From Azolla caroliniana (lineage: Eukaryota; Plantae; Polypodiophyta): DNA of 64,000 nucleotides. Below the pieces are notes generated by a model. It was given only the letters and a program-made list of their open reading frames with translations, had not been told where the DNA came from and searched no databases. Below are positions 1 through 64,000 of this stretch, piece after piece. The position numbers and the translations under genes were made by a program. Each line of letters begins with the position of its first letter. Within the stretch, counting starts at the first letter, position 1. The stretch is taken from assembly GCA_043228905.1 (NCBI GenBank), contig JBHGNT010000017.1, positions 12,648,001-12,712,000 of the forward strand, given 5' to 3'.

Positions 1-1700
1 AGCGTAATCACAGCCGTGCATACACGCGTATGCCCGAAGCGTGCACACCACACAATGTAGCCTAAGTCACCTTGAACATTCTGTGTTCCACACATTAATA
101 GAATGAATATGTTTTGGCTTCCCTTATATATCCTGGGTTCCAATGTTGTCCTATCTATGTGGGATATCTCACAGTTTTGTCTTTTCTTTCTTCTTTTTCA
201 AACTTCACACTCACATAGCTTGATACTTGTTTATCCGTTTCATGCGTAGTAAAATACGCTATGAAACTCTTGAAGACACCTATCTATATGAATACATTAA
301 GCTAATATTAAATAATTATTTTACTACTTTTCATATTGTGTGTGAAAAACCACACGACACCGTGCTCAGCCGGTAATTGCCTGCTTTACCCTTTCCTGCA
401 AGCTTAGACCACCAGCGTTATTTCTCTTTGGCGCACTCCATGTCTCGTACCGGCCAGAGGGTCCGGCCCCTCCGCGGCTTCTTCCATCAACCGCTTCATT
501 CTGTCGTGCCCGGTATTCAACTATAGGGCTTTTCGGGTTTTGCTCTCGTGCACCCGCCCATTCCAGAGGTATACTACATTGCTTCTAAGTGCCTCCGTAT
601 ACTCCGTGCAATCTTTTCTACCGTGGCCGACCGCATCGCACTGCATGCATCATTGTCCGGCCGAGGGCCTCCGGTCGCACTTCTTTTCACCACTGTCTCT
701 CCTGGCCTATATTTGTCGAAACGGCTACAAACCCTTTTTACCATGGCCCAGTCGGACATGAGCCCATTGTCCGTCTCCAATAGGGGACCCACCTTCTCTC
801 GATCCTGCACATCCACGGACTTGATGAACAACAGGACACGACTCGTGTCGAGCACGGTCCTGTTCAACGCCGAGAGATGAGCACACTGTTTCTCGAATTC
901 TTGGAGGAGCACCGACGTGTTCCTCCCCTTTCTCGGGCTTTCAAACCATCCATAAATTCCGGTTTCGATAACAGATGTGAATAATCGAACTTGTACCTCT
1001 CAAGGAGCCCCCCTTCAAACTCCGCCCAAGTCTGGCAACCGGCCTACATTTTGAGCACCTCCGCGTGGATGCTCGGCATCACCACCTGAGGGAATATGGA
1101 CAGTGGTCTATCCTCTGGAATGTTCCTCATTATCAGTTCAGCCTGGTAGGCCTCGAGATAGCTCGTCACGTTCTTACCTTCAAACCGGCCTATTGTGCCA
1201 ACGATCGTTTCGATGGCTCGATCGAGGGTACTCGTACCTTCACGAGCATTCACTAGTCGGTATACAGTTGCCACCATGGCTTCGATGAGTTCAGTTCCCC
1301 TCATCTTCACACTCCTCTACCGCCTGTTTCACATCGGGTTCACCAAATTTATGTCGCGTAACTACGCGTATGCTTGAGAAACGAAGGCAGGACCGTAGGG
1401 GTCCTGAACCGAAGAGCGTAAGAAGAAGGAGAGGAACAATGAGCACAAGTTGTGCAAGACGTTGGGGGCCGCGAACACAGAGCTTGTCCGGCTCGGACGA
1501 AACTAGAGCAACGCTAGAGACACATAGAAGAGAAAAAAAGAGACCACAATCAATTAAGAAAACCAGGTTACAACCGACATGCCGGTAGCAGAGATTTATT
1601 CATCCTATTAAAGTTCCGACATCATACCAACCTAGCATAGTCCTAGGTTATTTACCAGCATAGTTTATAATTAGCGAGTATCCGTGCACACTGCGGTTCA
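1..1700 (-). mobile_element. Decayed tRNA-Trp-primed Gag-only LTR element (clade D relative): partial 3' LTR 1-359, gag-like internal region 360-1351, partial 5' LTR from 1352
   Basis: LTR terminus TGTCGTGTGGTTTTTCACACAC (minus strand, starting at 359) recurs at 51819 and, with one mismatch, at 53293. PBS at 1328-1345 reads TGGTGAACCCGATGTGAA on minus. ORFs 1044..1310 and 574..912 (GRFEGKNVTSYLEAYQAEL; LLFIKSVD..NGLMSDW) align by eye with ORF 54550..56382. Right boundary approximate. Confidence 0.7.
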
Positions 1701-1749
1701 CATGCCTTTGGTCTCCATTTCTTCTTGTAGCCGGTTTTCCCCACGACAA

Positions 1750-4700
1750 CGTACTACATGTTCCGATAATTACGAAGAACTTGGTGTCGGTTGGACATAT
1801 TGTCGATCAGGGGATGCAGGTATGGTGTACACATCTTGGGTGCCTCATCGAGGAAGAAGGCCAGATCATCAATGACGTTGGCATGGCTCTGTTCCCAAAA
1901 GGACAAAAAGTCGAGTCGGATATCCACTTGTCGCACAAAGGGAATCAACCACGTCAATTATCAAAGGCTTTAGAACCTATAGTCGAAACAGGTCATGTTC
2001 GAACAGCCGAAATTCAGTGGCTGGAAGGTGCAAATTTGTGAAACCTTCCAACTAGGGAAGCAACATTGGATTCCATTCCCCACCGAAAGAAACCAGTGTC
2101 GTCACAAGCTTGACTTGATACATTCGGATGTGTGGGAACCGGCACAAAACATTCATCTTGGCGGGAGCCGATATTTGGTCTCCTTCATGGACGACTATAG
2201 CCAGCACACGTGAATCTATCTCATCGAGAAGAAATGCGAAAATTCTTTGACTGTTTCCGGAACCTACAAAGTCTTATCGGATGGGAAACAAAGAGAAAGA
2301 TCAAGTGCATGCGGTTGGATGGCGGAAAAGAGTATTTTTCCGGCCAACTCAACAACTATCTATAGCAGAAAGGAATTTGGAGGGAATTCAACTACTGATA
2401 TATGCCGGAGCAAAATGACATTGCCGAGAGGAAGAACCGATCGATTGTGGAGGCGGCAAGGACGATGCTTGAGGAGAAAAGTATGCCCAAGTTCTACTGG
2501 GCTGAGGCGGTCCAAACGACCATCTACATCCAAAACCGGATCACGAAGAAAGTGTCAGCACATGAACTGTATTTCGAGCTGAAGTCAAATTTAAAGCACC
2601 TTAGGGTATTTGGTAGCATAGCCTATGTGCATGTACCGAATGAGAAGTAGAGGAAGCTAGAACAAAAGTCGGAGAAGTGCATTCTAGTCGGCTACTCTCA
2701 TGAGCAGAAGGGGTATAAGTGTTGCAACCCCTCGACAAAACAAGTTCGAGTAATCCGAGATGTCAAATTTGATGAATCAACATCCTTGTACTCCCTACTG
2801 ACTCTAAACCCCGACTTCGACCCAATTCCGGAAGATGAGTCCAATGAGCCTGAAATGATCCGGGCATAAGAGGAAGAAGATTTCGGTACTTTAGATGAGT
2901 GTCCGATCTCATTCCAATTGATTGGGACGAATGAAGAGCCGAGTCGGAAAGACTAGCAGGATGATGAGCCAACGAGTAGTGGAGACTCAACCGTGCTCTC
3001 CCTGCACAAGGAACCGAGGAGACGGTTCATGTGCAAAGAGAAGGGGAAGAAGACGATGTCGAAATACGATACTGGTAGAGATGAGTCGGATCGGAGCGAA
3101 TTTGACTCCGGATAAAAGGAAGACGGACCTTCGGAATCGAAGTCCAAGTTGGCGAAGATGGCCCTTAAATCGGCTAACGAGAAGTTACGCCGATCGACCC
3201 GCCAGAAGAACCCCATAAAATGGTATGGGTATAATGAGTACATGACAAAAGTGGCGGAAGTACATGAGCTAGAGAGCTACACAGATGGGGTGAAAGATGC
3301 GAACTGCCGTGCTGCGATGGAGGAAGAAATGCGGGCACTCGATTGCAATGACACATGGATCTTCGTAGATCCTCCCTGACACTGTAAACTGATCGACTGC
3401 AAGTGGGTATTTAAGGTGAAGTACAATGCCGACGGTTCAGTCAACTGGTACAAGGCTCAGTTAGTGGTGAAAGGGTATGCGTAGATCCACAGAATTGATT
3501 ACGACCTTCGCTCCAGAAGCGAAGATGACGACGGTTCATGTGGTGCTAGAAGTTGCAGTGGCAAGGGGGTGGCATCTTCACCAAATGGATGTGAAGAATG
3601 TGTTTCTTCAAAGTTATCTTGAAGAACAAGTCTATATGACCTAGCCCCCGGTTTTTAGTCGAGGATGAACAAATGGGCACTGTACGGACTCAAGAAGTCA
3701 CTTTACGGATTGAAGCAAGCTCCCCATGGTTGGAATTCAAAAATCACGCACCGGTTGCGTAAGATGGGGTTTTTGGTCTCAAAGTCTAACTCTTTGTTGT
3801 TCATCCAGAAAGACCTGGAAGGTTCGGTATGTATTTTACTATACGTCGATGACTTGGTTGTTATCGGACCCTATCTCACTAAAATCGGGCAAGTGAAGTC
3901 CCAACATGTCGGATGCATTCGAAATGAAGAACCTAGGGGACCTTCATTACTTCTTCGGGATCAAAATGATCCATACCTACGACAACATATTGCTCTCACA
4001 GTGACACTATGTGTTGAATATCCTGTACAAGTGCGTCATGACCGATTGCCGACCGGTGTCCACACCCCTAGACCAGAACCTGAAGCTTCGTCTCAACTCC
4101 GGACTTGCCTGCAATGAGAAACGGTTCCGAGAAATTGTCGGAAGCCTCATCTATCTTACTATCACCCGACCCGATATCAACTATCCTGTCAGGATGATAA
4201 GTCAGTTCATACAGTTTACTCAGGTATGCGAGTGACACTAAGGACCGGGGGTTGTTATACTGACAAGGTATAACCGAAAACCTAGTCAGATATACAGATG
4301 CTGATTAGACCGGTGATAAGTTAGATTGACGGTCAATATTCGGATTTATGTTCTCTCTTGGTAGTGCGGCAGTTGCATGGAATAACAAAAAGCAGCCAAC
4401 AATGGCTTTGTCAAGCAATAAGGCTGACTATTGGGGAGTTACCGTTGCTACCTATGAAGCCATATGGCTTCGGTGGCTATTGCAAGACCTCCAGATCGAA
4501 GTACCGACTCTAATCCTGATTTACTACGACAACATGAGTAGTATGCAGCTTGTCTTCCATGCTCGCACAAAGCACATAGAAGTGCACTACCACTTTTTGC
4601 GCGAGTGGATCCTAAGCGGTGAAGTCGAACTCTGGTATGTTCAGACGGATAGGCAGGTTGCCGACAGCTTCACCAAGGCACTTGGAACCAATAAATTGTA

Positions 4701-5530
4701 ACATTTTTCGAAGATGCTTGGTCTTCAGAATCTCGACATGCCGCACTTGAGGGGGAGAGAGGAAGAAACCAGAACGGAAACTGGCAAAACAGGCAAAGGC
4801 ACCGGACAAGCAGTCGGAGAGAAGAAAGCCAAAATAATGGGAGACAAGATGAAAAAGGGAGCCGAGTCGATTGAAGAAGTCGGCACATCCGAAAAAGTCA
4901 GAACAAGCGGCGATAGCGGTAGAGTCAAGAAGCATAGAGTTGACCGGAAAAAGAAGGCCAAGACCCGGACATGGTCCTATGTGGTAAAGGGCCTAAAGAT
5001 TAAAGACGAATTGGAGACAACCAATTCGGATAGTAGCTAGAACGAATTAGAGGCACCTGATTTAGAATAGGCGTTTGATTCGGAGGAGCCGAATCAACTA
5101 AAGACCAAATAGCAGAGAAGGCAACGGAAGTCGACACCGACACGGAGGAACCGATAGGTTGAGAAGTGCCAAAGTCAAAGCAACAAAAGAGCTGAGATGG
5201 GCCTTTTGAGCAGATGTGTCAAACAAGCAGGTCAAGATGCGCAGAACCGGATGGGTCGTGGAAAACGGGACCGGACGGGTCAAAGAGCACGAGCAAGGCG
5301 GGAAGACGCCAGGAGGAGCTAGAGGAAAGGACCAGTATACATTGACACTACGATCCGACCACAAGTTGAGCTTGAGGGGGAGTGTTGAGCGGACAAGTTC
5401 AACCGGATTTGGATCGGGTGAATAAGTCAGAGCTGGATCGGTATCCGGAACCAGAAACCATATTAGAGAGCCAGATCGGATTGTATCGGTAGGCCATTAG
5501 ACCTGAGTTGGTATCCTGATTTGTCTTAAC
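1750..5530 (+). mobile_element. Degenerate Ty1/copia (family B): pol remnants (INT-RT-RNase H), 3' extension, PPT and partial 3' LTR from 5383
   Basis: Fragmented ORFs carry LIHSDVW, PEQNDIAERKNR, LKKSLYGLKQAP, LLYVDD and RTKHIEVHYHF. Many stops and frameshifts. TTGAGGGGGAG at 5372-5382 is followed by TGTTGAG. Confidence 0.9.
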
Positions 5531-5536
5531 CAATTC

Positions 5537-6488
5537 TTAATGGGCATAGACCAAGGCTATACTCAGTGGAGGCATTTGAATTCCCATCCCTTTATTCCTT
5601 GTGTTTCGTTGCCTGCCGACTTGCTGCGATTCTCTTTCGTCCTCTGACTCTAGTGCTCTTAGCATGGCATACTGGATCATCTCCCAATCCTTATGTTCTT
5701 GCGTCAATTGATTTGAAGCAAACTGTAAGCGCTTAGCTAAGCAGTCCACCAATTCATATGTTGTTCCGAAGCATAGTATGGCTACAATTTCATGTGCCAC
5801 CAATGGTATGTCTGGTATTCCCAAGATCTCATTTGGAGATACTTCTGACACTTTTTCCCACTCCATAGTTCCTTTTAGAATGTATTCGATTGGTTCTACA
5901 GTCGTTGTCAGTCGATCGACTGCTTCGTCTTGTCTTTGATCTTCTTCACCGACTAACTTGTTTCCTGATTGTGGTATTCTGTATCGGCTCATTGTGATGC
6001 TAACTGACTTTTTTCTTTAGGCTATTGTAGTGGAGAAGATGTTGTTTCTTCCGGTGCGTGGCTTGTTCCTTGTTGTATCCTTGGATCTTGTGCCTCCGTA
6101 CTGGGTGGTTGTTGCTGATTGTTGGGTGTCGGCTTTGTTACTTGCCACTCCTCTTGTGGTCTTGTTAAGATTGTCCTTCTTACCGATTGTTGTGGGAGTG
6201 CTTGTGATGAATGCCCCTTTCCAATACTCGGGGTCTTATGTCATGTAGCGGCGACTGGCATGGGGCATAATACAATTAACCACCATGCAAAAATCGGTTC
6301 ATGGGTTTTCCCTTCCTAGCCCTATGTAATTGTGCACTTAGCGCGATACCGGTAATCCATCCCCAATCAATTTTCTCACGCTCGTATGTTGCAATGATCA
6401 AACCGGCCCTCTGCTTGGGCATGCAATACAATCTTGGGCTTACACAAGGCACATCCAACAGAAATGTCACCATATCATGAAAGAACAA
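5537..6488 (-). pseudogene. Decayed ORF of unknown function, probably an accessory ORF of a retroelement
   Basis: Two co-oriented ORF pieces (6276..6488 and 5537..5992) with protein-like composition, separated by a T/S/Q-rich stretch. No recognisable gag/pol motif. Confidence 0.35.
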
Positions 6489-6546
6489 ATCATTGCCTCA
6501 TTGTGTCATGTAAGTTTTGGCTAAATGAGAATACTCACCAAACTAA

Positions 6547-6770
6547 TGTTGGAAAAATAGGTTCCTTTGGATGGAAAGAGCACTACACCGGATCAGACTA
6601 TTCTGGAGGTGAGAACCGGATGAAGATTGGCAATGGCTGGATCGGACGGATCCGGAAGGCATCTGGCCGGATCCAAAGATGAATCTAGAGAAGGACATAT
6701 TTGTAAATATGTTCAATTAAGGCCTATTGTGGCAACATTTGTAAATAGCCCTAAAGTTATATTAGTATTG
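6547..6770 (+). repeat. 5' fragment of a family A copia LTR
   Basis: Starts TGTTGG and contains GACATATTTGTAAATATGTT and ATTTGTAAATAGCCC, as in LTR 35101-35768. Confidence 0.6.
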
Positions 6771-6823
6771 AAAAGAATTACATATGGAATCTTGAAGACC
6801 TAACCGAATTCATCGGATGTTAA

Positions 6824-9800
6824 TGTAAAACATACACAGGTTTAATGGAAGCTTCAAAACACACAAAGAATACACGAGAGAGACAGAGAGAGTAGAACAA
6901 CATAAATCAATTCAAAATAACACTTTGTACATACAATGTGCTCAGAGAGCACTTTTATACATGTTCTTAAAAGGACTGACAGAAGTACTGTCATGTACTT
7001 CAATGCTCATACGAGCGATTGACACTAACTCCAAGATATATGCCTACATACTAGGTTAGGACCGTAGGCATCTAACGGCTTATCGTTTACAAACCGATCT
7101 GGCTCTAGGCTCCGAATACTGATCCGGTTCTCTGTTCTGGACTCCGATCCGGATCCGGATCCAGTTCAGCTTGTCCGCTCAACACTCCCCCTCAACCTCA
7201 ACATGAGGTCGGATCGTGGTGTTAGTGTCTGCACATCCTTTTCTTCGGCTCCTCCTGACATCTTCCTGCCTTGCTCGTGCTCCTCGACCAATCCAGTTCT
7301 TCATTCCACGACCTTCCCGATCGGCTTGTCTGCTCATAAGGCCATGGATCTCAACTCCACTGATATGGCTTTGGTGCTTCCCGACCCATCGGTTCCTTAG
7401 TGTCAATGTCGATTTCCCCTGCCCTCTAGTCCATTCACCTTCAGTTGATCCGGCTCCTTCGAATCAAATACCTCTTCCGAATTCGGTGCCTCTGATTCAT
7501 TCCAGCTCTTGTCCAAATTGGCTGCCTCCAATCCATCCTCAATCTTCAGGCCCTTAACAACATCGGACCATGTCTGAGTCTTGGCCTTCTTCTTCCAGTC
7601 GGCTCTATCCTTCTTGACTCTGCCATCATCGCTGCTTGTTCCGACTTGTTCAGATTTGCCGACTTGCTCAATCTACTTAGCTCCCTTTCTCTTCTTGTCT
7701 CCCCCAGTTTCGGTTTCCTTCACTCCAGTTGTTTGTCCGGTGTTTTTGCCTATTTTCCCGATTTTTGTTCCAGTTCTACCCGTATTAGTACCGGTTCTCC
7801 CCCTCAAGTGCGGCATGTCGAGATGTTGTAGCCCAAGCATCTCCGAAAAATGTTGCAACTTGTTGGTTCGAAGTGCCTTGGTAAAGATGTCGGCAACCTG
7901 CCGATCCGCCGACATACCGAAGTTCAACTTCACCATTGAGGACTTCTATGTCCTTTGTTCGAGCATGGAACACAACATTTTTGGCAAGCTACATGCTGCT
8001 CATGTTGTCGTAGTAGATCGGAATCGGAGTTGGGACTTCGATCGGAAGGTCTTGCAGGAGCCGCCAAAGCCAAATCGCTTCACATATGGTAACGGTAGCG
8101 CCCTGATACTCAGCCTTTGTGCTTGATAAGGCCACTGTTGGCTGCTTCTTGCTACTCCACGCAACAATCACGCTACCAAGAGAGAACATAAATCTGGAAG
8201 CGGTAGCGCCCCGATACTCAGCCTTTGTGCTCGATAAGGCCATTGTTGGCTGCTTCTTGCTACTCCACGCAACAGTCGCGCTACCAAGAGAGCACATAAA
8301 TCTGGAAGTTGACTGACGATCCGGCGCATCACCGACCTAGTCGGCATCTGTATATCCGACTAGCTTTTTGGTTATATCGTGTCAGTATAACAGTCCTCGG
8401 TCCTTAGTGCCGCTCACATACCTCAGTATTCGGTGCGTGCATTGAAGGTGCTCCATGGTGGGCTTCTGCATAAATTGACTGATCACCCCGACTGGATAGC
8501 TGATGTCAGGTTAGGTGATAGATGAGGCTTTCGACAGTTTGTCGAAATAGTATCTTGTTGCAGGCCAGTCCGGAGTAAGGACGACGCTTTAGGTTCCGGT
8601 CAGGGGGAGAGGACATTGGTCGGCAATCGGTCATAACGAACTTGTACAACATACTCAACACATAGTGTTACTTTGATAGCAGTATGCCGTCGGGGGTATG
8701 GATCACTTCGCTCCCTAGGAAGTAATGAAGGTCCCCCAGGTCCTTCATTTCGAAAGCATCTGATAGTTGGGACTTCCCTCAGTCGATTTCAGCGAGTCTA
8801 GGTCCGGTGATGACTACATCATCCACATATAACAAGATACATGCTAGACTTTTCTGGACGAACAGTGACAAGTCGGACTTGCAGGTCACATACCCCATCT
8901 AACGCAACCGATGCGTCATCTTTGAATTCCAAGCTCGGGGAACTTGCTTCAAGGCATAAAATGACTTCTTGAGTCGGCACACTGCTGACTTGTTCATCTC
9001 CAATTGAAAACCAGGGGGTTGGATCATGTAGACCTGTTGTTCAAGATAGCCTTGAAAAAACACATTCTTCACGTCCATTTGATGAATATGCCACCCCCTT
9101 GCCGTAACAACCGCTAGTACCACACGAACTGTCGTCATCTTCGCTACCAGAGCAAAGGTCTTATCGTAGTCGATTCCGTGGGTCTGCACATATCCTTTGG
9201 CCACTAACCGGGCCATGTACCGGTTGACCGAACTGTCGGCATTGTACTTCACCTTGAATACCCACTTGCAGTGTCAAGGAGGGTTTAGAGTGTCAGGGAG
9301 GGTCAACCAAGTCCCATGTGTCGTTGGCATCGACTGCCTGTATCTCTTCCTCCATAGAGGCACGTCAATGTGCATCCTTTGTCGCTTTTGCGTAGCTCTC
9401 GGCCTCATGCACTTCCGCCACTTTTGTCATGTAAGCATAGTCATGCGCCATGTACTCATTATACCCATACCGTTTTATGGGGTTCTTTTGGCGGTTTGAT
9501 CGGCGTAACTTCTCATTAGCCGATTTCAAGGTCCTCTTGGCCGGCTCGGACTTCGTCTCCGAAGGTCCATGTTCGTTCTTTCTGGAGTTGGATTCCCTCC
9601 GATCTGACTCTACTCTACCGGTGTCGTATTCCGACATCTTTTTCTTTCTCCTCTCTTTGCCAACGAACCGTCTCCTTGGTTTCTTGTGCGGGGAGAGCAT
9701 GACTCAGTTCCACTACTTGCTGGCTCTTCATCTTGCTGGTCTTTCTAACTCAGCTCTTCATTTGGCTTGCTCGACCGAAATGAGATCGGACTCTCATCTA

Positions 9801-9894
9801 GAGTACTGAGCTCTTCTTCCTCTTCTTCCTGGATTGTTTCGGTCTCATTGGCCTCATCTTTCAGAATCAGGCCGGAGTCGGTAAAGAGTACCAT
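6824..9894 (-). mobile_element. Degenerate 5'-truncated Ty1/copia (family B): RT-RNase H, 3' extension, 3' LTR 6824-7184
   Basis: ORFs 8899..9252 (ARLVAKG, QMDVKN), 7989..8297 and 7673..7936 (ADIFTKAL). PPT complement CTCCCCCTCAA at 7185-7195 abuts the LTR end ...CTCAACA. Confidence 0.9.
8093..8308. repeat. 108-bp in-frame tandem duplication inside the copia RNase H
   Basis: ORF 7989..8297 repeats a 36-aa block (SLGS..VAWSSKKQPT.ALSSTKAEY.GAT) twice. Confidence 0.9.
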
Positions 9895-10330
9895 TGTTAT
9901 GGGCATGACCATATAATATCCCGCGGTGAGAATTTACCATAGTATTCTATACACATGAATAAAGTATGAGGGTTAAACAAGAGTGTAAAGAAGGGGAGGA
10001 TTACTTTTAATCCTCGGGATTGAGACAACCCATTAGGCAGGGTGTGAACTTGCCTGGGGCCTTAGGTCTAGTTACCCTCATTGGACACATGATCGACTAC
10101 GTCAAGACTCCGTCATTGTGGTGGGTCAACACTTGTAGCCAGTGTGCCAGCACTAGGTATGACTCGACGCCACATTAGTGGTATGGGACGCCGATCGAGG
10201 CTCGAGTCCATCTCGATTCCTTTGCTCGGGGGTGGTCGGGTGGATTGGCACCCTTCTTTCTCTCTCTCCTTTCTTATTAATCTATTATATCCTTATCATA
10301 TGCTTACTTTACATCATATCCCTAACGAAT
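9895..10330 (+). repeat. LTR of gypsy family C (internally deleted copy)
   Basis: Starts TGTTAT. Homologous to 49134-49168 plus 49851-50014 and, inverted, to 30174-30410, where it is followed by an iMet-like PBS. Confidence 0.65.
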
Positions 10331-10552
10331 GATGTAATTGAGATACGTAATCGAGGCATATAGCCTCTACGCACACGAAATATCCAAAAATAAGGTGATG
10401 CACCCTTCCTTCTCTCTCTCCTTTCTTATTAATCTATTATATCCTTATGATATGCTTACTTTAGATCATAGCTCTAATGAATGATGTAATCGAGATACGT
10501 AATCAAGGCATATAGCCTCTACGCACACGAAACATCCAAAAATAAGGGTGAA
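10249..10552. repeat. About 152-bp tandem duplication spanning the LTR-C end and its flank
   Basis: Units begin CACCCTTC at 10249 and 10401 and match with scattered substitutions. Confidence 0.85.
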
Positions 10553-10689
10553 TGCAATATACAATTGAGGTATTGACCTCTTACGCATACGATACCAATC
10601 ACATATCATTTACATAGAGATCGAGGTATTCACCTCATATGCATATGTAACATATGTATGTGAACGTAATACGCGATTGAGGTATTAAC

Positions 10690-13600
10690 TGTGAGGAATA
10701 ACGCTCGACCACAACCAAGACTCAAACACTTTATGAAAGAACAAAAACAGAAGTGGAGGTCTGTACACTTACACTGAAGAGACGACACAGGATGTTTACG
10801 TGGAAAACCCTAGCATGAAAAAAACCACGGGAGCCAATGACCTCCAACTATCACTAAATGAGGAAGGAGGTACAACAGGAGACTCAGAGGCAATGACCTC
10901 GAGCTCTATGTCTTCGCCAACCGTTCTGTGTACAGTGATGATACAACAACTACCACAACAGTAATTTTGTATCTCACACTCTCTCTCTTTCTCACGTTCT
11001 GTGTACAATGATGATACAACAACTACCACAACAGTAATGTGATTGCCCTAAGTCATATTTATACTTATATGATTTTTGGGCTATTTACAAATATAGCCTC
11101 AATAGGCTCACCATCCGGATTCACTCGATCCGGTTTCCGGGTCTCATCCGGAGGAACCGAATTCCCAACAAACTCCCCCTTCACTCAGGCATGGGATTTC
11201 CTGTTAGTTAAATTCATCTTCGGCATGCGTCCAACTTGTCGGTTGAAAGCACCTTGGTGAGCATATCTGATCCATTCTCTTTCGTGTGGATCTTCGTCAA
11301 CACGAAGTCTTGATCTTCTACCTTCTCCCGGAGCCAATGATATCTTCTCTAGATGTGCTTAGTCCGGGAATGGTAGGCCGTATTCTTCGCAAGGTGGATG
11401 GCACTTTGACTATCGCACTAGAGCCAAATTTCCTTCCTAGCTCTCCAATAAAGTTCTTCATCCAAATTACTTCCTTGCCGGCTTCCACAACTGCTATGTA
11501 CTCCGCTTCCATTGTCAACAGTGCAACGGACTTCTGGAGCCTCAACTGCCATGATATGACTCCTCCTGTATAAGTCATCACGTATCTGGAAGTGGACCGG
11601 TTGGTATCCACATTAGCCAACATATTCGAATCCGTAAAGCCTTCCAGTTGGGGTTTACCTAAGCCGAACCGGAGGCACATACTCGAGGTCCCTTTCAGAT
11701 ACTGAAGAATCCACTTGACTGCATTCCAGTGCTCTTTTCCCGGATTACTCATGAATCGCCTGACTACTCTGACAACATATGCAACATCCGGTCGGGTGCA
11801 CACCATAGCGTACATTATTCCAAAGGCAGAGACATATGGTATCTTTGTCATATCCGACTTCTCTACCTTTGTCTTCGGGCTCTACTTTCCGGACAACTTG
11901 CAGTTTGCCAGTAGTGTCGATCCCACCAGTTTCGCCTCTGACATGTTGAACTTTTGAAGCACCTTTGTCACGTACTTCTCCCATGACAACCACAAAAGCT
12001 TCTTCAACCGGTTCCGGATGATGTGCATCCCTACTATTTGTCTTGCCGGACCCAAATCTTTCATTAAGAAGGTCTAGTTTAGGGCCTTCTTCAGCATTTG
12101 GATCTTGATTCGGTCTTGTCTGACGATCAGCATGTCGTCCACATATAGCAGGAGTATTAGGACGTCGCCTCCATCAAATTTCTTCATGAACACGCAATGG
12201 TCAGCTTGCATCTTGTGGTACCCTTGGTTGGTCATGAAGGAGTCGAACTTTCGATACCATTGCCGGGGAGCTTGCTTTAGTCCATATAGGTTCTTCTTCA
12301 ACCGGCATACCAGGTGCTCCTTCCCTTTCTTCACAAATCCCTCCGGTTTCTGCATGTAGATCTCCTCTTTGAGGTCCCCATGAAGGAATGCCATTTTGAC
12401 TTCCAGTTGCATGACCTTGAGGTCCATGTTTGCCGCTATGCTCAGCACCATCCAGATGGAGGTCATTTTCATTACCGGGGCAAAGATCTCGTCGAAATCC
12501 ACTCCTTTTTTCTACACGAATCCTTTCACCACAATCCAGGCTTTGTACCCTGGTGGATTTCCGGTGTCTCGCGGTTTCAACTTGTACACCCACTTGTTCC
12601 GGAGTGCCCTCTTTCCTTTTGGCAACTCCATCAGTTCGTATGTGTGGTTCTCATGCAAGGAATCCATTTCTTCCTACATGGCACTTAAACACTTGCGGTT
12701 GTGGGTGTCTTTGTTTGCTTCCTCGAAGCTTTCTAGCTCCCCTTCATCGGTTAACAGCACATGCTCTACATACGGAAATCTCCGGGGGGCTCTTCTCTCT
12801 CTTAGATGATATATCTGTTCTTGATTTCCAACCACCAGTTTCTCCATTTTCTACTCATCCAAATCGGATTCAGGGTGTTGTTCGGTTTCAGTGTCTTCTT
12901 CTTCTTCGTTTTCGGTCAATTCAATTTCTTGTCCGAATCCGGTGGGTTCATCAAGTGTCATCCGGTTACCGACCAACTTTCGGTTTTCAATCGAGTAAGT
13001 CCTTGTGTCCTCAAACCGGTTTTTGATGGTTGATCTGGAGTTCATCATCTTCTTCTCTGACTCCCAATCGACAATGGTCTTGTCTTCCACGAAGACTATG
13101 TCCCGACTCCGAAACACCTTCTTGTCGACTAGATCCCACACTTGGTAATCGAACTCATCATCGCCGTATCCAAGGAATATGCATGTCTGGGACTTCGGGT
13201 TCAACTTTACTCTCTTTTCCTTTTACGACATGCACATATGCGAGACACCCGAACACCTTTAGATGTGGGTAAGACACGTCTTTACCGGTCCATACTCTTT
13301 TTGGTGTGTCTCCTTCGAAGGATGCTGAGGGTGATCTATTAATCCTGTACGTCGTTGTCATTAGCGCCTCAGCCCAAAATGTCTTGGATAACTTTGCATG
13401 TGCTAGCATGCTTCGGACTCTCTCCATTATTGTCCGGTTCATCCGTTCAACCAGGCCGTTCAATTCCGGTGTCTTCGGCATGGTGAATTCGAGCCGGATT
13501 CCCATTGACTGGCAGGACTCCTCGAATTGCTGCTGACATTCTCCTCCATTATCTACTCGAACCACCTTTAGCCTCCGGTCGGTTTCCCTTTCCACTCTCG

Positions 13601-15547
13601 CGTGGAGCTCCTTGAAGATAGACAACAACTGATCCTTCATCTTCAACAGTGAGACCCACAGCTTTTGGTTGTTGTCTTCTATGAACGTCACGAAGTACTA
13701 CGATCCGGCATGTCACTTCGTGTCCACTTGACTCACATCAGTATGCACCAGCTCCAGTGATGCATCCTGTCTCATCGGTGGCCTTGACTGAAAAGAGGTT
13801 CGGTTTTTCTTGTTGGCGAAGCAATCAGTGCACTTATCAAGATGCACATCTTTCACCTCCGGAATGAGGTTATCTTCGGCAAGTCTTCTCACCCCCTTCT
13901 GGCTCATATGGCATAGTCCCTTGTGCCACATCTCACCGGCAGTGTCGGATGCTACATTCACCTTTTCCCAGCATATCCGGGCGTGCATCAGATACAACAT
14001 GTTGATCTTCTAGGCTCATGCCACAATTAGGATTCCTTTGCTGAATTTCATGACTCCGTTCCAGATGCTACCTGTGTAGCCTTCGTCATCTAGCCGATCG
14101 GCTGATATTAGGTTCTACCGAACCTCCAGGATGTGTCAGATATCCTTCAGCAGCAACTTGCACCCGATTGATGTTTTCAACCACACATCTCCTATGTTGA
14201 TGATTCAGTAGGTCACTTCATTCCCAATCCGGACACAACCGTGATCTCCGGTTGTGTAGGATGAGAAACATCTCCGATCCGGCATCAGGTGGAACGATGC
14301 TCTGGAATTGACAACCCACGTTGTCTCATCGCCAACAAGGTTTAACTCATTCTCCTAGGTGATGAGCACCAGTTCTTCTTCACTTGTCGCGATCCCCGAC
14401 GTTCCTTTCTGATCCAAACCTCTCTGGTCCGAACTCTTCTTCGAATCAGTGTTGTCGGTCCCTTTCTCTTTTCGGAAGTGCCGACAGTTCTTCTGGAAGT
14501 GTCTTGGCTTCCCACAATAGAAGCAAGTAGGCCTCCCCCTTAACTTTGAACTTGTCCCCGACTTTGCCCGGTTCTTGGGACTCCGGTACTGATTTCTCCT
14601 TCATTGTGTGTCATATTCGAAAATCAAGGCTTTTGGGTCGGAGATCACTTCCTTGTTTTTTCGACGTGCCTCTTCATCTAACAAGCTCGACTTCACTCTT
14701 GTTAGGGATAGCTACTTTATTTCCGGCTCGACGTTACTCAAAGTGACAACTAGCGTCTCCCAGCTATCCGGGAGGCAACCGGACAATAGCAATGCAAGTA
14801 CCTCATCGGTCGGAGGTATTTCCAAAGAGCTGGCTTGATTTATGAGCCCTTGCAAGTCATTCATGTGCTACGCCATACTGGAGCCGTCTTGATATCGGAG
14901 TCTCACCAGCTCCTGGAAAACCGAGACTCGATTTACAACATTCTTGTTTTGGAACATGATGCGTACCTTCTCCCAGAGTTCATGAGCCTTGATTTCTTCG
15001 TTGAAGTTGTTGTACAGGCTCAAGTCAATGAAGCATCTAATGGATGTCCTTATTGTCATGTGCATCACCTCCCATGTTGTGGTATCGATCTTGTCTGGTT
15101 TCTTGTCCCCGAACTTTATCAGCAACCAGAGACCGTTGCCCAGGAGCATGTCCGTCATCTTCGACTTCCACACTAGGTAGTTGGAGCCGGTGAGCTTGAA
15201 CATGCCTCCGAATGACTCTTCCATTTTCTTGTTCGCTCTGATACCAGTTTGTGAGGAATAGCCCTCAGCCACAACCGAGACTCAAACACTTTATGAATGA
15301 ACGAAAACAAAAATCGAGGTTCGTACACTTACATCGAATAGACGACATAGGATGTTTACGTGGAAAACCTTAATAGGGAAAAAAACACGCGAGCCCAGAA
15401 TCTCCAACTATCACTATATGAGGAAGGAGGTACAACAGGAAACTCAGAAGCAACGGCCTCGAGCTCTATGTCTTCGCCAACCGGCGGTTACAACAAAAAC
15501 TAATTCTGTATCTCACACACACTCTCTTTCTCACGTTCTGTGTACAA
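10690..15547 (-). mobile_element. Old degenerate Tnt1-like copia (family A relative): 3' LTR 10690-11170, gag-pol pseudogene, truncated 5' LTR 15250-15547
   Basis: Both LTRs begin TGTGAGGAATA on plus. iMet PBS complement GCTCTGATACCA at 15235-15246. PPT complement follows 11170. ORF pieces 14868..15272, 13158..13691, 12074..12502 and 11318..11851 are colinear with the intact polyprotein. Confidence 0.93.
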
Positions 15548-18500
15548 ATAGAGAACTGAACACGGAAAATACGCAGGTTTAATGGAGAGCTTGAATATAC
15601 ACAGTACGCGGGAGAGACAGAGAGAGAGAGAGCACACTGAAACTCGATTCAAAATAATACTCAATTTGTACATACACCATGCTCAGTGAGCACCTTTTAT
15701 ACAAGCCTTGACTATAGGGTTGAGACAAGTACTGACAGTACTTGACCGCTCATAAATGAGCCTACTACACTAACTCCCAAAATTATTCCTTACGAGTAAT
15801 ATCTTCCCAATGGCCTCGTTATGCACCAGTTTAATCGGTTAGGCCGGATCCGCCCTCAACTTTTTCAGCCAATCCGAAATCGAAATCGTCATCCGACTCG
15901 GCTTGGTCTTTTCCGCTCCTTTCCTGCTCCCTTCCGTGGTCATCATGGACATCTCTCCCTCTCAAGTTCGGCACGTCAAGGTGACGCAACCCAAGCGCAC
16001 TCGAGAATTACCGCAACTTGTCCAGACCAAGAGGGTGTTCGGAGACAGGTCCCTCCGGATGGGAAGCGAAACCGGAAGAGGAGTACCTGGCTATGGAGAG
16101 CCGGATGGTGCAGGCCCGGTATGAACCGGATGAGGAGTACCCGGCTACGGAGAGCCGGATGGTGCAGGCCCGGTGAGAACTGGATGAGGAGCACCCGGCT
16201 ACGGAGAGCCGGATGACGCAGACCTGGGGAGAACTGGAGGAAGAGACATATTCGTAAATATGTTTCTGAGAGCCCATCGAGGCTATATTTGTAAATAGCC
16301 GAAAAGTCATATTAGTATATATATGACTTAGGGCAAACTTTTAGGGAGTTGTTGTCATTCTTCTTGTTGGTGCAAGAAAAGAGAGAGAGTGCGTAACTGT
16401 ACAGAGAGTGAGAGAGAGAAAGAGGTCTCTGCCTTTGTTGTAACCGCCGCCTGTGGCGAAGGTCTGTGAGCACGAGGTTGTTGCCTCAGTGAACTCACTA
16501 CTGTACATACTAACTAACCTAGTGATAGTTTGCAGCCTGTGGGCTGCTGTGGTTTTTCCCCTAGTTTGGGGTTTTCCACGAAAACCTCCTGTGTATCTTC
16601 CTCTTCTTTGTGTGGTGTTTCATTTCCCGTTTTCTGTGTATGATCCTAAGCTCGGTTGTGGCCGAGCGTTGCGTATAGCGGAGCGTTTTAGTTCCCGTCA
16701 GAGGGTTGGTGAAGATGTCGGCGTTTTGCCGATCCGTCGGAACATACAAAAGTTCGACTTCATCGGAGAGGACACGCTCACGAACGAAATGGTAGTGCAC
16801 CTCAATGTGCTTAGTCCAGGCATGGAAGACGGGGTTCTTTGCTAGATGGATGTTGTTGAGGTTGTCGCAGTAGATTATCGTTGGATCGGATACCTCCACC
16901 TGCAGATCCTTAAGTAGCGGCTTCAACCATATGGCTTTGCATGTCGCAACAACCGCTCCTCTATACTCGGCTTCGGTGCTCGACAGTGCAACTATCGGCT
17001 ACTTCTTGCTACTCCACGTGATCGCGGCACTCCCAAGAGAGAACGCGAACCCGGACGTGGATTGGCGATCGACGGCATTGCTGGCCCATTCAACATCAGT
17101 GTAACCGACCAACTATGCGGCAGTATCGGTCCGATATAGTAGCCCCGGTCCTTAGTGCCACTGACGTACCGGAGTACGCGTTGTGTGCACTGAAGGTGCT
17201 CCTCGGTCGGTCGCGCCATGAACTGACTAATCACCCCGATCGGGTAGCTGAGATCTGGTCGGGTGATGGTCAAGTATATAAGGCTTTTGACTATCTGTCG
17301 GAACTTCGTCGGGTCGCATACCTTTCCGGAACCGGGGCGAAGCTTGACGGTTCTATCCAAAGGAGTCGAGAAGGACTTACAGTCGCCCATCCCGAATTTG
17401 AAGAGTATACTCAGCACGTAATGTCGTTGGCTGATCAATATGCCTTCGAGGGTGCGGATCACTTCGATCCCGAGGAAGTAATGAAGGTCCCCTAGATCCT
17501 TCATGTGAAATGATGCCGCAAGCTGGAGCTTCACGCGATCAATCTCACCTAGGTCGGTGTCAGTGATGACCAAGTCATCAACATACAGTAAAATGCTAAC
17601 CGGCTCGAGTCGACCTTTCCAGATGAGCAGTGAGGACTCCGATTTTGACGTTGGAAAGCCCATCAGACGCAATCGTTGCATGATCTTCGCGTTCCAGGCA
17701 CGCAGGGCTTGCTTTAGTCCATAAAGGGACTTCTTCAATCGGCACACCGCCGAAGTGTTCGTTCCGGAGTGAAATCCAGGGGGCTGTACCATGTACACTT
17801 GTTCCTCAAGCTCACCTTGAAGGAACGCATTCCTTACATCCATCTAATGTAAGTGCCACCCCTTTGCCGGAGCAACCGGGAGCAAAACACGGACGGTCGT
17901 CATCTTCGCGACCAGCGCAAACGTCTCATCGTAGTTGATGCCATGTTTCTGCGCGTAGCCTTTCGCTACTAACTGGGCCTTGTATCCGTTGACCGAGCCA
18001 TCAATGTTCTACTTGACCTTGTACACCCACCTACATCCGATAGACTTCACACCTTTTGGTGTGTTAACCAGGTCCCAGGTTTCAATCTCCGCCAATGCGC
18101 GTATCTCTTCCTCCATCGCGGGGAATGCACGACCGAGTCTCCATTACTCGCGCCGGCTCTTCATCGGACTGGTCGAACTGACTGAGTTGTCCATTCGGTC
18201 CACTTAACCGAAACAAAATCGGACTCTCTTCGCGGGTCCCGATTTCAGGCTCATCCGGAGGCATCTCGGCCTTACTGATCTCATCATCAGAACTCGGATT
18301 GGAGGTGAGGTCTGGAGTCGGAGGCAAGTACCAGGACGCAAACTCGTCAAACATAACGTCACGACTCACGTGCATTTGTTTGGTGCGAGGGTTATAACAC
18401 TTATAACCCTTCTGCTCGTCTGAGTAGCCGACCAAGATACACTTCTCGGCTTTCGCATCCAACTTCCTCTGTTTCTCCTTTGGCACATGGACATACGCAA

Positions 18501-20217
18501 TGCTACCGAAAACTCTAAGTGTCGTAGATTTGGCTTCCTTCCGAAATATTGCTCATGCACCGACACTTTGTCTCTGATACGATTCTGGATGTATACTGTA
18601 GTTCGTATCGCCTCGGCCCAATAGATTTTGGGCAAGCTCTTTTCCTCCAGCATTGCCCGTGCCGCTTCCACAATTGACTTGTTCTTCCTCTTGGCCATGC
18701 CATTTTGCTCGAGCGTGTATCTACAACTGAATTCGCGCCGAATTCCCATCTATTGCAGATAGCCGTTGAATTGACCGGAAAAGTACTATTTTCTACCATC
18801 CGACCGCAAGCACTTGATCTTCCTTCCTGTTTCCGTTTCCACGAACCCTTTGAGGTCCCGGAAACAGTTGAAGACTTCACTCTTCTTCTCGATGACATAG
18901 ATCCACGTGTGCCGCGTATAATCGTCGATGAAGGAGACAAAATATCGACTCCCGCCAAGACTAACATTCTGTGTCGGCCCCGCATACATTGGAACGTATC
19001 AAGTCGAGCTTGTTCCGGCTCCAGTTACGCTCGTTAGGGAAAGGAAGCCGGTGTTGCTTCCCGAGTTGGCATGCTTCACAAATTCGTGCCTTCCGGCCAC
19101 TAAATTTGGGCAATCCGAACACCACCTATTTCGATTGCAGGTCCTGAAGCCATTGACAATTGACGTGGCCTATCTGCTTCTGCCATAAGTCGATATCCGA
19201 CTCGACTTTTTGTCCTTTCGTGAACATTGCGGTGCCACCGTCAATAGAGTCGAGGATAAACATCCTCCCATCTTTGCGCCCTTGCGCAATGAATCGGCCT
19301 TCTTCTTCAATGAAGCACCCGAGATGCATGAACCGGACTTGCATCCCCTGGTCGACGATCTGCCCAACCGACACCAGATTCTTCATGATTGTGGGGACGT
19401 GTAACACGTTCATAAGTTTCCCTTTCTGCCCGACATGGCTTAAGGGAACTTCACCGACATTCGCGATCGGATGCAGAGTGTCGTCTTCGATTGTCACTAC
19501 TCTCGGTTGCATCGGTTTTTTGAGGTACGAGAACCACTCCTTGTGACACGTCATGTGGTTTGACACTCCGGAGTCGACGTACCACACCTCGTCCGACTTC
19601 GAGCTGATCTCCTTCATCGAGTTTGCTTTGTGTCTCGTCACGAAGACTAACCCTTTTCCGGCCTTTCCGGATCCTTCGGCGTAGTGCGATCGTTACCGAT
19701 TTCTTTTGTCGGTCTGTTTGGAACCTGATCCGGATCTGGTCTTCTCCAAATCGGCCCGCTTCTTCTAGCACTCGCTTATGTGCGGAAGCAATAGAGAACT
19801 AAACACGGAAAATACTCAGGTTTAATGGAGAGCTTGAATATACACAGTACGTGGGAGAGACAGAGAGAGAGAACACACAGAAACTCGATTCAAAATAATA
19901 CTCAATCTGTACATACACCGTGCTCAGTGACCACCTTTTATACAAGCCCTGACAATAGGGCTGACACAAGTACTGACAGTACTTGACCGCTCATAAATGA
20001 GCCTACTACACTAACTCCCAAAATTATTCCTTACGAGGAATATCTTCCCAACGGTCTCGCGGTTTACGCACCGCTACGGCTTCTCGTTACGCGCCAATTT
20101 GCATACCAGTTTACGCACCCGTTTTACGCACCGGTCCGGCCTAACCGATTGGCCCCAACTGATTTGGTTCTTAGCTTGCACAACCGATTCGGCCAATGTT
20201 GAGCTTGTATCTCAACA
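15548..20217 (-). mobile_element. Degenerate copia family B element with gag/PBS deleted; partial LTRs at about 15548-15860 and 19785-20217
   Basis: The two LTR segments share ATAGAGAACT..ACACGGAAAATAC..GGTTTAATGGAGAGC. Protease WYVDSGVSNHMT (19126..19641), INT, RT (16992..17843) and RNase H (16561..16926) are present. The zinc-knuckle tail HISEC is joined directly to the LTR. Confidence 0.88.
16036..16700 (+). mobile_element. Solo LTR of a family A copia (665 bp) inserted in family B RNase H
   Basis: TG...CA termini. 5-bp TSD GAGGG at 16031-16035 and 16701-16705. Family A motifs GGCTATATTTGTAAATAGCC and CTCGGTTGTGGCCGAG. Removing it restores DIFTNPLGLDKLR. Confidence 0.93.
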
Positions 20218-22759
20218 TAAGAGAGGTGTAGAACTCTCTAGAGAAGGAAAGAGTGAGAGGGAGAGGGAGAGAGAGAGAAGTGATGATAACAAAAAATATA
20301 TATTATGTGAAGAGAATATACAGTAGTATCTAGGAGGCTTAAGTCTAGCGTTGAACCGATTTGGTTCGAAATAATGCCTTGTGCCTCCTTATATAGTGTT
20401 TTCAGGCGTACTCTTGAAGTTTCTAGAATGTTCCAGAGAAATCTGGAATATACATCAATTTTCTATAATGAAATAATAAATGAAAATAATATTTTTCCTA
20501 TTACAATGTATAGTCTCATGGCAAGGGCTCGACCCATGTAAGATAAGGTCATGGGTTCGAATCTTACACTATCCCCCCTTTAAAACGACGAGTGTTACGA
20601 GTCATTTTGGATTGAGGACTTGGTTTTTCTAGATATCGACGATGGAAATCTTAAAGAAGAGCACGAGCATTGGTCACATTCTCTATTGGCTTGCTAGGAC
20701 TATATCCTAGCCAATCGACCAAATAGTAGAGCTTGTTGTGAACAATCTTGGAATCAAGGATGATGGCAACCTTGTAATCAGATCCATCTTCAAGTTCGAT
20801 TGGGGGTGGAGGTGGTTTGATACTACCTGGGATAGTGCTGTCCTGATAGGGTTCTAGAAAAGAACTACGAAATACCAGATGTATCCGTAGTTGCAGAGGT
20901 AGATCGAGACAAAAAGCGACATCATTAATTTTTCCGATAATACGGAAAGGAGCCAATCACCGATAATCCGATTTATCGCATGGGCGAGTAGTCTTGATGT
21001 GTCATCGTAATAGCCATACCCAATCTCCAATGTTAAAACAGGATGGAAGCCTTTCATCATCGCCTTGTTGTTGTGAAAGAATGGTACCCAATGCGAAATC
21101 CGACACTTCTGCCTCAATGATGAATGGTTTTGCCATATCAACATGAGCTAGAATAGGAGCTGATGTAAATGCCTTCTTAAGACTCTCAAAAGCCATGTCC
21201 GCTTCTTTACACCAAACAAATGACTACCCCTTCTTGGTAAGTTGTGTGAGAGGCAGAATACGCTTTGAGTAATTCTGTATAAACTTGTGGTAGAAATTGG
21301 CAAAGCCTAAAAAGCATTGCACATCTCGCAACGAACATGGAATTTGCCACTCTACCATAATTTTGACCTTAGCTGGATCCATAGAGATGCCTTCGGAGGA
21401 GATGACATAGCCCAGAAATTCCACTTGGTTGCACTCGAAGCTACATTTTTCTAGTTTTGCATAAAGACCATGTTCTCGAAGCCATTTTAGTACTAACAAT
21501 ACATGAGAATCATGCTCTTCTTGGGTCTTCGAATAAACCAGTAGATCATCCAAATAGATGATCAAAGAAACATCCAAGAGATCTCGAAATATATCATTTG
21601 CCATATGCTAGAAGACTGTTGATGCATTAGTGAGATTGGATGACATGATCATATACTCAAAGTGCCCATATCTGGTGTGAAATGTGGTCTTCCATTCATC
21701 TCCGGGTCGGATCCATACGAGGTTATATGCTGCTTGTAAGTCGATCTTTGTGAAGAACCTTGCACCATTGATCCGTTCTAAAAGACTTGAGATAAGGGGA
21801 AGTGCATACTTATTCCTGATGGTGACCTTATTCAAGCCGCGATAGTCTACGACAAGACGAAGTGATCCATCCTTTTTCTTAATGAAAAAAATGGGTGCGC
21901 CGGCTGAACATTTCGAATGTTGAATGAAATCGTTTGCCAAATTCTCCTCTATATAGGCTCGAAGAACTTCTAGCTCGGTTTGTGACAAATTGTAGATCGG
22001 TCCCCATGGGGGCTCTTTTCCTGGTTGTAAATTGATGGGGCAATCATACGGTTGGTGGTGAGGAAGCGTATTGGCTTGTACCTTATTGAACACATCGGCA
22101 TACTGGCGATACTTCTCTGGAAGTTGAACTATGGATTCCTCTTTAGTAGTGTTGGAAAGTTTTCCTGATATCGTGAAGACAAACATTTCTTCCTTGCGTC
22201 CTTCCTCATGCAATTGATGTAGCGAAATGGTTGCAATCTTATGAGTAGATCCTCGGATTTGTCGATACTGGATTTCTCTTGTGTCGAAATTCCGTGCTCG
22301 GCCACAACCGAGGAACTGGATCGATTCACAGAAAAACGGGAAATTCAACAATGCACGAAAACAATAGAGAGAAGGGTACACTGGATGTTTTACGTGGAAA
22401 ACCCTAAATGGGAAAAACCACGGGAGTGCAAGACTCCAACTATCACTATACGCGGGAATGTACAATGGCGAGCTGCAAGGCGACGACCTTGAGCTCACTG
22501 TCCTCGCCACAGGCGGCGGTATTACACAGAGGCGTCGACCTCTTCCTTCCTCTTTCTCTCTCACTCTCTCTCGGCTGCTCTCACTTCGCTCCCTCTTAGT
22601 GGAAAACAGAAAAATGAGCAACAACATAAACTGTATGCCCTAAGTCATATTTATACACATATGACTTTCGGGCTATTTACAAATATAGCCTCAAGGGCTC
22701 TTGGCAAACATATTCACAAATATGTCCCCGCATCCGGATCTCCCTCCGGGTACATTCGT

Positions 22760-23000
22760 CATCCGGCTCCGTAACCGGGGTCTTCAGCATCCGGCTCCGT
22801 AGCCGGGGTATTCATCATCCGGCTCCGTAGCCGGGGTCTTCATCATCCGGCACCGTAGCCGGGGTATTCATCATCCGGCTCCGTAGCCGGGGTATTCATC
22901 ATCCGGCTCCGTAGCCGGGGTCTTCATCATCCGGCACCGTAGCCGGGGTCTTCATCATCCGGCTCCGTAGCCGGGGTCTTCATCATCCGGCACCGTAACC
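22760..23000. repeat. 28-bp tandem repeat in U3 of the A1 3' LTR (8 units plus a partial unit)
   Basis: Unit CATCCGGCWCCGTAGCCGGGGTMTTCAT. The 5' LTR (about 27655-27867) has 7 units plus a partial, which accounts exactly for the 28-bp LTR length difference. Confidence 0.95.
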
Positions 23001-23072
23001 GCAACCGGGCTTGCCGTCATTCATCTCCGGACATCCCATCCGGAGGGACCGAAATCCCAACAAACTCCCCCT

Positions 23073-26000
23073 TCACTTCGGCATGGGATGTCTCTCCAAT
23101 CCGACCCTCTTCCGGCACGCTTCCAGCTTGTCGGGTGTGAGCACTTTGGTCATCATATCTGACCCGTTCTCTTCCGTGTGGATCTTCGTCAGCATGAACT
23201 CCTGGTCTTCTATCCTTTCCCGGATCCAGTGATATCTTCGCTGGATGTGCTTCGTCCGGGAGTGATAGGCCGCGTTCTTCGCAAGGTGGATGGCACTCTG
23301 ACTGTCGCAGTAGAGTCGGTACTCCTCTTGCCGGATACCGAGCTCTCTAATGAAGTCCTTCATCCATATTATTTCCTTGCCGGCTTCAACAGCCGCCATG
23401 TACTCCGCCTCCGTGGTTGACAACGCAACCGTCTTCTGCAGCCTCGACTGCCACGAAACAGCTCCCCCTGCATACGTCATCACATACCCTGATGTGGACC
23501 GGCTGGTATCTTCATCAGCCGACATATCCGAATCGGTAAAGCCGTCGAGTTCGGGCTTACCGGAGCCGAATCGGAGGCACACGTTTGCCGTGCCCTTCAG
23601 GTATCGGAGTATCCACTTGACCGCGTTCCAGTGGTCTTTGCCGGGATTGCTCATGTACCGGCTCACCACTCCGACTGCGTATCCTATGTCCGGTCTTGTA
23701 CACACCATTGCGTACATCAAGCTTCCGACGGCAGAGGCATATGGTACTTTCATCATGTCCTCCTTCTCAGCCTTTGTCTTGGGGCTCTGCTTGCTGGACA
23801 ACTTGCAGTTTGCCGGGAGGGTTGACCCGACCGGTCTTGCTTCCGACATGTTGAACCGGTGAAGCACCTTTGTCACGTACTTCTCCTGTGACAGCCACAA
23901 CTGCTTCTTCTTCCGGTCCCGGATGATGTGCATTCTTGTATTTGCCTCGCCGGACCCAGGTCCTTCATTGAGAAGGTTCGGTGAAGAGCCTTCTTCAGCA
24001 TCCGTATCTTGACCTGGTCCCGTCCGACGATCAACATGTCGTCCACGTATAGGAGGAGTATTAGAAAGTCTCCTCCTTCGAACTTCTTCACAAACACGCA
24101 GTGATCGGACTGCGTTTTGTGGTACCCTTCGTCGGTCATGAAGGAGTCGAACTTCCGGTACCATTGCCGGGGAGCCTGCTTCAGTCCGTAAAGGCTCTTC
24201 TTCAACCGGCATACCAGGTGCTCCTTCCCTTTCTTCTCGAATCCTTCCGGTTGCTGCATGTAGATCTCTTCTTCGAGGTCACCGTGAAGGAATGCCGTCT
24301 TCACGTCCATCTGTTCTACCTCGAGGTCCATGCTTGCCGCTATGCTCAGCACCGTCCGGATGGAGGTCATCTTCACTACCGGGGCAAATATCTCGTCGAA
24401 GTCGACGCCCTTCTTCTGCTGAAACCCCTTCACCACGATCCTGGCTTTGTATCTCGGGGGGTTTCCGGCATCTCCCGGTTTCAGCTTGAACACCCACTTG
24501 TTTCGAAGTGCCCGCTTTCCTTTCGGCAACTCCACAAGTTCATATGTGTGGTTCTCATGCAGGGAATCCATCTCGTCCTGCATGGCACTCAACCACCTGC
24601 GGCTCTGGGTGTCATGCTTTGCTTCTTCAAAGCTCTCCGGCTCCCCCTCGTCGGTTAGCAGCACGTGCTCTGGTTCCGGAAATCTCCGGGGGGCCCTTCT
24701 CTCTCTTAGAGGATATCTCCGTTCCGGAGCTTCGGTAACCGGTTCTTCCGATTCTTCTTCATCCGAATCCATTTCGGGATCGGGGCCGGTTCCGGTATCA
24801 TTTTCATCTTCTTCGGCCGGTTCTGTTTCTTCACCGTCTTCGGCCGGATCCTCGAGAGCTAACCGGTCCCTTGCCGGTCGGGACTGCTCCTCGTAGAGTT
24901 GATCCTCACCGGTCGACTTGGAGCTCTTCATCTTCTTCTCCGACTCCCAGTCGGCGAGTGTCTTGTTCTCCATGAAGATGATATCTCGACTCCTGAATAT
25001 CTTCTTGTCGACCGGGTCCCATACTCGGTAGCCGAACTCGTCGTCGCCGTAACCGAGGAATATGCATGGCCGGGTCTTTGGATCTAGCTTTCCTCTCCGG
25101 TCCTTTGCCACATGCACGTATGCGAGACACCCGAACACCTTCAGATGCCGGTAGGACACTTCCTTACCGGTCCACACTTTCTGCGGCGTGTCTCCGTCCA
25201 AAGGTACTGAGGGTGATCTATTTATCACATACGTCGCCGTCGACATTGCCTCAGCCCAAAACCCCTTGGGTAATTTCGCATGCGCCAGCATACTCCGGAC
25301 CCTCTCCATTATGGTCCGGTTCATCCTCTCGGCCAGCCCGTTCAGTTCCGGCGTCTTCGGCACAGTAAACTCGAGCCGGATCCCCTTCGAGCGACAGTAC
25401 TCCTGGAACTGCCCCCGGTATTCCCCTCCGTTATCCGCTCGTATCGCTTTCAGCTTCTTGCCGGATTCTCTTTCCACTCTCGCGTGGAGTTCTTTGAAGA
25501 CGGACAACACTTGGTCCTTTGTCTTCATCGGTGCCGTCCACAGTCTTCGGCTATGATCATCTATGAATGTTACGAAGTACTGGGCTCCGCCATGTGACTT
25601 CGTTTCTACCTGACACACATCGGTGTGCACCAACTCCAATGGTGCGCTACGTCTCGTCGGTGGCCTTGAGTGGAAGGAGGTTCGGTTCTGCTTACCGGCC
25701 AGGCAATCGGTGCACTTTTCCAGGTGCACATGCTTCACTGGGATAAGGTTGTCTTCTGCAAGCCTCTTCATCCCCTTCTCACTCATGTGGCACAGTCTTT
25801 TGTGCCACAGCTCACCGGCAGTGTCGGCTGCCACATTCAGCTCTTCCGGACATAGCCGGGAGTTCATCAGGTACAGTGTGTTGACCTTCCGGGCCCGAGC
25901 CACTATCAGGCTCCCCTTGCTGAACTTCATGACACCGTTCCGGATGCTACCCGTGTAGCCTTCATCATCTAGCCTCCCGGCCGAGATCAGGTTCAATCGG

Positions 26001-27145
26001 ACTTCCGGAACGTGTCGCACATCCTTCAGCAGCATCTTGCATCCGGTTGATGTCATCAGCCACACATCTCCTATGCCGGCAATCCGGCATGTGCCTTCAT
26101 TTCCCATCCGGACACAGCCATGCTCACCGGCTGTGTAGGATGAGAAGTATTTCTTCTCCGGGGTCAGGTGGAACGACGCTCCGGAATCGACCACCCAGGT
26201 CATCTCTACACCGGCAAGGTTCAGCTCCCTCTCTTCGGTAATGAGCATTATCTCTTCTTCACTTGCCGCGAGTGCCGTCGTTCCTTTCCGGTCCTGCCCT
26301 CGCCGATCCGGACCTCTCTGGTCCGTGGCTCCCCGGTATGCACCGTTTCTCTCCGGTGACTTCTTCGAATCGGTGTCGTCGGCTCCGTTGTCCTTTCGGT
26401 AATGCCGACAATTCTTCCGGAAGTGCCCCGGCTTCCCACAGTGGAAGCATGTGGGCCTTCCTCTTGACTGCGACCGGGTCCCCGACTTCTCCCGTCTTTG
26501 CGGACTCCGGTTCCATTGTCTTCCCCGATCCGATTCGGTAAGCAGCGCCTTCGAGTCGGAGGCCGGTTCTTTATCTCTCCGACGCGCTTCTTCGTTCAAA
26601 ATGCTTGTCTTTACCGTTTGTAGAGACAAGTTATCTTCGGTGCAGGAGGTGCTGAGAGTCACCACCAAGTTCTCCCAGCTTTCCGGCAATGTACACATCA
26701 GAATGATGGCTTGCATTGCATCCTCCAACGGGAACTTGATCGCCGCAAGCTGGTTCACGAATCCCATGAACGTGCTTACGTGTTCCACCATACTCTCGCC
26801 GTCCCGATACTTGAGGTTCACTATCTTTCTCATCAGGGAGGTTCGGTTCAACGCATTCTTCCTCTCGTAGAGGCCCGACAGCTTCCTCCACATCTCATAT
26901 GCGTTGGTGTCGTTCGCCACGTGTTGTAGAACGCTCACGTCGACGTATTGCCGAATGGTTGCAACGGCTTTCTTGTTCAGAAGCCTCCACTCCGTCTCAA
27001 GTACCCCCTTGGGTATTTCCGACCTGTCGATCGGTTCATACAGGTCCCGAACAATGAGCAGATCCTCCATCTTTATCTTCCAGTCGGCGTAGTTCTGCGC
27101 ATTCAGCACCATCATCCCCGGCTGCCCGCTGCTGCCGCCTTCCAT
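23073..27145 (-). pseudogene. Copia gag-pol polyprotein with a single 1-bp-deletion frameshift in RT at about 23935
   Basis: ATG at 27145. ORFs 23873..27202 and 23073..24212 together match the intact copy. TGCATTCTTGTATTTG here versus TGCATCCCTAGTATTTG in A2 (1 nt shorter). A consensus error cannot be excluded. Confidence 0.92.
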
Positions 27146-30100
27146 TTTCTGTGTTACCGTCGCTCTGATACCACTTTGTCGAAATTCCGTGCTCGGCCAC
27201 AACCGAGGAACTGGATCGATTCACAGAAAAACGGGAAATTCAACAATGCACGAAAACAATAGAGAGAAGGGTACACTGGATGTTTTACGTGGAAAACCCT
27301 AAATGGGAAAAACCACGGGAGTGCAAGACTCCAACTATCACTATACGCGGGAATGTACAATGGCGAGCTGCAAGGCGACGACCTTGAGCTCACTGTCCTC
27401 GCCACAGGCGGTGGTATTACACAGAGGCGTCGACCTCTTCCTTCCTCTTTCTCTCTCACTCTCTCTCGGCTGCTCTCACTTCGCTCCCTCTTAGTGGAAA
27501 ACAGAAAAATGAGCAACAACATAAACTGTTTGCCCTAAGTCATATTTATACACATATGACTTTCGGGCTATTTACAAATATAGCCTCAAGGGCTCTTGGC
27601 AAACATATTCACAAATATGTCCCCGCATCCGGATCTCCCTCCGGGTACATTCGTCATCCGGCTCCGTAACCGGGGTCTTCAGCATCCGGCTCCGTAGCCG
27701 GGGTATTCATCATCCGGCTCCGTAGCCGGGGTCTTCATCATCCGGCACCGTAGCCGGGGTATTCATCATCCGGCTCCGTAGCCGGGGTCTTCATCATCCG
27801 GCACCGTAGCCGGGGTCTTCATCATCCGGCTCCGTAGCCGGGGTCTTCATCATCCGGCACCGTAACCGCAACCGGGCTTGCCGTCATTCATCTCCGGACA
27901 TCCCATCCGGAGGGACCGAAATCCCAACATCTTGTTCTCCAATCTATGTCTGGGTTATGTAATTCGAACCATGGTAACCCCAAGACAATTGGATGATCTC
28001 GACTACTAATTATATTAAATGATACTACACACACCAAGTTATCTAGGACAACTTGAATAAGCTTTGACTCTACGATTTTTTCGGAAGCAATGGGATGACC
28101 ATCAATAACTACTATAGATGTTGGGTAAGAAAGTTTTCTTAGGGATATCTGATGAGCTTGGGCAAAATTCCTATCCATGAAGCAAGAGTTGACTCCGGAA
28201 TCTAAGAGTGCTAGGACATGTACTGGAGCAGTACTTTTAGTACTAACCATTACTTGAGCTCTGAACACATTGCTAACTTGCTTAGAGGAAATGGAACCAC
28301 TAATGGGCTACACAGATCTAGGGTTGTCCAACCAAACGGCTCCTATTTTGGTTGGACTTAATCGTTTAACTCTTCTTCTAGTTGACTAAGGATTTCAAAT
28401 TTGTTTGAAAGGCTTGGGCTATTAGGACTATTAGACACACCTAGAGAAATAGACTTGGGTTTAGTACTATTAGTACTAGCGGTTATTTGATTTACTTGCC
28501 TTCTTGGCCGATGGGGACAGTTCACTGCAATATGCTCCGGTCCACCGCAATAAAGACATAATCGATTTGCCCAACGTCGCTTCTTTTCTTCTTCCGATAG
28601 TGGTCCACGACAACGTGTGGTGTCAATTTCCATTGGAGCCAAGGTATTTATTGGAGAGGTATTAAATGACTCCCTTGGGAAAGGCTTTGCTACAACTGAA
28701 GCGTAGGTGGGCTCCGATCTTGCCCTCGTCATTTGAAACTGACGTGCCGAACGTTTTTCGAAGAGGTGGTATCACATCGTACTACGCGACTGCTTGCTTC
28801 TGTCAATAACTTTGGTTCTTCGGGGAAGGTCAAGAAAAAATCCTTGACATCGTTACGTAGTCCATAACGAAATTGCTCTATTAATGCTTGATCCTCCTAG
28901 GGGATATCGGAGGTGAGTAGACGGAAATGTGTAGCGTATGCGGAGGCTGGACGGTCACCTTGAAGTAATCATCGGATTTTGTCGATTGTTGTCCTTATGC
29001 TATTAGTATCTCCAAAAAAGGCTTTAAACTCACTTATACACTCTTCAAAATTGTTTAGTAATGGAGATTCCTTTTCTAACAACGGAGAGAACCATGCCAA
29101 AGCTGAGCCACTTAACAACATGCCTACTAGATCCACTCGTGATGCATCGGTGGGATATCGGGAAGGAAGCATTTGAATGACTAATCATACATGATTAAGG
29201 AATCCTCTAAACTGTGATCGCGTTCCACCGAATTTCATAGGAAGGCCGATCTTGGGTTCTTTATGAATCCCTTGCGTACTTGGTCCTTGTTGTTGCAACG
29301 TTACAATGGTCGCTTCGAGCTGTTGCAAGCGTGATGCTAGTTCCCCATGTTGTTTTTGTGTTTGCTGCTTCTCTAAGGAGATTTGTCGCAGATCCCCCAA
29401 AAACCGTTGATTTTCTTGTTCCAATGTAAGAAACTTCTCTTTAAAGCATTGCAACTCCGAGAAAACGGATTGATATTCTTCAGCACTGACAATGGCCATA
29501 GTATGAGAGAAAAGAGGAATAAGAGATTAGTATGAAGGAAGGGAGAAGTAAGATGATAAAAGGAAGAGGTGGAAGGAGACCAAAATCGGTTCAAACTGTT
29601 AGGAACAATACTAAGATAGAGAATTATTGTCAGGAACAGTACTAAGACAGAGAAGGAATTAGTACTAAAAGGTGTGGATTAGTATTAAGAGAGGTGTAGA
29701 ACTCTTGAAAGAAGGAAAGAGTCAGAGAGAGAGGGAGAGAGGGAGAGAGGGAGAGAGAGAGAGAGAGAGAATGATGATAACAAAAGATATATATTATGTG
29801 AAGAGAATATACAGTAGTAGCTAGGAGGCTTAAGACTAGCGTTGAACCAATTTAGTTTGAAATAATGCCTTGTGCCTTCTTATATAGTGTTTTCAGGAGT
29901 ACTCTTGAAGTTTCTAGAGTGCCAGAGAAATCTGGAATATACATCAATTTTCTATAATGAAATAATAAATAAAAATAATATTTTTCGTATTACAATGTAT
30001 AGTTTAATGGTAAGGGCTCGGCCCATGTAACATAAGGTCATGGGTTTGAATCTTCCCAAGTCATGATAGTTAATGCTTTTCTAAATCACGGTCACCACAC

Positions 30101-30156
30101 ATCGATCGATTGCCATCCCTCAAAAGAAAACAATCAACAAACAAAACATTAGAAAC

Positions 30157-30410
30157 ATGGCTTGGATACCAATTGTTAGAGCTTAGATCTAAAGTAAGCA
30201 TATGATAAGGATATAATAGATATAAAATAAGAAAGGAGAGAGAAACAAGGGTGCCGATCCAACCGACCACCCCCGAGCGAAGGGATCAAGATGAACTCGA
30301 GCCTCGATTGGTATACCATACCACCGCCGTGGCGTCGAGTTGTACCTGGTGCTGTGTCACTCGCTACAAGAGTTGAGCCACCACAAGAACGGAGTCTCGA
30401 CATAGTCAAG
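30157..30410 (-). repeat. 3' part of a family C LTR with adjacent iMet-like PBS
   Basis: Inverted homologue of 10095-10330. The minus strand reads ...CTCTAACA AT TGGTATCCAAGCCATG. Confidence 0.7.
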
Positions 30411-32917
30411 AAATCTTAAATGATTTCCGTGATGTTTTTCCAAGTGAACTACCACATGGGTTACCTCCTAAACATAATATACACCATCGTATAGATATTG
30501 TACCTTGTGTTGCACCAATAAGTATACCGCCTTATCGCTTAAGTCGATCCGAAGAGGATGAGGTATCTAAGCAACTCAAGGACTATTTACAAATGGGTTA
30601 TACAGGTTATAGTAAATCTCCATGCCGGGTGTACCTGTTCTCTTGGTAAAAAAGAAAGAGGGCACATGGCGTATGTGTATTAATTACCGACGCTTGAATA
30701 AAGTGACGATCAAGAATTCATATCCATTGCCCCGGCCTGACAATCTAATAAACTGTCTCCAGAGAGTTCGGTATTTTACGAAACTTGATGTCCGTACAAA
30801 CTACCATCAAATTCCTAAAACGGCATTTCGTACGCACTATGGCCATTATGAGTTTTTGGTTATGCCTTTCAGTTTGACCAATGCTCCGAACACATTTCAA
30901 CAAGAAATGAATGACATTTTCCAAGAACAACTTGGAAAATTTGTCGTTATTTTCTTGGATGATATTCTAGTTTATAGCCGTATATTAGAAGAACATGTTA
31001 AACATGTCCACTTTGTTTTACAAACATTGTGCGACAAACAGTTTTACACGAAGATATCAAAATGCAAGTTCTTCAAGAAATCAATTACTTATCTTGGACA
31101 TTTCATAACCGAACGAGGAGTTGAAATTGATCCTTCTCGCATTGAGAAAGTCAAACTTTGGCCCACTCTTTGGAATATTCGAGAAGTTCGATCATTCCTT
31201 GGTTTTGTCGGGTTTTTGCGAAAATCTCCTCGCAATTATTCGCAATTGATGATGCCATTTATTGATCTTCTCAAAGGTCAAACACGTAAGTCTACAGAAC
31301 CTATTGTGTGGAATGCTACACTAGACCTCACCGTTAAGGAACTCAAGTACCTGGTCTACAAGGCTCCTTCTCTTCTTTTACTAGATCCTTCAAAACCTTT
31401 TTAGGTTGAAACCGACGCAAGTGATTATGCTATAGGTGTCATCCTATATCAAGATGGTAAACCAATAGCATTTGAGAGGAAGAAACTTGATTGTGCAAGA
31501 AAAGGACTTATTTGCAGTTATTCATGCGCTCAAGACATGGCGCCATTATCTTTATGGAAATCGTTTTGTGATAACTACGGACCATGAGTCCTTGAAATAT
31601 TTTTGTGACCAACAAGACCTTAACAAGGCACCCTCAACAAGGCACCCTGGAATACATCGCACATTCGTTCTCATCTCCACTCAATTCTATTGGCCTAAGA
31701 TGCACACTGACATACATAGCTATGTGACTAAATGTCACCAGTGTCAGGTTAACAAAGCCAAGCGACTTAAAGCCACTAGAATTTTACATCCCTTGGAAAT
31801 TCCCAATAATAAGTGAGAAAGTATATCAATGGATTTTATTGTTAGCATTCCTCGCACCCAAAAAGGCCATGATGTCGTCAGGGTTGTGGTTGATCGACTA
31901 ACTAAAATGGCCAGATTTATTGCTACTAAAACCATGGTAACAGCTCCTAAATTTGGCTTACCAATTCGTTGATGAGTTATTTCGTTTTTATGGGTTACCG
32001 ATGGACATCGTGAGTGATCGAGATCCAAAGTTTACTAGTGACTTTTGGATGCAGATCTTTAAGAAGTTAGAAACTACATTGAGCATGAGCTCCACGGATA
32101 ATCCTCAATCCGATTGAAATACAAAACGAGTAAATCAAATTATTCAAGACATGCTTCGAGCATACGTTAGTGCAAAACCAACAAAATGGGAACGTTATCT
32201 CCCCATTTTGCAGTTTTCTTATAACAGCTCCAAGCATACGTCGACGGGATATAGTCTTTTTATGTTGATGTATGGTTTTATGTTTATGTATGGTTTTCTG
32301 CCAGGAGCCCCGATTGATGTTAATATACATCATGATGAGTTGCGAAGTACACAAAAATTTCTTTGGGATATGCAAGATATGTTGCATATTGCACGAGATA
32401 ATATAAAAAATAGTTCAAGATAGAGAGCGTTTTTATGCCGATCATAAAAGGCAACCTCGTGTATTCAACCCTAGACAGAAAGTATTTTTACGTGTACCTC
32501 ACAAGTCTAAGACATTGTCTATGGGTAAGTGCGCTAAGTTAACCGCATGGTTTTTTGAACCTTTTATAGTCCTCAAACACATTGGCTCATCAACCTATCG
32601 TCTCGCTATTCCTGATGGCGTTGAAATCCATCCAGTTTTTCATGTAAGTCGTCTAAAAGAACTTCTTGGTTCTGGTGACAATTCAGTGACAACTGAAACT
32701 TTGGTTACTTCTGAAGAATTATGTTATTAACCACATGTACTACAGAGAGTTCTCAATGTTAAACCAAAAAGTTTGTGTTCTAAAATAATCCGAGAATTTA
32801 AAATAAAATGAATGGATAAATCTATCAAAGATGCCACATGGGAACACGAAAATACTCTTAGAACTAACTTTCCAATGCAAGAGTGCAATGTCTTAAATAG
32901 GGAGAGTATGTTAAAGG
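30411..32917 (+). mobile_element. Decayed chromovirus-type gypsy G3 pol (RT, RNase H, INT, chromodomain), PPT and first bases of its 3' LTR (32909)
   Basis: ORF 30622..31404 (VVIFLDD), 31472..31816 and 32151..32423; HPVFHVSRLK; IKDATWEHENTLRTNFP near 32820-32875; AGGGAGAGTA then TGTTA. The LTR appears to resume at 49134 as family C. Confidence 0.88.
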
Positions 32918-35771
32918 TGTCATTTCCATGACAACGGTGATGTTATGATTCGAACTCGTGACCTATTGTATTTAATCGATATGTTTTAACCAATACATCC
33001 AATACATAATCATGTTAGCTTACTAGATTATTGTAGATTATCTATTCTACATGTAGGATTTTAGAAGCTTCCAGAAAGCTCCAGAATCTAGAACATTCTA
33101 GAAGCTTGTGCATGAAAATGAGTATTTGCATGGGGCTACATTTAGAGCCCATAAACATGTATAAATATAGGGGTTCACCTTGGCCTTAGTCAAGGTGAAC
33201 AACACCAGTTACGGAATCATAATTCAGTTCTTGTTCTCTGACTACTTTCTCTCTCTCTTTCTTATTATCTTGTCTATGATCTCTCTCTTAGTATTGAGCC
33301 TTGTCTACATGTCCATGATAGTTTGTTCACCTTCCATCTCTAAAGCCTCATCATGTCAGATTCTACCGAGAACATAAATCAACTATTGGCAACCATGCAT
33401 CAACTTCAACTTGAAAATGAGAATATTTGGGAATCTCTCCAGAAACTCCAAGCTAGGACTCCAATGGAATTGGAGAATGAAGAACCCAAGTGCCCTCCTA
33501 CATCAAGGAATCTCCAATCTATAGATCTTGGCCCCTCGTCAATCCTCACTCCAATTCCTCTTGGCCCCACTTTAACTATAGAACCCAATGTTAGTTTACC
33601 TGACAAGTTCGATGGCACAAGGGTGCGATTCTAGGGGTTCATAAATCAGATCAAGATTATTATCCAGCTACAACCCCAAAGATATGCAAATGATTTTTGC
33701 TGAGTTGGCCTCGTTAGGACTCTCCTCTTGGGAGCTGCACAAAGCTGGTTCGCACCTTTGATCGAAACATCATTGCCAGTTCTCGACAATTTTTCTGCTT
33801 TCCTAAAGGAGTTCGAGGCAACATTTGAGGATATGGATTGGCGTCGAACAACTCTATTCATTACATCAAGGTAAGCGTCCAGTGTCTGTTTATGCATCCG
33901 AATTTAGACAATTGGCATGTGATGTTCATTGGGACGACCAAGCCCTTATTGACCATTTTCATCGGGGCATTCAAAGTGATGTTAGGAATCTACTACTAAA
34001 CTTCCTGGAGCTGACTTCATTATCACAAGCCATCAAGCAAGAAGTCAATTGTGACAACCACCTTTTTGAACTTCGACTAGAGGAACATGCAACTTCCAAG
34101 TTGTGGCCCTTTCTCCATGTTAAACCTATGGTACAACCCCAAGTGACTATGAGATCTCCTCCAACGACATCGTTCAATGATCATATGCCAATGGAAATTG
34201 ATCCAGCTCGAGCCCCACTCACCACAGCCGAACGACACCATCGACGAACCAATGGGCTATGTCTATACTACTACACCTCTACCCATCTAATTCGTTTTTG
34301 CCCACTCAAAAGCAATCTACGACAAGTCTATTAGGACAATCCAAATAGTGGGTCCCAACATTCAGAAAATGACAATGTCCACCTACAATAGGAGCCATGC
34401 GGTTGGACAATAGACATACATGCTGCTCCCAAAGTTCTACTAACGACTTTTCTTTTGAGGTAAATCTCTGTTTCCAGTCTATTTCAATTCAATCCTTAGC
34501 GCTACTCGATTCCGGGGCCACGACATGTTTTATGGATGAAACATTCATTCGTAAACACTTTCCTGTTCTCTAGTTGTCCAAGCCTATCCCAGTTGAAGCT
34601 ATGGATGGGCGAATGCTCTCCTCTGGCGTAGTCACCAAAGCCACATTCCCACTTATTTTGCAACTCAGGACCCATCAAGAGGCCTTATTATTTTACCTCA
34701 TCACTTCACCACGACATCCAATCATACTTGGGTTGTCTTGGTTGAAAACGAATAACCCTAATATAGATTGGCACAACCACTCACTTACTTTTCAACTGCA
34801 AACTCACATGGAGGTTGGAGCAACTTCCAATGTCGTTGTGTCAGAATGGCCCGAATAATTTTCTGTCGAGCACTCCTGCATTCAACTTGGACCAATGCTC
34901 TTGGATGCTCATGCCCCAGTCACAATGCACTCCATCTCAATGGGCAATGACTCAGAGTGGAGTACCCTAGCTTTGGTTCCTATGAAAGCCAATTTGGACT
35001 CGCTTCCATCCAAATATGGTGACTTTGCTGATGTCTTCGAGAAGAAGAATGCACATCACTTACCGGAGCATCGACCATATGATTTTCCGATCGATCTACA
35101 TGTTGGGATTACGGTCCCTCCGGATGGGATGTCCGGAGATGAATGACGGCAAGCCCGGTTGCGGTTACGGAACCGGATGATGAAGACCCCGGTTACGGAG
35201 CCGGATGATGAAGACCCCGGTTACGGAACCGGATGATGAAGACCCCGGTTACGGAGCCGGATGATGAAAACCCCGGTTACGGAACCGGATGATGAATGTA
35301 CCCGGAGAGAGATCCGGATGCGGAGACATATTTGTGAATATGTTTGCCAAGAGCCCTTGAGGCTATATTTGTAAATAGCCCGAAAGTCATATGTGTATAA
35401 ATATGACTTAGGGCAAACAGTTTTATGTTGTTGCTCATTGTCTGTTTTTCCACTTAGCGGGAGCGAAGTGAGAGCAGCCGAGAGAGAGAGAGAGAGAAAC
35501 GAAGAGGTCGACGCCTCTGTGTAATACCGCCGCCTGTGGCGAGGACAGCGAGCTCAAGGTCGTCGCCTTGCAGCTCGCCATTGTATATTCCAGTGTATAG
35601 TGGTAGTTGGAGTCGTGCACTCCCGTGGTTTTTCCCGTTTAGGGTTTTCCACGTTATACCCTGTGTATTCATCTCTCTGTGTCTTTGTTTTATTTTTCTG
35701 CTGCATTGATCAGTGTTGTCTCGGTTGTGGCCGAGAGGCGAAAGATTTGATAGCGTCAAAGCTTTACAAAG

Positions 35772-35783
35772 TGGTATCAGAGC
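35772..35783 (+). promoter_or_regulatory. Primer-binding site for initiator tRNA-Met
   Basis: TGGTATCAGAGC, 3 nt after the 5' LTR; the canonical plant iMet PBS. Confidence 0.97.
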
Positions 35784-35799
35784 GACGATAACACAGAAG

Positions 35800-38700
35800 A
35801 TGGAAGGCGGCGGTAGCGGGCAGCCGGGAATGATGGTGCTGAATGCGCAGAATTACGCCGACTGGAAGATCAAGATGGAGGATCTTCTGATTGTTCGGGA
35901 CCTGTACGAACCGATTGACAGGTCGGAAATACCGAAGGGAGTACTTGAGTCGGAGTGGAAGCTCCTGAACCGGAAAGCAGTAGCGACGATCCGGCAATAT
36001 GTCGATGTAAGTGTCCTGCAACATGTGGCGAACGATACGAACGCCTATGAGATGTGGAAGAAGCTGTCGGGCCTCTATGAGAGGAAGAATGCGTTGAACC
36101 GGACCTCCCTGATGAGAAAGATGGTGAACCTCAAGTACCGGGACGGCGAGAGTATGGTGGAACACGTAAGCACGTTCATGGGATTCGTGAACCAGCTTGC
36201 GGCGATCAAGTTCCCGTTGGAGGATGCAATGCAAGCCATCATCCTGATGTGTACATTGCCGGACAGCTGGGAGAACTTGGTGGTGACTCTCAGCACCTCC
36301 TGCACGGAAGACAACTTGTCCCTACAAACGGTAAAGACAAGTATTCTAAATGAAGAAGCGCGTCGGAGAGATAAAGAACCGGCCTCCGACTCGAAGGCGC
36401 TGCTTACCGAATCGGAACGGGGAAGACACTGGAACCGGAGTCCGCAAAGACGGGAGAAGTCGGGGACCCGGTCGCAGTCAAGAGGAAGACCCATTTGCTT
36501 CCACTGTGGGAAGCCGGGGCACTTCCGGAAAAATTGTCGGCATTACCGAAAGGACAACGGAGCCGACGACACCGATTCGAAGAAGTCACCGGAGAGAAAC
36601 GGTGCATACCGGGGAGCCACGGACCGGAGAGGTCCGGATCGGCGAGGGCAGGACCGGAAAGGAACGACGGCACTCGCGGCAAGTGAAGAAGAGATAATGC
36701 TCATTACCGAAGAGAGGGAGCTGAACCTTGCCGGCGTAGAGATGACCTGGGTGGTCGATTCCGGAGCGTCGTTCCACCTGACCCCGGAGAAGAAATGCTT
36801 CTCATCCTACACAGCCGGTGAGCACGGGTTTGTCCGGATGGGAAATGAAGGTACATGCCGAATTGCCGGTATAGGAGACGTGTGGCTGATGACATCAACC
36901 GGATGCAAGATGCTGTTGAAGGATGTGCGACACGTTCCGGAGGTCCGATTGAACCTGATCTCGGCCGGGAGGCTAGATGATGAAGGCTACACGGGTAGCA
37001 TCCGGAACGGCGTAATGAAGTTCAGCAAGGGGAGCCTGATAGTGGCTCGGGCCCGGAAGGTCAACACTCTGTACCTGATGAATGCCCAGTTATGTCCGGA
37101 AGAGCTGAATGTAGCAGCCGACACTGCCGGTGAGCTGTGGCACAAAAGACTGTGCCACATGAGTGAGAAGGGGATGAAGAGGCTTGCAGAAGACAACCTT
37201 ATTCCAGTGAAGCATGTGCACCTGGAGAAGTGCACCGACTGCCTGGCCGGTAAGCAAAACCGGACCTCCTTCCACTCAAGGCCACCGACGAGACGTAGCG
37301 CACCCTTGGAGCTGGTGCACACTGATGTGTGTCAGGTAGAAACGAAGTCACATGGCGGAGCCCAGTACTTCGTGACATTCATTGATGACCACAGCCGGAA
37401 GCTGTGGACGGCACCGTTGAAGACAAAGGACCAAGTGTTGTCCGTCTTCAGAGAACTCCACGCGAGAGTGGAAAGAGAATCCGGCAAGAAGCTGAAAGCG
37501 ATACGAGCGGATAACGGAGGGGAATACCGGGGGCAGTTCCAGGAGTACTGCCGCTCGAAGGGAATCCGGCTCGAGTTTACTGTGCCGAAGACGCCGGAAC
37601 TGAACGGGCTGGCCGAGAGGATGAACCGGACCATAATGGAGAGGGTCCGGAGTATGCTAGCGCATGCGAAACTACCCAAGGGATTTTGGGCTGAGGCAAT
37701 GTCGACGGCGACGTATGTGATAAATAGATCACCCTCAGTACCTTTGGACGGAGACACGCCGCAGAAAGTGTGGACCGGTAAGGAAGTGTCCTACCGGCAT
37801 CTGAAGGTGTTCGGGTGTCTCACATACGTGCATGTGGCAAAGGACCGGAGAGGAAAGTTAGATCCAAAGACCCGGCCATGCATATTCCTCGGTTACGGCG
37901 ACGACGAGTTCGGCTACCGAGTATGGGACCCGGTCGACAAGAAGATATTCAGGAGTCGAGATATCATTTTCATGGAGGACAAGACGCTCGCCGACTGGGA
38001 GTCGGAGAAGAAGATGAAGAGCTCCAAGTCGACCGGTGAGGATAAACTCTACGAGGAGCAGTCCCGACCGGCAAGGGACCGGTTAACACTCGAAGACCCG
38101 GCCGAAGACGGTGAAGAAACAGAACCGGCTGAAGAAGATGAAAATGATACCGGAACCGGCCCCGATCCCGAAATGGATTCGGATGAAGAAGAAGAATCGG
38201 AAGAACCGGTTACCGAAGCTCCCGAACGGAGATATCCTCTAAGAGAGAGAAGGGCCCCCCGGAGATTTCCGGAACCAGAGCACGTGCTGCTAACCGACGA
38301 GGGGGAGCCGGAGAGCTTTGAAGAAGCAAAGCACGACACCCAGAGCCGCAGGTGGTTAAGTGCCATGCAGGAGGAGATGGATTCCCTGCATGAGAACCAC
38401 ACATATGAACTTGTGGAGTTGCCGAAAGGAAAGCGGGCACTTCGAAACAAGTGGGTGTTCAAGCTGAAACCGGGAGATGCCGGAAACCCCCAGAGATACA
38501 AAGCCAGGATCGTGGTGAAGGGGTTCCAGCAGAAGAAGGGCGTCGACTTCGACGAGATATTTGCCCCGGTAGTGAAGATGACCTCCATCCGGACGGTGCT
38601 GAGCATAGCGGCAAGCATGGACCTCGAGGTAGAACAGATGGACGTGAAGACGGCATTCCTTCACGGTGACCTCGAAGAAGAGATCTACATGCAGCAACCG

Positions 38701-39876
38701 GAAGGATTCGAGAAGAAAGGGAAGGAGCACCTGGTATGCCGGTTGAAGAAGAGCCTTTACGGACTGAAGCAGGCTCCCCGGCAATGGTACCGGAAGTTCG
38801 ACTCCTTCATGACCGACGAAGGGTACCTCAAAACGCAGTCCGACCACTGCGTGTTTGTGAAGAAGTTCGAAGGAGGAGACTTTCTAATACTCCTCCTGTA
38901 CGTGGACGACATGTTGATCGTCGGACGGGACCAGGTCAAGATACGGATGCTGAAGAAGGCTCTTCACCGAACCTTCTCAATGAAGGACCTGGGTCCGGCG
39001 AGGCAAATACTAGGGATGCACATCATCCGGGACCGGAAGAAGAAGCAGTTGTGGCTGTCACAGGAGAAGTACGTGACGAAGGTGCTTCACCGGTTCAACA
39101 TGTCGGAAGCAAGACCGGTCGGATCGACCCTCCCGGCAAACTGCAAGCTGTCCAGCAAGCAATGTCCCAAGACAAAAGCTGAAAAGGAGGATATGATGAA
39201 AGTGCCGTATGCCTCAGCCGTCGGGAGCTTGATGTACGCCATGGTGTGTACGAGACCAGATATAGGATACGCAGTCGGAGTGGTGAGCCGGTACATGAGC
39301 AATCCCGGCAAAGAGCACTGGAACGCGGTCAAGTGGATACTCCGATACCTGAAGGGCACAGCGAATGTGTGCCTCCGATTCGGCTCCGGTAAGCCCGAAC
39401 TCGACGGCTTCACCGATTCGGATATGTCGGCTGATGCAGATACCAGCCGGTCCACATCAGGGTATGTGATGACGTATGCAGGGGGAGCCGTTTCGTGGCA
39501 ATCGAGGCTGCAGAAGACGGTTGCGTTGTCAACCACGGAGGCGGAGTACATGGCAGCTGTTGAAGCCGGCAAGGAAGTAATATGGATGAAGGACTTCATT
39601 AGAGAGCTCGGTATCCGGCAGGAGGAGTACCGACTCTACTGCGACAGTCAGAGTGCAATCCACCTTGCGAAGAACGCGGCCTATCACTCCCGGACGAAGC
39701 ACATCCAGCGAAGATATCACTGGATCCGGGAAAGGATAGAAGACAAGGAGTTCGTGCTGACGAAGGTCCACACGGACGAGAACGGGTCGGATATGCTGAC
39801 CAAGGTGCTCACACCCGACAAGCTGGAAGCATGCCGGAAGAGGATCGGATTGGAGAGACATCCCATGCCGAAGTGA
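35800..39876 (+). CDS. Ty1/copia gag-pol polyprotein, 1358 aa (Gag, zinc knuckle, protease, integrase, RT, RNase H)
   Basis: Uninterrupted ORF from the ATG after the PBS: CFHCGKPGHFRKNC, VVDSGAS, WHKRLCH/CTDC, HTD..RADNGGEY..NGLAERMNR, QMDVKTAFLHG, LLYVDDM, FTDSD, RTKHI. Confidence 0.98.
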   Translation: MEGGGSGQPGMMVLNAQNYADWKIKMEDLLIVRDLYEPIDRSEIPKGVLESEWKLLNRKAVATIRQYVDVSVLQHVANDTNAYEMWKKLSGLYERKNALNRTSLMRKMVNLKYRDGESMVEHVSTFMGFVNQLAAIKFPLEDAMQAIILMCTLPDSWENLVVTLSTSCTEDNLSLQTVKTSILNEEARRRDKEPASDSKALLTESERGRHWNRSPQRREKSGTRSQSRGRPICFHCGKPGHFRKNCRHYRKDNGADDTDSKKSPERNGAYRGATDRRGPDRRGQDRKGTTALAASEEEIMLITEERELNLAGVEMTWVVDSGASFHLTPEKKCFSSYTAGEHGFVRMGNEGTCRIAGIGDVWLMTSTGCKMLLKDVRHVPEVRLNLISAGRLDDEGYTGSIRNGVMKFSKGSLIVARARKVNTLYLMNAQLCPEELNVAADTAGELWHKRLCHMSEKGMKRLAEDNLIPVKHVHLEKCTDCLAGKQNRTSFHSRPPTRRSAPLELVHTDVCQVETKSHGGAQYFVTFIDDHSRKLWTAPLKTKDQVLSVFRELHARVERESGKKLKAIRADNGGEYRGQFQEYCRSKGIRLEFTVPKTPELNGLAERMNRTIMERVRSMLAHAKLPKGFWAEAMSTATYVINRSPSVPLDGDTPQKVWTGKEVSYRHLKVFGCLTYVHVAKDRRGKLDPKTRPCIFLGYGDDEFGYRVWDPVDKKIFRSRDIIFMEDKTLADWESEKKMKSSKSTGEDKLYEEQSRPARDRLTLEDPAEDGEETEPAEEDENDTGTGPDPEMDSDEEEESEEPVTEAPERRYPLRERRAPRRFPEPEHVLLTDEGEPESFEEAKHDTQSRRWLSAMQEEMDSLHENHTYELVELPKGKRALRNKWVFKLKPGDAGNPQRYKARIVVKGFQQKKGVDFDEIFAPVVKMTSIRTVLSIAASMDLEVEQMDVKTAFLHGDLEEEIYMQQPEGFEKKGKEHLVCRLKKSLYGLKQAPRQWYRKFDSFMTDEGYLKTQSDHCVFVKKFEGGDFLILLLYVDDMLIVGRDQVKIRMLKKALHRTFSMKDLGPARQILGMHIIRDRKKKQLWLSQEKYVTKVLHRFNMSEARPVGSTLPANCKLSSKQCPKTKAEKEDMMKVPYASAVGSLMYAMVCTRPDIGYAVGVVSRYMSNPGKEHWNAVKWILRYLKGTANVCLRFGSGKPELDGFTDSDMSADADTSRSTSGYVMTYAGGAVSWQSRLQKTVALSTTEAEYMAAVEAGKEVIWMKDFIRELGIRQEEYRLYCDSQSAIHLAKNAAYHSRTKHIQRRYHWIRERIEDKEFVLTKVHTDENGSDMLTKVLTPDKLEACRKRIGLERHPMPK

Positions 39877-42800
39877 AGGGGGAGTTTGTTGGGATTACGG
39901 TCCCTCCGGATGGGATGTCCGGAGATGAATGACGGCAAGCCCGGTTGCGGTTACGGAACCGGATGATGAAGACCCCGGTTACGGAGCCGGATGATGAAGA
40001 CCCCGGTTACGGAACCGGATGATGAAGACCCCGGTTACGGAGCCGGATGATGAAAACCCCGGTTACGGAACCGGATGATGAATGTACCCGGAGAGAGATC
40101 CGGATGCGGAGACATATTTGTGAATATGTTTGCCAAGAGCCCTTGAGGCTATATTTGTAAATAGCCCGAAAGTCATATGTGTATAAATATGACTTAGGGC
40201 AAACAGTTTTATGTTGTTGCTCATTGTCTGTTTTTCCACTTAGAGGGAGCGAAGTGAGAGCAGCCGAGAGAGAGAGAGAGAGAAACGAAGAGGTCGACGC
40301 CTCTGTGTAATACCGCCGCCTGTGGCGAGGACAGCGAGCTCAAGGTCGTCGCCTTGCAGCTCGCCATTGTATATTCCAGTGTATAGTGGTAGTTGGAGTC
40401 GTGCACTCCCGTGGTTTTTCCCGTTTAGGGTTTTCCACGTTATACCCTGTGTATTCATCTCTCTGTGTCTTTGTTTTATTTTTCTGCTGCATTGATCAGT
40501 GTTGTCTCGGTTGTGGCCGAGAGGCGAAAGATTTGATAGCGTCAAAGCTTTACACTACAGGAGGGCACATCTCCACCCTTTGGGCCCATCTATGGTCTCT
40601 TTGAACCAGAACTAGAGGCTCGTCACACATATCTCGATGAAAATTTGGAGAAGGGCTTCATCCAATCGTCTAAGTAATCAGCTCGAGCCCCCATCTTGTT
40701 TGTGAAGAAAAAGGTTGGATCGTTGCGTCTATGTGTGGATTATCGTGGACTCAATAAAATCATGGTACGTAATCGATACCCTTTACTTCTCATACCAAAG
40801 CTCCTCGATCACCTTCATTGTGCATAGGTCTTCTCCAAGATTGACTTGCGGGGAGCATAGAACTTGGTTCGGATTAAACCTGGTGATGAATGGAAGAAGA
40901 CATTTCGTACGCGATACAAACACTTCGAGTATAAGGTAATGCCTTTTGGACTCACGAATGCTCCAACTATTTTTCAACATATGATGAATGACATATTTCG
41001 AGAATATCTCGATCACTTTGTCGTTATCTACCTTGATGACATTCTTGTTTTCTTGTCGAGCATGAAGAGCATACTCACCACATTCGATTGATTCTCTCGA
41101 AATGAAGGGAGCATGGCCTCTATGGCAAGAGAGAAAAATGTGAGTTTGATTGCAATTCCATAGAATTTCTTGGTTATGTTATCTCCCCCCAGGGCATCAC
41201 CATGGATCCAAGGAAAATCAAGACAATGCAAGAATGGGCCACTCCAAAACGAGTAAAGGATGTCTAATCGTTCCTTGGTTTCGCAAATTTCTATCGGCGA
41301 TTTATCAAGGGGTTCTCTGTCATAGTGTAACCCTTGATTGATCTTACTCGTAATGGGATGTCGTTTCAATGGATGCCATCTACTCAACATGCCTTCGACC
41401 TACTCAAGGAAGTTTTTACCCGGGCTCCAGTCCTCCTTCACATCGACCCTACTAAGCCTTTTCAAGTAGAAACAGATGCCTCTGACTTTGCCATTGGTGC
41501 CATCTTATCCCAACCCGATGATGATGGCATCCTACATCCGGTGGCGTACTACTCCCGAAAATTCACAGCTCCAGAAATCAACTATCCCATCTACGACAAG
41601 GAGCTCGCGGCTATAGTGGCAGCTTTCACAGAGTAGAAACCTTACTTGGTTGGGGTGCAACGTCAGGTTCAGGTATTAACAGACCATAAAAATTTATTGT
41701 ATTTCTCAACAACCTGTACTTTGAAAGAGCGGCAAGCCCGTTGGTCAACTTTCTTAGCCGACTATGAATTTGAAATTATTTTTTGGCTAGAGGCACAAAA
41801 CATGAAGGCGAGTGCTCTTTCACGACGGTCAGATTTTGAGTTGAACCCAAGGGATGATTCCCATGCTCAACAATCTCAATGTTTGCTTAGTCCAGATCAA
41901 TTCCAACTCTTCGCCACATGCATGATCCATGACGACTCTTTGCTTGAGGAGATAACCAAAGCACTTGTGAAAATGAAGGTGCGGAAGCGTTAGAAAATTG
42001 GCTTAGCCGGATCCCAACAGAGACAGAGAGAGAGAGAGATTAACACACAGAAGGTATACAAGAGAGACAGAGAAAGAGTAGAACAACTCAAATCTATTAT
42101 CAACAACTCTCTAAAATTCTCTGTACATACAACGTGCTCAACAACACTATTTATACAAGTCCTAAGAGGACTAACAGAAGTACAATGTACTTCAATGCTC
42201 ACATGAGCATCTGACACTAACTACAAGACATTAACTACCTTGTAGTCTAGGCTGCTACTAGGCCTCTGGTTACTGCTTGATCCAGTTAACTGGCTCCCCA
42301 GCTCACGGACTCACTTGCTCATCGACTGACTGATCCGGCTCATCCTTCCGGACGCCAATCCGGCTTAGGCTTATTCAGCCGATCTCAACACTCCCCCTCA
42401 AGCTCAACTTGAGGTCGGATTATAGTGTCAGTCTCCATGGTAGCCGGTCCTTCCACCCGGCTCCTTCTAACGTCACTCCGCCTCACTCACGCTCCTCGTT
42501 CGGTCCGGTCCCGTTTGCCGCGACCCTTCTGATTTTGGGCACTTCGACCTCCTCGGTCGGCTTGTCTGCTCAATAGGCCCAATTTAGCTCCCTCGCTGTT
42601 GTGACTTTGGCGCTTGCCAATTCGCCGATTCCTTCGTGTTGGCGTCGACTTTCGTTGCCTTCTCATCCTCTTGGCCATGAATTGATCCGGTTCTTCCGAA
42701 TCCGTCTGTTGAACTGAATCGGCTGTCTCCGATTTGTTCTAGCTCTTGTCCGAATCGGTTGCTCCCGATTCATCTTCCAGTTCCAGGCCCTTTACCACAT

Positions 42801-42900
42801 CGAACCATGTCCAGGTCTTGGCCTTCTTCTTCCGGTTGGCTGTGTCCTTCTTGACTCTACCGTCGCTGCCGCGTGTTCCAACTTGTTCAGATGTGTCAAC

Positions 42901-43719
42901 CAAGGTTGTTAGGTACGTTAGGTACAGTATGGATACCATATGTATTACCTCCCAATTTGAAAATACGTTAAATACGTTTTCTTAATATGTTAAATACTTA
43001 TAAAATACGTAAAGTACGTAAAATACGTATTTTACGTATAGTACGTTAAATACTTCTAGAATTTGAAAATTATTTACTTTTCTAAAAAATATCTATAATA
43101 TTGTAAAAAACATCTATGTTTACATAATTTTGTGATGTACAATATAGTTCTACATCGTAAAATGCATATAAGACATTTGAACATTTCACATCCTAAAATA
43201 CTTGTAGTAATATGGATGTCGACATTCCCTTATTCTATAAATCAGTGTAAGTGTGTATCATGATGTTCTACATCAAATTGTAATTATTTTCAATTGTGCC
43301 TTCATAGATTGAGGAATCGTCTACGATTATAACACTCATGATAGGTTTCTCTTTTCTTCGTTTTCTTCTTCTTCTTCTTCTATCTTCTACAATTATCACA
43401 CTCGAGACAGGTTTATGTCTTCTTTTCTGTCTTCTTCTTCTTCATCTTCTTCATCGTTGTCTCTTCTATTCTTCTTTCTTCCTCCCTTTGGCTTCTTTTT
43501 CACTAAAATCGTTTTTTTCTTTTGCTTTTTGTTAGGGTTTTACTTACACTTTCTTTATAAATACATATTATACTTGTTTTTTTATAAATACGTTAAATAC
43601 CGTATTGGACAAATGTACATGATATTTGACTAAACAACATTGAGGTATCATATGTACTATACAAATGATGAGGTACTATACGTATTTAAATGTTAAATGC
43701 GGGTACGTAAACAACCATG
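42901..43719. mobile_element. Non-autonomous hAT-like DNA transposon (MITE-like, 819 bp, AT-rich)
   Basis: 8-bp TSD GTGTCAAC at 42893-42900 and 43720-43727. Imperfect TIRs CAAGGTTGTTAGGTAC / CATGGTTGTTTACGTAC. Subterminal AAATACGT repeats. Excision restores the copia B reading ..KEVDTSEQV.. Confidence 0.85.
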
Positions 43720-43823
43720 GTGTCAACTTCCTTTGTCGACTCGGCTCCTTTCTTCTTCTTGTCTCATCCTTTGTCAGTTCTTCCCTCACCGGCACAATCG
43801 GCAGTTTCTTTGCCTTTGCCCGT

Positions 43824-44481
43824 TGTCGTAGTCTGAATCACACACTACGTGAAATATGTAAAATACTATATCCGATTTAAAGTACGTATAATAAATAAAA
43901 TAAAATATTTAAAATATTTATTACGTGCATAGGGCAAGATTCGAACCTTCTACCTCCACGTAGACAAACCCCAATCTTACCACTATACTAGCATGTTATG
44001 AATTTTAAAGTTATACTAAACTTTATTCCATGTAAATATTCTAGATATGCATGGTACAAAAAGTTATTCATGCATACACACTCGAGTTAAATGAAAAGAT
44101 GGGATAGAAAGCTAATCATGCACATACAGAGTGCATGAAAACTAAAGTTAGGAAAAGCATGATGCTTGCATACGATAAACTTAGACTCTTCCAGCACTAT
44201 ATAAGGAAGAGAGAAAGATGTATAGGGGTTGTTGATTATTTTACAAGGGTTGATTAATATAATATATTCGTGGGATTCACGAATTTGCTAACTATTTTTC
44301 TCTCTTAATCTGAGTACTCACTAATACACTATACTCGTGGGATTCACGAGTTTTTCATATCTTTCTTTCTTACAATATATTTCATATTCTTAATTGCCTT
44401 AGAATTTTCTTTTCTCCTAGTCCAAAACCTCAATGCTTCCCGCCCGACTCATGCAACGATCCGGAGCCGAAAGGCACGACA
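43824..44481 (+). mobile_element. Solo LTR of clade D (658 bp)
   Basis: TGTCGTAG...GGAGCCGAAAGGCACGACA as in 53830-54532. Apparent 4-bp TSD CCGT/TCGT. Confidence 0.9.
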
Positions 44482-46898
44482 TCGTTCTCCCCCTCAAGTG
44501 TGGCACGTCGAGATGCTGAACACCAAGCATTTTGGTGAAGTGCTGCAACATGTCCGACCCAAGCGGTTTGGTGAAGATGTCGGGAACTTCCCGATCCGTA
44601 TGAACATACCGAAGTTCGACTTCACCGTTGAGGACACACTCACGCACGAAGTGGTAGTGCACTTCTAGATGGTTTGTGCGAGCATGGAATACGGGCTTCT
44701 TGGTGAGTTGCATGCTGCTTATGTTGTCGCAGTAGATCAAGATTGGGGTCGGCACCTCGATCCGTAGGTCTTGCAGCAGTCGCCGAAGCCAAATGGCTTC
44801 ACAAGTTGCAACGGTAGCGCCCCGGTATTCAGCCTTAGTGCTCGAAAGGGCCACTGTTGGTTGCTTTTTGTTGCTCCATGCAACAACCGCGCTACCAAGG
44901 GAAAACATATAGCTAGAGGTGGATTGGTGATTCGATGCATGGCCGGCCCAGTCGGCATCGGTGTAGCCGACTAGCTCTTCGGTTATACCATGCCAGTATA
45001 ACAGTCCCCGGTCCTTCGTGCCGCTCACATATCGCAAAATTCGATGCGCGCACAGAAGGTGCTCCATGGTCGGCCTCTGCATATATTGGCTGATCATGCT
45101 GACCGGATAACAGATGTCGGCTCAAGTGATTGTCAAATATATAAGGCTTCCGACGATTTGTCGGAACCTCTTCTCATCGTAGGCTGGTCCGGAGTCGGGA
45201 CGAAGCTTCTGGTTCCGGTCCAAGGGTGTGGAGATCGATCAGCATTCCGTCATGCCGAACTTGTATAATATATTCAACACATAGTGTCTTTGTGAGAGCA
45301 ATATACCATCGGGGGTTCGGATCACCTCGATCCCAAGGAAATAGTGAAGGTCCCCCATGTCCTTCATCTCAAATCCGTCTGACAGTTGGGACTTGACTCA
45401 GCTGATTTCATCAAGTTCGGGTCCGGTGATGACTAGATCATCAACATACAACAAGATGCAAACCAGACCGTCTGGACTTTGCTAGATGAACAACGAAGAG
45501 TCGGACTTGGAGGCCGCAAACCCCATCTTACACAACTGGTGTGTGATCTCCACATTCCAAGCTCGAGGGGCTTGCTTCAGGCCATAAAGTGACTTCTTCA
45601 TGCGGCATACCGCCGACTTGTTCATCTCCGACTGGAAACCGGGGGGTTGGGTCATAAAGACCTCTTCTTCAAGATCGCCTTGAAGAAATGCCTTATTCAC
45701 GTCCATCTAGTGAAGATGCCACCCCCTTGCCACAACAACCACCAGCACCACACGAACCGTCGTCATCTTCGCTACCGGAGCGAAGGTCTCATCATAGTCG
45801 ATTCCGTGGGTCTGCGCGTATCCCTTCGCCAGTAACCGAACCGTCGGCATTGTACTTTACCTTGTACACCCACTTACATCCGATCATTTTACAGTGTCGG
45901 GGAAGGTCAACTAGGTCCCATCTGTCGTTGGCATCAAGTGCCTGCATTTCTTCCTCCATAGCGGCACGCCAATTTGCGTCCTTTGCCGCTTCTATGTAGC
46001 TCTCCGATTCACGCACTTCCGCCACCTTGGTCATGTATGCATAGTGATGCGCCATGTACTCATTGTACCCATACCGCTTCACGGGGTTCTTCTGGCGAGA
46101 AGACCTGCATAACTTATCGTTACCCGGTTTGAGGCCCTTCTTGGTCAGGTCAGACTTCATTCCCGAAGATCCGCCTTCATCCTTTCCGGAGTCAAATTCA
46201 CTCCAATCCGACTCAACGTTGTCGGTTTCATATTCCGGCATCTTCTTCTTCCCCTTCTCTTTGCGCGTGAACCATCTCCCCGTTTCCTTGCGTGGGGAGA
46301 GCACGACAGAGTCTCCACTTCTCGTTGGTTCCTCATCCGACTGGTCATCCCGACTCAGCCACTCATTCGTTCCACTTAGCCGGAATGAGATCGGACTCTC
46401 TTCTAGAGTGCCAAAGTCTTCGTCTTCTACCTGGACCTCCTCGGGCTCACTAGCCTCATCTTCCGGAATCGGGTCTTTGTCAGGAGTTGGAGTCGGTAAG
46501 GAGTACCATGATATCGTCTCATCAAACTCGACATCTCGGCTTACTCGGACCTGCATAGTCCAAGGGTTATACCACTTATATCCCTTTTGCTCATGCGAGT
46601 AACCGACTAGAATGCACTTCTCCGACTTTGCATCCAACTTCCTCCACTTCTCATCCGGCACATGCACATATGCAATGCTACCAAATATCCGAAGGTGTCT
46701 CAAATTCGTCTTGCCATTCCTCTGTCCATCAGTTCTCTTTTTGTTCTTATTGGGTCTTAGGGTTTGCCTCGAGATTCTGATGTCGGCTAAAGAGGTTCTC
46801 AACCCTTGTGCTTTGATACCATGTGAAAACGAAGGTGCAGAAGCGTTAGACAACTGGCTTAGCCGGATAGCAACAGAGAGAGAGGGAGAGAGAGAGGG

Positions 46899-46929
<31 letters not shown>

Positions 46930-49133
46930 GAGAGAGAGATAGAGATTAACACATAGAAGGTACGCAGGAGAGACAAAGAAAGAGCAAAACAACTCAAATC
47001 TATTATCAACAACTCTCTAAAATTCTTTGTACATACAACGTGCTCAACAACACTATTTATACAAGTCCTAAGAGGACTGACAGAAGTACGGTGTACTTCA
47101 ATGCTCACACGAGTGTCTGACACTAACTACGAGACATTAACTACCTAGTAGTCTAGGCTACTACTAGGCTTCCGGTTACTGCTTGATCCGGCTAACCGGC
47201 TCCCCAGTTCACCGGCTCACCAATCTGGCTCATCCTTCCGGATGCCAATCCGGCTTAGGCTTATTCAGCCAATTTGGATCCGGTTGAGCTTGCCGCTCAA
47301 CAACACTTCCCACCAATAAATTCGCCAACGCAATTCAGGAAGGTCTTATTGATCCGTCTAAATCCAAGACCAAGGAAGCCCTTGACCACTTCAGATTTGA
47401 GGGGGGATTGCTTTACTGAGACCAACTCTTATATGTTCCAGAGGGCTGATGTTGAACTCAAGTTCTCGTAAAGTGTCATGATGACCCCTTGGCTAGTCAT
47501 TTTGGCGTTACAAAGACAGTCGAATTAATCTCACGAGGATATTGGTGGCCTCAACCATGAAAGTTCATCAAGGAATTCATCAAGACATGTAATACTTGTG
47601 CTAGATCCAAAGTCATCCACCATAGGCCATATGGGTTGCTCCAACCACTTCCCATTCCCAACCGGCCTTGGGCATCAATTTCCATGGATTTCATCACCGA
47701 CTTGACTCTTGTCCATGGATATGAGACAGTGCTTTTCATGGTAGATCGGTTTACAAAGATGGCTCATTGTGTCCTTTGTGCAAAGACTATTTCAATAGAA
47801 GCAACAACCAATCTATTTTTAAAGAATGTGGTGAGGCTTCATGGGGTCCCATATGATGTCACCTCAGATCGCGGACCCCAATTTGTCTCTCTTTTTTGGC
47901 GGCGGCTCCTTCAAACATTGGGCACAACAGTGAATTTCTCTTTGTCCTATCATCCTCAAATAGATGGTCAAACGGAGCAGGTGAACCCAATTATTGAGCA
48001 ATACCTTCGATTCTCGCTTAGCTACCAGCAAGATGATTGGGTTGATCTCCTACCCTTGGCAGAGTTCACATATATTAATACGCTACATGGTTCAACTGGC
48101 GTCACCCCATTTTTCGCCAACTATGGTTTCCATCCTCGGTTCAATATTTCCATCCTTGGCAAATCTGTCAACTTGTCAACGGAAGGACGTGCTCTTATTT
48201 TAGCCGACATTCATCAAGTCCTCTCCCTCGAACTCATCCTTGCAAGGGACCGGTATAAAGCACAAGTTGATCGACATCATTCCGCTACACCCACCTTTGC
48301 AGTTTGTGATCAGGTTTGGCTCTTATGTCACCATGTCGATACTACTTGACCTTGCGGAAAGTTGGATTACAAGAAGTTGGGGTCTTTCTGTATCCTTGAG
48401 TGTGTCAATCCCATCACTTTCCGGTTGAAACTTCCTTCACATTTCCGGATTCATAATGTCTTCCATACCTTTCTTCTCGAATCTTATCATCCATCCACTA
48501 TTCTAGGAAGACACTCTCCACCTCCACCTCCAATTGAGCTTTCCACAGGTGAGGAGTATGTGGTGGACCAGATTCTAGACTCTCGTTGGCAATGATGACA
48601 TCTTCAATACTTAGTCCTATGGAAAGGGTATCCCATTTCAGAGGCAACTTGGGAACCATCCCAACACTTGGAGAATGCACCGAATGTTGTTCATGCATTT
48701 CATCACCAATATCCACAAAAAATGGAGGGGCATCTTTAGAGGCGGCCTTAGCAGGGGGATAATGTCATGTACGTGACAACAGTCATGTCATGATTCAAAC
48801 TCTTGACCTACTGTATTTAATCAACATGTTTTAACGAATACATCCAATACATAATCATGTTACCTTACTAGATTATTGTAGATTATCTATTCTACATGTA
48901 GGATTTTAGAAGCTTGTGCATGAAAATGAGTCTTTGCATGAAGCTACATTTAGAACAAACAAACATATATAAATACAGGGGTTCACCTTGGCCTTAGTCA
49001 AGGTGAACAACACCAATTATAGAATCATAATTCCGTTCTTGTTCTCTTCACTACTTTCTCTCTCTCTCTTTCTTATTATCTTGTCTATGATCTCTCTCTC
49101 ACTCTCTTAGTATTGAGCCTCATCTACTTGTCC

Positions 49134-50014
49134 TGTGGTGAGAATTTCCCATAGTATTCTATACGCGTTGTCGTGTGGTGTGTGACACACGTGCCAAACG
49201 TCGGAATGTGCGCGTCACAAGCGCAGACAAGCACCAGGCCTCTATCCACTAGTGGTTATGGATGATGGGCGGCTGAAGTGACGCACTAATGTGGTTAGAG
49301 TGAGAGAGAGAGAGAGAGAAACAAAATTTGAGGAAGTTTTTAAGATAGATAGGTAGATAGATACACATCACCAATAAGATAACTAAGTATTCTTATTATT
49401 AATTTTCGATTTGATACATAGATTGTTTGATTCATCCATTGATTGATCCCCCCCCATTACACAAACCTTTCGAGGGTTTTTATAGGTTTATCTATCCTTC
49501 TAACATGCACAAAACCATGGGCTTGAACCCATGGTTTTCGGGCACACGGTTTTCCTTGTGGCATGCACAAAACCATAGGCTAAAACCATGGTTTTGTATG
49601 TTTGTTTCCTATGGAATACTAAATCTGAGAAGGAAATATACAAAATCTAAAGCACTTAGTAGTACCTTTAGTGGTAAGATAATTGCTTCCTATCTTAGAA
49701 GTGCAAGGTTCAAATCTTGCTTGCACCATTCTATATGCACTTGAATGCATCAGACCCTAGGCTAATTTTCATATTTATAATCATGTGTATAATGTGTGTG
49801 GAGCCACACTATTTCACAATTTCTCACATTGGACACAGAACATCACGACAACGTGGATAAAGTATAAGTGTTAAACAAGAGTGTAAAGAAGGGGGGGATT
49901 ACTTTTAATGCTCGGGATTGAGACAACCCATTAGGCCAAGTGTGAACTTGCCTGAGGGCCTTAGGTCTGACTATAAATATGAGGCCTAGCTACCCTCATT
50001 TCACACATGATCAA
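49134..50014 (+). repeat. Continuation of the family C LTR, split by a solo LTR and cut by a copia LTR
   Basis: 49134-49168 and 49851-50014 are colinear with 9923-10095. Confidence 0.75.
49169..49850 (-). mobile_element. Solo LTR of a diverged clade D relative (682 bp)
   Basis: TGTCGT...ACGACA termini; apparent 4-bp TSD GCGT/ACGT; absent from the empty-site copy near 9950. Shares GCAAGATTYGAACCTTGCAC..TCTTACCA with D LTRs on the minus strand. Confidence 0.78.
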
Positions 50015-51020
50015 TGTGTGGAAATAACACTCGGCCACAACCGAGTCTTCAACAAGGAATAGAGGAGAACAAACTCAAATCAAGCTGACACAGGATGTCA
50101 ACGTGGAAAACCCTAAATAGGGAAAAACCACGGGAGCCCACAGTCTCCAAACTATCACTATATGAGAGAGGTACAATCAGAGACTCGAAGGCAATGACCT
50201 TGAGCTCTGTATCTTCCCCAGCCGGTGGTTACAACATAAACTAGTTCTGTATCTCTCTCTCTAACTCACTCTCTATATATAACGATATACAACAACTCTG
50301 ATTACTACACTAAAGTGATTGCCCTAAGTCATATTTATACTTATATGACTTTAGGTCTATTTACAAATATAGCCTCGATGGGCTCACCATGAAACATATT
50401 TACACATATGTTCTTCTATCCGGTTTGCACTGAATCCATCCGGATTCACTCGATCCAGTTTTCGGGTCTCATCCAGAACCCTTCCGGATCCGGTTCCTTC
50501 ATCCAACTCGTTTGATTCAACTCCTCCGGTTCTCATCCGGATCCCATCCAGAGGGACCAAATTCCCAACAAACTCCCCCTTCACTCCGTCATGGGATATC
50601 TCGTTAATCTGATCCGTCTTCGGCACACGTCCAACTTGTCGGTTGAAAGCACCTTGGTCAGCATATCCGATCCATTCTCCTTTGTGTGGATCTTTGTCAG
50701 CACGAAGTCTTGATCTTTTACCCTCTCCCGGATCTAGTGATACCTCTGCCGGATGTGCTTCATCCGAGAATGGTAGGCCGCATTCTTCGCAAGATGGATG
50801 GCACTTTGACTGTCGCAGTAGACCCGGAATTCCTCCTACCGAATCACTAGCTCTCTAATGAAGTCCGTCATCTAGATTATCTCCTTGTCGGCTTCCATAG
50901 TTGCCATGTACTCCACTTCTATTGTCGATAGTGCAACGGACTTCTACAACCTTGATTGCCATTCTACAGCTCCCCTTGCATAAGTCATGACATATCCGGA
51001 TGTAGACCGGTTATTATCCT
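50015..51020 (-). mobile_element. 3' LTR (about 50015-50570) and RNase H fragment of an old family A copia
   Basis: CTCGGCCACAACCGAG at 50030-50045, ...TTCCCAACA followed by AACTCCCCCT, then sequence colinear with 23073-23510. Confidence 0.88.
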
Positions 51021-51818
51021 GTAAAAAAAATAGCGTGCACACTCAGTCTGTACATAGGATATGCTCAATGAGCACTTTTATACAAGTCCATACGGACCGA
51101 CAGAAGTACTGACACATACTTTAATGCTCATAACTGAGCTCTACACTTACTCCCAAAATATATTCCTACGCGGAATATCTTTCCAACGGCCTCGCAGTTT
51201 ATGCACCATTATGGCCTCTCGTTGCGTACTGGTTTGTGTAACAGTTTACGCACCCAGTTTACGCACCGATCCGGCCTAACCTATCGGTCCCAACCAATCC
51301 GGTTCTTGGCTTGTACAACCGATCCGGCCAATGTTGAGCTTGTATCTCAACACTCCCCCTCAAGCTTAACTTGAGGTTCCATCCACTCTTCCGGATAGTT
51401 CCTTCTAGCTTCACGCCTTGCTCGTGCTCCTCGACCTGTTCGATTCCGCGTGTCTCGACCCTTCCTGTCGACTTGCGTGCTCTTGTAGCCCTTCTCAGCT
51501 CCATTGATGTCACAGCGTTGGAGCTTCTTCTATTGCCTTCTCTTCCGCTTGGCTCTCAGTTGATTCGGCTTATCCAATTCCAACATCTGAACCGACTCGG
51601 CTTCCTCCGATTATTTTTCGCTTTCGTTCAAGTTGGTTGTCTCCAACTCGTCTTCTATCATCTCGCCCTTCATGGCTTCGTCTCCCCCACGCGTTGTTGG
51701 CTTCGGCTCTTTGTTTCGACTACTCCCCTTATATCCGCTTTTGGAATCTTCCGTGAATCCACCCTCGGCTTCTTTAGCCGATCCGAAATCGAATTCGTCA
51801 TCCGACTCGGCGTCGCAG
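51021..51818 (-). mobile_element. Family B copia 3' LTR fragment (to 51352), PPT and 3' extension
   Basis: Matches 19900-20217; CTCAACA followed by CTCCCCCTCAAG; ORF 51259..51513 contains LKLSLRGSVE. Confidence 0.8.
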
Positions 51819-53537
51819 TGTCGTGTGGTTTTTCACACACGATATGAAAACTATGTAAAAAAATAATGAAATAATTATTTTAGATTACATTAGTAGCTTG
51901 TTATAGAAAGATGGATGTACTCAAGAGCTTTAAAACGCATTTCACTACATACAAAATGGAAGCTATGAGAACATGAAGTTTGAGAACATAGGGAAAATAG
52001 AACTATGCTTTATCTCACATAGATAGGAAACTTAAGGCCCTGGCTATATAAGCACATTGAGATCCCTCATTTTTCATTTGTGCTAAGAGCCCTTTGGCCA
52101 CTTTTTCTAGATGGATGAATGTGGCCAAGTTACCAAAAAACCAAATCACAACCAGCCCCAAAATCGGAACCCGCCGGTAAGCAAAACCTGAACTGGCTGG
52201 TAAGCAAAATCGGAAATCGAACGGTAAGCAAACCGGAACCGGCGGCGGAGCCGGTGAGGCGGCGGCAATTGGCGACCGGACGGAACCGGCGACCAGACGA
52301 AGCTAGACGCAAACTGAACGGATAACAGGATCATGTGGCTAATTAAAGTGAAGTGAAGAAAACTAAAGTAAAGGTCATGTGGACGGTCACATGCAACTAA
52401 AAATAGATGCAACGAAAAGAAAAAGCTATACAACTAAAAGTAGAGGCCATGCCACAAGTGGAAAGGCTATGATCAACGGAGAACTCCATATATATTCCAT
52501 TTTTTTCCTACACTCATTCTCTCTCCATTTTTTATTTTATTTTCCTTCTTAGCTCCCTTATCTTATCTAAACCAGAACCCTCATAAACCCTAATTTCCCT
52601 ACAGAAGCCATTAACCCTAAATTTCCTTATGACATATTGTAATTTCTAAATCTTCCAAATCCCAATCTTAGGACATATTGTAATTTCTTTTCCTTTGTTA
52701 ATGAAAATTATTAAATTTTCTCCTTTTTCTTAATTCTTAAAAGTGTAAACGCACGAATTTGATATCCTCTAGTCGGAGGCCCCGAGGTCCTGCCTCAAGT
52801 TCACGTATGCTCGTCGTAATTTCGCGAAACCTTTGGTGAACCCGACGTGAAATGAGGCAGCAGGAGGATATCTCATGGAGGCATATAGATACAAAGAACC
52901 AAAGAGATGAAAACTATATGAGTTCGACCAATGGGTATCATCCTTAAAGACCCACCAAAGTGCCATGCATGCTTTCGTTGAGTTCGAGTGTCGCTTTGCA
53001 CAACTCTCAGAGCGGGATCAAAGATTGGTGGGGGTGGAAAAAGTCCTTATATTTGTGAAGTCAATCGATTGGAAGGAAAGGAAGGCCATTGAATTCCGTC
53101 TTGAGGATGATGATGGTGCAAATGGCCTCACCGAAGATTGGAATAAGGTGGAAAGAGTATGTCAACTACACAATAAGAGGAAGACAATATTCTCATCGAC
53201 AACAACACACCGCATGATGGATGGTGAAAGGAGGATAGGAAGCAACAACAAACTACCAACAACAATATTCGTCATCCGACTCGGCGTCGCAGTGTCGTGT
53301 GGTTTTTCACAAACGATATGAAAACTATGTAAAAAAATAATGAAATAATTATTTTAGATTAGATTAGTAGCTTGTTATAGAAAGATGGATGTACTCAAGA
53401 GCTTTAAAACGCATTTCACTACATACAAAATGGAAGTTATGAGAACATGAAGTTTGAGAAGATAGGGAAAATAGAACTATGATTTATCCCACATAGATAG
53501 GAAACTTAAGGCCCTGGCTATATAAGCACATTGAGAT
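51819..53537 (+). mobile_element. Decayed Trp-primed clade D relative: LTR 51819 to about 52829, PBS 52834-52851, gag-like remnant, duplicated LTR start at 53293
   Basis: PBS TGGTGAACCCGACGTGAA. ORF 52965..53321 (AFVEFECRFAQLSE..VKSIDWKER..GANGLTEDW). 51793-52063 is duplicated at 53267-53537. Confidence 0.8.
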
Positions 53538-53829
53538 TGTTACCTGGCCGGCAAAGGAGTTAAAGACCCGAATGTGAAAGGGATGGGTTATTCAGAATAG
53601 ATTATAATTAAGTAGTTTATGAGACGTGAACGGATGGACCGGAATCGGTATGCCAATCCAGATCCGGACCGGTTCCGAACAGGTGTCGGTTGGCACCGTT
53701 TTGTACTTAGCACCGGTGACCTATATAAAGGCCCGATTACAATGTAAAACTTGACGGATAATTAATAGAGCTTCTTGTTTTATCTTTAAGTATTGATTAT
53801 CGTTCTATATTAATTGTTCTATCATACGC
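53538..53829 (+). repeat. Unclassified LTR-like fragment into which the D array is inserted
   Basis: Begins TGTT exactly where the duplication ends and contains CCTATATAAAGG. No second copy in the window. Confidence 0.35.
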
Positions 53830-53942
53830 TGTCGTAGTGTATTTCGTACACTACGTGAAAAAGTAAAAATAATATAACCGATTTAATTACATATAAATAA
53901 ATAAAATAATATATCAAGATATTTATCACGTGCATAGGGCAA

Positions 53943-53995
53943 GATTCGAACCTTGTACCTCCACGTAGCCAAACCTCAACTTTACCATTATGCTA
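53943..53995 (-). promoter_or_regulatory. tRNA-like Pol III internal promoter (A box and B box), antisense within LTR U3; representative copy
   Basis: Minus strand TAGCATAATGG ... GGTTCGAATC with starts 43 nt apart. Equivalent modules occur in other LTR types (see findings). Function untested. Confidence 0.6.
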
Positions 53996-54536
53996 CCTTA
54001 TCTTTAGTGTTCTATAAATAGATTTAATAACTATAACTGCTTTATTTGCGCCTACCTTTATTAAAAGGTAAATCGTGCATTTTTAGAGTGCGTGAATATT
54101 TTATAGAAAAACGCAAGCAACTAAAAAGTGACTCATGCACATCTAGCGTGCATGAGCACTATATTTAGCAAATAAAAGCAAGGATTAGAAAAGCATCACA
54201 TGCACATTTAGTGTGCATGAACATATTAGAAAAAAAAGCATGTAGCTATGCTTAGTCTCTCCCATCACTACATAAGGATGGTGAGCACAATGTAATAGGC
54301 GTGTGAAATATTTGGAAATTTGATATATTTCCGAAAACACCAACCGATTAATATAATCGTGGGATTCACGAAAATAATATAATCTATACTCGTGGGATTC
54401 ACGAAATTTCTATCTCTCTTTCTAATAATCTATTCATTACTAGCCTCATCTCATATTCTTCTTTCTCCTAGTCCAAAACCTCGGCGGTTCCCACCAGACT
54501 CACGCAACGATCCGGAGCCGAAAGGCACGACACAGT

Positions 54537-54554
54537 TGGTGAACCCGACGTGAA
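54537..54554 (+). promoter_or_regulatory. Primer-binding site complementary to the 3' end of tRNA-Trp
   Basis: TGGTGAACCCGACGTGAA is the reverse complement of ...TTCACGTCGGGTTCACCA, the 3' end of plant cytosolic tRNA-Trp as I recall it. Also at 52834-52851, 63400-63417 and, with 1 mismatch, 1328-1345. Confidence 0.85.
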
Positions 54555-54570
54555 GACGGGTGGCAAGGAG

Positions 54571-56382
54571 ATGGAGAATCAACAAGAGGCGATGAACATG
54601 ATGATGATAATGTTTGAGCGGATGCAACAAGAACAACGTGCGATGTCGGAGATGAAGGCGGCAGTAGAGCGGCTTCTGCGACGAAACGGGGAATTCAACG
54701 GTAAGGGTGTGTCACGCTACCTACGTGAATATAAGGCGGAGATGATGCAATATCGGATACCGGAAGGATTGCAAGTGACATCCTTCAATCGGGTAGCCAC
54801 GGATGAGCTACAAGAGAGAATCCACAAGATACGGCAACAAAACTCGACATGGGGGTCATTCGAAGAAGCTTTACGAGAGGCATATGATTACAAGAGATCA
54901 AAGGGACAAGATCGGCGAAAATTCGACGAATGGGTGGCATCGGAGAAGACCCACCGAAGTGCAACACAAGCATTCCTAGAGTTCGAGCATCGTTTTGCGC
55001 GACTCTCGGAGCAAGAACAAAGATTGGTGGGGGAGGACAAAGTCCTAATGTTCGTAAGATCGATTGATCGGAAAGAAAGGAAGGACATCGGGATCGAACT
55101 CGAAGACGATGAAGGTACGAATGGTCTTACCGAAGATTGGGCCGAAGTCCAAAGGGTATGCCGGAGACATGATGAGAGGAAGATGAGAATCTTGTCAACG
55201 ACATGGCCGATGAAGGATGGTCGATTGAAGACAAACGATGGAGCCGATATGAAGGCCGAAATACAACATGATGGTGCGATGGAAGAGGGTGTAAAACAAG
55301 CTACCCTCTTGTCTTGCGAAAGAACGACGGCGAAGGATAAGGCCGATAACCCAAGTGTAGAAGAAGATTTCGGAATACAAGTGTCCGAAACATCAGGTGA
55401 AAAAGGGGTAAGCATAATTGATGTTTCCATAATTGATGCAGTGAAAGAGAGCAAGGAGGACTTGATTGAGGAGGTCACAAAGAAAGATGACATCGAATCG
55501 AAGGTGGCTATGGACGAATCAATGGCGGATGGCCATATCGAGATTTCTCCACCGCTGATTCTAGAGACTCCGGCGGTTGCGTTCGAAAGGCAACGTGAGA
55601 CCGAAGAGACGGAAGGTGGCGGAGAGAAAACAAAGGTCGAAGTCGATGCATACGACGGAGAGATAGCCGAGAATATGGCTATGGGTGAAACAATGGAGGA
55701 TGATAATACCGAGGATTCCTACCCACTAATTCTAGAGACTTCGGCGGTTGTGTCCGAGAACCAACGTGAGACCGGAGAGACGGGAGGTGGCAGCAAGAAA
55801 GGTAAAGTCGGAAGCCGGTTCGGATGGAAGGTGATCCGGACGGGATTCCGATCCGAAAGAAAGCCGAACCGGGTAAAAGAGGATTCGACTGAAAGACGAT
55901 ACAAACGAAAGCCGAACCGGGCAAATGAGGATTCAGCCGAAAGACGACCCGAAAGAAAGCCGACCCGAAAAGGGGTCGACTCGGTCAAAACCGATCGACT
56001 GAGTCTGACTTGGCCGAACGCGAATATGGATGGAGGCCGACCTAGCCGAAAGCCGATCGGACGAAACCGATCCGAAAAGAAGCTAATCCGACTCAACCGG
56101 AGGTTGGACCGGTCGAGGCTGGTGAAAACGAGGAAAAGAAAGCCAACCGAAACCAAAACCGATAGATCGAAACCGGGCCGGAAAGAGACCGACTCAATCG
56201 AAACCGAACAACCGATTCCGATTCGGCCGAATACGAATCCGATCGGAAGCCGATCAAACCGAAAGTCGATCGGACGAGAGCGATCCGGAAAAAAGTCAAG
56301 GTTGATGAAGACAAGAAAGAGGCCAGTAAAAGACACTACCACGAATGACAAGGGCCAAGAATATGACGAGAGAGAACAATGA
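54571..56382 (+). CDS. Gag-like protein (603 aa): capsid-like N-terminus, acidic middle, Arg/Lys-rich tail
   Basis: First ATG 16 nt after the PBS. FNGKGVSRYLREY..W..F...L pattern resembles retrotransposon Gag. No CCHC, protease, RT or INT motif. The stop is AGA in sister copies, so it is probably premature. Confidence 0.75.
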   Translation: MENQQEAMNMMMIMFERMQQEQRAMSEMKAAVERLLRRNGEFNGKGVSRYLREYKAEMMQYRIPEGLQVTSFNRVATDELQERIHKIRQQNSTWGSFEEALREAYDYKRSKGQDRRKFDEWVASEKTHRSATQAFLEFEHRFARLSEQEQRLVGEDKVLMFVRSIDRKERKDIGIELEDDEGTNGLTEDWAEVQRVCRRHDERKMRILSTTWPMKDGRLKTNDGADMKAEIQHDGAMEEGVKQATLLSCERTTAKDKADNPSVEEDFGIQVSETSGEKGVSIIDVSIIDAVKESKEDLIEEVTKKDDIESKVAMDESMADGHIEISPPLILETPAVAFERQRETEETEGGGEKTKVEVDAYDGEIAENMAMGETMEDDNTEDSYPLILETSAVVSENQRETGETGGGSKKGKVGSRFGWKVIRTGFRSERKPNRVKEDSTERRYKRKPNRANEDSAERRPERKPTRKGVDSVKTDRLSLTWPNANMDGGRPSRKPIGRNRSEKKLIRLNRRLDRSRLVKTRKRKPTETKTDRSKPGRKETDSIETEQPIPIRPNTNPIGSRSNRKSIGRERSGKKSRLMKTRKRPVKDTTTNDKGQEYDEREQ

Positions 56383-57250
56383 ATATGGTGGATCGGATGG
56401 CGACAATGGTTCGGGTGGAAAGAATGGGTCTACTCAAAATGGAGAGACAAAGTTGACATAGAGGGATAAACGGAGGATGAAGGGGAGACAACGAGCATCG
56501 GCAACTTCGGCACATACCGGAGGATGTGCGGGTTCGGAGGGGGCGAGTGTCGTAGTGTATTTCGTACACTACATGAAAAAGTAAAAATAATATAACCGAT
56601 TTAATTACATATAAATAAATAAAATAATATATCAAGATATTTATCACGTGCATAGGGCAAGATTCGAACCTTGTACCTCCACGTAGCCAAACCTCAACTT
56701 TACCATTATGCTACCTTATCTTTAGTGTTCTATAAATAGATTTAATAACTATAACTGCTTTATTTGCGCCTACCTTTATTAAAAGGTAAATCGTGCATTT
56801 TTAGAGTGCGTGAATATTTTATAGAAAAACGCAAGCAACTAAAAAGTGACTCATGCACATCTAGCGTGCATGAGCACTATATTTAGCAAATAAAAGCAAG
56901 GATTAGAAAAGCATCACATGCACATTTAGTGTGCATGAACATATTAGAAAAAAAAGCATGTAGCTATGCTTAGTCTCTCCCATCACTACATAAGGATGGG
57001 GAGCACAATGTAATAGGCGTGTGAAATATTTGGAAATTGGATATATTTCCGAAAACACCAACCGATTAATATAATCGTGGGATTCACGAAAATAATATAA
57101 TCTATACTCGTGGGATTCACGAAATTTCTATCTCTCTTTCTAATAATCTATTCATTACTAGCCTCGTCTCATATTCTTCTTTCTCCTAGTCCAAAACCTC
57201 GGCGGTTCCCACCCGACTCACGCAACGATCCGGAGCCGAAAGGCACGACA

Positions 57251-59797
57251 CAGTTAAGCAATCCTTCCGGTCCGGGTGGCCACGGATGAGCTACAAGAGA
57301 GAATCCACAAGATACAGCAACAAAACTCGACATGGGTCATTCGAAGAAGCTTTACGAGAGGCATATGATTACAAGAGATCGAAGGGAAAAGATCGGCGAG
57401 AATTCGACGAATGGGTGGCATCGGAGAAGACCCACCGAAGTGCAACACAAGCATTCCTAGAGTTCGAGCATCGTTTTGCTCGACTCTCGGAGCGGGAACA
57501 ACGATTGGTGGGAGAGGATAAAGTCCTAATGTTCGTAAAATCGATTGATCGAAAAGAAAGGATGGACATCGGGATCGAACTCGAAGACGATGAAGGTACG
57601 AATGGTCTTACCGAAGATTGGGCCGAAGTCCAAAGGGTATGCCGGAGACATGATGAGAGGAAGATGAGAATCTTGTCAACGACATGGCCGATGAAGGATG
57701 GTCGATTGAAGACAAACGATGGAGCCGATATGAAGGCCGAAATACAACATGATGGTGCGACAGAAGAGGGTGTGGAACAAGACACCCACTCGTCTTGTGA
57801 AAGAACGATGGCGAAGGATAAGGCCGATAATTCAAGTGTAGAAGAAGATTTCGGGATACAAGTGCCCGAGACATCGGGTCAAAAAGGGGTAAGCATAATA
57901 GATGTTTGCATAATTGATGCAGATAAAGAGTGTGAAGCGGATGTGATTAAGGAGGTAGCCACAAAAGACGAAATCGAATCGGAGGTGGCTATGGACGAAT
58001 CAATGGCGGATTGCCATATCGAGACTTCCCCACCACTGATTCCAGAGACTCCGGTGGTTGCGATCGAAAGGCAACGTGAGACCGAAGAGACGGAAGGTGG
58101 CGGAGAGAAAACGAATGTCGAAGCCGACGAATACGATGAAGAGATAGCCGAGAAGAATGCTAAGGGTGAAACTACGAAAGAAGGTAATACCGAGGATTCA
58201 TGCCAACAATATCTAGAGACTTCGGCGGTTGTGTCCGAGAACCAACGTGAGACCGGAGAGACGGGAGATGGCGGCGAGGAAGGTAAAGTCGGAAGTCGGT
58301 TCGGATGGAAAATGATTCATCCGAAATTCCAATCTAAAAGAAAGTGCGACAATGCGGAGGTCGGGTCTACGACGGGAGAAGCGCGTAATACAGAGCACGC
58401 TCTATGGCGAATAAAGAAACGCGTGTTATGGCGAATAAAGAAGCACGCGCTACGGCGAGAAAAGAAGCATGCATTACAACCACACGAGGACCGAACAACG
58501 AGCACATATCGGAGGACCTACGTAGCGAACAACGGAAAGAAGTGCCGAAAGTCGAACCGGACAAGGCAGGTGAAAACGAAGAAAAGAAAACAAATCCGGA
58601 CGAAAAGAAAAGAAAAGAAACAGACCCGAAAGAGCACTGAATCGGTAAAAACCGATCAACCGAGTCCGGATCGACCGAATACAAATCGGAAAGGAAGCCG
58701 AACTAAACGAAAGACGATCCGACGAGACCGAATCGGAAGTAAGCTAATCCGACTAAACCGAAAATCCGAAAAGAAGTCGAGATTGATGAAGAAAAGAAAG
58801 AGGGCAAGAAAAGATACTACCGCGGATGACAAGGACCAAGCGGGCCATGCAAAAAGCGAACGAAGACTATGGTGGATCGGATGTCGACAATGGTTCGGGT
58901 GGAAAGAATGGATGTGCTCCAAATGGAGAGACAAAGTCAACATAACAAGAGAAGTCGAGGGTACTACGAGCCGGCAACGAAACCAATCGGGTAGAGACCG
59001 GACGGAGGAGACTAACAAACACCAACAACTTCGGCACATACCGGAGGATGTGCGGGTTTGGAGGGGGTGAGTGTCGTAGTGTATTTTGTACACTACGTGA
59101 AAAACGTATATAGTATTAGATTCAATAAAAAATGAAGAAATAGAAGAAAATAGCAAAATAAATGGAACATGCATAGGGCAAGATTCGAACCTTGCACCTC
59201 CATGTTAATAATGTAATGTCTTACCATTACACTAGCATTTCATTAGTGTTAAAGCATAGATGTCCCACATAGAAAGGTAAATTCACGCTAGGATAAACAT
59301 TAGAAAAACGCATAACAAAAGAAAAAGCTACACATACACATCTAGCGTGCATGATAAAAAACGCACAAGTTAGAAAAAGCATGATCACTTTAGATAAAGC
59401 ATATAGTCTATCTATAGGAAAAGCATGGGGTGTATAGTTAGAGAAAAAGCATGGATTACTAAGACTTCCTCATCACTACATAAGGATGGGAAGCACAATG
59501 TAATTGGGTGTGAAATACTTGGAAACTGGATATGTTTCTAAAAAACACCAATTAATAAACTATACTCGTGGGATTCACGAGGATTCTATATCATTCTCTT
59601 TCAACCGAAGTTTATATTCTTATATTCATATTGATTAATCTAATACAATACACTCGTGGGATTCACGAGTTTGCTATAACTCTTTCTTACAACATATTTA
59701 AATTCGTATTAGCCTTAAAACTCTCTTCTTCCTAGTCCAAAACCCCAGTGGTTCCCACCCGACTCACGCAAACGATCCGGAGCCGAAAGGCGCGACA
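57251..59797 (+). mobile_element. Second array unit D2: 5'-truncated Gag-like ORF (57286..59070) and type-b LTR 59072-59797
   Basis: The ORF is homologous to D1 from the ATDELQ region onward but has a different basic region. PPT GGAGGGGGTGAG. The LTR has the same termini as LTR1/2 but a diverged interior. Confidence 0.9.
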
Positions 59798-60568
59798 CAG
59801 TTGGTGAACCGGAGGATGTGCGGGTTTGGAGGGGGTGAGTGTCGTAGTGTATTTTGTACACTACGTGAAAAACGTATATAGTATTAGATTCAATAAAAAA
59901 ATGAAGAAATAGAAGAAAATAGCAAAATAAATGGAACATGCATAGGGCAAGATTCGAACCTTACACCTCCATGTTAATAATGTAATGTCTTACCATTACA
60001 CTAGCATTTCATTAGTGTTAAAGCATAGATGTCCCACATAGAAAGGTAAATTCACGCTAGGATAAACATTAGAAAAACGCATAACAAAAGAAAAAGCTAC
60101 ACATACACATCTAGCGTGCATGATAAAAAACGCACAAGTTAGAAAAAAGCATGATCACTTTAGATAAAGCATATAGTCTATCTATAGGAAAAGCATGGGG
60201 TCTATAGTTAGAGAAAAAGCATGGATTACTAAGACTTCCTCATCACTACATAAGGATGGGGAGCACAATGTAATTGTGTGTGAAAAATATTTGGAAACTA
60301 GATATGTTTCTAAAAAACACCAATTAATAAACTATACTCGTGGGATTCACGAGAATTCTATATCATTCTCTTTCAACCGAAGTTTATATTCTTATATTCA
60401 TATTGATTAATCTAATACAATACACTCGTGGGATTCACGAGTTTGCTATAACTCTTTCTTACAACATATTTATATTCTTATTAGCCTTAAAACTCTCCTC
60501 TTCCTAGTCCAAAACCCCAGCGGTTCCCACCCGACTCACGCAACGATCCGGAGCCGAAAGGCACGACA
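59798..60568 (+). mobile_element. 42-bp PBS-PPT spacer plus a second type-b LTR (59840-60568)
   Basis: CAGTTGGTGAACC fused to GGAGGATGTGCGGGTTTGGAGGGGGTGAG; the LTR is nearly identical to 59072-59797. Confidence 0.92.
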
Positions 60569-60632
60569 CAGTTGGACCAACTGTGTCGTGCCTTTCGGCT
60601 CCGGATCGTTGCGTGAGTCGGGTGGGAACCGC
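60520..60632. repeat. Perfect palindrome with 56-bp arms and a 1-nt centre (60576) at a tail-to-tail LTR junction
   Basis: ...GCACGACACAGTTGG A CCAACTGTGTCGTGC... Confidence 0.97.
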
Positions 60633-63600
60633 CGAGGTTTTGGACTAGGAGAAAGAAAAATATGAGATGAGGCTAGTAATGAATAGATTATTAGAAAGAG
60701 AGATAGAAATTTCGTGAATCCCACGAGTGTATTGTATTCGATTAATCAATATTTAGATAAGAATATGTATTTAGATTGAAAGAAAGATATAAGAAACTTG
60801 TGAATCCCACAAGTATAGCTTATATTATTTTCGTGAATCCCACGATTATATTAAGCGGTTGGTGTTTTCGGAAATATATCCAATTTCCAAATATTTCACA
60901 CACCTATTACATTGTGCTCCCCATCCTTATGTAGTGATGGGAGAGACTAAGCATAACTACATGCTTTTTCTAATATGTTCATGCACACTAAATGTGCATG
61001 TGATGCTTTTCTAATCCTTGCTTTTATTTGCTAAATATAGTGCTCATGCACGCTAGATGTGCATGAGTCACTTTTTAGTCGCTTGCGTTTTTCTATAAAA
61101 TATTCACGCACTCTAAAAATGCATGATTTACCTTTTAATAAAGGTAGGCGCAAATAAAGCAGTTATAGTTATTAAATCTATTTATAGAACACTAAAGATA
61201 AGGTAGCATAATGGTAAAGTTGAGGTTTGGCTACGTGGAGGTACAAGGTTCAAATCTTGCCCTATGCACGTGATAAATATCTTGATATTCTTATTTTATT
61301 TATTTATATGTAATTAAATCGGTTATATTATTTTTACTTTTTCACGTAGTGTACGAAATACACTACGACACTCGCCCCCTCCGAACCCGCACATCCTCCG
61401 GTATGTGCCGAAGTTGCCGATGCTCGTTGTCTCCCCTTCATCCTCCGTTTGTCCCGCTATGTCAACTTTGTCTCTCCATTTTGAGTAGACCCATTCTTTC
61501 CACGCGAACCATTGTCGCCATCCGATCCACCATATTCTTTGTTCTCTCTCATCATATTCTTGGCCCTTGTCATTCGTGGTAGTGTCTTTTATTGGCCTCT
61601 TTCTTGTCTTCATCAACCTTGACTTTTTTCCGGATCGCTCTCGTCCGATCGACTTTCGGTTTGATCGGCTTCCGATCGGATTCGTATTCGGCCGAATCGG
61701 AATCGGTTGTTCGGTTTCGATTGAGTTGGTCTCCTTCCGGCTCGGTTTCGATCTATCGGTTTCGGTTTCGGTTGGCTTTCTTTTCCTCATTTTCACCAGC
61801 CTCGACCGGTCCAACCTCCGGTTGTGTCGGATTAGCTTCTTTCCGGATCGGTCTCGTCCGATTGGCTTTCGGCTAGGTCGGCTTCCATCCATATTTGCGT
61901 TTGGCCAAGTCAGACTCAGTCGATCGTTTTTGACCGAGTCGACCCCTTTTCGGGTCGGCTTTCTTTCGGGTCGTCTTTCGGCCGAATCCTCATTCGCCCG
62001 GTTCGGCTTTCGTTTGTGTCGTCTTTCGGCCGAATTCTCTTCCTTTCGGTTCGGCTTTCTTTCGGGTCGACTTTTGGTCGAATCCTCTTTTACCCGGTTC
62101 GGCTTTCTTTCGGATCAGAATCCCGTCCGGATCACCTTCCATCCAAACCGGCTTCCGACTTTACCTTTCTTGCTGCCACCTCCCGTCTCTCCCGTCTCAC
62201 GTTGGTTCTCGGACACAACTGCCGAAGTCTCTAGAATTAGTGGGTAGGAATCCTCGGTATTATCATCCTCCATTGTTTCACCCATAGCCATATTCTCGGC
62301 TATCTCTCCGTCGTATGCATCGACTTCGACCTTTGTTTTCTCTCCGCCACCTTCCGTCTCTTCGGTCTCACGTTGCCTTTCGAACGCAACCGCCGGAGTC
62401 TCTAGAATTAGTGGTGGGGAAGTCTCGATATGGCCATCCGTCGTTGATTCGTCCATAGCCACCTTCAATTCGATGTCATCTTTCGTGGTGACCTCCTCAA
62501 TCAAGTCCTCCTTGCTCTCTTTCACTGCATCAATTATGCTTACCCTTTTTTCACCCGATGTTTCGGACACTTGTATTCTGAAATCTTCTTCTACACTTGG
62601 GTTATCGGCCTTATCCTTCGCCATCGTTCTTTCGCAAGACAAGAGGGTAGCTTGTTTTACACCCTCTTCCGTCGCACCATCATGTTGTATTTCGGCCTTC
62701 ATATCGGCTCCATCGTTTGTCTTCAATCGACCATCCTTCATCGGCCATGTCGTTGACAAGATTCTCATCTTCCTCTCATCATGTCTCCGGCATACCCTTT
62801 GGACTTCGGCCCAATCTTCGGTAAGACCATTCGTACCTTCATCGTCTTCGAGTTTGATCCCGATGTCCATCCTTTCTTTTCGATCGATCGATTTTACGAA
62901 CATTAGGACTTTATCCTCCCCCACCAATCGTTGTTCCCGCTCCGAGAGTCGAGCAAGACGATGCTCGAACTCTAGGAATGCTTGTGTTGCACTTTGGTGG
63001 GTCTTCTCCGATGCCACCCATTCATCGAACTCTCGCCGATCTCGTCCCTTCGGTCTATCGTAATCATATGCCTCTCGTAAAGCTCCTTCAAAGGACCCCC
63101 ATGTTGGGTTTTGTTGCCGTATCTTGTAGATTCTTTCTTGTAACTCATCCGTGGCTACCCGATTGAAGGATATCACTTGCAATCCTTCCGGTGTCCCACA
63201 TCGCATCATCTCCCCTTTGTAGTCATGTAGATAGCGTGACACATCATTTCCGTTGAATTGTCCGTTTCGTTGTACGAGCCGCTTTACTGCCCCCGTGATC
63301 TCCGACATCGCTCGTTGTTCTTGTAGCATCCGCTCGAACATCAACATCATCGTTATGCTCATTGCCTCTTGTTGATTCTCCATCTCCTTGCCACCCGCCT
63401 TCACGTCGGGTTCACCAACTGTGTCGTGCCTTTCGGCTCCAGATCGTTGCGTGAGTCGGGTGGGAACCGCCGAGGTTTTGGACTAGGAGAAAGAAAAATA
63501 TGAGATGAGGCTAGTAATGAATAGATTATTAGAAAGAGAGATAGAAATTTCGTGAATCCCACGAGTGTATTGTATTCGATTAATCAATATTTAGATAAGA

Positions 63601-64000
63601 ATATGTATTTAGATTGAAAGAAAGATATAAGAAACTTGTGAATCCCACAAGTATAGCTTATATTATTTTCGTGAATCCCACGATTATATTAATCGGTTGG
63701 TGTTTTCGGAAATATATCCAATTTCCAAATATTTCACACACCTATTACATTGTGCTCCCCATCCTTATGTAGTGATGGGAGAGACTAAGCATAACTACAT
63801 GCTTTTTCTAATATGTTCATGCACACTAAATGTGCATGTGATGCTTTTCTAATCCTTGCTTTTATTTGCTAAATATAGTGCTCATGCACGCTAGATGTGC
63901 ATGAGTCACTTTTTAGTCGCTTGCGTTTTTCTATAAAATATTCACGCACTCTAAAAATGCATGATTTACCTTTTAATAAAGGTAGGCGCAAATAAAGCAG
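60584..64000 (-). mobile_element. Gag-only LTR element D3 (inverted): 3' LTR 60584-61370, PBS 63400-63417, 5' LTR from 63422 running off the window
   Basis: LTRs nearly identical over the visible part; PPT complement CTCGCCCCCTCC at 61371; ORF homologous to D1. Confidence 0.95.
61323..63383 (-). pseudogene. Gag-like ORF of D3 with one premature stop (CGA>TGA at 62115-62117)
   Basis: ORFs 62115..63404 and 61323..61892 are in the same frame; D1 has CGA at this codon. The frame runs through a Trp-rich motif and the PPT into the LTR. Confidence 0.85.

Follow-up and report, generated by a model that had tools for sequence, protein, structure and literature searches.

A candidate antisense tRNA-type promoter module in the LTRs of gypsy retrotransposons at an Azolla caroliniana locus

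How LTR retrotransposons are transcribed when they accumulate in silenced chromatin is an open question, and the 64,000-nucleotide stretch of Azolla caroliniana DNA analysed here (the window) raises it in a specific form: what might a tRNA-type promoter, pointing backwards, do in the LTRs of gypsy elements? An earlier note had described antisense A-box-like and B-box-like motifs at tRNA spacing in five dissimilar LTR types of this DNA. All of the motifs it listed lie where it placed them, except that the B-box letters at 61247 read GGTTCAAATC rather than GGTTCGAATC; its list of copies holds as far as it goes but lacks three, at 56713-56661 (minus strand), at 60003-59951 (minus strand) and in the G2 3' LTR.

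Elements and modules in the window

The LTRs in question belong to two groups of elements. G1 and G2 are classed as self-priming Tcn1 chromoviruses by chromodomain and self-primer, the reverse transcriptase/integrase tree here holding no named reference. A chromodomain lies at the integrase C-terminus (above the Pfam cut-off in G2; 24 bits, just below it, in G1), the sequence after the LTR is complementary to the element's own LTR at 11-12 of 15 positions, and fungal Tf2-like polyproteins are among the named homologues. The D types are classed as Phygy-like, the D units here being gag-only, by 4-bp NCGN flanks (CCGT/TCGT and GCGT/ACGT, with one mismatch each, and ACGC before Da) and by a primer-binding site (PBS; at 54537 and 63417) that is probably of the tRNA-Trp type, judged by the tRNA sequence and the Phygy profile. 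In the available portion of Neumann et al. 2019 (PMC6317226), Tcn1 chromoviruses likewise combine chromodomain and self-primer, and Phygy elements a Trp-type PBS (81%) and 4-bp NCGN flanks. The gag-only D units differ from Phygy as portrayed in that portion, and its account of the two groups has no Pol III module in the LTRs, whereas one is present here. The relevant features are as follows.

20218..20568, minus: G1 3' LTR (Tcn1-like chromovirus), after chromodomain and purine tract; 3' end cut by a copia-type insertion; 88% to 29686-30054
20511..20563, plus: antisense A/B-box module of the G1 3' LTR (motif scan); B-box end 5 nt from the LTR edge
20578..20899, minus: G1 integrase C-terminus and chromodomain, decayed (Pfam Chromo, E 3.6e-5, 24 bits, cut-off 25.1)
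29582..29596, minus: G1 self-primer site, complementary to its own LTR (12/15 in the 5' LTR; 14-nt exact complement in the 3' LTR)
29597..30072, minus: G1 5' LTR, outer end approximate
30000..30052, plus: antisense A/B-box module of the G1 5' LTR (motif scan); B-box CpG decayed to TG
32918..33320, plus: G2 5' LTR, Tcn1-like, followed by self-primer site and gag
32947..33001, minus: antisense A/B-box module of the G2 5' LTR (motif scan)
43824..44481, plus: D solo LTR, Phygy-like, flanks CCGT/TCGT
43938..43990, minus: antisense A/B-box module of the D solo LTR (motif scan)
47561..48739, plus: G2 integrase (rve) and chromodomain (Chromo, E 5.8e-15), with stops
48763..49136, plus: G2 3' LTR, 81% to 32918-33314
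48792..48846, minus: decayed antisense module of the G2 3' LTR, B box at 48801
49169..49850, minus (by layout): diverged Phygy-like solo LTR, flanks GCGT/ACGT
49663..49716, plus: A/B-box module of the diverged solo LTR (motif scan)
51819..52829, plus: Trp-primed LTR lacking the module, negative control (best antisense score B5 A6)
53830..54532, plus: Da LTR, first in a tandem array of gag-only Phygy-like units
53943..53995, minus: antisense A/B-box module of Da (motif scan)
54537..54554, plus: D primer-binding site, presumably tRNA-Trp-type
54571..56382, plus: D gag-like ORF, no Pfam family, 37 unnamed homologues
56661..56713, minus: antisense module of the second Da LTR (56548-57250)
59182..59234, minus: antisense module of the Db LTR (59072-59797)
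59951..60003, minus: antisense module of the second Db LTR (59840-60568)
61204..61256, plus: antisense module of an inverted Da-type LTR (61370 to about 60584); B-box CpG decayed to CA

The consensus A box and B box of a type 2 (tRNA-type) Pol III promoter are present in all 11 window copies of the G1, G2 and D LTRs, antisense and upstream of the Pol II TATA box; on that strand the copies score 7-8 of 8 for the B box, 5-8 of 8 for the A box and 3-4 for AGGT. A perfect B box combined with an A box of at least 6/8 at tRNA spacing occurs nine times, against a mean of 1.15 and a maximum of 4 in 20 block-wise dinucleotide shuffles. A census of 25 LTR copies or fragments in the window agrees with the claim that copia and 51819-type LTRs do without it: the module is absent from the 10 copia-type, two Met-primed and two other Trp-primed LTRs that accompany the 11 G1, G2 and D copies.

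In G1, G2, Da and Db, comparison with both gag/pol and the primer site confirmed the antisense placement. The D solo LTR was oriented by alignment to Da/Db, and the diverged solo LTR only by its layout of TATA, CT-tract and GC, an assignment we hold with good confidence. Module-bearing LTRs are 400-730 bp long and carry their own TATA. The distance from the T-loop to the LTR edge is 12-47 nt in Tcn1 types and about 117-141 nt in Phygy types. A+T makes up 65-90% of the 40 nt preceding the A box, and the principal TATA-like match on the sense strand, which the pattern found in 10 of 12 copies, is 112-272 nt away from T8. Because Da, Db and the D solo LTR align with one another at 64-83%, five dissimilar types was a slightly generous count and the window holds four unalignable LTR groups. 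The module is the sole stretch of the diverged solo LTR that can be aligned to Db.

Conservation within and beyond the window

A wider search was anchored on integrase and blind to the A/B boxes. Of the 47 loci that could be evaluated, 5 have the full module, and they add three new LTR types in which pol is intact. L003, L013, L017 and L018 have uninterrupted pol frames of 1115-1235 aa; L005 and L067 have damaged modules and no frame of 250 aa. The seven module-positive loci all fall within a single block of assembly accessions, which may represent the host of the window or a close relative. Of 33 invariant positions in the three protein-anchored types that played no part in the locating scan, 24 are matched (10/11, 8/11 and 6/11), and a composite motif, written after the alignment had been seen, yields five matches in 539 kb of fetched loci, all antisense at a Tcn1 LTR start. 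The module is dispensable: it is missing from L004, a near Tcn1 relative whose frames are long and open, from L006-L010, L015 and L026, and from two Trp-primed LTRs of the window.

We aligned nine LTR types, five Tcn1 and four Phygy-like. The spacing from G18 to T54 is tRNA-like, at 36-37 nt, in all nine. Between Tcn1 and Phygy types, identity reaches 0.83 in the B box, 1.0 for the GG of the A box and 0.94 for the variable-loop AGGT, compared with 0.33 at positions 22-43 and 0.30-0.34 in the flanks; the boxes are thus conserved well above their surroundings. The statement that only boxes and spacing are kept was nearly right, since T13, A22 and the variable-loop A44-G45-G46-T47 are also kept across types. 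T62 is common to seven of the nine.

Of 18 copies, 11 preserve the B-box CpG and the remaining seven all carry C>T or G>A, a pattern that reads as decay after insertion yet retention within lineages. Three sequencing runs with coverage show variants at a frequency of at least 10% at five module positions, none of them in the boxes, and no indels are listed there, while many are found in the remainder of the LTR; with five sites and an 80% likeness filter, this comparison is weak alone.

The module is not recognizable as a tRNA gene (ARAGORN, 0 calls; Rfam tRNA, 12.8 bits against a cut-off of 29). Pairing in the cloverleaf stems does not exceed that in row shuffles (acceptor 21/63, D 24/36, anticodon 20/45, T 27/45), which bears out the reported lack of acceptor and anticodon stems, and the TATA and CAA motifs that precede plant tRNA genes have no conserved counterpart across the nine types. 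A shifted T-arm hairpin (28/45, shuffle fraction 0.003) is driven by the related D types. Since the box positions are conserved and the stems lack covariation, selection appears to act on DNA and not on a tRNA. Judging by these alignments, the module is very probably a tRNA-type promoter skeleton under selection; nine conserved types, three of them found blind, support the proposal of a shared, outward-facing TFIIIC-type module.

Candidate functions

Only promoter letters and spacing are retained, and the module is therefore likely to be a docking site for the host tRNA-gene machinery. It may have originated from a captured tRNA or a tRNA-SINE head. An internal tRNA-gene promoter that has lost its fold and lies opposite the element's genes, upstream of the TATA box, would likely bind TFIIIC. 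TFIIIC would then load TFIIIB, facing outward, onto the A+T-rich stretch that separates the A box from the Pol II TATA, placing Pol III-type and Pol II promoters back to back. The outward orientation would stop Pol III from overrunning the Pol II start site, and the bound factors would keep the LTR Pol II promoter open against silencing from adjacent DNA. tRNA genes are chromatin barriers through TFIIIC/TFIIIB. Among the three functions that had been suggested (insulator, antisense RNA source, landing pad), an insulator or open-chromatin role seems to fit this layout best, and we tentatively propose LTR promoter protection as the benefit, a reading that falls somewhat short of even confidence. 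It is more doubtful that two unrelated gypsy clades each possess a TFIIIC-bound boundary of their own at the edge of the LTR, whether by two captures or by transfer from one clade to the other. In moss, according to the accessible part of one report, LTR elements are located in heterochromatic islands (PMC11899658). If the two clades do have such boundaries, an element landing in a silenced retrotransposon nest would retain a usable Pol II promoter, and protein-coding LTR retrotransposons would contain a self-carried Pol III insulator.

The main rival to a docking site is a functional antisense RNA: Pol III would transcribe a short RNA from U3 outward (across the purine tract at the 3' LTR) with which the element adjusts its own silencing or its copy number, or which mimics a tRNA elbow. 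We regard this as unlikely, although the A box and the A-B spacing, which transcription requires, are retained, as are T13:A22, Y11:R24 and G46, which together with the shifted T-arm hairpin could reflect a partial RNA fold. Foamy-virus U3 Pol III units yield small RNAs, as stated in the part of PMC3993851 at hand. No T4 occurs inside any of 12 modules, and one follows 12-49 nt past the B box in eight; the internal absence, however, is not significant (joint probability 0.13), the downstream T4 lies anywhere from 12 to 1027 nt away, and G2, L003 and L018 have no terminator within the LTR. There is also no shared fold, with z-scores below -3 in just 2 of 12 modules and canonical stems free of covariation.

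A neutral relic is improbable. A tRNA-SINE head lying antisense in ancestral LTRs would have spread across families by recombination and would now be decaying, which suits the close relatives that lack the module and T62, a possible hint of common origin. A/B boxes are known in SINE heads (PMC10741241, in part), and Kojima finds part of a tRNA in 'not a few LTRs' (PMC10886601, in part). No tRNA-SINE body or tail is shared downstream of the B box across types, both of which an old insertion could have lost. Drift, however, should erode all positions equally, and the contrast between boxes (0.83-1.0) and an interior at background largely refutes a relic on alignment grounds; moreover, the hypermutable B-box CpG persists in lineages, and the spacing differs by only 1 nt across LTRs that are otherwise unalignable in this region.

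Slightly less probable again is a helper acting at the RNA level, in which the tRNA reverse complement in the 3' U3 helps packaging or minus-strand transfer by pairing with a host tRNA. The orientation and U3 site suit such pairing, and there are precedents: Ty3 has a bipartite primer site, and a tRNA-Lys3-like sequence in HIV-1 U3-R reportedly has a role in packaging/minus-strand transfer. But G1, G2, L013 and L018 prime themselves and have no need of a tRNA. In Da, where the end of the primer tRNA can be deduced from the PBS, only 6 of 15 letters at positions 59-73 agree with it. The retained motifs are short and universal, with long complementarity absent.

Least probable is the landing pad that had been suggested, by which elements targeting Pol III start sites like Ty3 and Tj1 carry their own target and build nests: Tcn1 belongs to the Tf1/Sushi group and Tj1, a self-priming Tf1 relative, lies upstream of tRNA genes in 13 of 17 insertions (PMC4600332, available portion), but in the 11 window copies nothing the size of a retroelement has inserted upstream of the A box, as judged by colinear pairs and by solo LTR lengths (658-682 against 703-726), insertions in module-bearing LTRs lie elsewhere (20217, about 49137, and inside the module in L067), and D types insert at NCGN.

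Comparison with known systems

Our literature search found no description of an antisense A/B-box module in LTRs. At yeast tRNA-gene/B-box barriers and SINE boundaries, A/B boxes bound by TFIIIC/TFIIIB are proposed to block silencing; those are host loci or SINEs, whereas the module here is part of a coding retrotransposon's promoter. The HIV-1 U3-R sequence, judged by the study's title, also places tRNA-like sequence in U3, but it concerns the virus's own primer tRNA, while the Tcn1 elements here have no tRNA primer. The putative docking site would be a short, conserved cis-element with a candidate binding factor, and hence one answer to the transcription question that point mutants can test, with module-less sister families (L004, the 51819 type) as natural controls. 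Given the sequencing depth of the D LTR, it would also disperse many potential TFIIIC sites across the host genome.

Foamy viruses, in the portion of PMC3993851 available, resemble the present elements in having A/B-box Pol III units in the U3 of a coding retroelement with a Pol II promoter; their cassettes produce hairpin miRNAs with defined terminators, whereas here there is no miRNA-length hairpin, constant terminator or shared fold. The closest known case is the Helenus TRIMs ('TRIMp3'; Kojima 2024, PMC10886601), which, as far as the main text available goes, likewise contain a tRNA-like sequence within the LTR with boxes A and B conserved and no functional tRNA, thought to derive from a SINE inserted in the LTR. 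Helenus elements are non-coding and 311-1263 bp long, unlike the coding elements here, with gag and pol frames above 1100 aa, and are thought to be self-transcribed from the Pol III promoter, which is sense in Helenus-1_SMo (one plant family shown) and antisense here; that main text mentions neither moss nor antisense. The same source, in part, describes Cassandra and Ajax TRIMs, in which selection also keeps an internal Pol III promoter in the LTRs, but theirs is 5S-type (type 1) and drives the RNA of short non-autonomous elements, whereas ours is tRNA-type. Pol III-promoter capture, known from very small elements like Cassandra and Helenus, would with this module reach coding elements, where the promoter faces the opposite way.

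LTR elements of the window and their antisense module

The window holds nested LTR retrotransposons, with Pfam matches to copia polyproteins, gypsy-type reverse transcriptases, integrases and chromodomains. In two elements the primer region is the complement of the element's own LTR (11-12 of 15 positions), replacing a tRNA primer site.

Chromodomain elements with self-complementary primer regions
LTRs about 30072-29597 and 20568-20218, minus strand: G1, ends in a chromodomain
LTRs 32918-33320 and 48763-49136, plus strand: G2, ends in a chromodomain

Chromodomain and self-primer are features that Neumann et al. (PMC6317226) give for Tcn1, a moss and club-moss clade. In the window the D elements are gag-only units arranged as a tandem array; their primer site is of Trp type and their flanks are 4-bp NCGN, in agreement with Phygy in that paper (4 bp NCGN 100%, Trp 81%; PMC6317226). 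The occurrence of these two clades together suggests that the host is a moss.

Several structural details accompany these elements. G2 sits 9 nt inside the 3' LTR (window 32909-32918) of G3 (about 30410-32917), a different and distant element of chromovirus-like type; in the tree the integrase of G3 forms a long branch. Within the array 53830-60568 the gag-only Phygy-like units share LTRs of two subtypes, with the primer site missing at 57251-57255 and shortened at 59802. The LTR at 60584-61370 resembles a recombinant of subtypes Da and Db. A long perfect hairpin at 60451-60700 consists of two D-type LTR 3' ends head to head and could yield double-stranded RNA; a miRNA reading was rejected, as the Rfam MIR839 match there is below cut-off, falls on the inverted LTR junction and is spurious.

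An earlier note had described a tRNA-type A-box/B-box pair antisense to the element in these gypsy-side LTRs. All of its motifs were found, with the sequences it gave except at 61247, where the B box reads GGTTCAAATC, and three further copies of the module lie at 48801, 56713 and 60003. Using the textbook A/B consensus, we obtained nine perfect-B-box matches, more than in any of 20 shuffles (mean 1.15, maximum 4); a loose score (B at least 7, A at least 6) gives mostly background, with 41 matches in the window versus 25 in shuffles. Among the 25 LTR copies or fragments surveyed, all 11 G1, G2 and D copies have the module on the antisense strand, the orientation of the diverged solo LTR being taken from layout alone. 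It is absent from ten LTRs of copia type, two Met-primed ones and two further Trp-primed ones, which bears out its reported absence from the copia LTRs and from the Trp-primed type at 51819. The module lies near the outer LTR edge and upstream of the sense TATA box, and is therefore located in U3. The LTR groups carrying it are indeed dissimilar, but Da, Db and the D solo LTR are mutually alignable (64-83%), so the window holds four unalignable groups and not five.

Two other small structures recur in these LTRs. Tcn1 and Phygy-like LTRs open with short terminal hairpins, whether the module is present or absent. Close to the start of R, the self-primer target forms a small inverted repeat whose core, GGTTCAA or TTCGAA, resembles a B box; this repeat probably has no relation to the module.

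Other inverted structures in the LTRs
Window 32918, 48763, 53830 and 51819; outside loci L003, L004 and L013: terminal hairpins at LTR 5' ends
Window 20350-20365; LTRs of outside loci L013, L017 and L018: self-primer inverted repeat

Conservation of the module within and outside the window

In order to follow the module independently of its own sequence, we fetched loci by protein, with a query alignment of 24 of at least 120 G2 integrase-chromodomain homologues. These comprised 80 loci from metagenome contigs (the best 80 of at least 566 confirmed) and two from viral contigs; 47 of the 82 had a locatable LTR start with 120 nt or more, and the other 35 were dropped. A full antisense module directly follows the LTR start in five of the 47, namely L003 (of G2 type), L013, L017, and L018 and L019, which form one family. 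It is damaged in two more, by indels in L005 and by an insertion in L067. The module is missing from the remaining 40 evaluable loci, among them L004 (a close relative), the group L006-L010/L015/L026 and more distant loci. L013, L017 and L018 represent new LTR types, and blastn aligns no module region of theirs to G1, G2 or one another. The pol frames are unbroken (1115-1235 aa) in L003, L013, L017 and L018; the two loci with damaged modules have no frame of 250 aa. All seven positive loci belong to one block of assembly accessions and may therefore share the host of the window or a near relative of it. A quick tree places the carriers in two groups (support 99 and 91), requiring two changes; the module may have a single origin among them.

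Viral contigs gave no match to the G2 integrase or the Phygy gag alignment, two loci with the Tcn1 alignment, neither evaluable, and no hit to the module pattern; genome contigs gave no match in the Phygy gag homologue search. The breadth of the Phygy-like module outside the window rests on public-run contigs aligned to the Da LTR.

A second antisense A/B-box-like stretch occurs in L018 (L018:1062 and L018:6386, both minus strand), within the open frame, in the linker between protease and RT. It is present in both tandem units, which are 84% identical overall, and lacks AGGT; the linker exceeds that of L013 and L017 by about 15 aa. This stretch may have been captured separately or have arisen by chance.

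Nine types (five Tcn1, four Phygy-like) have in common, in tRNA numbering, T13 (8 of 9), A14, T16-G18-G19-T20, A22, A44-G45-G46-T47 (G45 in 8 of 9), G53-T54-T55-C56-R57-A58 and C61, with a G18-to-T54 spacing of 36-37 nt. Identity between Tcn1 and Phygy-like types is 0.83 in the B box, 1.0 at GG and 0.94 at AGGT, versus 0.33 at positions 22-43 and 0.30-0.34 in the flanks. The boxes are thus far better kept than neighboring sequence; the earlier view that only boxes and spacing persist holds for both of these but not for "only", since the variable-loop A44-G45-G46-T47, A22 and T13 are retained too. Because the window types were chosen for their boxes, the three blind types (L013, L017 and L018) were scored at invariant positions unused by the locating scan, and 24 of 33 match. 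Of 18 copies, 11 have an intact B-box CpG and the remaining seven all show C>T or G>A, a pattern expected where copies decay once inserted but lineages that stay active retain the site. The D module is deeply covered by contigs from public runs of other organisms (three of four runs gave cover); its variants of at least 10% fall at positions 23, 28, 34, 35 and 48, none in a box, with no indel listed, whereas the whole D LTR shows many indels among the matches listed, a test that is weak alone. Additionally, position 72 (e.g. window 53932), 11 nt past the B box in unconserved surroundings, is C in 8 of 9 types and possibly represents an extended B-box contact.

Possible functions of the module

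We conclude that the module is a real, selected cis-element, whose function we infer. It is optional, as L004 has long open frames without it. A functional tRNA was rejected: ARAGORN found none, the Rfam score for Da is 12.8 bits and canonical stems do not exceed row shuffles, in line with the earlier failure to find an acceptor or anticodon stem. Retention of both boxes and their spacing, combined with loss of the fold, speaks for a TFIIIC site at the DNA level.

Our leading reading, a tentative one with a chance somewhat short of even, is by analogy that of an outward-facing TFIIIC/TFIIIB site benefiting an LTR in silenced chromatin. TFIIIC would dock on the A and B boxes and TFIIIB would be loaded on the DNA just inside the module, which is 65-90% A+T, giving two back-to-back promoters in the LTR. 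In yeast, a complex of this type at tRNA-gene barriers keeps nucleosomes out and stops the spread of silencing. A comparable barrier could keep silencing from spreading, from which an element in heterochromatic islands would benefit; the main Physcomitrium families sit in such islands according to one report (PMC11899658). The outward orientation would spare the Pol II start from Pol III passage.

That the module makes a functional antisense RNA is rather unlikely. A shifted T-arm hairpin, which pairs better than shuffles chiefly among the related D types, and the retained Y11:R24 and T13:A22 would allow a partial fold. Downstream terminators are inconstant among modules, and the absence of T4 within them is without statistical significance; T4 avoidance was therefore rejected as proof of transcription. 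Use of such an RNA as minus-strand primer was also rejected, as the full LTR could not be rebuilt and normal primer sites are intact. Neutral decay of a relic is improbable and conflicts with the conservation profile of the box positions. Pairing of the module with a host tRNA, slightly less probable again, fits poorly with self-priming elements. Least probable is the integration landing pad of the earlier note, suggested by analogy with Tj1 (PMC4600332); none of the 11 modules in the window has a retroelement-sized insertion in front of it.

Relation to known systems

The antisense LTR module is probably undescribed: our literature search found no description of it in moss Tcn1 or Phygy LTRs, a mention in Repbase/REXdb or the PMC6317226 supplements being possible, and the main text of a Physcomitrium TE expression paper contains neither "tRNA" nor "polymerase III". 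The resemblance as such may already have been noticed, as PMC10886601 remarks on part of a tRNA in "not a few" Repbase LTRs, of which only TRIMs were pursued there. Helenus likewise has tRNA-like boxes within its LTRs, but is short and non-coding (PMC10886601), and the one plant family shown in the supplement has the boxes in sense, whereas here they are antisense. Foamy viruses have Pol III miRNA units located in U3 (PMC3993851). The module represents a so far probably undescribed form of Pol III-promoter capture by LTR elements, a kind of capture that is itself already known.
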